This document shows positions 1 to 64,000 of a stretch of 64,000 bases of DNA, piece by piece. The DNA comes from Phoronis australis (taxonomy: Eukaryota; Animalia; Phoronida): assembly GCA_002633005.1 (NCBI GenBank), contig NMRA01000076.1, positions 310,001 through 374,000 of the forward strand, read 5' to 3'. Every line of letters starts with the position of its first letter. Positions within the stretch are counted from its first letter, which is position 1. Both the position numbers and the translations under genes were made by a program. The notes beneath the pieces are model-generated. The model had not been told where the DNA came from and searched no databases. It saw nothing but the letters and a program-made list of their open reading frames with translations.

Positions 1-252
1 AGTGCCTCTGGGAAAAATTTGAGCGATTTGAAAATAAGACTGACTAGACCACTGCTTACCAACATCTTAAAGTTCAGTTTTAGTAAAATGTTAACTTAAA
101 AAGTAATAGGTATCTGGAAGTGCTTCAACAGATTTGGGTGCATGATGGACAGGCTGATGTACCGAGAACTTGGTATCTGGCACAATAAGATCCCGCCATT
201 GTCGCAAAAAATGCAATAAAATTTGAACGCTACTTGAAATGAAATAACTCAC

Positions 253-418
253 CAACTTTGATCGGAACAGGGCCTGCCATGAATCGCCATTGGTATTCAA
301 AGAATGTAATGTCCTTGGTCGGCACAGGAACCTGACCGGATAGACAAAACTCCGAGCCACCGGGAAATTCCCCTGCTGTTCCAAACACGGCGGTAACAAG
401 ATATTCGACCATGTTCAT
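253..418 (-). CDS. LLTP-like gene exon 32 (last one located; gene probably continues left of the window)
   Basis: ttctag|MNMVEYLVTAVFGTAGEFPGGSEFCLSGQVPVPTKDITFFEYQWRFMAGPVPIKV|gtgagt. Confidence 0.85.
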
Positions 419-856
419 CTAGAAAGACACCACTGTGACATTAGGGTTGTGTAAAACCCTATAAAATTGTCAAAATTTGGTTAACTTTGAACATATCTCA
501 AAAATACATAATTATGAAACTCTTAGTTTGCCATGCTTTTTGCATAATTTTCCAGAACCATGCTAAAAATTCTTTTTAAAACGTTCAACTTTTTCATCAA
601 TGACTTGTGATTTTCATGCAAAAATTTGCATAAAACAAAAACAAAGTGATTAGAAAAAAGTAACTGGGTTTTTGAGATCCCATCTTGAGAACTTATTGTT
701 GATACAGTTGTTTTAGTGCTCAAAATGGTTCACTCTTTTTATTGAATTTTACTCAAAAGACAAGGTCACATGTCTGGTAGATTATTTGTAAAAAGTCAAA
801 AATCCAAGTTTTCAAACAGAATTCAACTAAAATCTTATGCATTGGCAATGTCTTAC

Positions 857-1002
857 GTTGGAAGATATGGCGTCTCTGATCTCGTTCATCAGTTGCATAA
901 TCTCGCTGCTCTTCTCTCCGCACATTATGAGTTCCGTCGTCAAATCAACCAACGGCAGAGCTTGCATACCCCGGGCATTTAGAGCATTGTCCGACTCACC
1001 GT
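857..1002 (-). CDS. LLTP-like gene exon 31
   Basis: tttcag|GESDNALNARGMQALPLVDL...EIRDAISSN|gtaaga. Confidence 0.82.
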
Positions 1003-2303
1003 CTGAAAGGGGCGTGGCAACAAAATCAACCAACAACACTTGACTGACACGGAAGCATAAACATTAAAATTGATAACCAGTGAAACAAGACACTAACTGT
1101 CCAAGAAATTAAATCTAATAACACATGACATTATTCGCAATCCTCATCTCGTTTTACTCTCATGCAACATAACTCGTGGCGTACCCCGCGCAAAATAGAT
1201 TACAATGATTGTGAAAAATATCAAATATCCGCATACCTGAAAGTCTATATTATGTTGTAAAACATGTAACAAAAATCAAACGGGCTGCACAAAGCACCGG
1301 TACTCACGTACTGGACTACGTTCTAATAGTAATTAAAATACAGGTAAAACACCGAACGGAAAAGTAGTTTATGATCGACATATGTCCCAAATAATAGATA
1401 AATGATACGTGCGCCGCAAGCTCGTTACCAGAGATGAAAAGGAGACCGAGGTAGGCGATATAAGGTCATTTATTATGACTAGTACAATTAATAAAATAAA
1501 TACACGTAAAAAAATGAGTTTTTGACGTACAATAATGTGGCCGAAACAAGGTGAACTGAAAGCGAGGTTAGGAAAAACTCCCCTAAAGACACATGACAAT
1601 CATCAGCCTATAAGAGCCAAGAGCTGACCAAACTCGAGGCACGTGATAACAGCCGACCAATGCGAAGGCTGGGAAACCGACGTGTAGTCCTACACAAGGG
1701 AATAATGGAATAGACAGACATGAGGGGGAAAAGGAGTAAGACAGGTCCATATGCTCACATCAATATATTAAACAAGTGAAATACCATTTCTCTTTGGGGC
1801 ATGGTAAATGCACCTAGATGAGGTTCTGTAACTGCTTTAAATTGGTTCATAACTAGCATGCAGCCCATTTTGAGAACATTGGGATGACCCAAGTTGTACA
1901 TCAGCTAAACGTGCCACGGATTTGTTGACCAAGTCTCATCTTCTGGGTTTCGCAATTCGGTGAAAGTACTGTGCAATTAGGCCAATAACCCATGTATGCA
2001 AACACTCGAGCCCAACTCTTATATGAATTCATTTCCATATCCTCATTTTGGAAGTAACACTAAAAATACCCTTTGTATCGATAAAAATATCAATATTGGA
2101 ACATATTGACAAGCCATGATGTGCAGCCCTATACATACACATTACATATCTTCACCCCAAATGCCTGAACCCAAACACACCCTTGTATGTGACCCTGAAT
2201 ATTCACGTTAGAGCATTATCGTAGCTATTTGACATGGTTAATGCTGATTTTCAGCAAAACTGAATGATATGAGGATACATGGTCTAGAATATTGACAACA
2301 TAC

Positions 2304-2525
2304 CACTCTTGATGTTGCACTTCAAGCCAGCAAATGGCGGGATCTTGAACGCGATATTCTTGAAGACGAACGTGTCGGGGATACACGTGGTCATGAAAGA
2401 AGAACAGAGCTGTGCCTTGCCAATAAGATAAATGTGACTGCTGTTGGCCGTCACATTAAACTGGAACTTAGCGACCATGGCATCCATTGTGGTGCTCACA
2501 TCCACGTCAATCTCTTTGATTTTTT
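2304..2525 (-). CDS. LLTP-like gene exon 30
   Basis: tttcag|KIKEIDVDVSTT...AQLCSSFMTTCIPDTFVFKNIAFKIP...CNIKS|gtatgt. Confidence 0.85.
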
Positions 2526-3429
2526 CTGAAATAAAACGGAACCAGAATAACTTAGATCCCGTGCAATAAATCAAGAGCAATGCAAATCATTGAAAAGTGC
2601 CCATAACAGCACTAGGAAGAGTTTGATGACGAGACACCAAACCATAATATATAAGTATGTCCCAAATTTCACCGTGATCATTGAAGCAATTTTTATACAT
2701 AATCAATGGACAAGCAATTAGGTAACAACAGACGACGGAATGTTGTCTATAAAAACATCGTGGTCGCATAGAAATCAGACGTGCACATGAGGTTTTTTTT
2801 AGAAAATTTGCTAAATGCAAAAAATGTTTGCGGATTAACTTTCACCTCCGAAAACGATAATTAGAGTACGCGACAACATACTTGAGTTAAGAATGGCTAT
2901 ATGCTTATTTTACCACAGAATCGCTTCTTTCCCAAGTAAATGCATTTTGAAATTGCTAATAATAGATGGGGAATACTAATTTCCAAATGTTATTATTGAA
3001 ATCATTACGTACTGTTCTCCCATGATAGAAAATAAAATTGAATGTGCTTCATCTGTCTTGTGCCATAATCCAATACATCATCATGTTTTGCCCAGAGGTG
3101 ACATGGCAGATCTAGGAATTGTTGTGTGGGAGAGGAGAAAAATCTGCTTAAGCCTTAAAAATGATTTGTTGATAGCATTTTATAGACGTCCAATAGGGTG
3201 TCCCAGCCTCCCTGGGAACCTCCTAAATCTGTCTGTGTGAGGTGTCAGCGGTCTTCCGGTGGCTTGCATCACTTGCATTTATTTCTAATAATTTACTTTA
3301 TGAAACCACTAACTTAATGGGTATAGCCCAGGAGAATATGATAGCTAGCACACCATTGTGGAAAGTACTATCTGCCGTATGAGAATGTGATTAATAGGGA
3401 GTGTACACTGCACCGCATGTTAAACTCAC

Positions 3430-3645
3430 CAGCCAGTGTCATCTCCATGGTTTTCTGTTTAGGTGGAGAACCAACTTTGAAGACCAACTTTGGCCCACAG
3501 AGGTCAACACGGGTGTCTAGTCTCACCCATTGTTGGAGACACATGTACTTGATGGGCACAGCACAGGTCAGACCCATGCAGTCGAAGTGAGGCTCGCAGT
3601 AAACATCGAAACCAGTCATGATTCCGCCCAAGAAGTGGGGACACT
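3430..3645 (-). CDS. LLTP-like gene exon 29 (Cys-rich module)
   Basis: ttctag|CPHFLGGIMTGFDVYCEPHFDCMGLTCAVPIK...VDLCGPKL...MTLA|gtgagt. Confidence 0.87.
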
Positions 3646-4110
3646 CTAGAAAAGATATAATAATTCATATGTTTGGATGAACTATCAAAGGGATTTGCTT
3701 CAGGAACAGTGACACAATCCCATTCGTCAGAAATGCTGGTTTACACTCCACACACATATCCAACTTTTAGCAAAAGCGCAAAGTCTCAGAGAGTATTTCC
3801 ATATGTTTATAACTAACGGTTTACGAGATAATTCATTTTTTAAAATTATTTCTAGACTGTTGTGCTGGCTAAACCTTTATTCAGCAACTGTGAACCGAAT
3901 CATCAGGTAAATTTTTGACCTATTAGTCTTCAGACACTTTTCATGGAACAAACTGAAATACGTGTCCCACGCATATGATGAATGCGTTCAGGTCAATCTC
4001 CCCATGTTGATCAACTGTCACTTCCATCTCAAACTATTCAGATGTTAAAGTCCATGCAGCACTATCTTTAGTTCACATAAATATATCTTAAACTGGCGTA
4101 GAAATATAGA

Positions 4111-4220
4111 TCACAAACATTTTTAAGTCTAGTCTGCACGCCACCTGTTGGCCACATCACAATAGGTTACGTGATGTGGCTGCCAGGTGACATGCAGACC
4201 AGACTAAAAAATATTTGTGA
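4111..4220. repeat. Imperfect foldback (~50-bp arms, 10-nt loop), probable MITE
   Basis: tcacaaacattttt...gccacatcac pairs with gtgatgtggc...aaatatttgtga. Confidence 0.7.
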
Positions 4221-5134
4221 GTTTTAGTTCGTGTTTTTAGTTGGAACCCTTTGTTTTTTAAATACAGCAAATGAGCACTGCTACCGATACATGACAAAAC
4301 CATAGACAGAATGGAGTTCACCGATTGGTTCCACAGAAACGTTTAACACGGCTAAGATGATGCAATTTTGGCTTGATCTAACTAGCGCTGTGTGGGTATA
4401 ATTCTCGCAAATATGGTAAATTAATGTCAACTGTGCCCAAAGGTCTACGAGGCATTACTGGACACTGACCTCAATTTTTTTGGTAACCAGTGCAGTAGTA
4501 TCACACAAATTTCTGACTAAAATAATGGAATTATTTTTGTTTTCCTAACTGTTACGGTGAGAAAAGTGATTTTTTAAATTAGCTCCAGCCCAAACAGGAA
4601 ACTGGAGCCTTCTCTGTTACAGCCAAAACACTCAGCTCAGGAGCTAAATCACAGCCAAAAAACACAACGACCGAGTGTTTTAAGAATATATAACTGGAAA
4701 AATCACTGACCTTGATTTCAGCAAATGTCAGGCAGACAGTGGCAAGTATTGTAGATTAGTCATAAAATCACAAAACACGACAGCTTTCATTGTTTTACAG
4801 CTCTGACCAAAGCTAATGACTATAAAAAGCCTATCGTACCAATAATAATGATCCAAAATGAGTTTTACAAATGTAAAAATGACAATGTCCCTTGAAAGCT
4901 TCCAACTTTGCCTCGTATGCCTGCAATTTTAAGAACACTGGCTGATGGTTAGCCACAGTGCTTATCATGATAACGAATGTAATACAACGGTGCCATTTAT
5001 CATAAGAATAAAATGAGAAAATGACATAAAACTTCAAAAAGATTGTACTCTAAATTTTCTCTGTAACATTAAAGTTTCATTCTCTGGAACAAGTAAACCC
5101 AATAATGTGTCATATGACTCATATTTGGACGTAC

Positions 5135-5266
5135 TTCCGTATATCGCCTGGAAGAGCTTGTTAATCAGCGCCCCTCTGTAACCGTAACCGTCTTTTCCAT
5201 ATTTACGCAGCTTCCTGTTAATGGTGCTAGGCGACCAAGTCTTAGGGTTGGTCACTGAGAACTTGT
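5135..5266 (-). CDS. LLTP-like gene exon 28 (SAP-like motif)
   Basis: ctacag|KFSVTNPKTWSPSTINRKLRKYGKDGYGYRGALINKLFQAIYG|gtacgt. Confidence 0.82.
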
Positions 5267-5308
5267 CTGTAGGAAAACAATTAGAAAATTATTATAAAAA
5301 TAGGCATC

Positions 5309-6650
5309 ACACAAGAGCAACACAGTGCCTTGAAATGTGCCCACGACTGCACCACAAACACCATGCTTCTAGTGGTGTTTATTAGCATCATAGAAATGGC
5401 TATTCAAGATGGTGCAGAATATGTCGAACCTGTCCAAAAATTGAAAACTGTTGTAGTCTACTTGACAAAATTCATGAACATCCATCGAAGAATTTTAGAG
5501 AGAGGCAGACGTGAATTAAAAAACAAAAACTGCCACTAGGGGGCAAAGCAGTAATCAGATCCATCTATCTGCAGTCAAGTTAACAGGTATGGTATATACT
5601 GGCCAAATTTCCAACTGTATGAGAGATACAGATGAAGGTACAAAAAAGATGCCGTCCAAAGTCATGGGCAGCCGTCACATTTATTGGAAAACATTTAATG
5701 AAGATTCTGCAACGGATAAAAAACTATACCCATGGATGTAAACAACAACATCACCAGTAGGGGCCACCAAAGTTGTCAGACCTGTCGAAAAATCAACATC
5801 AGGCACGCTGTTCTCATCGTGCTGGAACACATATGCTATGTTTCAATTAATGAACCTTAGTTTGAGAAGTTAGGCGGACAAAGAGACAGATGCCAAAAAA
5901 TGGAATCAAACTAACAAAAACTAACCACTAGGTGGTGTGTCCTTAACAGAAAACTTTTTGGTACATTTCATGTAAATCTGACTGCAACTCTGAAGACATA
6001 GATGCAAACCTACAAAAATTAACAGGAGACTCAGCAGCAGTCGTATTAGCCAAAAACTCATCGCCATTAGTTGTCATCTCTGTGGGCACACATCTGTCAA
6101 ATTTCATAAAGATCCTGGAAAGGGTTACGGTGCCGGAGACGCAAAAACACAAAATCACAACCAGGGGGAGTCAGCATATACAAACCCATCTGAACAGACA
6201 TCTACCGCTGTGACAGTCTTAATCAGAAACACATTTGAAAATTTCTAGAATCATCCTTCCAGCAGTTTGGCAGATAGAGACCTGGACGCCAAAAACAAAC
6301 TCGTTACTGTTTTTTAAAATGGCCACTAGGAGGCGCAGAATACATCAAATCTTTGCTGTAAATGACAAAGAGTCGTCGTCTCCTTAACAGAAACCCAAAT
6401 GCCAAATTTCATGAAAATGCAGCAAGGAACTCCAAAGATACAGAGGCACATGTAAAAAATAAAATTGTCACTAGGGGGCACAGCTGTAGTCGGATCAGTC
6501 TGAAACTCATCGTCATCTGACATCAGCTTCATAAGAACAGATCTACCAAATCTGGAAGGGGTTTAGGAGATACAGCAGTGGATACTGGATGACAGACACC
6601 CAGACAAAGATGGCAGCAATATGCACCCAAACTTTTGGTGCACAATAATG
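5309..6650 (+). mobile_element. Modular non-autonomous repeat (HINE/DINE-like), copy 1, with CCACTAGRKGGC-bearing subunits
   Basis: Starts acaagagcaa; 145-235-bp degenerate subunits; ends gcaatatgcacc..hairpin..cacaataat; the same termini occur at 12645-12922 and 16366-17403. Confidence 0.65.
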
Positions 6651-7179
6651 GAAATGTTTAATTTTCTGCAGTAGCAGTGTTAATTTTCTTCTCCTTATTG
6701 ACTAATTAAGTGGTATAATTGCAGTTGCATCAGAATTAAATTTTACCCAGAAAGACGGTAACAGAGAATTACCATTGTTATATGAAAAATAATTGATTTT
6801 CAATATAAAACTGCAGCTGTGGTAAATAAACAAGAACTCAGATGTTAAACAATATATAAACAAGTCATTCAGTTTCCAAGAGAAACCGAGACTTTTCAGG
6901 GGATCATGTTCATGAACTTGAACAACTGAGGATATGGAATTTATAATGTTTTGAATTTGTTTTTGTCAGTGGTGAAATACGATCTTGCATCACAAAAGCA
7001 TTATTTTTCATAACGTAATTAATATATTAATAGAAAAGAATGAATAACTCATGTTAACTCAACAGGCACATTGTAAAACTGTTGACCACATATAGCACTA
7101 CACAATAGAGGGAGTTCCAGTAATTCGCCATGCGTACGCGACATCATTCACAGGGGTCAAAGGTCACACATTTGCTCAC

Positions 7180-7325
7180 CAGCACAAGCTTGCAGCTTCT
7201 TGATGACAATGGTCAGGGCATCCACTCTGTCCACAAGTTTTTTCTTCTTGAACAGATCCACAACAAACCGTAGTGTGTAATGACCAACATCAAATCTTTC
7301 AGCAATTTTCCAAATCTTTGATGTG
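7180..7325 (-). CDS. LLTP-like gene exon 27
   Basis: atccag|TSKIWKIAERFDVGHYTLRFVVDLFKKK...LQACA|gtgagc. Confidence 0.8.
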
Positions 7326-7566
7326 CTGGATAACAGATTGTGACAGAACTGGCATTTTGTCATCGATTCTGATGAACGTGAAGGAGTGATATGAAGCAAG
7401 ATGTGCAAAATCTTCACATATCAAATAAAATTTTGTTTGTGATAAATCTCCACGCAATATGTTGGACAAAAGAAACGTTACTCTTTTAAAATTCAGTTCA
7501 CTACTGAAAATGATCATTTTCAGTTTCCATACTATTGCAATCATCACACAATCAGAAAAATGATAT

Positions 7567-7813
7567 GGAGTCCGTTCCAAGAAATTGACTTAAGTTCATT
7601 TTTGACTTAAGTCTAAGATTTGTCCTAACTTCCAAACTCTGAAACTACCAGATGCAGTAAGACGGTCAAATTAAGACAAAACTTTTATCAAAAACTTAGC
7701 TCAAACTTCAGATCTCTTTCTTGAAACGATCTTGAGACAAATTTAAGTTTTATGTTAAAATTTACTATAAGTTAAGATTTGTCTTAGTTAAGTCAGTTTT
7801 GTTGGAATGGACC
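7567..7813. mobile_element. MITE family A copy (PIF/Harbinger-like termini), ~245 bp
   Basis: Terminal inverted repeats ggagtccgttccaagaaattgact...agtcagttttgttggaatggaccc; homologous to 11718-11969 and 31850-32079. Confidence 0.7.
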
Positions 7814-8239
7814 CATGGTCTGCAAGAGGATGGGATACACACAGTGGCATGCAGGAGGGAGGGGGGGTGCACCAGGCATTCACATGGGGGGCATCCAATC
7901 ATTGTGAATAAAATTTTTGAAATTGTGACTGATTTGTAGTCAGTATGAATTAAGTTTCTATTTTATGTTTCATCTTTTTCACTTTTCTTAGTACTACTGT
8001 AACAGTACGTGCATTTGAGTAGAGACAGGGGCATCCAATAAAAAAATTGCCCCATGCATGACCAAAACTCTGCATGCTACTGGATACATACCACTGGATC
8101 CATTCCAAGTTTTGCAACCTTATAACCTTGAAAGTAAAAAAAATCAAGGATATACACTAAAAATTTGAATCCCTAACACGATAATCAACTCACTTTAAAA
8201 AACTTTTGTGAAGCACCACCTACAAAAAGCTTAACTTAC

Positions 8240-8365
8240 TCTCCTCCAAGTAATGCCTTGACATCATTGACAAAATCAATGACACCTTTCAGTTGTTCTG
8301 ACAGAGGGCGCTGTGCCCTCATATCCACATTGGCAGGTCGGTAAGGTGGCTCAGGAGCTCTATAC
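8240..8365 (-). CDS. LLTP-like gene exon 26
   Basis: gtgcag|YRAPEPPYRPANVDMRAQRPLSEQLKGVIDFVNDVKALLGG|gtaagt. Confidence 0.8.
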
Positions 8366-8738
8366 CTGCACAAATTGAACCAAAGGTCAGACTGTATTTT
8401 TATAGAGCAATCAATGTTTTAGGGGACAAAAATATAAAACATGAAATTTTAACATTAAATTTTTATTTTCATTGCAAAATCATCAATTTGCACGTAATTA
8501 ATTATCATACCTTTTGCATTTTTCAGAGTTCAGAGCAGCAAACTAATAATTCTTCAAGGTTCAGTCAGCTCAGTATTCTCCAGTCCAGGGCTGCATCCGT
8601 AGTCGACAGAGCTTTGCCAAAACACATGATCATGCAAAACTTCTTCAGATATCATCATGCATTACAAGCAAAGCATCTGAAAATACTACCTACGCTCACG
8701 GAATTTTTGCATTTTGCAGATTACAGCACAGTTCTAAC

Positions 8739-8869
8739 CTGTTCGTGAATTCTCCTTGATTTCTTTTCATGTTTCGGTTCAACTTTTTGGACTGTTTATC
8801 ATTCTTGTCTGCAAACGCACCAGAATCTGCCCGCCTGCCCAGGTGTGTGACTATGCGGTCATTGCACTC
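8739..8869 (-). CDS. LLTP-like gene exon 25
   Basis: ttgcag|ECNDRIVTHLGRRADSG...QGEFTN|gttaga. Confidence 0.78.
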
Positions 8870-9356
8870 CTGCAAGAAGCGACAGTTTACAGCACAGGTC
8901 ATAGAAAAGGGATATGTATAACTCCCATATTTTCTTTTGGAATTCCTAGAGAGGGCCCCACTCACTTCCTATGCTCAATTCAGCTTCCACTTAGTGAGCA
9001 GAGGACGTACTTGGTGGAAGTTAAACATGCCATAACACCAGGTGTCACTAGTGAATATAGTAATGCCTGTATGGTGCCAAAGAAAGAACTATTGAAGCCC
9101 AAGGTAAAATCACGTGCCCCTAGCGAAAAAGGGGTGTCACAGAAAATATTGCGAACTTGTAAGAGTACCCTAGCAAAACAAACACCACTGGAGTGATATT
9201 GGTCAGCAAAACCATTAAATTACAGAAGAACACAGTACGTCAACACAATCTTTGTCCCATAAGGCCAAGATTTCTCACTGTGTCTCCTGAGAGAAGCAAA
9301 GGGGTCCTTTGACAATCCGGGAATCTCACTAAAGTAAAACTCCCACAATTCCTCAC

Positions 9357-9588
9357 CTGCACCCAACTGGGAAAGAGAGAGTTCCTCTCCGTGTACTTAG
9401 TAGGATCCACCCACTCGCCATCCTTCTTCAGCTCTTTCACTTTCTGGGAAGACCTCATTCTGCGATAGCTTTTGGGCACCTTGCGCACACTGACAAACAT
9501 GAAGTTCTTTTGCCTGTCACCAGGGGATGCTTGCATCGTTCCAATTTGCTCACCAGCCTTTGCTGGCTTCCCGCTTGATGTAACTGCC
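9357..9588 (-). CDS. LLTP-like gene exon 24 (M23-like C-terminal half)
   Basis: aaacag|AVTSSGKPAKAGEQIGTMQ...NFMFVSVRK...GEWVDPTKY...WVQ|gtgagg; KAGEQIG and VDPTKY are M23/LECT2 hallmarks. Confidence 0.88.
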
Positions 9589-11524
9589 CTGTTTGATAAC
9601 AGAAAGCAGGCCATCTAACAACTGTTTAAGATATAAATGAGCATTGGATATTTCTGCAGTGATGCATTAAAGACTGAAGTCAAGGTTTCAGAAGAAAAGT
9701 TGAATCAGGTGTTAGTAAGAATATGATGACTTGAATCGGACCCACTCACAATAATGACCATTTTCACAAGCGTACAAGTCACAGGCTTTTGGGTTTGGTT
9801 GGCTTGTTGCTAGCGCAGTTTACACTTCTGACAACATGAGAATGGTGACAGCAGTCAACCTTTTAATTACTTTTTCAAATAGAAAAACATGACGCAACAA
9901 CCAACCACAAAAAAAAACTTTAAAAAGATCCAATCAAGCAAAAACAAATATCAGCACTAGACACAGTGAGCTGCAGCTCGCACTTGCAACCTGAAACTCC
10001 GAAATACAGCATAGCTTTGAGGCACCTTGTATCAATTCGCAACATTCGACCTAATTTCCAACGTATGCGACCTGAGTTTTTATACTTCTCGGCAGATACC
10101 AGGCAAACATGAAGTAGCTTTTTTGAGCAAATTCGGTCGTTCTTTGGTTGTTGCCAAATCAAGTTTAAAAGAACACTAACACAGAACAATCCTGTCGATG
10201 ACTTTGTGAACATGTCGTGTGAACATGGGATAATGCAGAATTGATCTTCGACGCGTTGGCACTGGCGAGTGATTTCGGCTACTTTTGCCAAGGGCTGAAG
10301 AAAATTTCGGATCACAGCATAATTCGCGATACAACATCACAAAACAGCCATGTTTCCTCTATTCTTAAACGGTCAACTTACCAAAACTTTGTGGTGGAAA
10401 TTTTTTTTATTTTTCATGTAAGATGTCCTGGTTATCCAATTGAAATATCCCCAAGACAATATCGCACTGCGGCACTGCAACTGGTCATGTCCCACTGCTT
10501 GCGTGCAATGTCCTGGCAGATGATCACAATTTGGAAATGTCGTCAAGTAACAGACCGTTTCAATTTGCATTTCATTTTTATCACAAAAGATAGCAGCACA
10601 TGAAAGTGACAACCATACTAATAGCCAAACGACAGCCACGACTTAATTTAATTGTCTTTCAGCAGAGTAGTTTTGAGTCACGAAGAAATTCTCAAACCCT
10701 TGAGCACCCACATGAATGAGCCATCTCTCAATCACACGTTTGTGGCAATGTACTCCAGCGAGTGCACCACTCCAAAGCCCCACATAAAAAGAGAACAGCT
10801 GCAGTCCTACGTAAAAGAGCGCCCTGGAGTTTATTTGACAGAAAACTTAGACCTCCGGCAGTTATAAATGACCCTGCGCTTTACAATATTTAACGAGCTC
10901 AAGGCTCAATGCTCTTCAGAACCACTATTCTCCCCCATCTATGCTCATAATGCAACTTAAACAGGTAGACACAAAAATCTGGTTAGCGAACTTTTTATTC
11001 TTCTCTTCATTCACCCCCCAGCTTACCGCCAGTTTTTCACCCCCCGGGTTGTCAGTCGATCACATCGTAGATTTTTTTAAACTAGATTGGAAACAATATT
11101 GACCAGCTGAAGAAGGCCAATTAGAGACAAAATAATTCTAGATGCCTAAATAGGGTAGGTGGTAACAATATTCACACACTCATGCAAGCCTATATGGAGT
11201 TTGTCAAACAAACTCGTATTATAACTGGTCTTACTATTGCAGTCTTTCAATGTCTAGTACCGCAAACTTCATTTGGGATAATGACCATGCACACATACGC
11301 ACCATGTCACTGTACAAGGCAACACTTGTATTTAACTTTCAGGCACACTTGCTATTTTCACAGGATTCAAAATCTCGCCGTTTTTATACACTTTGGGGGG
11401 ATGGAGAAGGTGGAGAAAAACGTACGGTTTGTACACTCTCGTGAAAATGGTGACAATTGTGAAAATTCCCTCATTAATTTTCAAAAGATCCTGAAACCTT
11501 GTCAGTACATACGTTCTGAGATAC

Positions 11525-11640
11525 TTCACGTTGTACAAGAAGATGACGTATTTCTTCAGACTGCCTTTTGTAGGTTCGATTCGAATTCTTTGACGAGGAA
11601 GTTTTTCATGGTAATAAACACCAGTCACTGGGGCGACAAC
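11525..11640 (-). CDS. LLTP-like gene exon 23 (M23-like)
   Basis: ttgtag|VVAPVTGVYYHEKLPRQRIRIEPTKGSLKKYVIFLYNV|gtatct; G..V.AP..G is the M23/LECT2 motif. Confidence 0.85.
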
Positions 11641-11717
11641 CTACAAAATCACAATAATTCACAGTCATCTAGTGTGCAACCTACGGTAACTGGATTTGTG
11701 GTTTAGAAACAAAGTTC

Positions 11718-11969
11718 GGGGCCCCGTTCCAAGAAAACTGACTTTATGTTAGCTAAATCTTAAATTTCAGCCAAGTTTAGGATAAAACTTACAATAAATT
11801 TACCTCAAGTTTGTTTCAAGAAGGAGATCTCAAGTTTGACTAAAGTTGTTGACTCGAGTTTCATCTTCATTTTGACTAACTTACCAGATGTGGAAGTTTC
11901 AATGTTTGGAAGTTTTAACTTCTTAAAAGACAAATCTTAGACTTAGGTCAGTTTCTTGGCACGGGCCCC
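11718..11969. mobile_element. MITE family A copy (opposite orientation)
   Basis: ggggccccgttccaagaaaactgac...gtcagtttcttggcacgggcccc. Confidence 0.75.
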
Positions 11970-12644
11970 AATATTCTAAATATAGGACGGCATGTTCAGA
12001 GATTTCAATCTTTGATTGTTAGATGTCACAAGAGTACAATAACAAGGGTTGAACTGTGGCAATATAAGGCATCCACAATAAATATTCCAGTAAACTAAAA
12101 TAACAGTTGAAGAATTCTAAAAAGCGTCACTAAGCAAAATCAACTGAGTGAGAGTGACGACAAAGACAACAACACCCAATATGACGACACTCACGACTCC
12201 ACTGATGACACAGGAAATAACAATAAAAACGCAACCAGCACTGCAACAAGACCAAGGCTGATGTGCCAAAATGACAGCAACACCACCAGTTACGATACAT
12301 AACTTCAGTGAGTTATCGAGCAGGATCTACCAAAATGGTCCAGTTGGATTTGAACCTAGACCACACTGCCTCCACAAGACTACAAGGACTATACAATTAG
12401 GTAAAAGTCACAAACAGGGGCCCCATGTTTTGAGAACCAGTTTTGTCCACCTAACAACAGGTATCGAACTGGTTCTCAATATACAGGACCCTCTAAGTGA
12501 CTACGGCCCTCAATGCCACGTTCCTGCATGCGCTGCGTCAAATTATTTCAAATTTCTATCATCAGAGTTGCAGCCCACAGTCCAGCAGTAAAACTCCACT
12601 GGCATTGGAAAGTCCAGTATATTAATGCAGCTGACAAAACTTAA

Positions 12645-12922
12645 GCAAGAGCAACACTGGAGCACTGACGTGCGCTCACGGTGCATCGCAAATGATACAT
12701 TTTTAGGGGTAAAGCTAAGATACAATACGGCTGCTTAACCAATTTGACCACAATGGGCAGCAGCAGCGAAGTATTGACATGAGATGTTCTAATAATGCCC
12801 TACACCCTTGCGCCAAATTTCATCAAAATTGGACAAGGCATTTTTGAGATATCGAGCAGACACCTGGATGCCTGGACAAAGTGACAACAATACGCAACCA
12901 CATGATATGTGGGAGCATAAAA
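12645..12922 (+). mobile_element. Short copy of the same modular repeat family
   Basis: caagagcaacac...gcgctcac start; aaatttcatcaaaat...gagat core; caatacgcaaccacat..atgtgggagcataaaa end. Confidence 0.55.
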
Positions 12923-13878
12923 GAGTACAGTGGTGTGAAAAAGAGGCTATAAATATATATCTATACCAGTCCTTTATATATGTAAATGGTGCAAGCCTGG
13001 ATATATTATGTTAAGTTTTCTGACCTAATTCTCTGTACCATTATTATACTGTTTTTATGATGTATTGCAATAAAAAATACTGCAACATTCAAATGTCGAG
13101 TAATTCGAAATGGCCATGTTGATTCAGCAATATCTACTCCTTGTCTGTTTTCCTCTGAGTTTCCGTCAGATTTGAACAAAACTCGTCAACTTTTTTAAAA
13201 ATTCATTATTGCATTCACACAAAAATTCATTTTGGTAAGTAATAAGAAAATGCATGCCAATAACCTTTAACACTTTTTATACATTCAGCAATCCATAAAA
13301 ATATCCCAATATGAAATAAAGGGGAAATGGGAGATATTGTAATAAGTTGCCAGAATCACTAATTGGCAACATTCGTACTTACACAATGACAACTGGCCTG
13401 TAACTGCAAGAAAGGCAGTCCAATGTTGGGTGAAAATAAACCAGCAGACGTATGCAACGCATAACTGCCAACATTCGAAAATGAACAAGCAAGGCATCCG
13501 GATTTAGTACACAACATTAGGAGCAACTGCTCATCACGGCATGCAGAAACACCACAACAGCATTTTTAGTCATGTTTGTGATACAGAATAAGGAAGTTGA
13601 ACGGGTAAATCCTATACAAAAACGCAAAGTTTACTTGCGTGTGTCAAAAAGTAGGAGGATGCGGGACATTCCCGCGACAAGTGAGACAGTTGGCAAGTAA
13701 GGCTTACGTAACCATGGTAACCTAGCTTAGCTACTTTAGGTTTCCTTGATTTTCAAAACACTCACGATCGAGAAACCAGGAACCATGAGGCAAATAACTC
13801 TTAAATGATTTTCTGACTTTACATAAGAGGTAGCACTTCGGACAAAAAATTAAAACCAAGCTGTTGTGTTCATCTCAC

Positions 13879-14068
13879 CTTCTGACCAGCATCAGCCAGT
13901 AACATAATGCCAATTCCTTCAGTTTTGTTGCTATAGAGATTCTTAGCAGTGGACGGCCAGTTGCCATCTCCATAATCATCTTGAGCCCCGCTACGTCTGG
14001 TTCTGGGGAATTTCTTGTGAAACTTGGCTCCAAACAACATGTTAAATGTGTCTTTGGCTTTGGTAACA
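13879..14068 (-). CDS. LLTP-like gene exon 22 (start of LECT2/M23-like domain)
   Basis: ctgcag|VTKAKDTFNMLFGAKFHKKFPRTRRSGAQDDYGDGNWPST...TEGIGIMLLADAGQK|gtgaga. Confidence 0.85.
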
Positions 14069-14462
14069 CTGCAGAGGAATAGTTCAAATTATCAACTGAT
14101 CAATTCTTCGTTAAAATGACAATGGTTGAACTGATGCTGCTTTAAGTTCTGTCAAGTGCATTCCGTACGTGAAAAAAACTAAATTCAATTTTTAAAATAA
14201 GTCATATTCAGCAACTAAAAGTACAAAATTGAAATCAAACAACATCAAACAACAACAATCAGCCTGGATTAAGAAAATTAGGAAAACTAATTGTTATAAC
14301 CTAAATTTCCGCTACTAATTTCTTATGACCATTTCCAAAATTTTGTTTCTGAATTTTTGTTAATAATGGCACATAATATCATTGTCGCAACCGCTGCCAT
14401 CGTCATCATCTCTACCAGTACCAGTATCGTCACCATCACCATCAGTTACAGCAAGCACTTAC

Positions 14463-14620
14463 TATGTTTTTATCGTGTCGATAATGTCTTTTATGTTGTA
14501 GTAGACAGCCAGGATGGATTTATACAGGTCAAACAAAGGCTTGAACAGATATTCAAATGGTTCCAGCAAGTTACTTAGAGCCGAGATGAACTTCATGCCA
14601 ACCTCTTTTTGTTGTTGACC
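14463..14620 (-). CDS. LLTP-like gene exon 21
   Basis: tgttag|GQQQKEVGMKFISALSNLLEPFEYLFKPLFDLYKSILAVYYNIKDIIDTIKT|gtaagt. Confidence 0.8.
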
Positions 14621-14982
14621 CTAACATAATGAACAACACATGGTCATGGAGATCAAGAAAACAAAGCAATTTCACCAAGTCATTAATGAGTTTGGACCAT
14701 AGATCAAAAATGGTTAATTGTACACAAATACAGTTATTAAAATGATCACTTATGCATACATTTCAATATGAGAATGTTTCATAAAAATGACAAATTAGAA
14801 CTCAACCCTTGTTTTCAATCTGTACTATTGTCCTACTATAACTGAATAGCCTTTAGAGCATACTACATCCACTTTGCATTCATGTCTGCGAATAAAGTTT
14901 TTTCCATCTTATGTAAATTGGTCTAACATAAGAGAACTAATTAATAATATTCCGACAAATAATTAAAGTTAATCGTACTCAC

Positions 14983-15211
14983 CATGCTCTTCAGACCAGT
15001 GGCACCATATCCAACCTTGAAAGGTGTTGGTCGCGTGGCGTAGATTTTTAACATGTTGGAGACCTCCTTTGTGGCAAACACCATGTCAGTCTTGAGGGCG
15101 CGCAGATCCTCGCCAGGCGTCATCCAGTAGGGGAGGTTGCCTCCCTTGATGGGGAAGTTGATTTCCACGCGTTTCTTGGCACCCATCAGCATGAACATTG
15201 CCATAGCAACC
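14983..15211 (-). CDS. LLTP-like gene exon 20
   Basis: acccag|VAMAMFMLMGAKKRV...LPYWM...GLKSM|gtgagt. Confidence 0.85.
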
Positions 15212-15358
15212 CTGGGTTAGACAAAAAACAACTCACTTGCAAGAAGTGTTCTAAGAATTTCACAACATACAAGGTAGCCAGATATACTTTGTACAAAATG
15301 GCCCAGTTGGTGCTTTGACTGTGTTAACGACAACCCCACAAACAAGAAAATCGGATAC

Positions 15359-15501
15359 CTGATGAAAGCTTGCCCAAGTCCTTCCAGAGCACTAGATGGC
15401 GCTGAAATCAGTTCACCGAGGGATTGCACGATCTGTTTGCCAGTTTTCTCAAACTGCTCAATAGCATATGGGATTGTCACTTGAATGGCATCAAGAATTG
15501 T
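15359..15501 (-). CDS. LLTP-like gene exon 19
   Basis: tttcag|TILDAIQVTIPYAIEQFEK...GQAFI|gtatcc. Confidence 0.8.
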
Positions 15502-16365
15502 CTGAAAACAGTTGAAAGTACTAATTATTTGGCTCAGATTTCTTAGAACATCACGAAGCACAGAGAATCATGATATGCATAGTCCTGACAGTCAAAACCT
15601 CCTGCGTAAAGCATGACTCAATGCTAGACACACGCACAATTCAAGAACACAAAGTTTGATGATTTGAAAAGAGTCTGTTTACTATGAATGGTATAAAAGG
15701 GTATACTCGGCTATTTTGTGATGATTGCAGCTAAAAAAATAAGATACCCACCCATGTAGAGAATGGATACGAAAAAGAAACCTATTTGTGGAGAGTCTCC
15801 ATGAAAATGTCATCTTGACATAGAATTTTGCTCCAAAAACACCACCCTTTTGTAAAGGAATAATTCCATAAACCAAACATTTTGTAAGGACTCTTGAGCA
15901 GTTGTCTTTCAAACTATTAAGCCTGAAACAGTACAAGAGGAGATGCTATGATGACAAAAAGAGTACATTTATTGTACCAAACATTTAAAACTAAGGTAAG
16001 GACAATATTATTAAAAACCCGGATGTAGATTGTTAGTAGCAAATTGGAACCTTTTTTAGAGTTCCGAATTACTACAAAGTAAACCGTTATGGCATTGCAT
16101 TTTGTCACAAAAGGCACGCTTTCCTATGGAAACTGGTCATGAACAAAAATGGGGAAAACGTCACCCATCTGACCAACACATCCCGTTTCACGTCTACTAT
16201 GAAAGTACACCCTGGGGCATTGTGTCGAAATCTCCAAATTCTCCTCTTCCAGTTTGAATTCATCAGCTATAATTGTTGTAATGTGGTTGTGGTTGATCTA
16301 ACTATTGCAATTTACTTCGAATGAAATTTGCCAGGTTGAAAGTTAAACATTTTCAAACTACCAGT

Positions 16366-17403
16366 AACAAGAGCAATGCGGAGCGTTGAAATGCGCTCAT
16401 GAATGCACAGCAAATGGTGCTACTAGGGGTGCTTATTTGTATTATAAAAGTGGCCACTAGATGGGCAGAAAAACTGCCACTAAGAGGCGACACAGTAGCC
16501 GAAGTCGTCGGGAAATCATCGTCAACTATCCTCCTCACATTAAGAACATATATGCCAATTTTCACAATGATCCTTAGAGTGGTTTGGTTGTTAGAGGGGC
16601 AGATGCCAAAAAACTCGAAAACAGTAAAAATGCCCACTAGATGGCGCAAAATGCCTCGAATCTATCTGAAAACGACGGCATGTCATTGTTTCCTTAATAG
16701 AAAGCTATTACCAAAATTTCATAAAAATCTGTCGAGCAACTTCAGAGAAAAAGAACAAATTCAAATAGCCACTAGAGGCACAGCGTTTGTTCAAAAGTTG
16801 TCATCTTGTGTTGTCCACTTCATATAAATACACTTGCTAAAGTTAATATAAAGATCCTGCAGTGGGTTTAGCACATACAGTTATGAGTGCAAAAAAACTG
16901 CCACTAGGAGGTGCCACAGTAGTCCAAGTCGTCGGAAAACCATCGTCAACTGTCCTCTTCACACTAAGAACATTATATGCCAATTTCCACAATCATCCTA
17001 AGAGTGGTTTGGTTGATAGAGGGGTGGAGGCAAAAAACAGACTCGAAAACAGTAAAAATGGCCACTAGGTGGTGCAAAATACCTCAAATCCGTCTGAAAA
17101 TGGGATTATAGCATTATCTTACTAATTGATACCTATGTGCCATATTTCAAGAAAATCCGTTCAGGACCTTTGAAGATACAGACTGAGGTAAATGTAAGGA
17201 ACTAAAGTTGCCGCTAAGGGGCACACTGGTAGTTGGATCCGTGCGAAATTCGTCGTCATTTGTCGTCAGCTTCATAGAAACACATCTGTCAAATCTCATC
17301 AAGATCCTGCAAGGGGTTTAGGAGATACAGCTGAGGACGCCGGATACCTGGACAGAGGTGACCGCAATATGCACCCACATATAAATATGTTGGCGCATAA
17401 AAA
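16366..17403 (+). mobile_element. Modular non-autonomous repeat, copy 2, with internal ~425-bp duplication
   Basis: aacaagagcaatgc start; 16470-16670 is similar to 16895-17100; ends gcaatatgcacccacata..tatgttggcgcataaaaa. Confidence 0.7.
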
Positions 17404-17652
17404 CCATGACACAAGTTTTTCAGGTCACTGTTTGCTTCTTTGCTACTTAAACGAAATGTCTTGAAAACAAACAGAGATGAGGTTTAGGAGTTCAGATTTT
17501 CATTTTCTTTTCAGTTAAAAACTTCATCAACAGGGATTTTTCAGAAACAAGGAATTTTCAAAATACTCTTTTGTAATTTGTCGAGGTACACCAGAGAAAA
17601 GACCACCACAGTGGAATGGCGTTGAACTTCACGAGGTTTTTCTATGCATTAC

Positions 17653-17844
17653 CGTTACAAAATTCTCGATGTCCATTTTCACGTCATTAATGAAAAACTT
17701 GATTCTGAGAACAACTTTCCGGACTGCTGTCACCCAGGGGAGACAATTGGTGGTTTTCCCAGTCCAGCTTGCCAGCGCTTCAGCAGTTTTGACGATGTTC
17801 TTGGGAAGGTCAATAATGGTTTGAGCAAAGGATTTGAACAAGGC
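17653..17844 (-). CDS. LLTP-like gene exon 18 (amphipathic helices)
   Basis: ttatag|ALFKSFAQTIIDLPKNI...MDIENFVT|gtaatg. Confidence 0.85.
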
Positions 17845-18821
17845 CTATAAATACAACAAAGTTAATTAATGTTCAACACAAAGCAATATGTTCATGTGTA
17901 GTGCCATATTTCTTTTATGAATGGACACACATGACCTGTCGAATCATGTAATAAAAAGGGATGACAAAGTTACAACATATAACACACACTGAGGTGCAAA
18001 TTTCTTCCATTAGCTTCTTAAATATATGCAGTAGCTCAAAATAAACTGAATAACATTGAAGTTTGACAAAGTTGCTAAGCACAAAACTGCGAGTTATATA
18101 ATTATGTATTTCTTTTCGACTAGAGCACCGTTCAATTGCGGCAAATTTTCTACAAAATCTTGACAGGTGTGGCACCGCACACCTTTTCAAAATCGCGACT
18201 ACCTGCCTCACAAGTCGCAAACAAACAATTATCGACTAGGCGCCGTAACGTCTCCCGACACCCTGACTAAAGTGCGACAAAAATGCTATTTTACTGCAAC
18301 AATTGCTAAACCAACTGCCAAGTAAGCCTACCAAGTACGTCCCAGTTTGGTAGAATATGACAGAATTCTGTGGAAGCTGAAGTAGATGATAATGAAAACT
18401 ACTAATTGCAAATTCTGTGAATAGCGCAATTTCTGCGTTCGTTACGCAACTAGTAAAAAATAACGGTGTAACCGTAATGAGCAGTTTTAATGAAATTTAA
18501 CATTTGAAACTAAAGATTGGAAAATCTCAACAGCTATCTCAATACGGTATGCAAAAAAATTAAATTTTATTTTCATTCTTTTCACAAAGGACGAGTAACA
18601 CTGGCCATAAAAATGTTTACTTTTAAATTGTATACCATCAAAGCAACCCTCCATTAATGTCTTGAGAAATTATGGTTATTCCTAAAAATGTTAGAAGCAT
18701 TTAAAAATTAGCGGCTTTTGGAATTGTTTATGACTACAATGGATGAGATTTTACAGTTACGCACGTTATGATAAATTGGACAGTATTCCCTACACAAGGC
18801 ATCTGGAAACCACTAGCACCA

Positions 18822-19409
18822 AGAAACAGTGCAATGACCAGAAACAGTACAGTGACCAGAAACAGCGCAATGACAAGAGACAGCGCAATGACCAGAGACA
18901 GCGCAATGATCAGAGAGAGTGCAGTGATCAGAAACAGTGCAATGACCAGAAACAGTGCAGTGACCAGAAACAGTGCAGTGACCAGAAACAGCACAAAGAC
19001 CAGAGACTGTGCAATGACCAGAGACAGTGCAATGACCAGANNNNNNNNNNNNNNNNNNNNNNNNNNNNNNNNNNNNNNNNNNNNNNNNNNNNNNNNNNNN
19101 NNNNNNNNNNNNNNNNNNNNNNNNNNNNNNNNNNNNNNNNNNNNNNNNNNNNNNNNNNNNNNNNNNNNNNNNNNNNNNNNNNNNNNNNNNNNNNNNNNNN
19201 NNNNNNNNNNNNNNNNNNNNNNNNNNNNNNTGACCAGAAACAGCGCAATGACCAGAAACAGCGCAATGACCAGAAACAGCACAATGACCAGAAACTGCAG
19301 TAACCAGAAACAGTGCAATGACCAGAAACAGTGCAGTGACCAGAAACAGCGCAATGACCAGAAACAGCGCAATGACCAGAAACAGCGCAATGACGAGAGA
19401 CAGTGCAAT
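18822..19409. repeat. 18-bp minisatellite (GCAATGACCAGAAACAGY)n, intronic, spanning an assembly gap
   Basis: Tandem units visible on both sides of the 190-N gap (19041-19230). Confidence 0.95.
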
Positions 19410-19665
19410 AAAAACGAAACATTACAACATGAACAACCAATCACGCTGCTAGTTAGCTTGATCCTTACTACCTAGTGAAACACTTAACTTTCAGTATTCA
19501 CATGATTTTGCGTGCTTTGTGGGATCTTGTTTTTTGGCATTAAGATTCTCTTGTCAATGGAATGCACCCGATATACCCAGAAGTCCTATAGCTAGTGTGC
19601 CTACACATACCACAACTACTGATACTTCACAACACTTTACTTATGGTATAGAGTTGTTTACTTAC

Positions 19666-19803
19666 TCCAAAGCCACCTTGCTTATTTATGCTCTGGAAAA
19701 TGCCCATGAAACTATCGACAGCAGTCTCAATGGGTGTGACGAACTGGTCGTAAAGTGTGTCAAAAATGTTAACGAGATCTTGAACGGAGTTGATGCCAAA
19801 TTC
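19666..19803 (-). CDS. LLTP-like gene exon 17
   Basis: tttcag|EFGINSVQDLVNIFDTLYDQF...QGGFG|gtaagt. Confidence 0.85.
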
Positions 19804-20303
19804 CTGAAAATGAAACAATACCAATGACTATGAATGATTCGAACAAATAATGGTTTGCCTAACTTGAATGGCTCACTAGGTACAATTGGATTAATAATTA
19901 TTGAACAATAATATTTTGATTTGAGCATCAAGGCATCTCCTTTTAAATTTCATTTTCATTGAAACAAGGGCTCAGGTTTCAGATACATAATCAGAAAATG
20001 TCATTTCAAGTAAAAGATGTCCTCACAATTAATAACGAAAAAGTGATTTAGTAAGTAAACAAAGCTTACATGGATGAAGAAAATTTAGCGAAACATAGTC
20101 GAGTCCCTGTTGAGACTGTCCCTGTCTGAGAAAGCCGTAGCTACAACCAAATGACTTCGGATACAACATGCCCATGATAAAAAATATGACAACACTCTTA
20201 TCTACTGAATTTCAAAAAGACAAATTGTCCCTAATTAGAAGTTTATAGAATACAAGATTAATAGTAAAGTGTTACGGTATTCATACAGAATCAGCCTCAG
20301 TAC

Positions 20304-20449
20304 CTTAGCCATGTTAAGATTGTATCGGATGTAACCACGGAAACAGACTTGGAGGCGGAACATGTCAAACTTGATGTTGAGGATCCCAAGGTTGGCCTCA
20401 GCATAGGCTGTGTCATAGACGTCAATCATAAACATGCCTTCAAGAGGTT
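20304..20449 (-). CDS. LLTP-like gene exon 16
   Basis: tttcag|PLEGMFMIDVYDTAYAEANLG...VCFRGYIRYNLNMAK|gtactg. Confidence 0.85.
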
Positions 20450-20696
20450 CTGAAACATCAAGCAAAGGCTACAGTAATGACCTCAGTCATAACCATGTCT
20501 TCAAGAGGTTCTGAAACATTATGCAAAGGCTAACATCAAGCAAAGGCTGTGACATAAGAGTTCTGACGTCAAAGGCTGTGATATGTAAGAGTACTCAGGT
20601 CAAAGGTTGTGTTATAAGAGTCCTGACGTCAATCATAAGCACGCCCTCTAGTGGTTCCGAAACATCAAACATAATCCGCGCCTCCAAAAAAGTTAG

Positions 20697-20942
20697 ACAT
20701 ATCATATCATGCTATAAACACTCCACTAAACGAGATCACGTCAAACCCCACTGATCAGGGAAAACTGTGGGGTTTGGCCGATTGAACTAGACCGTATTTA
20801 TCCACCTTGGCTGTGTCGCGCTCAACTCAGGATCAAAGGGATCACACCTAGCTGCTCTATTCATCGAGTCACGAGCGAGGATAATAGACTTCGCTCATGC
20901 GGATACGATCAACTGATTACAATCTAGCCCAGATGACCGTAC
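20697..20942 (-). mobile_element. Probable 3' end of a non-LTR retroelement/SINE with (ATATG)n tail
   Basis: Minus strand ends ...gtgtttatagcatgatatgatatg; a 10-bp stem caaaccccac/gtggggtttg lies just upstream of the tail; GC-richer than the surrounding intron. Confidence 0.5.
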
Positions 20943-21555
20943 TTTTTACGGAGAGCGTTTTACATAGTTTTGAATGTAATATTTGAAAAGAGGAGAGTAA
21001 AAAAATGTTGGTACAACTTTGAATTTTTCAAATCGGTCCAGAATAAGAGATTGAGCAACACAGCAACACTCATGATTACTTTCATTCGGCGTGCACGAAT
21101 ACAAATATATAGGACCCAAGTTATTTAGATTTTGGAACACATGCATTGCAATATTCAAAATACATTTCTTTTAACTCTTACAAGCTGTAACATGACGTTT
21201 GTTTTCATTGTGCTCATTCCTTGTCATCCGTCAAATCGGAAATTTCCGAGATGTGATCTGCGGCGTGTACGTATGTATACAAAACACGTGATTGTTATGT
21301 TATTGCAGTACGAACATTAAGAAAATTTAGCATGCCATTATTATTGACAGGGACACGATAAAACGAATTTGGATTTTGACAATAGTCTTGATACAGCGAG
21401 CTGGCTGACCACTGCGTCAGTGTCTCCGTTAGACACAGAAATTTTACACAGCCCATATAGTAAAGCATTAATCAATTTTTATGAAAAAGTAGGAAAATAA
21501 AATTTCACTTGTATGGTGTATTTTTGAGCATTTACCGTCAATGAATTGTACTTAC

Positions 21556-21737
21556 TTAGATCGAGAAACATCTTGTTTCTCAGAATGACACCAAACGATG
21601 CACCAATGGCTGTGCTGCCAATCACCTTGGTCCAGGAAAACCCAGGTATCTCAATCTCCCAATGAAGGCCCTGGTTCAAAAAGTCTTGGATACCTCGTCT
21701 ATCCCTATTGGGCGGTATCACAACAGAGGCATTGCGT
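21556..21737 (-). CDS. LLTP-like gene exon 15
   Basis: tttcag|RNASVVIPPNRDRRGIQDFLNQGLHWEIEIPGFSWTKVIGSTAIGASFGVILRNKMFLDL|gtaagt. Confidence 0.85.
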
Positions 21738-22661
21738 CTGAAAGAAAGAATTCGGATGATTAACTAAAAATACGAAATTGTAAACATCAAGTGTTCCATA
21801 CGGAAGTCAGGTGAACTGCAGAGCACAAACAATACAAATAACAGGTTACCATTGCTACAGGTTGAAAGAGGTTTGATTAAGGTCCAGTTAACTGTGCGTC
21901 TGGCATTCCCTTTTGTCATTGATTCTTTGATGAATACTTTTTCTTTGTGGTTGTCCGAGGTAACAATCTCAACACTATCAGATAAGTGGCCAATCTCTGA
22001 ACAACCCCTAAATGTATTACTAGCGAACAGCAGTTTTCAAAACAACCTGGAAAATATGGAAATTCGACGAAGGTTTAATGCACAAAACAAGGACAACATA
22101 TTCATTTCTTTCCTTCTAGCATCCATTTCAATGCTGAATAAATGGCAACAAAATCATGCAAGGAGTTACTACACCAACTAACTGCGCAAGGCCAAGACAA
22201 AAAAAAAACAATCAGTGACTAAATGCAGTAACCAAACATTATAATTTGACTAAATTTTGACAAGAATGCTAATTGGTAATAAAAATCGACTAAACTGCCA
22301 AATGATTCTTAAGAGGTCTGTCCAGTTTAATTTGAAAATTACTGCACCAACTGTGTTGTGACATTTCTTTAGCCGAGCTCTGGGTTCGACCAATATCAAA
22401 GGAATCGCACAATGCTCTACTTACAGTTTGATTAGTGTCTTAACACAAACCTTTACAGAAGGATCATTTTTTAACTACAGAGATTTTCAGCAGCAGATTT
22501 TTTGGTAAAAAAATTCAATTTTACATTACGTTGTAAATGAATCGCCATCCCTCGGAAGATGCAATTTGTTGGCATACTCATCCGTGTTTTATTAAAGACC
22601 GGAATAATACAATAACAGCAGCCGCAGTTTTCTATATAGCAGCAACCATTAATTTAATTAC

Positions 22662-22792
22662 CTGAGTATGACGTCTCTCTGTGCATCCGTCAGTTGGTAA
22701 CGCCTGGGATGCTCAGTGTACGTTCTGTAGGCCTGTTGGCGGACAACATCGTGATGGTCATGGAAGGCCAGGGTGATGAGAATCTCAGCACT
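22662..22792 (-). CDS. LLTP-like gene exon 14
   Basis: tttag|SAEILITLAFHDHHDVVRQQAYRTYTEHPR...VIL|gtaatt; VR..AY approximates LLTP EVRIAAY. Confidence 0.85.
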
Positions 22793-23079
22793 CTAAATGT
22801 GTCAAAAGAACAATCAACATATAAAAATTGCCAGAGTGTATTCTGCATTAAAACAAGAACTCAAGATAATCTGACGGTTAGCATATCAATGACCGTAAAG
22901 TCTAACTTCAACAGAATTTTGTTATTTTAGATGTATTGGGCTAACCCGATAGTCCTAGCAAAGCCTAAGTAAAATAAGAAAAACGCGAGTTCAATCACGC
23001 AAATGTAAGCCCGTCAAATGATAGGCGAAGCTGCCTTTTCGTGCCATGTTGCGTCACCGCAAAATCCCTCTAATAAAAA

Positions 23080-23420
23080 TAACAAAGAAGACACTACATG
23101 GTGCAAAATACATCGTATCTATCTCAAACTAACAGGGTCCCTCCCTTCTTAAAAAATACCTATTCACCATATTTCACGAAAACCTCTCAACAAACTGCAA
23201 AGATACAGAGGCATACTTAAACAATAAAATGGCCATGGCCAGTAGAGGGCACAGTCACAGTCGTATCCCTACAAAAGTCACCATCATCTGTTGTCAAATT
23301 CAGACACTTGTCAAATTTCACAATGACCTTCCACGGGCTTCATACAGACGTGAACACCAAACCAATGCCAGACACTGAACAGATATTACGGCACTTTGTG
23401 ACCACCTATAAATCTGCGGG
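23080..23420 (+). repeat. Partial copy of the modular repeat family
   Basis: Shared words atttcacgaaaa, gatacagaggcata, aaaatggcc..ccagtagagggcacag. Confidence 0.5.
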
Positions 23421-23886
23421 TGTATCAAATAACTATGGCAGTGAAGGTGCAGTAGCCCCATCTTACAAAACTTTGAAGTCTGTTCAATTTCCTAATGTCT
23501 TTTAAAATAGTTCGCCGGCAAATTATTGCAATAGCACTGAACAACACACAATGTGGTTTGGAACGGTGAGGCAGTAACCTTATGGTACATTTATTAATGG
23601 AAAATACAGGGAGATAAGCAACTGAATAAGGAAAAGTGATTTCCTTTAATTTTATTTTTACAAAAACTGCTTACCAGGTGACGCACACATTTAATCAAAT
23701 TGCATCTTTTTTAGCATGGCTGTGTTCAAATGACAGTAAAGCAGACTTAGCAAAACCCTGCAATCTAATATCCTGACCATCTGGAACCACTGGATAAAGA
23801 ACACTACACTCTGGACAAACCAAAATTATCAGTCGTGACTTTTTTCTATCACTGTAGCCAAAGTATTTTCTCATGACAAATCATAC

Positions 23887-24083
23887 TTCATCATGAGGAT
23901 AGAACTTCATGGCTTCCAAAGCGGCCCTACGCCAAGCCGAGTGACCCTCGTTTGGCGCTGCGTATCTCTTGAACAGCTTGAACGAAGTGTGATGTGCGGC
24001 ATTGCTTAGAGCATGCAGCATAATCATGCCCGTGTAGTACTCGTAGTCATAGTCCACGTCATCAGCAGAGCGCTTGGTGCGGT
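23887..24083 (-). CDS. LLTP-like gene exon 13
   Basis: tttcag|(D)RTKRSADDVDYDYEYYTGMIMLHALSNAAH...WRRAALEAMKFYPHDE|gtatga; L.ALSN approximates LLTP LKALGN, and R.AA..A. is also present. Confidence 0.88.
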
Positions 24084-24335
24084 CTGAAAAAGGAACTACT
24101 GATCAAGCTGCTGCCTCTTGGCCGCATGAAATCAAGAGTCAAATGATTTCCAATCTCCTGCCCACATTGAAGCAAACAAGAGTATACCTAAGTGTTTTCA
24201 AATCCTGTCAAATTTGTATTCCTTGTGACAAAATAATTAAGCCGTTTGCTTGCCACTTTGCTACAAGCAATAACAATGGATCACAAGTTGTAATTGGTAA
24301 CCCAACAACTCTATCATGATCTAGTAAACATGTGG

Positions 24336-24587
24336 GGAGACAGTGTCATTGGTGGCCTGGTTGATAAGTGCCCGCTTTCTTTACTCGAGGTCGTGGGTTC
24401 AAGTCCCACCAGGTCACACTGCTAAACCCTTGAGCCAGGTTTCTAGCTCCTCAGCTCGGTTTTAACCATATATTAATAAAGCATAAAAATATTTCCAGGT
24501 GATCAGTGCAATGGGCCCACATGCGAGGCCTGCGCACGTCTGGTACAACGTGTATCAGACCGCCTGCAATTATTTTTTATATTATTA
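24336..24587 (+). mobile_element. Full-length tRNA-derived SINE with 14-bp target-site duplication
   Basis: A box TGGCCTGGTTGA, B box GGTTCAAGTCC, (ATT)-rich tail; flanked by TAGTAAACATGTGG at 24322-24335 and 24588-24601. Confidence 0.85.
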
Positions 24588-25108
24588 TAGTAAACATGTG
24601 GTTAATAATTATGCTAACTAAATCTGTGTGCTCCAGTTACGATGGGGAGAGCTATTTTTGTTGAATTTTGTCAGTTTGAACTAATATGTCAGTGTACGTG
24701 GTTAAACCACTACCATACTGTGTCCAGTTTGAAGTAAGTATTAGTGAAAAATAATCAAACCACATTTGAGCAAAGGTGCAGTCTCCGAGAATATAAAGAT
24801 TACTGCCAAATACTGAGATAATTTCCATCAATTATTTCAGAATCTGTTGATGCACTCATAATTACTTGTCGACTAAATTTATTTTAAGCAGGTGTGAAGT
24901 GAAAGCATAGGACCACTTTTTTGTCATGTTTCATGACACGGACCGTAGAAGTACAACATGTATAATCAGTTTCTGCATGTCTCAGTTAACCTTCTATGTA
25001 AGATGCTGGTACAACATTTTAACACACACCACAACAATCACATTATGAAATGTCACCATTTAGATAAATTACAGAGTAAAGCCAGAGCAAGCAAATCGAG
25101 GGATTTAC

Positions 25109-25267
25109 CATTGTGTCGCTCCAACCAGGTAGTAAGATGGCCGACAATTTGGGCAGCTCTTGCTGGGTTGGTTTTGTTCAGACTCGACGCCATTCCTCCC
25201 ACAGTCAGGCAGGCGCGCCGCAGTGTTTCGGTTTCATTGGTTCGATTTGGCACAACTATGTCCATAC
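25109..25267 (-). CDS. LLTP-like gene exon 12
   Basis: cttcag|MDIVVPNRTNETETLRRACLTVGGMASSL...TWLERHN|gtaaat; A.L..G.. helix as in the LLTP helical domain. Confidence 0.85.
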
Positions 25268-26334
25268 CTGAAGCACAGAGTGTTTAAAGAAACATATTAT
25301 TTATTTTTGTTTCCGAAACATCCTGAGAGCAGGAAGCACGGTTTCACGCATTTTCAAAGCAAAAATTTGTCACATATCCATCACTGTCTATAGTAATTCA
25401 GAGATACTACTGTATACATTGTTTCGACGGATTAGTCAACTAAAAATAAGTGTCTATTATTCTGTGCTCGAGTATATTATTAATTACGAAGATGAATGTG
25501 AAATCTTATTTTGCACTTGACGACCCTACCATTGAAGCTATGAGTTCCAGTCTCAATTCAAATCTCAAGTTTTTACAAGAAATCCCAAGTTTTTACTAGA
25601 GTTTGAAGCCCGAATCTAGGGCTCATCAGGTGCAAATTTGGGCGTACAGTGTGGTGTGCCTAATATTTTCAAATAAATAATCATCCTGAGCTTGTATTTA
25701 AAAAAGGAAACTGCCACATATATTTTCGATTTCGAGTAAAAACAACAGAGCCAGGGTCCATCAGATTTTTCCAATTCCCAAAGTAAAAAGAGGGCAGAAA
25801 CATAACTGAGCACCCAAAAAGCACAAACAAATGACCTTCAGTGGTAAACGTAGGTACGGTACAGGGGGGGGGGGTTCCCCTCCCATTGAGGTTTGGGAAT
25901 CCACCCCAAGACAGATTTTGGAAATAAAAGCTGATTTCTTGCTAGTTGGTGAAATCCTATTGTTATGCTTAATTCGAAATGCAGTAATTAGTGTTAACGA
26001 GCGATGGTGTTTCACAATACCCAGCAAGATATTAAAACTATACACATCACAATAGCTGTGTAAACAAGAGGTCAACAAGAGTACAAGTCAATCATTAAAT
26101 AGCTAATGGGGAATCTTCGACCAATCACATGCCTTGAAACTTTTAGATTACAAACAAAAATAGTCCAACATAAAGATGAATTCTCGAATCAAGTGTCGAT
26201 GAATTTAGTGTAAGGGTCTTTTGAGACCATTGAGGGTTGAGGTCAAGTAGCAGGTAAATTGCCAGTACCCTTAAAAGATAGAATAAAATAAAAATATTTT
26301 TATATTAATAACAACCTTTTAGATTCAGTCTTAC

Positions 26335-26389
26335 CGTGGAATTCAAAATCTTTTCCAAAGCAAAGGTCTTCTACAGCTTTGACTGAAGC
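26335..26389 (-). CDS. LLTP-like gene exon 11
   Basis: ttgcag|ASVKAVEDLCFGKDFEFH|gtaaga. Confidence 0.8.
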
Positions 26390-27004
26390 CTGCAACAGAA
26401 AAAAAACATTAAAGATATGGCAACAATGAAAATAACAACAAAAACAACACACGACAAATTTGCAAGAAATGTCAAAATACTAGTTGGAGTCAAATTTTAA
26501 GAAATAAGTTGTGCCACAGGGTGACTTAAGCCACTGCTCTAAATGCTTTGAATTCCGATTATTCTACAAGTCAGTGCCATCTGTTGATAGTGAGATGATG
26601 CACAAATTACCAAACACTATCACAGCGAGTTTTCATGAAGCAAAGGCTCTAACTATGAAACTAATCTGCCTCGTACTAAGTCGCAATGACTTTTCTAGAC
26701 AATGGCGAAGTGCTAGTCTAACAATTTGCAGTAGGAACTGTCATGATATAAACAAAGCAGTAATACAATGACTAATGTTCAAACAATTTTACAATAAAAT
26801 AGTAATTCACAAGACAACAGCCTATAACTGTGGGGCAAATGCCGCACTGAAACAGAGCATTATGGGAGAATGCCACAGAACCAGAACAGACGCAGTGGTA
26901 TTTTGGGATGAGGCTATCGATTACATTGTTGATTAGATATAGACATTATGTCGATGCTCATGTTGGCCAATAGTGAAATATATCAAACAAACACAGAAAA
27001 ATCA

Positions 27005-27077
27005 GGAACCCCAACTGGAAACCCACCACAGGTCTCTACATTGCCGGTCTAGTGCTCTTACCACTGAGCTACTGAGG
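27005..27077 (-). repeat. Degenerate tRNA-like SINE head
   Basis: Minus strand cctcagtagctcagtggtaagagcactagaccgg; A box intact, B box decayed. Confidence 0.55.
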
Positions 27078-27787
27078 ACCCGATACCTGTGGAATTACTG
27101 TTTGCAGCCAAATGTTATGTCATCCATCCCAAGAGCGGCATTTTGCCTTTTTCACACAAGATTTGGACAATAATATAATCAGCAATGTACCAGTACGTTT
27201 TAATTAGATATAGTAGTTACACTATTACACTACAAACTGAGTGATTAGTTCCACCTTTCATCCTGCAGCCAGGTTCTATGTTCCGATGAAGTGGCTGATT
27301 TATAACCTTAGGTGGCTTGAGAAACTGGATTCATCTCTTCCAGGAGCAAAGCATTAAAAAGATACCAAACATGGTTTTGACCTATTAACAGATGCTACCC
27401 GCGGTTTTCCCATCCTGTTCTTTGAAACACAATAATGCTCTATTACCCTCGACAACACTCAAAAATTTGGAGGAAAATTTGAAAGTTCCCTTCAAAGTCT
27501 GCTAAACGGCAAGCGTGACCTACGCTTTAAGCAAATTACACGGCAACTGTGGGAAAAGACCACCCATGAAGGAGCATAATGTCCAATCTGTGACAGGGAG
27601 TAGAGTTTTTAATTGATTCCTGCCTCTAACTTGTAAAACTGATGCCAAGATGATGCATAATAGCAGGTGACAGAACATAGACTGGTTGAAAATCATCAAA
27701 ACAAGGTTTAGGTGTATCCTTTTAAGTTTAATCAGAAAAATTAATTGGAGAAGGTGTGTATCAAACGTTATTGTTTTTATACATTAC

Positions 27788-28077
27788 CTCAATAGGATAT
27801 TGCAAGACCAAGAAATGGAATAAGGCTTTACGCATTTCTTCTGTGTCTTGTTCAAGTTTTTTGAAGACATATTTTAATATCATTCGTTGGGAGATGGGCG
27901 TGTCTAGAGCAGCAATCATGTCAATCATCACATGGCGGTCATGAAAACAGACTGTTCCATTCTCACAATTAGGGCGGACGGTGAGATATTTTTCTGCCAC
28001 CTTTTCAATGTCTGCGTCGACCATAGCCTTCAGTGTAACTCTCAGACGTCGAATGCATTCAGTCCTGTTTGTATTTG
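27788..28077 (-). CDS. LLTP-like gene exon 10 (alpha-helical domain)
   Basis: ttgcag|NTNRTECIRRLRVTLK...MIDMIAALDTPISQRMI...FHFLVLQYPIE|gtaatg. Confidence 0.85.
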
Positions 28078-28697
28078 CTGCAATGAACATCAAAATTCCA
28101 CAAAATATTCTGCGTAACAATTAAATTAAAGCATCTGGCTGGTTAATAGGGAGACAATGAAACGTAGCTGTACCACGATCATGGCATATCTACGAAATTC
28201 GACTTTTTAAACTAAAAGCAAAAATAGAAATCGGAAACAAAATGGCCGCCACGTCCGCCATTTTGAATCCGATCATGACGAAAAACAATAGGCTTCCAGG
28301 ACCTTCCGATCTACACGTTGTGTGCAAATTTCGTGGGAATCTGACGAAAACTGCGACCTGTAGAAAGCGAACAAAAAAAAATGATGTCAGACCAACATAC
28401 TTGGCGGAATTTTAATTCCACCAAGTAACAAAGGTATTTTGGAGCGTGTTCAACACATCAGGAAATTGCACTGTAGAAAATTTGATTTTTGTGTCGTGTC
28501 ATGTTCCCATTAATATCTCATTTTGCCTGATGTTGTTATTGACTCTTAGGCCACACTGGTGCACATACCATTACCTCGTAGTTACTAATAAAAACTCCTA
28601 CAAGTATAGCCAACATTACACCACACAAACGCTAGCTATTCCATACCACAAGCAATGCAAACCAATTAATCATGCTGAACAAATAATTAGAACATAC

Positions 28698-28785
28698 TTT
28701 TCACGGGAGTGATGCGGCTACAGTTCATCTCTTTCTCAATATCCACCATTGCAGCGTCGGAATCTGTGATAACTTTGGCTTTGGG
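28698..28785 (-). CDS. LLTP-like gene exon 9
   Basis: tttccag|PKAKVITDSDAAMVDIEKEMNCSRITPVK|gtatgt. Confidence 0.75.
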
Positions 28786-29175
28786 CTGGAAAGGACGTGC
28801 AATTGAAGTAAGATTTTCTCGTTTCTGAGGACCACAAGGTCTACATCGTGGAATACAGTCAAGATGCACTTGCTGAATTCAATAACCGTAAGTAATACGC
28901 CTTTGTAACGGAACTTCCAAGAAATTCGGATTCAATTGAAAAAAGGTTATTTGCTGATTGACTTAAAATGATCAGTGAATGCAAATGACAAGTGAGCGTA
29001 CATTTAAGCAGAATAGAAAATGTTTAAAATTACTCAATGGCTTCAAAGTAGGATATAGTACGTGAAATGAGGCATTCGGATAGCTGGATTGAGGATAGGT
29101 ATATAGTGACACTGAGGTCCAAGAGGCTACAAAGAAGCCAAGAATATTTACAGGGTATTAATAAATTCTTTTAAA

Positions 29176-30055
29176 TATTATGTTGAAGGAAGATCTTACG
29201 ATAAAAACTGGACAGAAATACATCCGTATTCTACCCTTTCCTCATTTTTCAAAAACTTCTTATAATATTGTATTGTGAATGCCTTCAGTTTCTCAAAATC
29301 TTGGTATCCATGGTAACAAAAACAACAATGAAAAAGCATTTGGTGCTGCTTATCGTGAATGAATAGAAAAACAGGGAAAATATACTTTTACTTAAGCTTC
29401 AGCCTTGTGTGCCCCACTGATATATCGGCGTCACTAAAGGACGCGGGAGTGCACAAAATACAGAAACATGTTGTAATCTAACACTATCATAAGTTGAATG
29501 AAGTAAAATGAGAAACACGATTCAATAGCAACTCAACTGGATTGAACTGTGTTTACACCAAANCTGTGGTCGGTTCGCCCCCACGCTTGCCGACGTACTT
29601 GTTTACCAGCTTAACCACAATGCAACATTCTGACCCATTTCCAATATGGCGGCGTTGCAACTCCGCTATATTATGTTGAAGGAAGACCTTACGATAAAAA
29701 CTGGACAGAAATACATCCGTATTCTACCCTTTCCTCATTTTTCAAAAACTTCTTATAACATTGTATTGTGAATGCCTTCAGTTTCTCAAAATCTTGGTAT
29801 CCATGGTAACAAAAACAACAATGAAAAAGCATTTGGTGCTGCTTATCGTGAATGAATAGAAAAACAGGGAAAATATACTTTTACTTAAGCTTCAGCCTTG
29901 TGTGCCCCACTGATATATCGGCGTCACTAAAGGACGCGGGAGTGCACAAAATGCAGAAACATGTTGTAATCTAACACTATCATAAGTTGAATGAAGTAAA
30001 ATGAGAAACACGATTCAATAGCAACTCAACTGGATTGAACTGTGTTTACACCAAA
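29176..30055. repeat. 387-bp near-identical direct duplication across a single N (probable allelic assembly artefact)
   Basis: 29176-29562 matches 29669-30055 with ~3 substitutions; first copy ends exactly at the N. Confidence 0.85.
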
Positions 30056-30123
30056 CAAACACCACACAGACACTCACAGTGAAACACTGGCTCAAACAAG
30101 TCAGCCTTCTTGAGTGAGCTCAC

Positions 30124-30245
30124 CTGTTCAACTTCAATCGACTGCTTGACCAGCGTGTCCCTGACCATTTTGATTGGTTCACTGTGAGATAGTTGATTGG
30201 TCAAATGGAGATGAGTGTGCGACATCGTGTATAACGTGGGGAAAT
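30124..30245 (-). CDS. LLTP-like gene exon 8
   Basis: cgccag|(D)FPTLYTMSHTHLHLTNQ...SIEVEQ|gtgagc. Confidence 0.8.
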
Positions 30246-30744
30246 CTGGCGAAAAATACAAGTCATGATAATGATATTTGTTTGACTTGTGTAAACATAA
30301 TGGCATTTAATACCAATTAACAGAACGCTTTTGTACAGGGAAATGAGTCAAATGTCTTCTATCAAATTCTATAGGACCTAAGGCTTTTTGAAATACAATA
30401 GCCTCGCATATGGAGCTCATTTTGACACCTAAGTACTTCACCAACAAAGCAACTCGAGTGTTTACACAGAACTACTATTGACAGATTTGGGGTTTGTGTT
30501 AAACCTGCCCAAGAGCAAAACGTACGCAATTACATGGTGAGCAAAGATCATTTTTTGAACCCTCTAACTTTTTAGGACATACTACAGTACCTCTCGTACA
30601 CATCCTCTACCTTTTTTCATACTATAAGAGGTGTGTTCTAAAAAGATTGAGAAAATCTTCTGTGCTTCTCCCAGTCTAACCCAAAAGAAGAAACTGTAAA
30701 CATAGCGTTTTCAACTTTGAGACTTTAGTTAAAGTTTTACACAC

Positions 30745-30892
30745 CACCACTGCTTTCCTCAGGTATCTCTGCCAGTCCCTCATACTTTGTGTTATGCTGG
30801 TAGACTTCAGCCAGAGAGATTCTGTTCTTAAGAATGATCTTGTCCACCGACTCCACTCTGTGTATGGTTCCGTCATTGTTGATGTGGATTGT
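30745..30892 (-). CDS. LLTP-like gene exon 7
   Basis: tttcag|TIHINNDGTIHRVESVDKIILKNR...EESSG|gtgtgt; donor could be 3 nt off. Confidence 0.75.
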
Positions 30893-31352
30893 CTGAAAAG
30901 GTGAATGTAAGTATGCTTCACATTTAAATCAATGGTCTAAAACAGAAGTCACTGGTGTAGCCTACAATGCACGAGTATACTATCGCTGGGGTCTAACCAT
31001 AGTGTATTTGGCAATGAACACCCATAACAGAAGTGGCCTCTATCGGACCACATCAATTCCAGAATTTTGGAATGGTTATTTTGCGTGTTGTGGGTAATTC
31101 TGGGAACTTGGGACTGCTGCAGGTATTGTATATTATTTTTTCTAAAATTTGGTACAACCTCCAACCTTGAGTAGAGTAAATGATTTTCACTGTCCCAAAT
31201 TGGGGAATTTGAACCATAAATACAAAGCTGGTGTTTGACAGAAGGCATGGGTTTTGCGCCCCTTTAAGACAATGAAATTCTCTGCCTCTAATCATTTTAT
31301 CCAAGAACCTAGGCAGCACAGTACGCTGCTGAAGAGTGAAGTCAATGGTCAC

Positions 31353-31499
31353 CTTGTCGTGGTCCTTAATGACATCCGACTCATTCTTGAGTGAACGTCG
31401 AACTCTAACACCATCACTGAGATGGTCCACTTCATACTCGTATTCACCGCTGCCACCATGATCAACTTCACGCTTCTTGAACTTGTTGCTGTCACCAGG
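31353..31499 (-). CDS. LLTP-like gene exon 6
   Basis: ttgtag|PGDSNKFKKREVDHGGSGEYEYEVDHLSDGVRVRRSLKNESDVIKDHDK|gtgacc; E.D..G.....Y is an LLTP barrel motif. Confidence 0.8.
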
Positions 31500-31849
31500 C
31501 TACAAATATATCAACATCACAGCCGTATTTACAGAACATGATGTTACCTATACACACAGAGTTATGCATGCATCGCCATTGGATACTGAATTAGGAATAG
31601 CCTTGTATAAGGCAAAAGAGGAGCAGCATTAGTGGACCTCAGCAATAATCAAAGGCCTGTGAATACGAGGACCCGGATATTGTAAATAAGAGTACTGGAT
31701 TTAATATCAGTAGCCCAATCATCATTGCCAATGTAGACAGATCATTCCTGACTGACGGCTAGGGTTAAAGTGCACATTGACAGCCATTATATCCCTGTTC
31801 ACAGTCACAGCTGTCAGCGAGACACTTAGCTGGCTGCAAATATAGGCTT

Positions 31850-32079
31850 GGCACCCATTCCAAGAAACTGCCTTGACTTCATTTTGACTTAAGTCAAGGA
31901 TTCTCGATTTCCAAATTTTGAAACTTTCACATCCTGTAAGTTAGTCATAATTAATACAAAATGTAATAAGTCAAAAACTTAAATCGAACTCTTTTTTGAA
32001 ATGGACTTCAGACAAGTTTATGATCTCAAAATTGACTGAAATTTAAGATTTGTCTTGGCTAATTCTTGGAACGCGTCCC
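31850..32079. mobile_element. MITE family A copy
   Basis: ggcacccattccaagaaactg...ttcttggaacgcgtccc; internal ttttgacttaagtc shared with the 7567 copy. Confidence 0.65.
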
Positions 32080-33178
32080 TGTTCTCTATTAGACAGTACA
32101 TAATAGTCTGAACTGAGCTTCGTTGGTTCACACTAGATCTAAGCTAAACAGTACCACCATCTCCTCAAGTTAAGTAGAGATGGTGGCACTGTCTTAATTA
32201 CTCTACGCAAGCTCGGGGAATCAACGAAACTTAATTTACACACTGGAATGCTAGCGAAATGGTTGATGGAGGACCACCAAACAAGCCATGAACTGCCGTC
32301 TCAACCAGCAATGAGTAAAAGGGTCCCTCAGTGCGGTCTCCTGGCAATTTCCATGTGTCTTTCACGTGACATAACATGTCTGACCATACATTATAATGAA
32401 ATCAAATAGTTATGGTTTGAGACGACCTAGCTGCAGCTTGGTCATGCACAAGATACCCACAGCTAGGAGTACGTCACCTACTCTGGTACCCAAAGAAGAT
32501 TCTACTTCTACAAGGGACATCCAGGTGCATTAGGAGTAGAGAACCGTTTTATCAAACACTGAAAGTCAGTGTCTTTGAAGATAATGGCACATTAATTCAT
32601 AAACGGGATTTCAGGAGGCCAGCTTTGAACTTGAATATGAACTACGATCACGTTTACTCCAAATGAATAACAATGTTTCGCTCTTACAAAAGTTGTAGCA
32701 TCACCTTGTTAATAACACACCCACGACTGTCTTAGCCACAACCGTTGGTACTGCACCAAGTTCGTGCATGACGGCTAAATTTCTGATAGGCAGAAGTTGT
32801 TTCTCCTCTACAGGACCGCACAGCTGGTTGTAGGGCCTACCTATTATGTGTGGGGTGATGTGGTCTTGTCAGGGTATTACCCTGCCTAGATCACGTAAAA
32901 GGCTCGGCAATTTCAAGTATTTTTCAAAGAATAGACCAATCAGTACTCTAGTTTCTCCCTTCCATCATAGATTAAGGTATCTCGTGTGCATGCGCCGTCT
33001 CTGATACCATTCCAACTGACACTTTCCATCTCAATGAGTCAAAGGCAAGCTCGTTTGAAGCGAACTGTTGGGTCCGATAGGGAAAACAATGTTTTAACTG
33101 CGAAAAAGTCATAGGGTCTGAATTTTAACCCATGACTTCGATTTCTGTAACACTACCAGGACATTGAAATGAACTTAC

Positions 33179-33299
33179 TGGTTTATGCGCAATAAATAAA
33201 CTTGTGATGGCTTTCTTGAGCATGGAGACCTCATCGTGCTCCTCGGGATGAACATGGACGAACTCAATCAAACCGACAGGTGTGAGCTCGAACAAAAAC
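33179..33299 (-). CDS. LLTP-like gene exon 5
   Basis: FLFELTPVGLIEFVHVHPEEHDEVSMLKKAITSFIIAHKP|gtaagt; resembles the LLTP barrel motif PF.F...G.I..V......E.....KK.I.S. Confidence 0.85.
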
Positions 33300-33547
33300 C
33301 TGGAAGATCAGAAGCATTATCCTGAAATTAATAAACTCACTAGTTGCTATAGCTCTTGTGCAGGACCAACTGCATAGCCTTACTCTGATCTTTCAACTTC
33401 AGTATAGACAGAGTCTAACTGTGGCAAGAGACTGTCCAGTATGAATACTTTAGTCTAGTCAGCAAGGCCCCCCTCACCAATCAGGAAATCTATACAAAAA
33501 GGCCCTTTCATACTAACTTAACTCAGGTGTGAGTGGAGCGTCGATAT

Positions 33548-34060
33548 AGTAGTAGTAGTAGTAACAATATTTATTTAAAAGTCAGTGAGTGGGTAATTCT
33601 AACAATGAAACATTAGTACAAGTGCTATTATCCGACAATTTAAAAAACGGAAACGTAAACTACAAAAATTTAAACTAGAAGCTAATTATACAGTACAGAT
33701 AATATACAGAACAACATAAATACAAAAGTACGTGTATGTGTTACAGAGTGTGTATAGACATCTGAAGCAGTTCTCACTGCACTCAACAGCTATTTCCAGA
33801 GAAAAATCATTGGCATTATAGTGTGGAAATTTCATTTAAGGCAGTACATTGTCTCATATGTTAACTGCTAAGTTAATTGAATCATTCATACCAGCTTCGG
33901 CGTTCCAAGAATTGTACGATATGACACTTGCGTACCTCAAAATCCAACTGCTTTTTGGTGGTTTGGTAATTGGCCCAGTTATATGTTGCACATGTCGGTG
34001 TACACCCAACAGAATTAACGAGGAACATATGTTTTACATTGTAAAAGTCACTTTTCTATA
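33548..34060 (-). mobile_element. Possible decayed LINE 3' end with AATAAA and (TAC)n tail
   Basis: Minus strand ends aataaatattgttactactactactacta; no clear protein motif retained. Confidence 0.35.
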
Positions 34061-34548
34061 TTGAGATTGTGCGAGAGATTATTAGAGCAAAAAATATAAG
34101 CAACTATTAGCGACGACACTGCCCTTTAATTGTTGACGATAGCAGTGGCCCCTGGCGAAGTTAACCATTCAAACTAACCGCAAGCCCGGGCCCCAAAACA
34201 TCGACGCGTCGACGTTGAGAGTGAAAGGGACTTATACTTGAAGTGCGAGTGAAATTTTGGGTCTCTCTGTAGTAGAGCTGTTTAATTCTATGCCACATGC
34301 GATGCTTCTAAAACCCTTGACCGCCACGAACCACGACTCCCTCGACCCACAACCCCCAGGAACTACGACCTGTGCCTGTGGCAATAGATGTATCTTAGCG
34401 CTTTTTACACATTTCATGATCATATGACGTCGCTGAATGACTTTCTCATGAGACTCACCTATACGCGAATCTGCTCTGGGTGAAGTATGGTCACGGTGGT
34501 TAAAAACAGAAAAATAAGTAATAACATGACCAGAAATAGCGTTAATTG

Positions 34549-34623
34549 CACAGGCGTCCTCAGCTTCTGATCGTCCCCAATACACTACATATATATGACG
34601 ATCAGAAGCTGAGGACGCCTGTG
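34549..34623. mobile_element. 75-bp minimal DNA-transposon derivative: perfect 27-bp TIRs, 8-bp TSD
   Basis: GTTAATTG-CACAGGCGTCCTCAGCTTCTGATCGTC-21 nt-GACGATCAGAAGCTGAGGACGCCTGTG-GTTAATTG. Confidence 0.9.
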
Positions 34624-35449
34624 GTTAATTGTCATTGTCACATACTACTTCCACGAGCGGCTAACACCGTGGCCCAGTTCTAGTACTAGTAGTTCTACCA
34701 TACGTAGGGAGAGAGTACGTTAACGTGAATTGAGATAATTTCTCATTTTCATTATAGTTGCTTTCTGTTGTATGTTTACGATATACTCCATCGTGTAACT
34801 TTGAGATGCTTCTTAGTTAAAAAGTTTTTTTTTCAAATTACATGCCGTTATTCGTCGGTTCCTCGCACTCTCCCCAAACAAACTTGAATCTGCCCTATTC
34901 ACCGAAGAGCAGACAAGACGATTACACTTAGCCGGGAATGACATTTGTAACGTTGGTAGGTCTTTGATTTGATTTGGTCCTTTTTTCTGTTTTTGGCTTT
35001 CAAACTTGCCGAATCGACTCACTTAATTGCCAAAAAAAAAAACAGGGAAAAGCCAACCGCAACAGTGGCACGATATAGGGTATAGTGAAAACAAGCATTT
35101 TAAAATGTGTCGATTATTGACGGTGAAATCGACACATTTCGTTTCGCGACCAAAACCCGCGGAAACTTCCTAATCATGCCGGAGTAACAAAAGTCCGCAA
35201 ACCTCAAATCTCAGTCCCGTCTCCGCTCCGCCAATGAACTTACCCGTGCGCCCCCTGTCTTCAACTGGCCAGTACGGACGTGCGNCGGTGGGCCATGGGT
35301 CGAGGGGGTCGTGGGTCGAGGGAGTTTAAGAACTATCCTGCCAAATATACTAAAAAAACATCCTAGCCCTCTTATTGTCTGCCCCAATTAATACTTGCAA
35401 GACAAGTTACGAAGTAGGCCTAAAACGGCGATAGACTGGGCATACTTAC

Positions 35450-35486
35450 GGTTTTGTTAAATCCCATTTCTCCGGATTGGTGGTAA
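35450..35486 (-). CDS. LLTP-like gene exon 4 (37 nt)
   Basis: ttttctatttctag|(V)TTNPEKWDLTK(P)|gtaagt; joins exon 5 as WDLTKPFLFEL. Confidence 0.75.
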
Positions 35487-35779
35487 CTAGAAATAGAAAA
35501 CATGGTCAAAGGCACATTCGTAAACGTTTCGAAATGGGTATTGAATTCCATGAAAAGTTAAAAACCAGCTGTCCTGGGAATTTCTTTGTTATGTGGTAAA
35601 TGTAACGTGCTGCAGGAAAGTTGGGAAAGCAGAACTGCTTGGTAAGATTTAATTCTTTTTTGCGCAACAAAATAAGTTCAGGTGCAAGCTTATTTTTATG
35701 TAAGCAGTCAGGAGGTTGGGTTGCCGATCAAACATATGAGAACGGTTCTTGGAAAAAGGACCATTCATCGTGCCAGATA

Positions 35780-35960
35780 CCCGCGCTTAGGCATGAGCAC
35801 TCCAGTTTGACAGTGATAGCAAGGCGAGAAAGTTGGCAATCCAATGCCAGTCTAGAACTTAGTGGCGATCCCTCGAAAAATATTGATTTAAAATTCTCCT
35901 CTGTTCTCCCTTCAAACAAACGCTGGGTTTGTTTTATATACTCATTTACAGTATTGGATG
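35780..35960 (-). mobile_element. Possible Penelope-like GIY-YIG endonuclease remnant
   Basis: EYIKQTQRLFEGRTEEN resembles YIGQT.R.L..R..EH. Confidence 0.35.
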
Positions 35961-36052
35961 TACGGGTGACCAAACCGTGGACTCATGTATTGACGTACAG
36001 TTTGGAAAACAATATCTTGCAATGCCTTATCCAATTGGCGTTTCCGACTCAC

Positions 36053-36074
36053 CGATATCCTTTCCCGTCAGACT
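36053..36074 (-). CDS. LLTP-like gene exon 3 (putative 22-nt microexon)
   Basis: tcacag|SLTGKDI+g|gtgagt; supplies the phase 0 to 1 shift needed to join the next exon. Confidence 0.45.
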
Positions 36075-36199
36075 CTGTGATATACTGTCCACGTGAAGTG
36101 AATATACCGTACCGCTTACTTCATCAATGTTCTCGTGGTGGCGAATTCGTAACTGAAATATATGTCACTCCTCATAACACATGGGCTGTCAGTGTACTA

Positions 36200-36330
36200 G
36201 GCAATGACCATCGCCTCTGTTGGCCCAAACCAGAGGCGATGCAGCTCCCATACGCGCTCCATACGCCGGAAGCTTTTCGGCGAATTATGCCTCGCACTGG
36301 TTCGGGCCAACAGAGGCGATGGTCATTGCC
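36200..36330. mobile_element. MITE family B, 131-bp deletion derivative, TA TSD (Tc1/mariner-like)
   Basis: ta|GGCAATGACCATCGCCTCTGTTGGCCC...GGGCCAACAGAGGCGATGGTCATTGCC|ta. Confidence 0.88.
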
Positions 36331-38399
36331 TATCAGTTACGTGTCAGTCATAGGCGGATTTAGGGGGGGGGGCAGTCGTTTGCTATAACTATATACAGAT
36401 TTTATTACAGAAACTGCCGAATTCAGTCCTGGGTCAGTGCCATATTGAAGTCATGTGACTTCATTCGCTGTTCACACGTTAGACCGGACTCAGGTCATAC
36501 AGGTAAACAAGCCATCTCAGCTAGTGTGCCTGCTTGTATTATTTGGTAGCAATAGACTAAAAAAGTTTTAAAAATTTGACTACCATTTTTCCGGTGTCAA
36601 GCACAAAATCGATAGATAACTGCTTGATTGTCTGTGCTGAGCTTGTGAACCGCAACGTGCTGATCTGACCAGAGATCAACATTTGGAAGGCATGACCTAA
36701 CGTTACAGCTGTTTGTATGTTTTTTAGATTCCCAATTTAAGCGCCCTGGGCGGTAACGCGGACGAGTACGGTAGTGGTAACATCATGTACTGTTTCCTGT
36801 GGGGAAAGTTGGTATACACCTTGAGAAATTGCAATTCATATGAAACGAAGCATGCATGTATCATTATGGTTCAAAGATCGGAAAACACCCAAAAGTGCTT
36901 CAAATGACAGTGAAGTCAGTAAATGCTTTACAGAAGCCAATTCTCTTAGCCTCAACTTCATCCACCGGAGACGTTAAAAAAAATTCTGAAAGTCAATGTA
37001 TACAACTGTGCAACAGTTTACTCAACATAACTTTCACTGTATGATACATATATAATATATGACAATAAAGTCATGGTCAGTTCTGTACAAAAAAGGTGTT
37101 CTATTTTGAAGTCCAGTACAAAACATGGTTAATTGCATTTGCATCTAATGCCTTTATTATTCCGATCATGTTGGAGCTAGATGACTTTTTTAATGGTCCA
37201 ATGCAGAACTTTCTCCTGTTCAATGACGTACTCACTCGAGCAGACATACTGTATTTGTTAGTACACCTGACCGACTCCTTTGTTACCTTGCCTGGTACCA
37301 GACAAAAGACTTGGACGACGGTTACTGAAGCAAGCACAACTTTATTATTAACGCTGGTTTCATAGGATTTTCAATAACAAAAATAAATAAGTGAAGGTAG
37401 CCAAGGTTTGTTCACAGTCACCTAAAATCAGCCGGTCGTATGATATAAGTACATATCCGGGAGTGGCTGATGAGAGTGCCTGTGGTTTGTTAAAGTTATC
37501 CCAAACTTTATTTAGTGGCCTCCATTCTAACTCGTATATCAAAAAAACCGGCTATGTCAACTAGTAAAAGTATATATTTCTGAAAGAAAAAATATCAGGA
37601 TTGAGGAATCGGGGTGAAAAAAGGAAACTGACCAATAGGTGACCCAATATTTCATGGTACCGAATGATGGCAGAACGCCAATTTTCACAACACCGGTAAA
37701 TAATTTAGTTTACTGAACACTGCACTGGGAAACGGGGCGGACCTTCGCTTTAGAAATGTTATTTTCCATGACGAAGTTGAAGGACTTCCTATTCCGATAA
37801 TAAACAATGACAACGAGATAATCGTCGGGCTTACAAACGTTATCCCTGGTGATTTTCTTAATGTCCGTGTTCGTCCTGGAGGTAATTGTTGGACATAACA
37901 TTTTTGTAAAATACCAATTTAAAACAGTAAAACTAAAACGACGAGCGTCGCTTCTAAAATATATTAAAATATCCCCACGTTTCGAGCGATACGCTCTTTG
38001 TCAAATTGAAGGGTGTGCTACAGACTGCTGAGTACATGTAGATGGTTCTAAAATAAAATGGCACAGGAGACCACATAGTGAAGAACAAAAGACAACGTGA
38101 ACAATATAGGACATAGCAGCTACCACCGGGGGTAGGCCTACGTATGACGAGAGAGAGAGACATACGTAGGTACTGGAGTCTATTCACTAGACTCAGTGTA
38201 GTGAGACTATGTCTCTGTATAGGCCTTTGGCGTGAGTAAATTACCTTTTTGGTCACACCGGTGCGACGAGCAATAGGTTCACAATTAATTTTGGACCTGA
38301 ATCGACTAATATGACGGTCTACAAAAGCGTTCGTGTATGGCCATTATTCACCAGAGGGTTTGTTTTTTAAGATCAGCTTCTTAATGGAACAATAGCTAA

Positions 38400-38545
38400 T
38401 TAGAAGACACCAAACACGACCGCTTAGGAAGTTGACCACAACGGCGGCCTTAGTATACCGCTCAGGGCACTCGCTTTTGGCGTGTAAATACAAACCTTTA
38501 TCAGTAGGTTTGTAATGAACTTGTGCAGAAAATTCAAATGGAGAA
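38400..38545 (-). mobile_element. Penelope-like reverse transcriptase C-terminal remnant
   Basis: FEFSAQVHYKPTDKGLYLHAKSECPERYTKAAV resembles PLE RT thumb F...VYRKPT..G.YL...S..P..YK. Confidence 0.6.
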
Positions 38546-38761
38546 TGACCCCCCACTGTTCCCGGCCCACTCCTGAGTACCGGTACTGTTTTTAATGTTG
38601 CATTCCTCAAAGTGTTTTCGGACAAAAGTTGAGCCTCTCGCTCGGTTGCACCTTACAGGTGAGGTAACTAATACAGCGAATTTGACATCTTGCACCCGGA
38701 TAGGCTATGTAGACAATAGGTCAGCTTAGAGACTGAAGAACAAATCATGCATAGCTCTCAC

Positions 38762-38854
38762 GGATCTGCCCACGTATCGAAGGATTTGAAGGATGACGGA
38801 GCTGCTATACTTGCGGAGATTTTGAGTTTTATGCGTCCAGTGAGAAAAACTCGC
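38762..38854 (-). CDS. LLTP-like gene exon 2 (putative)
   Basis: ttacag|ASFSHWTHKTQNLRKYSSSVILQILRYVGRS|gtgaga; phase 0/0. Confidence 0.6.
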
Positions 38855-39884
38855 CTGTAATTACAGCTACAGCAGTACAGCTCTCGGACTGCTGTTATGT
38901 TTATAACTTTGAAAGTGTCAACTTACCGACCCCCTGTTATCACTTCTAGTAGTAATAGTAAACATTGGAACTTAACACCCAGCCTAGTATTTTGTACACG
39001 CTATAAATGAATTTTTATAAAATAGTTAACAGTGTATGCGATGACATCGATTTTTTTCTACATCCAATATTTATGATTTTACAAAATAAGTTGACGTGAA
39101 GGTGGTGTATGAATACAAAACTTGTTATAATTTTCATTACAGGCTTTGGTGTTTTATTACAAGCTTTTCAGTTTCATTCATGCACTTTCGAGAACGTCAT
39201 GATATTTTAGTAATAGTGGATATAATAATTTTCCAGGTTTTACAGCTGTATCATATATTATCATATATTGAGAACGATCAGTTGCGCAGTAAATGTCCCT
39301 GTGTAAGTTGGTCATGCACTGAGACTTCACTGGTGTCATCCGTTTAAATAAACACTTGTGAGTAGAACAAGACACAAGATAATGGCATACTTTAACAAAG
39401 TTGGCAACAGTTGTGAAGAGAATCTTAGACATTATTAACCTAAATAAGCAATCTTGTTTATTCATTAATTATATTTTTTAATTTGAATGTGTAAACTGAA
39501 AATAGTCACTACATTGAATTTAACCAAAGTAAACTAATTCTCTATTTTCGTACAAGTATTAAAAGAAACACTCTGAACAAGCTCACTGTACACTTTATAT
39601 GCGTCCCAAAATGAGACTCATGAAGCTAACCAAGGTGACCCGCACAGCTTAGAAATACGCTGTCACAATTTAATTAACTATACTTTTGTCATGGTAGACT
39701 GCAACCTCTAAATCCATTTGACAATTTAGGGCGTTCTTTTGGCTAAACATACTCAGTTAAACGTTTCACACATGGTTGGTTGACAACATTGAAGTGAACG
39801 GGTCAAATACACAGTTGAGTCATATGGCCGTAATTGCGTATTGCTTCAGTTCTTAGAATCCCATGTACAGTAGTCTGTACCTTG

Positions 39885-40300
39885 CAGGGGGCGGATCTAG
39901 GATTTTTAGTCAGGGGGGGCACGGCAGTGCATTAGTCAGGATTTTGCCCGTCAGGCATTCGCACCCTCGAATTGCCAAATGGAATCTGGGGGGGAATTTT
40001 AGGGGAGGGGGGCATGGCCCTCTCTAAATCCTCCAAAGCCCTGAATGTCTCTTTTTGTTCTACATGCGCGCACCTAGCCTTTAATATGGGGGGGCTCGAA
40101 TTTCTGACGAAGTGGACCTTTTCCTCACAAAAAAGCGGGAGTACTAAAAAAAAAACGTTTACCACCTTCAAGAATGTGAAACGTGCGTCTGCGCTTTTTT
40201 AGTGGACTCTTGTCTCGTTTTCTCGCACATTTTGTTTCTCTGAAGCGGACCTTTTTGTCCACTTCGCCAAATGGGGGGGGCTCGTCGCAGCAAATCAATG
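39885..40300. mobile_element. GC-rich non-autonomous DNA transposon fragments (CAGGGGCGGATC-type terminus)
   Basis: cagggggcggatctaggattt...gccaaatggaatctggg..ggggggcatggccc shared with 44661-44827. Confidence 0.6.
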
Positions 40301-41865
40301 TATCCCTTGGCCTTAAAAGTGGCAATCCCAGGTGGTCATCTGGTTATTTCCTACTCTTTTATTTTAGATTCTGTTACATGGAAGACACCTAAAATCTGAA
40401 AAGCTTCATTTCTCTGAAAAAAGCTGAACACTGATGTTTCTGAAGAACTTTCTATAAATGAAAACAATTTGGCTATGGGAAAAGTTCATTAAACTAATAA
40501 AATTAAAACGGACTAAACAGAAAGGAAAGGTCAGAATTCCAACTACTAAACACTTTATCAACTTATGAATAATGAGAACAAAAAAAATTAATAATTTACA
40601 GGCGACATTTAAAAATCTTGTTGAAGAAAAAGAAGAATATTCCACTCTGTATGAAACGTGGACAAATTTAACAGATTATTCAAGCGTAAAAACAAGTTCC
40701 TCGGTTATTCGGACGTAAAGTCATCTATATAGACCAGATTCTTCTGCATTTTCTTCAAACTTGTGCAGCACTACAATATTGTAATTGCGTCATTTGTTTG
40801 GGTTTGTTTTGGTCTATTGGTCTGCTTGTCACCGCTCAAACTATTTCGGATACCAGCTTCATTGTACACAATCAAAAGTATTCATAAAACACCCAAGAAC
40901 GAAACGTCGTTGACGAAAACATGTTCTTAATGTTTATATTTATTTATGCCGGTAAAATCCTAGCTCGTTCGAACCACTTTGCACTTGACCGGCAAATATT
41001 TTGTTAAGCTAATATTTGCTGACCTATAATTCTTTTGTCACGGACTACCCGTATTGTACATATTTGTTGCTGTAGAGTAGGCGAAACTGGCTACCATGAC
41101 CGAAGCTCGACCCCCGCCGTCGGGTGACGTACGGCGGGCACGGAATAGTCCGCGTCCCCGATCCGCGTGCAACATGTGGAACGACAAGAGCAGATACGAG
41201 GCAGGACGCCGATGGAAAAACTTTGGCCACCGTCAGGAACAAGCGACACCTATTCCTGTTGTGAGCTTGTGGGAGTTGATGTAGTTCCTCGCGCATTGTG
41301 AATTTGTGAGGGGAGCTTGTGGGGCTGTTGTGACATTCATGGAGAGGTTGGGGCACCTATACGCTTCCGTATTCTTCAAAATCCGACTTTTCCACCTAAA
41401 TCGAATTGGGTGGGATGGCAAAACCACTGTCATATTTCCCTGGCCTGATTTTTTGACGAATATGGCATATTTTACGTAGTGCACTGCAATCGGAAACTCA
41501 ATGCAGCAGACAACTTGGTGGGAAAGCGATTTCAAGGTATTGAAGCCGGCGGGGTTATTGAATTTTGCGAACATGTGAAGAAAGTAAACTCATTGTCTCT
41601 GATAGTTTGATTTCTTTTATTTTTCATACATCTATTCATCCATTGGTGGCATTTACAAGCAATTGTAATGACCTAATTCTTAACAGCCCTCACTCACGCA
41701 CTGATTCAGGGAACCAAACTTAATGATTAACTTCACTACCTGAATACCACAGAGGACCATCTCGTATTGAATTCTGAGAAGTCAGATTTTTTATTTTTGT
41801 GCAGGTATAAGGAACATGAATAAAGAGACATGAAAGACAAAAAATTCAAGCCATTGTCACTCCCA

Positions 41866-41937
41866 TCACACGCACGCACACACATACGCACGCGCGGGCT
41901 CACGCATACGCACATACGTATGCACACACCTGCACAC
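41866..41937. repeat. Degenerate (CA/CG)n microsatellite
   Basis: cacacgcacgcacacacatacgcacgcgc... Confidence 0.7.
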
Positions 41938-41969
41938 TCCCCTCAACATACCAACCCACTTTAGCCAGG

Positions 41970-44640
41970 AAAAAGTTATTGTTTATTATTCCAGGTTGCC
42001 TGGTATTCATCTAAATTGCCACTATTTAATAAAATTCTACGAATATAAAATTCTCTTTCTAGTGTCTTAACTAAATGACGTAAATCCGGAGATTATTTTT
42101 TATACTTATACACGTAAATAAGATATTTTATTTGCAACAGAATCCAATTTAAAACTTTATTTACGTTACTTATAGGCAAGCCAAAAATCATTGTTTTTTG
42201 TCAATAATCAAAATTGATACGTTTACAGACTAATTCTCCTATCAATATTTTTATTTTATCACTTTCGAGAAGAATGTGAGCTACTGCTACAGTCTGTGAC
42301 TGACAGAAAGTACATCAGAGTCCTCAAAATTATTTTTTAAGAAGAGTCCGTTGTAAGAACCCTATGTAACATTTTAAACTGCAGTGTACGTTCCAAACAG
42401 GATTGGCTACTTCAGTATAATTTTTATATAGTCATTTCCAAAATTTATAATATTTGACTTTACAATCCTTGTTTCAAGTTCAAACATTTTCAACCATTTT
42501 TATTCAGAGGGAACTAGACTTTTTATCCATGAAATTTTTATAGCCTTGTTAAAAATTATATTTATTATATTCACTCCCCCTTCCTCATAAGTTTTAAGAA
42601 AATAAATTAAAATTAATACATCTGTCTTCACTCTCTCATCTTGTTATTCCAAATAAACTTAAAAATGTTTGCTTTCAATTCATTCATAATAATGTCTGAT
42701 GGAGTTGTCATTAAGTGAATAATTTTTGGCACAATCTAGGTTTTTACCACCGTAACTTTCCCCCAAAAAAGAGATTTTTCTTCTAGACCAAATTTTTATA
42801 AGAATTGATTTCATCAATCCTCGCATTGTAGTTGATTTCAATCGTTTTTTTCTAGGTTAACACTGAAATTTATACCTAACCTCGTAAATTCAGTTATGCC
42901 CCACTCTAACTTCCATCTTGCATGATGGAAAACACTTTACAAAAATTTTACTGCCCATCCAAATAATATTTGTTTTGAAATAATTTACTCTCAAACAAGA
43001 AATTTTTGCATATTTACTCAGCACTTCCATAGTATCTTCCAAACTACGCCGAGATCCATCTAAAAAAAGGTGTGTCGTCAGCATACTGAGTATAAATTCG
43101 TCATTTCCTATTTGAATACCTTTAATTTTCCAATCTTTCGTCATCATAGCTAATATTTCAGCACATGAAATAAAACATATGGAGAAAAAGGATCACCTTG
43201 TATACAGCCTCTGTGCAGAGTAAAACTTCTGGACAGAAAATGGTTTTGGACAATGTATGACACAGGACAATTATAACAAGTTTTATTCCACCTCTTAATT
43301 GAGTCCTTCAAATTTGAGATATCCAAAACATATTTTATGAAGTTCCGAGACAAGCTGTCAAAAGCTTTTTCAAAATCTATTTGTAACAACAGCCCATTCA
43401 TAATATCACAGCTCAATCATATGTTTTCACTCATACACCTGCCTTTTATAAATTCCGTCTGATCCGGGTAAATTATATATCCAAGTACCTTTTTCATTCC
43501 TCTAGCAATACACTTGGATACCAACTTGTAAACACGGTTGAGCAAAGTTATTGGTATCCATTTTTTAAAGAATTTTGGCCTTATCTGGCTTTGAAATTAT
43601 AGTTACCACCCCCGTTTTTGCGTGTTTCACATTTTGATTTGATTTTTTCATAGCTTTCTCTTATATGTCTTGATACAAAATAGTCTAAATCTCTCCATAA
43701 AACAATTCATTTGTGAAACTATCTGACCCCGGGCTTTTTTTCCTTTTTTAAACTTTTCAACACAGACCAGAGTTCTTCATATTTATGTCACTAAAGTTCC
43801 ATTGCAAAATTATCGGAAAGCTTATTTATATCAATAAGATTCTCTAATTCACTTTTTCAGGTTTTAACTGTTAACAGAATATTTTTTTTTCGTAAAAATT
43901 CGCGGACACGTCTATTATCTTTTCTTTAACTGTAATTTTTTGCCCACTTTTGCCCACTTTCCAATTCTATTCAATACATAAGTTCTTTATAAAAATGTGT
44001 CGATTATGAACTACGAAAATATTTTGGGCGTTCCCCCTCCTCTATCCATTTTGCCCTGGATCTGACGTAATACACTTTTAATTTCCCTGATCGTATCTCT
44101 GGAATGGCCCATTTTTCTTTTCTAAATCTTCAAAAGTTTTATTATCAACACATTGTTCTAAATTCTTTGTCTCTAAATTCTTTATTTTTCTAATTTATCC
44201 TTTTGACTATCTTTCTTTCTATGAATTTTTACAAAAGGTACGCAACTGTGATTTAGTAACTCCAATTTTATGCAAAAAAGTAATTGTCTATGCGTCAATC
44301 TAGTTTGAAACCACTTTAGTTTCGTGTCAAATATAATGTCTACAGAGCAACAGTGAGTTTTACTCCACCATTCATCAATCATCAGATAATTGCAAATTCA
44401 ACACTTCTTGCCATTTTTGTTTTAAATTTTGTTACTGATATACTAAAACATGATAGATAAACGTATTTGGCTTTTTGAAAAACAAAATGTTAGAAAATAG
44501 TAATAGTGAAATACTAGGTAAAGTAACTTGAAGGACATTAGACCAAGGTATTCGGTAAATGGTGGAGAAAAATCGTGGTCTTTCCAAAAAGTTTCCTAAT
44601 TCATAAACTTCGCCGTAAATGAATTTGGTATTTTCTCATA
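41970..44640 (-). mobile_element. Decayed L1/Tx1-clade LINE ORF2 (RT pseudogene) in intron 1 of the LLTP-like gene
   Basis: Frameshifted motifs in order: VRSRAKWIEEGE, KSPGSDSFT, PITLLN..YK, PDQT.FIKG, LQIDFEKAFDSL, RGCIQGDPFSP, QYADDT, GKVTVVK, GG, LQFKMLHRVLTT. Confidence 0.9.
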
Positions 44641-44660
44641 CCACTTTCTATAATACAAAT

Positions 44661-44827
44661 CAGGGGCGGATCCAGGATTTTGTGTTAGGGGGGTTGGGGG
44701 CAGGGCAGGGTATTAGCCAGGATTTTGCCCTTTTTCATACATTCTCACCCCCGAACTGCCAAATGGAATCTGGGAGAATTTTGGGGGGCATGGCCCCCTT
44801 GAACCCCCCCCTCTAAATCAGCCACTG
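44661..44827. mobile_element. 167-bp MITE with imperfect TIRs
   Basis: caggggcggatccagg...ctaaatcagccactg. Confidence 0.7.
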
Positions 44828-45698
44828 AAAATGTCTTCTACCTGCCAAAATAGTAGAGTTGTACCACAAAGGTTCGTATACAATGTTTTCACTATTTATA
44901 GGAAACTTACTTAAAAACTCTCATTTGAGAGAATATCTATTTCCAGAACACGTTAGAAACATTTTTGACCAGACCTCATTGAACACGTTGCCGAAGCACA
45001 AGTAGTTTGTTAGGTTTTCAAAAGGTTACTTTGGGACAAAATGCTCATCCACAGCTCTTTATCTTGCGAAATTATAAAAGAACTAGTGTAAATCATCTTG
45101 CAGCTTCCACGCGAAAATCTTGATGTCGTTACTTTATTTCAGAGTGTGACTGTTAACTATCGTTGCATGGAGACGGCTACCCAGACAACACAACGTATAC
45201 ACTTGTGAACCGTAGCTGATTAACCTAGATCTCACAAACGCGCGTTTGTAGTCACAAAAGATGGTTTGTTTGCTCATGAAGCTAAACGAGCAGAAGCAAA
45301 TAACGAAAATATTAATATTCAAATGGCTTGTGGTGAAGCACAGGTGACATGTAAGGTAGTTTTACGTTAAATGAAAGTGTCACGGTTTTCCAATTTCCAC
45401 CGCGTATAATCATATTGCACTTGGGGTTATTTTTTCTGAAACCTGTTCGCTCCAAAAAGTGTGGAGGATTTATATTACTGTCACTGTCAATAAAATTGGA
45501 ACTTCGATTTTAAAATGATACTTTGAATAGTTGAATATCAGGATAGGTATTCCTGAATTTCTACACGCCTGAAACTCTGGTATAGAATTCTCTACGTCAG
45601 GAGTACGCTGCCTCTCATAACGCAAGAGTGTCACAAAAGACAATTAACTAACATCAGCATTAACCAGTTGAAACTTATGAAAACTGCGACAAGCTTAC

Positions 45699-45866
45699 CT
45701 TGATAATATGAGTTACGTTCTGTGCCCCGAGTACGTCCGAGTCAGATTTGTAGATGTAGTGATAATCTATCCCGGGCAAAAATCGAACGTCCGGAGATAA
45801 CCCAAAGCCGCATTTTACACTATGAAGTAAGATGCAAAGTGACCAGATTACAGTCACCGATTTCAT
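45699..45866 (-). CDS. LLTP-like gene exon 1 (signal peptide and start of Vitellogenin_N-like beta barrel)
   Basis: gccATG context; MKSVTVIWSLCILLHSVKCGFG...RFLPGIDYHYIYKSDSDV...IIK|gtaagc. F.PG..Y.Y.Y is typical of LLTP N-termini. An in-frame upstream ATG lies at 45884. Confidence 0.85.
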
Positions 45867-46093
45867 GGCGACCAGATGGCCCATAAAATTCTCAAATTTA
45901 AACTTCCACTTTACTTTCGTCGGTCATCGGCAGTTCTTCCAAAGCGTTGCCAGGTCTGACTGCCGCGGCAGCCACTGTCCAAATTGTTCTCTAGCAGTCC
46001 ATGTGTTAACCTTTTTCGCTCGATTGTCATGCATGAATGACCTATTCAATCGGAGCTTGCCACTCAACAAAAAACAGCAACGCGGTCAAACTG

Positions 46094-46110
46094 TTGACGT
46101 CTTTATAAAT
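46094..46110 (-). promoter_or_regulatory. Candidate TATA box (with adjacent CRE-like TGACGTC) for the LLTP-like gene
   Basis: Minus strand atttATAAAGacgtcaa ~235 nt upstream of the ATG; position only, unvalidated. Confidence 0.3.
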
Positions 46111-48079
46111 TAGTATCAAATGTCCACAATCTTCTTTTCTTAGCCACACTCGAAATGTTTTTCTAAGGATTCCCTTGTGTTCGAAAATTTTAATGCTCTT
46201 TTGGTTTTTTGATGTGTCCCGGGATCAGTCCTCCACCTAGCTGTATCACGATTTAGTGGTATCATAGTCTATATATTTGAGGTAGTACTGGGCTCATTTT
46301 GTGTACGAAAAAACATATTATTTTTGCGAAATAATCCAATCATTAGATTTTTCAGTACAGTTTACCTACAGTTATTTTCTCATCTTGCTAAAGCTGTATC
46401 GCGACTATTGATAGAAATTAAGGAAACACCAGTGATTGACTGGATAATTTACATTCCGATTTAAAATATTTCATTCTCATGAAAAATATAAGTTGTTTGT
46501 AGTATAATATATTGTAAAACTTTACAAATAATAACACACTCTAACATTTGCCCATATATTTTAAGAATTTATTGGGAGCAGTCTCTTTCTGTGAGAACAA
46601 AGCTTTTTGCTGGTTGATACTATGACTCATAAATGCAATTTGTGCTGTAGTGACACCCACAGTATAGTTACAGTTATGGAGTCCTTCTCTATTAATTTCA
46701 GTTTCAGTGAATGTGACAGGTGCATTAGCAGTCTACCAAAGATAGATCCTCGGAGGTGTTATACATCAATGTGATTTTTTCAATAACTCAGCTCTACGCC
46801 AATAGGTGGCATTAAAAAAGCTTATGTTTTATTTGATTTGGTCTTAACGCATTTTCTCTAAACCATATTGCACTTTCCTTGTCAGTTTCAAATAATTGAT
46901 TTTTCGCAATAAATTGAAAGTGGATTTTGGTGTGGTAACGATAAGTGTTCCTTTTTCAGTTACAGATGCCTTGCGAAATATTAAGTTACATGGGAATATT
47001 TTGAATGGCACTGAGATGAACAAACTATTCATCTCCTTGTTGATGCATATTGGTTGTCTTCTTCTTTATATCGTTAATCAATATCAGTTTCTGATTGGTT
47101 TGCTGCAGGTCTAAATATTGAAGACTAGTTATAGAACACAACTCTCCAAGATTCTGTTGACAGATTTTGAATGCTATCGTAGAGATGATTAGATCTTTTC
47201 CCGGCCTACAATATTTTTTGGTGTTTTTGCGTGTTCTCCGGTGGACTCACGTAACAATACATCATTGTATGTATAGACTTCATGATACACTTCACAGGCT
47301 CAGTGAAATAATACTATTTGGTACACTTTTTTGCTCAATCTATTTGGAAAGCCCCTGTTCGGCATTCGTTATGAGAAAATCAGTCACGTTCTTTTGAAGT
47401 AACTTATGAATATGTATCTTTTGTAGTTTCTAAACAAGTTTCAACAACAGAAAAAATGCGTTTACGATGTATTGCAATCTTCCAGAGAATGCATGCTTCA
47501 CAAAATAGTTTTTCTAAAGTGAAGACAATTACTTCAAGTATAAGCAGGCCACACCCTGCTTAAACTTAGAGTTGGGAAAAATTGCAGAACCTTTCACATG
47601 AGTTTCAAGAGTCATTCTTTCTTCGCAATATAAGTTTTTGTAAGGCGAACAAGCATAAATTATTCCACGTTTATGCAGGGCCGTGTCCTGCTTAAACTTG
47701 AATTTGGGTGTAAAACAATTGCGAATGCATTCAGAGGAATTTCAAAAGCAACTGAAATGCATTTACAATGTACCGATCAGGACGTTCAGCGACACATGTT
47801 GCCCATGTTTTGCAGGGGATGGGATTCACATTGATGTTGATCCAAAATCATTGGGTAGACGGTGGTTGCCCCTATCCCCGGGTAACGCATTTCATTAATT
47901 TTGACCTAAAAATTGGGTAGAGATTTCCCCCGATCCCGGGGATACGCCGACCTCGTGGGCATTTTGAAGAGCGAGACATTTAGATCCAAAAACATTAACA
48001 TAACTTGTGGCTTAAAAATAAAGCTAAATTGCGAATATAAAATTCATTAAGTAAGAAATGGACATTTGCTTTGCCTTGC

Positions 48080-48830
48080 TTTCTTTCGGCCGCCCCCAAA
48101 ATAGTCCTGACATTACGGTCACTTGCAGACGACAAGCTGCACCACGGACACGGGATCTCGCTACGGTCAACCACGGTCGCGCGGGCGTCTGCCCCGGTTG
48201 TGGCCACACTCATCCACAGCTTGACACGTCTTCTCGTCTGACTCTAGCCGACGTTCTAGCTAGGTCTTAACAAGTCATTGGAAACTTTCATTCTGGGCTG
48301 TCGGAGCAGTTAACATTGAAATATCACATGCCTGGAAATATATGGGGCCGCCACACCACTAACCTCCGAAGTACAGTATAGCCCCCTAGTGGGCGGCGCA
48401 GCACTGAAATAAGTGGGGTATAGCCCCCAGCCCCCTATATGCGATGCCTATGTGACGTACAATGCCGGGACGGTGCAGTACTGAAATAAGCTGGGGTGAC
48501 TATAGCCCCCCCTCCACTGAGCCCCATATGATGCGCCGCCCATGCGGCCGGCGCCTCCAACTCCGCCGGGGCACGGGGCCTGCATTATACTGAGCGGCTA
48601 GCTTGTGCATGCCAGTGTTGTACTCAGTGATCGAGGCCGGGGCCCCGCACGACGGTCTACGCGAGGCGTAATGAATCCGATTCTGACGTAGGAGTTTTTG
48701 TTTCACGACTGAGTGAGGAGGCCCTGGGTAAGTTGTGTATGGGGAGCCAGTCTGGAATTTTCCCTGTGGGTGATGTGGCCCTTTCCCTGGCGCTTGATTT
48801 TTGAGGCTACGTAGTAGTCACTCGTGCCGG
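48080..48830. other. CpG/GC-rich island between the divergent genes (regulatory region or GC-rich transposon)
   Basis: Many CpGs against an AT-rich background; repeated tatagcccc and ctgaaataag words; CTCF-like gccccctagtgg at 48381-48392. Confidence 0.45.
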
Positions 48831-49270
48831 GTTGCATGAAACAGTCCCAAATAGGGACTCAACTAAGTTCCCATAATCTTTTGCGTGTTTGTGTCTTTCT
48901 CATTCACTCACAGAATGTGTTAATCTTTTTTCTACAATTCCATCGTTATTATGAACTCCTCTTTGACTAATGCAATTTTCTAATAATGATTAAAAATTGA
49001 GCCCTGAATTCAATGAAAATAAATTGGGACCTAGTCCTTTGGCTAGGGGCGTTGCATGGAAAGATTCTTATTTATTTTCGTTAAGTACTGTATTGAGAAT
49101 TATTCACGTCAAATTCACTCTCGATTTAATTGTAACAAAACCAAAAATTGACTTAGTAGGCTAATGAAACTAAAAACAGCATATGAAAGGACAACCTGTG
49201 TTTTCACAACTACGCATTAGATTTAGGGAACTTAGTTGAGACCCTATTTGGAACCGTGTTTCATGCACCC
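48829..49270. mobile_element. ~440-bp MITE with ~44-bp TIRs (Harbinger-like termini)
   Basis: gggttgcatgaaacagtcccaaatagggactcaactaagttccc ... gggaacttagttgagaccctatttggaaccgtgtttcatgcaccc. Confidence 0.8.
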
Positions 49271-49329
49271 CTCCCCCCGCCAGCGTTCGCTCAAACCAAA
49301 CTTTGTCACTAGGTGTCGTATCAACCAGA

Positions 49330-49490
49330 ATGGAATTGTGGGTAACAACTGAAATTCAAAATGGCTGCGCGCGGACGGTAGTTGTTTACATGCTGCAAAA
49401 CAATGAAATACGCTGAGGATCCTCCATAGTTTTGCCAAAATATTAATCATGTAATTGGTAGAAATTCACCTAACCTAACCTGTAAGTGTG
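49330..49490 (+). promoter_or_regulatory. Candidate CPLANE1 TSS region / non-coding first exon
   Basis: YY1-like caAAATGGCtg, forkhead-like TGTTTAC and a GTAAGT donor at 49482; the first coding exon has an acceptor before its ATG, so an upstream exon is needed. Confidence 0.35.
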
Positions 49491-49808
49491 AAATCTTAAA
49501 AACCTGTTTCTCCATTTAAATTGGAGTGCGTCACTGTCCCACTGCTTGTCGTGGCGTTGGAGAATTCGCAGACGATTTTTTTTGACAGTCAGTTTGTTTG
49601 TCAACTCAGAATTTTGACCGGGGTTCCATTTGTAGACTTTGGACCTGTATAGAAATCGCTCGATTGTTTACAGCTTAGCAACTTAGTATTGTCATGAAGA
49701 CAGTTCCCTCATTGATGCTTTGAATACTGACAGTGACTGACAGTCATGTCATTATTGACATTGTCATTGTACTCAGACCTAGCCATCCAGCCAGCTAGCT
49801 GTATGATA

Positions 49809-50709
49809 GGCAGTGACCATCGCCTCTGTTGGCCCGACCAGAGGCGATGCAGCTCCTATAGGCACTCCATACGCTGGAAGCTTTTCGGCGAATTATGCCA
49901 AGCACCGACTAAAACATCAAAGTCACGTTGTTATAAATGCCTTTTGCACTTAGAGGAATTAACACCTTAGGAGCTAGGTTGTCGATGTGTTTAATTCCTT
50001 CCAACTCGAACAAATACTCCCGTTATCAAACTTTTTCTTCAAGCAGTGTTCCCTATTTCAGTTCCCAAAATTGTGAACTCAACATTTTTGCACTGCGGAC
50101 GCCAAGAGATATGACCTCATTCTTTTAACCAGGCCGAAGGTCAGAAGTTGCGGTCCTACCGGCGAACTTTGAAAGCTGAAGTCCCCGCCCTCTGCATACG
50201 TGCTGCCGGGAACCAGCCGTGCATTTGCCGCGTTGTTAAACATTTAAATGTCAAATATGTGAACAAAGACTATTAAATGTCATCAACAGCATTTATTTTT
50301 ATCAAATACAAACAAGAATTCATTGAAATACAATCAGTTTCAAGTAATGCCAATGAAAGACAAGTAGTGGTAGCATTTTGGAAATGAACATTTGACTGTC
50401 AAGACTGCAATGGCTTAAAAATTGGAGCGTGCGCAGTATAAAAATGGTGAGTTCACGATTTTGGGAACTGAACAAGTGACTGCTAGAACAAAAAGTTCAA
50501 TAACGGAAGTATTTGTTGGAGTTGGAAGAAATTAAACTCACCGACAACCTCCTAAGGTGTCCCTCTATGCGCAAAAGGTATTTATAACAACATGACTTTC
50601 ATGCTTTAGTTAGTGCGAGGCATAATTCGTCAAAAAGCTTCTGGCGTATGGAGTGCTTATAGGAGCTGCATCGCCTCTGGTCGGGCCAACAGAGGTGATG
50701 GTCATTGCC
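49809..50709. mobile_element. MITE family B, 901-bp copy with ~290-bp imperfect inverted arms, TA TSD
   Basis: ta|GGCAGTGACCATCGCCTCTG...CAGAGGTGATGGTCATTGCC|ta; 49809-50100 pairs with 50430-50709. Confidence 0.88.
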
Positions 50710-52058
50710 TAGCTGTATGAAGACTATCGTCAAAGTACATCTAGGTACCACTTTGTGTTGAGCTCTGACAGACCTCGAAATTGCACACAGCCCAGGTAGT
50801 TCTGCCTGTCACCTTGCTGTGAAACTTGTATGTAGGGCTAAAGACCGGCGAGGGTGCGTGCAAATCTGGAAGTCAAACGACACTCACCTTGCCTGTTACA
50901 GACATTTAAGTGAAAAACAATCTAATAAACATCATTTTCTTGTGTAATTCTCTGCCCTTTGTAACAATGAAAAGTATATCGCCGTTTTGAAAACAGTATG
51001 CTTGTGACACGTGCACGCGCCATTTCCACAATTATTGCGTCAACATCTCTTGGGAGATGACAGCTTCACAGCAACAAAACTTGTTCTGAAATTCGGTTTG
51101 CTGGTGTCAAAATTATAAAACCTTATAGTGAAGCGAAACCAGTTCTGATAATTTGTTGTGACATGTACGCAACGTCGTGAAGGAACAACAGTTGATTGAA
51201 GAAACGACGAAAAAAGAAACTGGCCAATGGGTGACACAATATTTCATGGTGCCGAAAGCCCACACAAAAGCTTACATTACAATTTTAGCAGCACAGTAGA
51301 ACATCAATTTTTCCAACAACTGTAAATAATTTAGTTATGTTACTGAAGGAAGAGTAGTTTTTAATGACACTAATTTTGTGTTATTTTATCTGGTCAGTTT
51401 TTACCCTCATCAAAGCTGTCTATTTAGTATACAGCTTTGTACCAAGGCTAACCCAGACCTAGACTAGCCAGGTATCCACATAAAGTAAGTAATAGCAATG
51501 TACAATGGCACTCGCCTAAAAGCTCAGTCTCTCACCTGAGAACAAATGCCACATGTTTGAGAATTCTTGTAATATTTGTGTTTGTTGGACTGTTTGTTCT
51601 TGAACTGGCAAGTCTTCAAAGTTTAAAGTAACTTCTGCAAAATGTTTCCTGGTTATCTAAACTTAGAAATAACTTGGGCAGAATTTGTTGTTCTAATTAT
51701 TTAGATTAGATTGTCTTCAGAATTGCAGCATGTGCTAGTTATCAATTGTTATATGATTGTGGTTTTAAGCCATAACAACACAAGAAAACTAAGAACGAGC
51801 GCTTTAGAAAAAGATGTCATATATGCAATGTAATTAAGTCCAGACGTTTCGTTACTTCCTTCAGAACATCACAGTTTATGCATGCTTTGATGTTATTGAA
51901 TGCTTTCTACATTGGACTCCGATAACCTCTACCCAATAACTAGAGACTTTGTATTGCCAACTTACACATCNNNNNNNNNNNNNNNNNNNNNTACTGACAG
52001 TCATGTCGATCATTATTGACATTGTCATTGAACCCAGACCTAGCCAGCCAGCCAGCTA

Positions 52059-52584
52059 GGCAATGACCATCGCCTCTGTTGGACCGACCACAGGCAATGC
52101 AGCTCCTATAGGCACTCCATACGCCGGAAGCTTTTCGGCGAATTATGCCTCGCACCGACTAAAACATCAAAGTCACGTTGTTATTACCTTTTGTTCATAG
52201 TGCCATAGACTCTATGGCATAGAGGAACACCTTAGGAGGTTGTCGATATGTTTAATTCCTTCCAACTCGAATAAATACTTCCGTTATCAAACTTTTTGTT
52301 CGAGCAGTCCCTATTTCAGTTCCCAAAATCATGAACTCAACATTTTTGCACTGCGCACGCCAAGAGATTGACCTCATTCTTTTAACCAGGCCGAAGGTCA
52401 GAAGTCGCTGTCCTACCGTCGAACTTTGAAAGCTGAAGTCTATGCGCAAAAGGTATTTGTAACAATGTGACTTTCATGCTATAGCCAGTGCGAGGCATAA
52501 TTCGCCGAAAGGCTTCTGGCGTATGGAGCGCCTATAGGAGCTGCATCGCCTCTGGTCGGGCCAACAGAGGCGATGGTCATTGCC
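52059..52584. mobile_element. MITE family B, 526-bp internally deleted copy (probable allele of 49809-50709)
   Basis: Same TIRs and flanks; lacks the segment corresponding to ~50184-50565. Confidence 0.85.
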
Positions 52585-53881
52585 TTGCTGTATGAAGGCT
52601 ATCGTCAAAGTACATCTAGGCACCACTTTGTGTTGAGCTCTGACAGACCTCGAAATTGCACACAGCCCGGGTAGTTCTGCCTGTCACCTTGCTGTGAAAC
52701 TTGTATGTAGGGCTAAAGTCCGGCAAGGGTGCGTGGAAATCTGGAAGTCAAACGACACTCACCTTGCCTGTTACAGACATTTAAGTGAAAAGCAATCTAA
52801 TAAAAATCATTTTCTTGTGTAATTCTCTGCCCTTTGTAAAAATGAAAAGTATATCGCCGTTTTGAAAACAGTATGCTTGTCACACGTGCAATTGCCATTT
52901 CCAAAATTTTTGCGTCAACATCTCTTGGGAGATGACAGCTTCACAGCAGCAAAAGTTGTTCTGAAATTCGGTTTGCTGGTATCAAAATTATAAAACCTTA
53001 TAGTGAAGCGAAACCAGTTCCGATAATTTGTTGTGACATGTACGCAACGTCGTGAAGGAACAACAGTTGATTGAAGAAACGACGAAAAAAGAAACTGGCC
53101 AATGGGTGACACAATATTTCATGACGCCGAAAACCCACACAAAAGCTTACATTACAATTTTAGCAGCACAGTAACGGCAGAACATCAATTTTTCCAACAA
53201 CTGTAAATAATTTAGTTATATTGCTCAAGGAAAAGTAGTTTTTAATGACACTAATTTTGTGCGATTTTATCTGGTCAGTTTTTACCCTCATCAAAGCTGT
53301 CTATTTAGCATACAGCTTCGTACCAAGGCTAACCCAGACCTAGACTAGCCAGGTATCCACATAAAGTAAGTAATAGCAATGTACAATGGCACTCGCCTAA
53401 AAGCTCAGTCTCTCACCTGAGAACAAATGCCACATGTTTGAGAATTCTTGTAATATTTGTGTTTGTTGGACTGTTTGTTCTTGAACTGGCAAGTCTTCAA
53501 AGTTTAAAGTAACTTCTGCAAAATGTTTCCTGGTTATCTAAACTTAGAAATAACTTGGGCAGAATTTGTTGTTCTAATTATTTAGATTAGATTGTCTTCA
53601 GAATTGCAGCATGTGCTAGTTATCAATTGTTATATGGTTGTGGTTTTAAGCCATAACAACACAAGAAAACTAAGAACGAGCGCTTTAGAAAAAGATGTCA
53701 TATATGCAATGTAATTAAGTCCAGACGTTTCGTTACTTCCTTCAGAACATCACAGTTTATGCATGCTTTGATGTTATTGAATGCTTTCTACATTGGACTC
53801 CGATAACCTCTACCCAATAACTAGAGACTTTGTATTGCCAACTTACACATCAATTTTCCTTCATGTTCTGTTACAGGCGGC

Positions 53882-53962
53882 ATGAAGGTGCAACTGGATG
53901 TTCTTGTCTCTACATCAATCAAGAGGAAAAAACCCTGGCCTCGTGTAACTTGGCTTGGACAG
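53882..53962 (+). CDS. CPLANE1: CPLANE1 coding exon 1
   Basis: ttacag|gcggcATG (acceptor 5 nt upstream implies an earlier non-coding exon); MKVQLDVLVSTSIKRKKPWPRVTWLGQ|gtaggt. Confidence 0.92.
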
Positions 53963-54491
53963 GTAGGTGGTATAACTAAAACATGGGCTGAAGACTTAGC
54001 ACAGGTCAGGTGACTTGGAGCAGTCGATGCTTATTGTTGGGAATTAGCTCAGCGATCAGTTCTGCTTTCCGCAATATCGCATCATTGGTGTGTTCAACTG
54101 AATTAGCATGAGACTTCAGCAACCAAACTGCAAGTGTGCGTTGAAGAGAACGCAAGGCCCTTTCCAAAAGTCTTTTCAAAATTTGTCTATCATATTGTGT
54201 GTTGACAGTTGGCTGACTGATTCGCCTAGAGATGCGCCATTCAATAACAGAAATAATGATTACTTGTCAAAGGCTTCCCCCGACTGTCACTATTGGGTTC
54301 TCCAGACTTGATCACGATCACATTGTTAAAAGAATAGAAGGAAGATAAATGCCTTGATTAAGTTCCACTGATGGACAACAAGTACCTGAGCATGCTTTGT
54401 GTTTGAGTTTGTCTTCTCTGGTAATATTTTACCTATGGATACGATGGTGGAAGTTTGATTACTCTAACTCTGGACTCCTCCCACTTTGTAG

Positions 54492-54627
54492 GAGCAAGAG
54501 AGTCTGTTTCTGATTGACAGCCAACGTCTGAGCGTGCTCTATGTCCCCTCGGGCAAAACAAGGAAGAAGGTTGCCAAGTTACATAAACTGTTACCCGACT
54601 CTGTTACTGTCAACTACGCAGATAATG
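54492..54627 (+). CDS. CPLANE1: CPLANE1 coding exon 2
   Basis: ttgtag|EQESLFLIDSQRLSVLYVPSGKTRKKVAKLHKLLPDSVTVNYADN|gtgagt. Confidence 0.9.
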
Positions 54628-55194
54628 GTGAGTTAGGCGGTTGTCATGGAGATAGCATAATGGATATCTAAGTGTAAATTTTGTAAAAATCTGGCGTCCT
54701 GACTAATTGTATCAAAATTATTAGTATTACTACTAAGAAGACTAATAGTTCTTACTCATACTGCTTTTGTTGTTACTTTTGTCCCTAGTAAGGTAACTGT
54801 CAACCCTAGCTGAATTTTTCCAACTTTTTCACTGCCAAATACGCCGTTCTCATGGGAGATAACACAGTTTAACAACACAGTCAGATCACAGTGCAACAGT
54901 TTTATTAAATCTGGAACAAAAATGAATTTTTTTTACTTTTCCGATAAATTATCGTTGCTTGCTTACCTGAGTGTTATTTTGCGATTGATGCTGTTGTCTA
55001 GAATGTTCAACACTGATATTTTTACCCAAATTCAAAATGACTGATTCATAATCTGACTTTTGAAATGTGAAACTATTTCAGCCAAAACCCATTTTCACAT
55101 CTTCACTGAGCAGTAGTATGCGTTAGTAATTCCACACTATTTACTAAATTTCATCAAAGTTTAATTGCCAGTACATCGCTCAATGCGTAGGTAA

Positions 55195-55770
55195 ACGCCA
55201 AATCACATTTGGCAACCTGGCAAAAATCCCAGGTCACCAAACGAAATCTGAGGTCGCCAAAACTGAACATCTCCGGCACCAACGAATTCTGAAGTTTCCT
55301 ACTGTGCGTAAACTTTTGTCGACCAAAAAAAGGTATGGCTGTAACGACACCCATTCTCCTTGCGCTTCTCTCTAATTTCCCTCATAAATTTACGTATGTT
55401 CATTCTCTAACTTGATTTTTCTTCCCGTTGACGTCAGATGAATGAGCATAGGATGCAGACGACAGCATGGGCTTGTGGTGCCATTTTCGCCAATCTTGCC
55501 CGATTTTTGCCAAACAATTTTGATTTCTGTCTGTTTACTTCCTGTTGTAATTTAAACGTGTTGGCAAATGCGCTGAATTCACGAAATAAACGGAAAAATT
55601 GTGAATCAATGGTAATAAATCTAGGAAAACTTAATAATTTAAAGCTTGGAAGTCAACACGAACCTTGAAACGAGTTTAGAGGGAATTATTGTCTGACTTT
55701 GATAATCGTAGTGGCGACCTCGTGACAAGTTGGAATTTTTCCCAGGTTGTCAAACACAATCTGAGGTCGC
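55195..55770 (+). repeat. Dispersed repeat, homologous to 58555-59015
   Basis: Shared tttggcRacctggc..aaaYcccaggtcRccaaacg, gatgcagacgac..catgg, ggcaaatgcgctga, tttagagggaattattgtc. Confidence 0.75.
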
Positions 55771-56923
55771 ATATAGAGCGCTGCATTGGGAAATGCAGTT
55801 CTTGGCTGATTAAAGGAATGAAGCATATTATTGAATGAATTAAATCGACTTTAATTTCATGGTAAATCTGCAGCATTCTTTCTCGGGCGTTTTATTTTCG
55901 ATGCTTCTATCAGCTTCGTACATCGTTTTCTCATATAAAGTGTAAAGAGTCGATTCATATGAATTTTTCACGCTTATTTTGTGATCTATGTTCGAGGGAA
56001 TCCTATCTCAGATTTTTTTTCCTTTGAACTAAAAAAGATACCTACGGTCAGAATGAGCACTTAAGATATTGTTTTAAAAAGAGACTTTCATTGGTGGCTG
56101 ATAACTCTGTTGCTTAAGGGTAAATCAACGATCTGCAGTTTAGATTTTTATAAATCCTCTTTTGAAAGCAAAAAATATAACAGATTTTCACAAAAAGTGA
56201 GCCTCGTGATTATTAACAACTGTGATAGTTAAAGGCATGAATTGGGATTTTCAGTCCACATGGATTCTGTTGTAGATTGAAAATGAAAAGTTCGTTACAC
56301 ATTGAACGTGATGAAGGACTTCACAAAAGTTGATAATTACCTTAAAAGTATGGATCATTTTAAACCTGCCACACACCGGCCTCCTGTCAAAACTGACATT
56401 TAGTTCAGACCACTTACTAAGGTAAATCTGGACTCAGACTTGTTGTTGGCTCAGATTAGAAGTGATTCCTGCACTTCGAAGAACTGACAGTTTCTCAATT
56501 GTTTGAGACCATGCTCAGGGCTACTCCGGTCAAGCCATCTTATTTAGCCTTATCTTGGGAATAACAAGCTATCAGTTTGGGAAAGTACGTTGATCGTTGT
56601 CTCTTGATAGCATTGGTAAACATAGCGAAATCACTTATTGAGAGACTGAAATTGATGGATGGCAGCCGACGTTTTGTTCCCAAGGTCCTATTCATTGATA
56701 TGAGTAAGGAACACTTGAAATGGATTCTTTTATGATAGGTTCCCTAAATGAAAAGTTCATTTTTTTGACAGAGGTTGGTCACTTGCACCTTTAAGCCCAG
56801 GTGGACTGTGTCTCATATATACTGTCATTTGTTGACATCCAGTTGTGAAGTTTTTATTTAACATTATGATAAATATCAACTGCCCTAACAATCACAATGT
56901 CAATTTGCCATTCTTGCATTTAG

Positions 56924-57046
56924 GTGATTATTTAGTTGGACTGCTCAAGTCGGGCGACCTGTTCCTCTGGCACAAAGACAGGGACCTACTGAAGATTATA
57001 AGTGGATTACCGGACCTGCAACGATCACCGTCAAAGGACTCGGCAG
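56924..57046 (+). CDS. CPLANE1: CPLANE1 coding exon 3
   Basis: atttag|DYLVGLLKSGDLFLWHKDRDLLKIISG...DSA|gtatca. Confidence 0.88.
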
Positions 57047-57892
57047 GTATCAGTATGCAGGTTTATAATGCTCTCTGGCCTGGTGTAGTGGGTAATACCA
57101 GAGCAGCTGATGAGTGTATAGTTTTGTGTTGGGTGAGTTCATTTGTGTTCGTAATCTTATGCAACAAAGATACCATGAATTGCCTCTATTTGGACCACTG
57201 CCTGAAAGAAGATCTTGTGTTATTTTCAATGCAGCAAAAGACTAGAATTCACTATCAAATAAAACTGACAGTGCTTATTGAAAGATAAGAAGCAAGGTGA
57301 CTTTTTGTCCTTTGTGACATCATTATACTAACTTGGTACTTTACTATGGGAATTTGCCTAAGGTTTGTGAAACTTCGTGCTGGTATTTTCCTTGTGCAGC
57401 ATTCCGCACTCAGTGGTGGTAATTTTCAGGCCATCAGGCCGAAATTGGTGAACCTTGTTATCTGTGGTTCATTTCACACCCAGAATGAGAAACTGATAAA
57501 CCACTGTTAGACTTTGTTCAGCTCAGCTGGGAAATACTTTTGGTGTCTGCTGAAATGAATGTTAGGCACAATTTTAGAACAGGTTTGCCAGCAGAATACA
57601 CAAACTCAGTTACATAGCTTGTTAAGTAGGCTCAAATTGTCTTAGTGTATGAATATGGATCCAGGTCTTTATAAAATGCAGCTGTTGACGATATATGCTC
57701 TTATACAGATGGAACTTTTTTATTTAGAATCCTAATAATTTCTAAGTCACTTTCAAGATGGATTTCTTATAATGCTAATTATTGGCCCCATGCTTCCAAT
57801 TAATTGCTCAAGGAACTTTAACAGTTGTTACTATTCCTATTAAAATCCCTCTTCGTGATTATTTTGCATCAACCATATTAAGCTGTTGTCAT

Positions 57893-58002
57893 TTAACTTC
57901 AGATATGTTAATTAAGTTCAGATATGTTAATTAAGTTCAGATATGTTAATTAACTTCAGATATGTTAATTAACTTCAGATATGTTAATTAACTTCAGATA
58001 TG
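57893..58002. repeat. 19-bp minisatellite (TTAASTTCAGATATGTTAA) x ~5.8
   Basis: Tandem units seen directly. Confidence 0.92.
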
Positions 58003-58210
58003 ATAATAAATTTAAATTTTGGAGTGATGATACCACCATTAGATCTTCAGCCAATTTTTAGTAAAAAAAATTAAGGAACAATCCATTTGGAACATACTGT
58101 GACCAATGTTTGTTAAAAGCTTAAACATTCTCTTTTAAACAGTATTTTGACAAGATAAAACTATACAGTTAATTTAACTGTACCACTATTTGGTCTTCGT
58201 TTGCGTACAG

Positions 58211-58440
58211 ATATCTCCAACCCCTACCTGTTGGTATCCAATGATGGTAGTCGCGTGCTGGTCATCCTCAACTGTTCTCAGTTGTACTTGTGGGAGAAGG
58301 AGCAGCAGGAGGATGCTTTGGCTCCCAAGAAGGTAGAGGTGCGAGGTTCCTGGTCCTCTATTGCTGTAGATGGCGCTGTTCAGCTGCCAACGTCCACGAA
58401 TAGGGAGACGAGTGTTCACGGCAGGTTTTACGTGGACAGG
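58211..58440 (+). CDS. CPLANE1: CPLANE1 coding exon 4
   Basis: gtacag|ISNPYLLVSNDGSRVLVIL...LYLWE...GSWS...LPTSTNRE...FYVDR|gtaagt. Confidence 0.9.
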
Positions 58441-58554
58441 GTAAGTATACAAAGCAACTTAATAAGCTTTTATATGCTGCCGAGACTGGCAAGAATACAA
58501 AGTGTGGTGTTGTTTTTTAAAAAAATATTTACCCAGCACTCGACGATGAGCTAA

Positions 58555-59015
58555 ACGTCAAGTCGTATTTGGCGACCTGGCGGAAACCCCAGGTCGCCAA
58601 ACGGTATCTGAAAATCTCTGGCGTCGAGATGAATTCTGAGGATTCCCTATGTGGCGTCAAAGTTCATCGGTTGGCAAAAATCATTCTATTATTGCATGCC
58701 TTCGATTTCCCCTGTAAATGCCTGTTTGTACGCGTGCGTTCGTACTCTACCTCAATTCCTCCCACCTACAAATGTACGTAGAATGCAGACGACCACATGG
58801 ACTGGTAGCACGAATTTCATCGATCTTGGGCGATTTTGTGGAACAATTCCAACTGTTAACTTCCCATTGTAATTTAAGCATGGTGGCAAATGCGCTGATT
58901 TTACGAAATAAAATGAACAATCGCGAATCAAAGGTAAAAAAATCTAGAAAAACTATTAGTAATTTAAAGGTTTGAAGTCAACACATACTTTGAAACAAAT
59001 TTAGAGGGAATTATT
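58555..59015 (+). repeat. Dispersed repeat, homologous to 55195-55770
   Basis: Colinear similarity visible by eye. Confidence 0.75.
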
Positions 59016-59419
59016 GTCAGTCTTAGGTACTCACAGTGAGGACTAAATGCAAAGTTTGAATAAGCCTTTATAGATATTGAAAGCATACTTACTAGGTAAC
59101 TCAGTGTCAGTATACATGTAGATCCAGGATTTCTAAAGGAAAGCAGTTGTGTACCAATTTCCCAACAATTGTAAGTGTCATCCTCGACATTAGTATAGGG
59201 TGTTTCTATATTGTGGTGTGTTTGAACACCCAAGTTCCCCTGGATCTGCCTGTCAGCTATTGCCTGGTATAAGCAAAACAGCAATAGAGGCATTTTGGTA
59301 ATAGTCACTTACATGGGTTCTGAATTTTGAGAACCAGTTTGATGTCTGTTATTCAGTGGAGGAAACGGGTTTTCGAAATGTGGGACTCCTATGAGTGACT
59401 ATTAACATATTTTTGTCAG

Positions 59420-59529
59420 GTGTTGGGAGATGGCTGCAATGTTTGCATAGTCTTCAATCAAGGACAGTCAATGTGCATTGTCAGTCTAACTCTGCATTGG
59501 TTACAGAGATCACAGGTGTTGACATACAG
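59420..59529 (+). CDS. CPLANE1: CPLANE1 coding exon 5
   Basis: tgtcag|VLGDGCNVCIVFNQGQSMCIVSLTLHWLQRSQVLTY|gtaagt. Confidence 0.87.
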
Positions 59530-60381
59530 GTAAGTTGTCTTCTCTGAAGTCAACAGTTGCCACTTTTCTGTCTGGTAATTGTCTTAGCAGCACGAGATTT
59601 ATCAAAATATGTTGTTTTTAAAGTTACGGTCAATGTTCATGAGAGTATTTTTTATTAATAAGAGGTTGCAGTTGTTTTCTTGAACATGCCGAGCTCCGCG
59701 CTTTGCATGGTGTCAACTCGTCAAGTGAGACCTGATGAAATTTCTGGGTCACCTAACAGGAACCGAGGTCACCAAAACAAGGAAATCTTGTACGGGGGCT
59801 GCAATAGTCCTGAACCCTATGAACTGTTGGCAAGAACAGAAAATGAAATAAACGATCGGACAGCATTTTTTGTCAACCGGAAAATTAGGAGTATCGCGTG
59901 CTCGGTGACGACCAATTTCTCCAACACAGACCCTATATCCTGCATAGGCTCGCCTTCTACTAAGAGCACAAGCATACGATTGGTTCACCTGTTCATAAGT
60001 GGGCCCTTTCAATTTTTGCCAAATGATTCAGACTTTCAACTGTTTATTCCTGTGGTATTATGAGCACATGCTTTAGTGTGTGCGTGGTTACTTCATGGCT
60101 ACCTGGGATTTTTACCAGATCGCAAAACTAAATCTGAGATCACCAAATCGAGCCCTGATGTGTATTCAATGGTAAGTGTGTCTCGTTCAGTAAAAAAATG
60201 GACTGAAAAAGGTTTTGTAAGTCTGGCAGCACTGAAATACAAGAACCTAAAGAGTGAGATGTACTTTTTGCATGCGAATGTTTTGAACAAGTTAGACAGG
60301 ACATGTGAATCAATTAGCAGATCACCTGCTTCTTTGAAAGTCTTCGTCCTAAGTTCTGAATGAATGCTTTATGTTTTAAAG

Positions 60382-60636
60382 GGATCCAACATTCACTGCT
60401 ACTTGGTTCACTTTCACATACCCCTTGACGAAAGTACACCCCAGGTGTCGACCCGTGACAGCTCGAGATGCCTACAGGTGTCGCCTGTCTCACTGTGGAC
60501 AAATTTTGGCTGTGGCGTGTAACCAAAAGGAGGCCCCCGATACCAGGATGTTGTTCATGGCACCTCGCAGCAAGGCTCTGGTTGTTGTGGAGATGAACAA
60601 CTGTGGTGCATCAAACGTTATCAACAAGAGAGGAAG
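60382..60636 (+). CDS. CPLANE1: CPLANE1 coding exon 6
   Basis: ttaaag|DPTFTATW...PRCRPVTARDAY...GQILAVACNQKEAPDTRMLF...NKRG|gtgagt. Confidence 0.88.
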
Positions 60637-61584
60637 GTGAGTGGACAAACAGCTGATACAACTGTGTGAACAGTAGTTTTCTAAATGAGTTGGATAACAT
60701 TGAACATTTGTGAATTACTGACACGAGTAAGTACTGCTTAAGGTTTTGTTGAACCTTGTAAAGTTTGCTAGAGTTTGGCAGAGTTCCCCTGATTAGTTTT
60801 TCCAATCTTTATTAAGCATTAATCTAGACTTAAAAGTTTGTGTGCCAGCAGCGAAAAAATCAATATTATGTTTCTCGAATCACCCTAGTTGTGATGACCG
60901 ATGGTTAGCAACTAAGACCGTGTATTTGTTATGTATTACACTTAGTAACTTAACTCCTCAACTGAAAGAAGACCAACAAAATTAATTTGCAAAACGAGAT
61001 CAACTCTAAACAGCGGTCAGGATCTAATACCTGTACTTGAAATGGAACTTGAATTTAGTTTTGTCATTTTCTATTCTGCTTTTGTGCAAACTCCAAATTG
61101 ATGTCTATTATTCTGCTCGAGTACATTATAGTTCATGCGTATGAGGTTCTAGTCCAAGCTTGCACTTGATGACCCCTGGATATGAGCTGCAGACTCGACT
61201 AAAAACTTGACAGTTCGAGTTGAGACTCGAAATTTTGGCTGTTATTCTCGCAAGCCATTATGTACTGTAGCATAGAATATTACACACATACACACATAGT
61301 AGAATAGAAAATGCCAAAAGTAATTTTGAGTTTGATTGCGAATAAAAAGTTTAGATCCTGGGTCCTGGAATATTATAACTGAAATATTAAGGAATTGTAA
61401 TGGCTGAAGCTATTCAAGAACTTTTTGATGAAATGCTGTCATTGTGAGCACTGTGTTCTTGCTGCCGTGTGACTACAATGTGTACTACACTTGTGGACCG
61501 TGAACTGTGGATCTGGTGGTGAATTCTTCACAGGTAGACCCATTCTGCATCTCTGAGCAATAGTTTTACATATATATTTATCAG

Positions 61585-61767
61585 GTGTTTCTGGATTGCT
61601 GACATACAATGGACACATGACGACCTATTTCTGACCTGCATTACCAAGTCTGGCTCCGTCTGTTTACTGACTCGCCTCGGACCGCCTGTCACCCTGGTTT
61701 CAACAGGATGTTCCGTGGAAATGGGACCCGCCTACTTCCTGCCTCTCCATCCTCTCGTGTCTGTCAG
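61585..61767 (+). CDS. CPLANE1: CPLANE1 coding exon 7
   Basis: tatcag|CFWIADIQWTHDDLFLTCITKSGSVCLLTRLG...GCSVEMGPAYFLPLHPLVSV|gtagaa. Confidence 0.92.
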
Positions 61768-62081
61768 GTAGAAGCATTCGATCATCAAGGCGTTTTTGCT
61801 AAGTGTTGAGGACTTCTAACTAAAGTTCAATTTAGACACCTGACACCTATTGTCAGCACTTGGTACATCAATAATTAATTTGAATATAATCACAAAGGAT
61901 ATTTTGTTGTGTTTGTTGTTTTTATTATGAGTGCGGCAGTAATTTGTATAGTGCAAAAGAATAGTTTTGAGAAATCTGAAGTTTTTGAAGTAAAGTACTG
62001 GATGTTTAAATTAAAGTATGTTTATTTCAAACTTTTTTTTTTTAAGTTGACTTCATGTATAAAGTTCTTGATATGTTTCAG

Positions 62082-63107
62082 TGGGCTAAGCAATCGTGAA
62101 AACATCCAGCCATCCGAAGATGCCTCACTGGCGTCCTCTGTTGGCTCCGATGCTATGCGGCAACGGTTCTCCGTGTCCACCCATCCGCGCCTACCTATGC
62201 TGCTCTGCTCAGACGGATATCTAGTCACGGTTCTTTCCCTACCCGAACACATGACAAGTCTGAAGGTGCTACGAGAACTAGTTAGTAAAACAGCACACCA
62301 TGTGAATAGAATAAAGGATGCTAGTGATATTGGGTCCACTGTGCCGGGAGGTACGGTCAGTGTTGAGCCTGTGATGCAAAGCACATTGAAGTCGGAAGGA
62401 TTGCCGCTCCAGCGTCAGTACAAGTTTGAAGAGTTTGATGGTAGTCTTGGCTCTACACTGGGCAGTCTGGCTGACACTGTTGTGCAAGGCAAGGCAGGGC
62501 TACCAGGTGTTTCTGAACTTGAGTCGGGCAAGATTGTGTTCAGTGGCATGGAGGCATTTGGTAAAGTCACCAGTAGTCATAGTAAAGACCCGTCTAAACT
62601 TGAACATGGTGAAGTAGACTATGCTCAGATAAAGCTTGGTCTTTTGACCTCCTGGGCCTTGTTGGCGTCCACTAGTGACTTGTGGTCAAAGGAGTATGAT
62701 CAGATGGCTAAATACACTGTACGTCATCTCTCGCGTTATTTGACATCCGTGCTCACTACAGACGTGCCTGTTGCAGTGGAACATAAGGCACCAGGCAAGA
62801 ATTGGGACGGCAATCTCTACCATGTGTTAGTCATTTTCCGGACACTATTGAATTTTGTGCTGTTTGATGGACTTCGTCAGAATTTATATGGTGCTTCCGT
62901 GAAGTTGACTCACGGTATTGTGAGGTCGGTGTTGGATAAGTCTTGTGATAGTACAACTCGGTCTGTGTACAAGACAATGTCGGGATGCTTTGGCGTCCTG
63001 GAGTTTGCAGAGCGTCAACTGAAACGGTGCTATGGTTGGGATACAGTAGGGTTGTTAGATGATGCCTGCTTACCTAGTGGTGATAGTGGAAACCACGTTA
63101 TCAAAGG
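62082..63107 (+). CDS. CPLANE1: CPLANE1 coding exon 8 (large, 1026 nt)
   Basis: tttcag|GLSNRENIQPSEDAS...MRQRFSVSTHPRLPMLLCSDGYLVTVL...NHVIK|gtgaga; lies within ORF 61909..63111. Confidence 0.9.
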
Positions 63108-63531
63108 GTGAGAACTTGTTGACAGTTGTCTTGCTAATGCTTTGTAGATGCTAGTCACTCGTAATATACAGCCAGTCCGATACCATGGCTTATGCAAGGT
63201 AAATGGTGCCCATTTAGAGTGTTAAGTTGCCATTTACTAAATGTAGTCTAAATTTCCCTAGCAGCCATCAGTTGCTAAAGTGGTGGCAATTTTGCTTGTG
63301 TTTTTTTGTTAGCGAGGTCAGCTATTTCCTTTTGAAACACTAGGCAATTCTACATTTTCATGGTTTTGAGCTGTCTTTAGTCAGCTTTTGAGCTTTTGAC
63401 TGAGCAGAAATGAGAACAATAGGATCACTTCATTTTATGACCAAAGCTCTATGTAATATAGCACTCTAAACACATAATTTTCTGGAAGTCGTCGAAACTA
63501 TTACAGGAAATTAATTTTTTTTTACTTTTAG

Positions 63532-63776
63532 GCTTCTATCAGCCTGGCACCTCTTGTATCGACACGTGTCCAAGCAGTGGTTGGTAACGAGCAGGGCCAA
63601 GAAACAGCAAAAGGCGTCTAAGAAAGTCGTTGACTTGCTGTGTGCGGTGCAGTGGAAAATCTCTAAGGTCTCTCGTTTGCCGGTTCTACAGCGGCGAATT
63701 GTGAACAGAGGAAATGAGTTTGCCGTTAGTGGCTCCCTTGATAAGGCTGTTGACAGCTGGACCAATCACCTGGCTG
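63532..63776 (+). CDS. CPLANE1: CPLANE1 coding exon 9 (donor uncertain)
   Basis: ttttag|LLSAWHLLYRHVSKQW...WTNHLA; best donor is g|gtaggg at 63777; frame is compatible with exon 8. Confidence 0.72.
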
Positions 63777-64000
63777 GTAGGGGGTTTGGACTCTTGTTGC
63801 ATTCAGAAGTTTCAGGCTATAGTCTAAACTCCATTACCATCTATTAAGTTATCAAAACAAAATAAAAGTTTTTTATTATTATTAATTTATTCAATAATGT
63901 ACATAAATTACAATACTAAATACAGTAATGGGTACAAGATATAAAGAAATAAAAATAATTATGTACAATGTCCAGATAACACCAAAAAATTGAAAACTTA

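What the first reader, a model, noticed from the sequence alone, without database searches (positions are those of the whole stretch)
253..45866. Giant secreted chimera: lipid-transfer (LLTP) module fused to LECT2/M23-like, SAP-like and Cys-rich modules
Seen: 32 phase-compatible exons give >1,596 aa with a signal peptide and no stop. Established: classical LLTPs (vitellogenin, apoB, apolipophorin, MTP) follow Vitellogenin_N with beta-sheet lipid-cavity domains and often a vWD domain, not an M23 fold. Here the barrel and helical domain are followed by a short sheet region, ~290 aa of amphipathic helices, an M23/LECT2-like domain, a SAP-like motif and Cys-rich beta modules. Inference: this belongs to a functionally uncharacterised invertebrate LLTP family that may couple lipid carriage with microbial pattern recognition or matrix/egg-coat function. 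I recall similar 'uncharacterized' giant predicted proteins in marine invertebrates but cannot confirm that here.
Basis: partly seen in the sequence, partly recalled or inferred. Interest (0 to 1): 0.85.

Follow-up and report, generated by a model that had tools for sequence, protein, structure and literature searches.

The report
Giant vitellogenin-like protein with dead M23
This is the front part of a real, expressed animal gene for a very large, probably secreted protein that likely joins the front half of a yolk/lipoprotein-type fat carrier to lipid-wrapping helices and to a likely non-cutting copy of a bacterial cell-wall enzyme fold, a combination I did not find described, though both domain identities rest on weak matches and its job is untested.

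Summary
The gene is real. A 31-exon, minus-strand, GT-AG chain gives 1,624 aa with no stop and runs off the window; controls give chains under half as long. Exon bins carry strand-specific RNA, and 2 of 8 junctions in the second stretch tested were seen at the exact model bases. No junction chain links the lipid-carrier part to the M23 part, and exons 15-16 had no reads at a 97% cut. Vitellogenin_N hits one exon at E 0.045. A bacterial M23 profile lands at aa 1061-1139, reached by 4 of 501 controls. SAP got no hit. The zinc motifs are absent, so the M23 fold would be a binder, not an enzyme. Where lipid carriers have their large cavity sheet, this protein has about 290 aa of strongly amphipathic helix. 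Best reading: a secreted, LLTP-like lipoprotein scaffold with a dead M23 binding module (0.4). This scan noted the same architecture earlier in molluscs (e1-9816807, unchecked). Ten literature searches found no description.

The parts
45699..45866 (-). Exon 1, aa 1-56: start codon, likely signal peptide (about aa 1-19/21) and first strands of the putative barrel
   Evidence: strong donor; signal peptide by eye; no RNA laid here
35450..36152 (-). Exons 2-3 (36152-36053, 35486-35450), aa 57-101; tentative
   Evidence: Chosen by phase and splice sites; exon 2 ranked 13th of the 15 phase-fitting candidates listed; no RNA laid
30124..33299 (-). Exons 4-7 (33299-33179, 31499-31353, 30892-30745, 30245-30124), aa 102-281: putative LLTP N-sheet barrel
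   Evidence: Best place of a 4-sequence bacterial PF01347 profile is aa 99-170, E 0.08, not significant; no RNA laid
22662..28872 (-). Exons 8-13 (28872-28698, 28077-27788, 26389-26335, 25267-25109, 24083-23887, 22792-22662), aa 282-616: Cys linker and putative LLTP alpha-helical domain, with an RTKR site at aa 509
   Evidence: Two RNA joints at exact boundaries; exon 12 hits Vitellogenin_N positions 480-521 at E 0.045-0.058; exon 9 folds as five helices, generic solenoid matches
20304..21737 (-). Exons 14-15 (21737-21556, 20449-20304), aa 617-726: short hydrophobic beta region, putative C-sheet
   Evidence: Strand periodicity and hydrophobicity; no reads on exon 15 at the 97% cut
14463..19803 (-). 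Exons 16-20 (19803-19666, 17844-17653, 15501-15359, 15211-14983, 14620-14463), aa 727-1012: amphipathic helices
   Evidence: Helical moment 0.354 against 0.204 +/- 0.020, 0 of 1,000 shuffles; exons 17-20 have minus-strand RNA depth of about 3-6 in run X1; exon 16 had no reads at the 97% cut
9357..14068 (-). Exons 21-23 (14068-13879, 11640-11513, 9588-9357), aa 1013-1196: basic M23/LECT2-like domain without zinc motifs
   Evidence: M23 profile hit aa 1061-1139, conditional E 0.009, 4 of 501 controls as high; HHalign P 0.0028 over 98 columns; no HxxxD or HxH in the domain, 33 K+R against 14 D+E; homologue P0003
7180..8869 (-). Exons 24-26 (8869-8739, 8365-8240, 7325-7180), aa 1197-1330: basic linker and helices
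   Evidence: Phase chain; minus-strand RNA depth of about 2-3 in X1 for exons 24 and 26
5135..5266 (-). Exon 27, aa 1331-1374: short basic motif with SAP-like spacing; identity not supported by tools
   Evidence: No Pfam SAP hit; no hit with a 3-sequence SAP profile; single-sequence model is one long helix
253..3645 (-). Exons 28-31 (3645-3430, 2525-2304, 1002-857, 418-253), aa 1375-1624: Cys-rich beta modules of no known family; the gene continues beyond the window start
   Evidence: 11 Cys; no Pfam family below E 0.04; minus-strand RNA depth of about 4-9 in X1 on exons 28, 29 and 31; donor at 253 followed by an in-frame stop if unspliced

Best explanation
This is the 5' part of one expressed gene for a protein of more than 1,624 residues that is likely secreted and likely works as a lipoprotein scaffold: a probable vitellogenin/MTP-type front module, a belt of amphipathic helices predicted to wrap lipid, and a likely M23 fold that lacks the zinc motifs and would bind rather than cut. 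Steps. (1) Shown: spliced, stop-free frame and minus-strand expression at low level. (2) Inferred: ER entry by the N-terminal hydrophobic leader; no transmembrane segment (highest 19-residue hydropathy 1.45). (3) Inferred: aa 22-726 fold as N-sheet barrel, alpha-helical superhelix and C-sheet. (4) Inferred: the A-sheet, which forms most of the cavity in vitellogenin, is replaced by about 290 aa of amphipathic helix, so lipid would be held by an apolipoprotein-like belt rather than a closed cavity. (5) Shown at sequence level: no HxxxD or HxH in the M23-like region and a strong basic charge; inferred: it docks the particle on an anionic ligand such as peptidoglycan, a glycan or a receptor. (6) Untested: cutting at R-x-K/R-R sites (aa 174, 509, 628, 1035) and the role of the Cys-rich tail.
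For: Exon chain and controls. Two exact RNA joints and strand-specific depth on 10 exon bins from exon 17 to 31. The only Pfam hit of exon 12 is Vitellogenin_N, at a profile position (480-521 of 590) matching its place in the protein, aa 526-566. A bacterial PF01347 profile picks aa 99-170 as its best place. Exon 9 is predicted as stacked helices. Amphipathicity 0 of 1,000 shuffles. The M23 profile lands at aa 1061-1139 and HHalign spans the domain to its end. P0003 keeps 25 of 63 positions of exon 21, keeps the Asp of the first motif and has also lost its His. Degenerate M23 folds work as binders (PMC9662197, passages). A giant LLTP precursor joined to a glucan-binding protein exists in crabs (PMC8416765, passages).
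Against: No LLTP match is significant: 12.8 bits against a cut-off of 24; at least 8 of 301 controls beat the bacterial-profile score; global alignments to four bacterial proteins were no better than control regions; exon 12 against that profile gave nothing. The M23 match is weak (2.0 bits; HHalign probability 10.9%). No RNA joint links exons 11 to 31, and exons 15-16, the border between the halves, had zero depth in 3 of 3 runs at the 97% cut. No full-length homologue was retrieved. Amphipathic helices also build ordinary bundles. The R-x-R-R site at aa 1035 is not kept in P0003. No lipid or ligand data.
Confidence: 0.4

Rival explanations
1. One gene with the same domains, but the protein is a structural or adhesive extracellular component (matrix, mucus, egg coat). 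The LLTP-like front is a lipid-free scaffold and the amphipathic helices form a bundle.
For: The A-sheet that defines most of the cavity in vitellogenin (PMC12214520, passages) appears absent. The tail is Cys-rich and the protein very large. Expression in the three RNA samples is low, unlike what I recall for bulk lipid carriers.
Against: The helical moment is very high over about 300 aa. Low RNA level may reflect the tissue or stage sampled.
Confidence: 0.27
2. Two adjacent same-strand genes: an MTP-like lipid-transfer gene (exons 1 to about 15) and a separate gene for an M23-like and Cys-rich protein, joined only on paper.
For: No joint was seen across the border, and exons 15-16 had no reads. 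The intron between exons 16 and 17 holds a 190-base assembly gap.
Against: All introns from exon 14 to 21 are 0.15-2.2 kb and phase-compatible, with no stop in the chain. Reads differ from the assembly at covered exon sites (26360 in 8 of 8 reads, 27809 in 8 of 9), so the 97% cut drops reads. Depth ranges are similar on both sides in X2 and X3.
Confidence: 0.1
3. The N-terminal 700 residues are not LLTP-derived but an unrelated beta domain plus HEAT-like solenoid, and the vitellogenin likeness is generic.
For: All LLTP scores are below significance. The exon 9 model matches only generic solenoids (best Z 6.6). The bacterial proxies themselves hit HEAT-type repeats in the PDB.
Against: Two separate weak signals fall in the right order and spacing behind a secretion leader. 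The beta, then helical, then beta order fits the LLTP module described in PMC12214520.
Confidence: 0.13
4. The M23-like domain is an active, zinc-dependent peptidoglycan hydrolase carried on a lipoprotein.
For: The profile match covers the whole fold. P0003 retains the Asp of the first motif.
Against: No HxxxD or HxH, and a single His in aa 1030-1200 at a non-ligand position of the alignment.
Confidence: 0.03

Closest known systems
Large lipid transfer proteins: vitellogenin/lipovitellin, MTP large subunit, apoB, apolipophorin-II/I (Pfam Vitellogenin_N PF01347)
   Same: Secretion leader followed by a predicted beta region, helical superhelix and short sheet of about the same length and order; weak Vitellogenin_N hit at the collinear place.
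   Different: No significant family score here. No A-sheet-like region after the putative C-sheet, amphipathic helices instead. M23-like and Cys-rich modules follow. No vWD within the window.
Crustacean dLp/HDL-BGBP precursor (PMC8416765, passages read)
   Same: Giant secreted LLTP (4,831 aa) with LPD_N at the front, furin sites, and a part named for beta-glucan binding: a working precedent for lipid carriage joined to microbial recognition.
   Different: No M23 domain is mentioned in the passages read.
LECT2 and degenerate M23 (LytM) factors such as EnvC and NlpD (PMC9662197, PMC8039541, passages read)
   Same: M23-type fold without a full catalytic set, used for binding.
   Different: LECT2 is a small stand-alone protein that still binds zinc (H35, D39, H120). 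This domain is embedded in a giant protein and lacks all three ligands by alignment to bacterial M23 domains. No direct LECT2 comparison was possible.
Exchangeable apolipoproteins (apoA-I, apolipophorin-III; recalled)
   Same: Long run of strongly amphipathic helices.
   Different: No homology shown; here the helices are an internal region of a much larger chain.

Membership tests
LLTP superfamily | LPD_N / Vitellogenin_N domain above the family cut-off (24 bits) | tested here: inconclusive
   Only single exons could be scanned. 1 of 28 exons hit (12.4 bits, E 0.058; 12.8 bits, E 0.045 with flanks). The spliced protein was not scanned against Pfam.
LLTP superfamily | N-terminal N-sheet (near-barrel) | tested here: inconclusive
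   Bacterial PF01347 profile: best place aa 99-170, E 0.08; shuffles score higher.
LLTP superfamily | Alpha-helical subdomain | tested here: inconclusive
   Exon 9 model, pLDDT 61.6, five helices; best Z 6.6 to unrelated solenoids.
LLTP superfamily | C-sheet | tested here: inconclusive
   About 110 aa with strand periodicity after the helical region; no profile or structure.
LLTP superfamily | A-sheet forming most of the lipid cavity (PMC12214520) | tested here: not met
   By sequence periodicity only: aa 727-1026 is amphipathic helix (0 of 1,000 shuffles) and is followed by the M23-like domain. So I file it as LLTP-like, not as a member.
LLTP superfamily | Lipid binding or transfer | not testable with these tools
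   Needs biochemistry.
Vitellogenin / apolipophorin subgroup | C-terminal vWD domain | not testable with these tools
   The C-terminus lies outside the window and no genome is held.
Peptidase M23 (active) | H(x)nD zinc motif | tested here: not met
   Aligned positions are Thr and Gly (aa 1062, 1066); no HxxxD in aa 1030-1200.
Peptidase M23 (active) | HxH motif | tested here: not met
   No HxH in the domain; the aligned stretch (aa 1147-1152) has no His.
M23 / LECT2 fold | Profile or structural match over the domain | tested here: inconclusive
   41 bacterial and phage domains: 2.0 bits, conditional E 0.009, 4 of 501 controls as high; HHalign P 0.0028, probability 10.9%; no Pfam or PDB hit per exon.
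SAP domain (PF02037) | Helix-loop-helix profile match | tested here: inconclusive
   Gap-free spacing of Leu, Gly and basic residues matches three fetched SAP motifs by eye, but no hit from Pfam or a 3-sequence profile; the model is one helix.

The most novel reading that the evidence does not exclude
A separate, old branch of animal lipid carriers in which the cavity-forming A-sheet is replaced by an apoA-I-like helical belt and a dead M23 fold serves as a built-in peptidoglycan sensor: an invertebrate immune lipoprotein, and possibly the multidomain source from which stand-alone vertebrate LECT2 was released.
Probability: 0.18. Interest if true: 0.82.

Novelty: new variant of a known kind. 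Interest (0 to 1): 0.5.

Why it matters
If the reading holds, marine invertebrates have an overlooked giant LLTP-like protein that holds lipid in a different way (helical belt rather than sheet cavity) and carries an M23 fold, which in mammals is known only as LECT2 (PMC9662197). It would give a concrete place to test how lipid transport and bacterial recognition were linked in animals without apoB-type particles, and where LECT2 came from. At present it is a well-supported gene with a weakly supported domain map and no functional data, and this scan has met the architecture before.

Tried and rejected
Homologue searches: word-index searches with exon 23 (29 candidates, none at E 0.01) and with exon 21 plus P0003 (120 candidates, none at E 1) covered only proteins up to 2,000 aa, so a giant family could not appear. 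The HMMER search with exon 21 gave 3 hits, of which P0001 and P0002 are bacterial repeat proteins summed over many weak stretches and were dropped. Two metagenome scans found nothing (197 and 128 pattern matches, none confirmed). The ESM Atlas gave no result. No genome is held, so the C-terminus could not be followed. No indexed RNA holder was listed; raw reads under the same species label were used instead. PDB sequence searches with exons 12, 23 and the exon 21 alignment gave nothing relevant. Fold searches with the exon 9 model listed no LLTP among the rows shown, which is no evidence either way for a 96-residue low-confidence model. Bacterial PF01347 proteins (4 of 401 genomes, then 4 of 56) were too few and too distant to prove LLTP identity. 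The 97% likeness cut removed repeats but probably also many true reads. The stretch 18.7-19.45 kb was laid in neither RNA call, so the exon 16-17 junction could not be seen. Other candidates for exon 2 (44812-44749, 37551-37422, 34055-33936 and the 37.7-38.7 kb frames) were rejected as repeat-derived or out of phase. The LECT2 structure paper PMC5016117 is not held. Literature: searches returned 0 papers; some searches returned listings with no such protein in title or abstract start. One search was weak because the underscore in the term was dropped. No supplements were read; proteome tables listing uncharacterised proteins could hold this family.

Full report
Gene model. The window is animal-type DNA (about 39% GC, 213 N) and no genome is held. 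The gene lies on the minus strand. Starting from open frames and splice sites, 28 exons from 33299 to 253 join into 1,523 residues without a stop. Exon 1 (45866-45699) gives a hydrophobic leader, read by eye as a signal peptide. Two small exons (36152-36053, 35486-35450) close the phase gap, giving 31 exons, 4,873 nt and 1,624 aa with AG/GT at every site. Those two were chosen by phase and appearance and are tentative. The last exon ends in a donor, so the gene continues beyond the window.

Is it more than chance? With untrained splice rules the best stop-free chain is 4,807 nt in 27 exons on the minus strand, against 2,026 nt in 10 on the plus strand and 1,946 nt in 12 with the model exons masked.

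RNA. No indexed RNA holder was listed, but three raw-read runs and one contig set under the same species label were offered. On 1-18,700 at 90% likeness, exon-bearing bins show coverage from one strand only, consistent with a minus-strand transcript, and a purely intronic bin shows none. Scaled to exon length this is about 2-9 in X1, 0-5 in X2 and mostly under 2 in X3 for 10 bins; bins dominated by repeats were left out of that count. The joints table was swamped by repeats: 0 of 14 model junctions among 15 rows shown, 219 hidden. On 19,450-29,150 at 97% likeness, 2 of 8 model junctions appeared at the exact bases, 27788^26389 (5 reads) and 26335^25267 (6 reads). Exons 15 and 16 had zero depth in all three runs. 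Reads differ from the assembly at covered exon sites, so the strict cut probably lost reads, but the chain from the lipid-carrier part to the M23 part is not shown.

Front module. Of 28 exons scanned singly, exon 12 hits Vitellogenin_N (profile 480-521 of 590; E 0.045-0.058), at the place expected from its position in the chain but far below the cut-off. A profile of four picks aa 99-170 as its best place, but with E 0.08, and at least 8 of 301 controls score higher; global alignments were no better than control regions. Exon 9 alone folds as five helices (pLDDT 61.6) resembling generic solenoids. The order beta region, helical region, short beta region fits the LLTP module as described for bee vitellogenin (PMC12214520, passages read), and by eye several helix patterns fit what I recall of that domain. 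This is a lead with weak, collinear support, not a proof.

Amphipathic block. Residues 727-1026 have a mean helical moment of 0.354 against 0.204 +/- 0.020 for 1,000 shuffles, none reaching it; no window reaches transmembrane hydropathy. In vitellogenin this position holds the A-sheet, which defines most of the lipid cavity (PMC12214520). So the protein appears to have half a cavity plus a helical belt.

M23-like domain. A profile from 41 bacterial and phage M23 domains hits the model once, at aa 1061-1139 (2.0 bits, conditional E 0.009; 4 of 501 controls as high). HHalign aligns 98 columns to the end of the domain (P 0.0028, probability 10.9%). The family's H(x)nD and HxH motifs (PMC9662197, passages) are absent, and the only His in aa 1030-1200 is not at a ligand position; the region is basic, 33 K+R against 14 D+E. 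LECT2 keeps three zinc ligands (PMC8039541, passages); this domain keeps none by alignment. The one true homologue found, an exon-sized frame in two unnamed ENA contigs (P0003/P0004; E 6e-4, 43% identity), keeps the Asp and has lost the His of the first motif.

SAP-like and Cys-rich parts. Exon 27 has SAP-like spacing by eye, but neither Pfam nor a three-sequence profile scores it, and its model is a single helix. The last 250 residues hold 11 Cys and match no family.

Mechanism. I commit to a secreted lipoprotein scaffold with a non-catalytic M23 binding module (0.4). Shown: gene structure, expression, amphipathicity, loss of zinc motifs. Inferred: secretion, the LLTP and M23 folds, lipid wrapping, ligand binding, processing at basic sites. 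Rivals: a lipid-free matrix or egg-coat protein (0.27), a non-LLTP front end (0.13), two genes (0.1), an active hydrolase (0.03).

Known and new. It works like an LLTP at the front but I do not file it as a member, because the domain score is inconclusive and the A-sheet appears absent. The nearest functional precedent is the crab dLp/HDL-BGBP precursor (PMC8416765, passages read). Ten searches of the paper library gave no description of an LLTP-M23 protein; most subscription papers and all supplements were outside these searches. An earlier, unchecked note of this scan (e1-9816807) reports the same architecture with a probably non-cutting domain in snails and clams. I had reached that reading before the look-up, and it is not independent evidence, but it suggests a widespread family rather than a local chimera.

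Verdict. A real gene with an unusual and apparently unstudied architecture; the domain map needs full-length homologues and structure, and the single transcript needs junction reads. Interest 0.5.

Noticed in passing
window 53882-64000, + strand: A multi-exon gene starts head to head about 8 kb upstream, with a 410-codon open frame at 61879-63108. It looks like CPLANE1/C5orf42 (name recalled; Pfam gave no real hit).
   Followed up: partly
window 29175-30055 and 50564-53851: A 388-base direct duplication at 99% beside a single N, and a 1,413-base duplication at 96.5% beside a 21-N gap: probably two haplotypes or contig ends assembled in series.
   Followed up: no
window 18822-19409: An 18-base minisatellite with a 190-N gap in the intron between exons 16 and 17.
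   Followed up: no
window 20450-20700, - strand: Short tandem, degenerate copies of the start of exon 15 lie just upstream of it.
   Followed up: no
window 42900-43700 and 37700-38650, - strand: Decayed retroelement-like coding remnants in the first introns (LINE reverse transcriptase and GIY-YIG/Penelope type by eye; labels recalled, not tested).
   Followed up: no
window 16200-17470, 24352-24580, 6240-6630, 7570-7810: Intronic repeats that draw hundreds of RNA reads from other copies; 24352-24580 looks like a short interspersed element.
   Followed up: no
window about 8656, intron between exons 24 and 25: 14, 15 and 37 reads from the gene's strand cover a spot outside the model, nearly all with the same base difference. 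It may be a repeat copy or an unmodelled exon; the frames next to the nearest acceptor hold stops.
   Followed up: partly
window 24060-24083, - strand (aa 509-525): An RTKR site followed by an acidic, tyrosine-rich stretch sits in a loop of the helical region; a possible processing and sulfation site.
   Followed up: no
L097, L098, L099/L101 (P0005-P0008): Magnetococcales encode membrane-anchored proteins of about 670 aa with Vitellogenin_N matches above the Pfam cut-off (3 of 56 genomes of the class; named), in line with note e1-9956978.
   Followed up: partly
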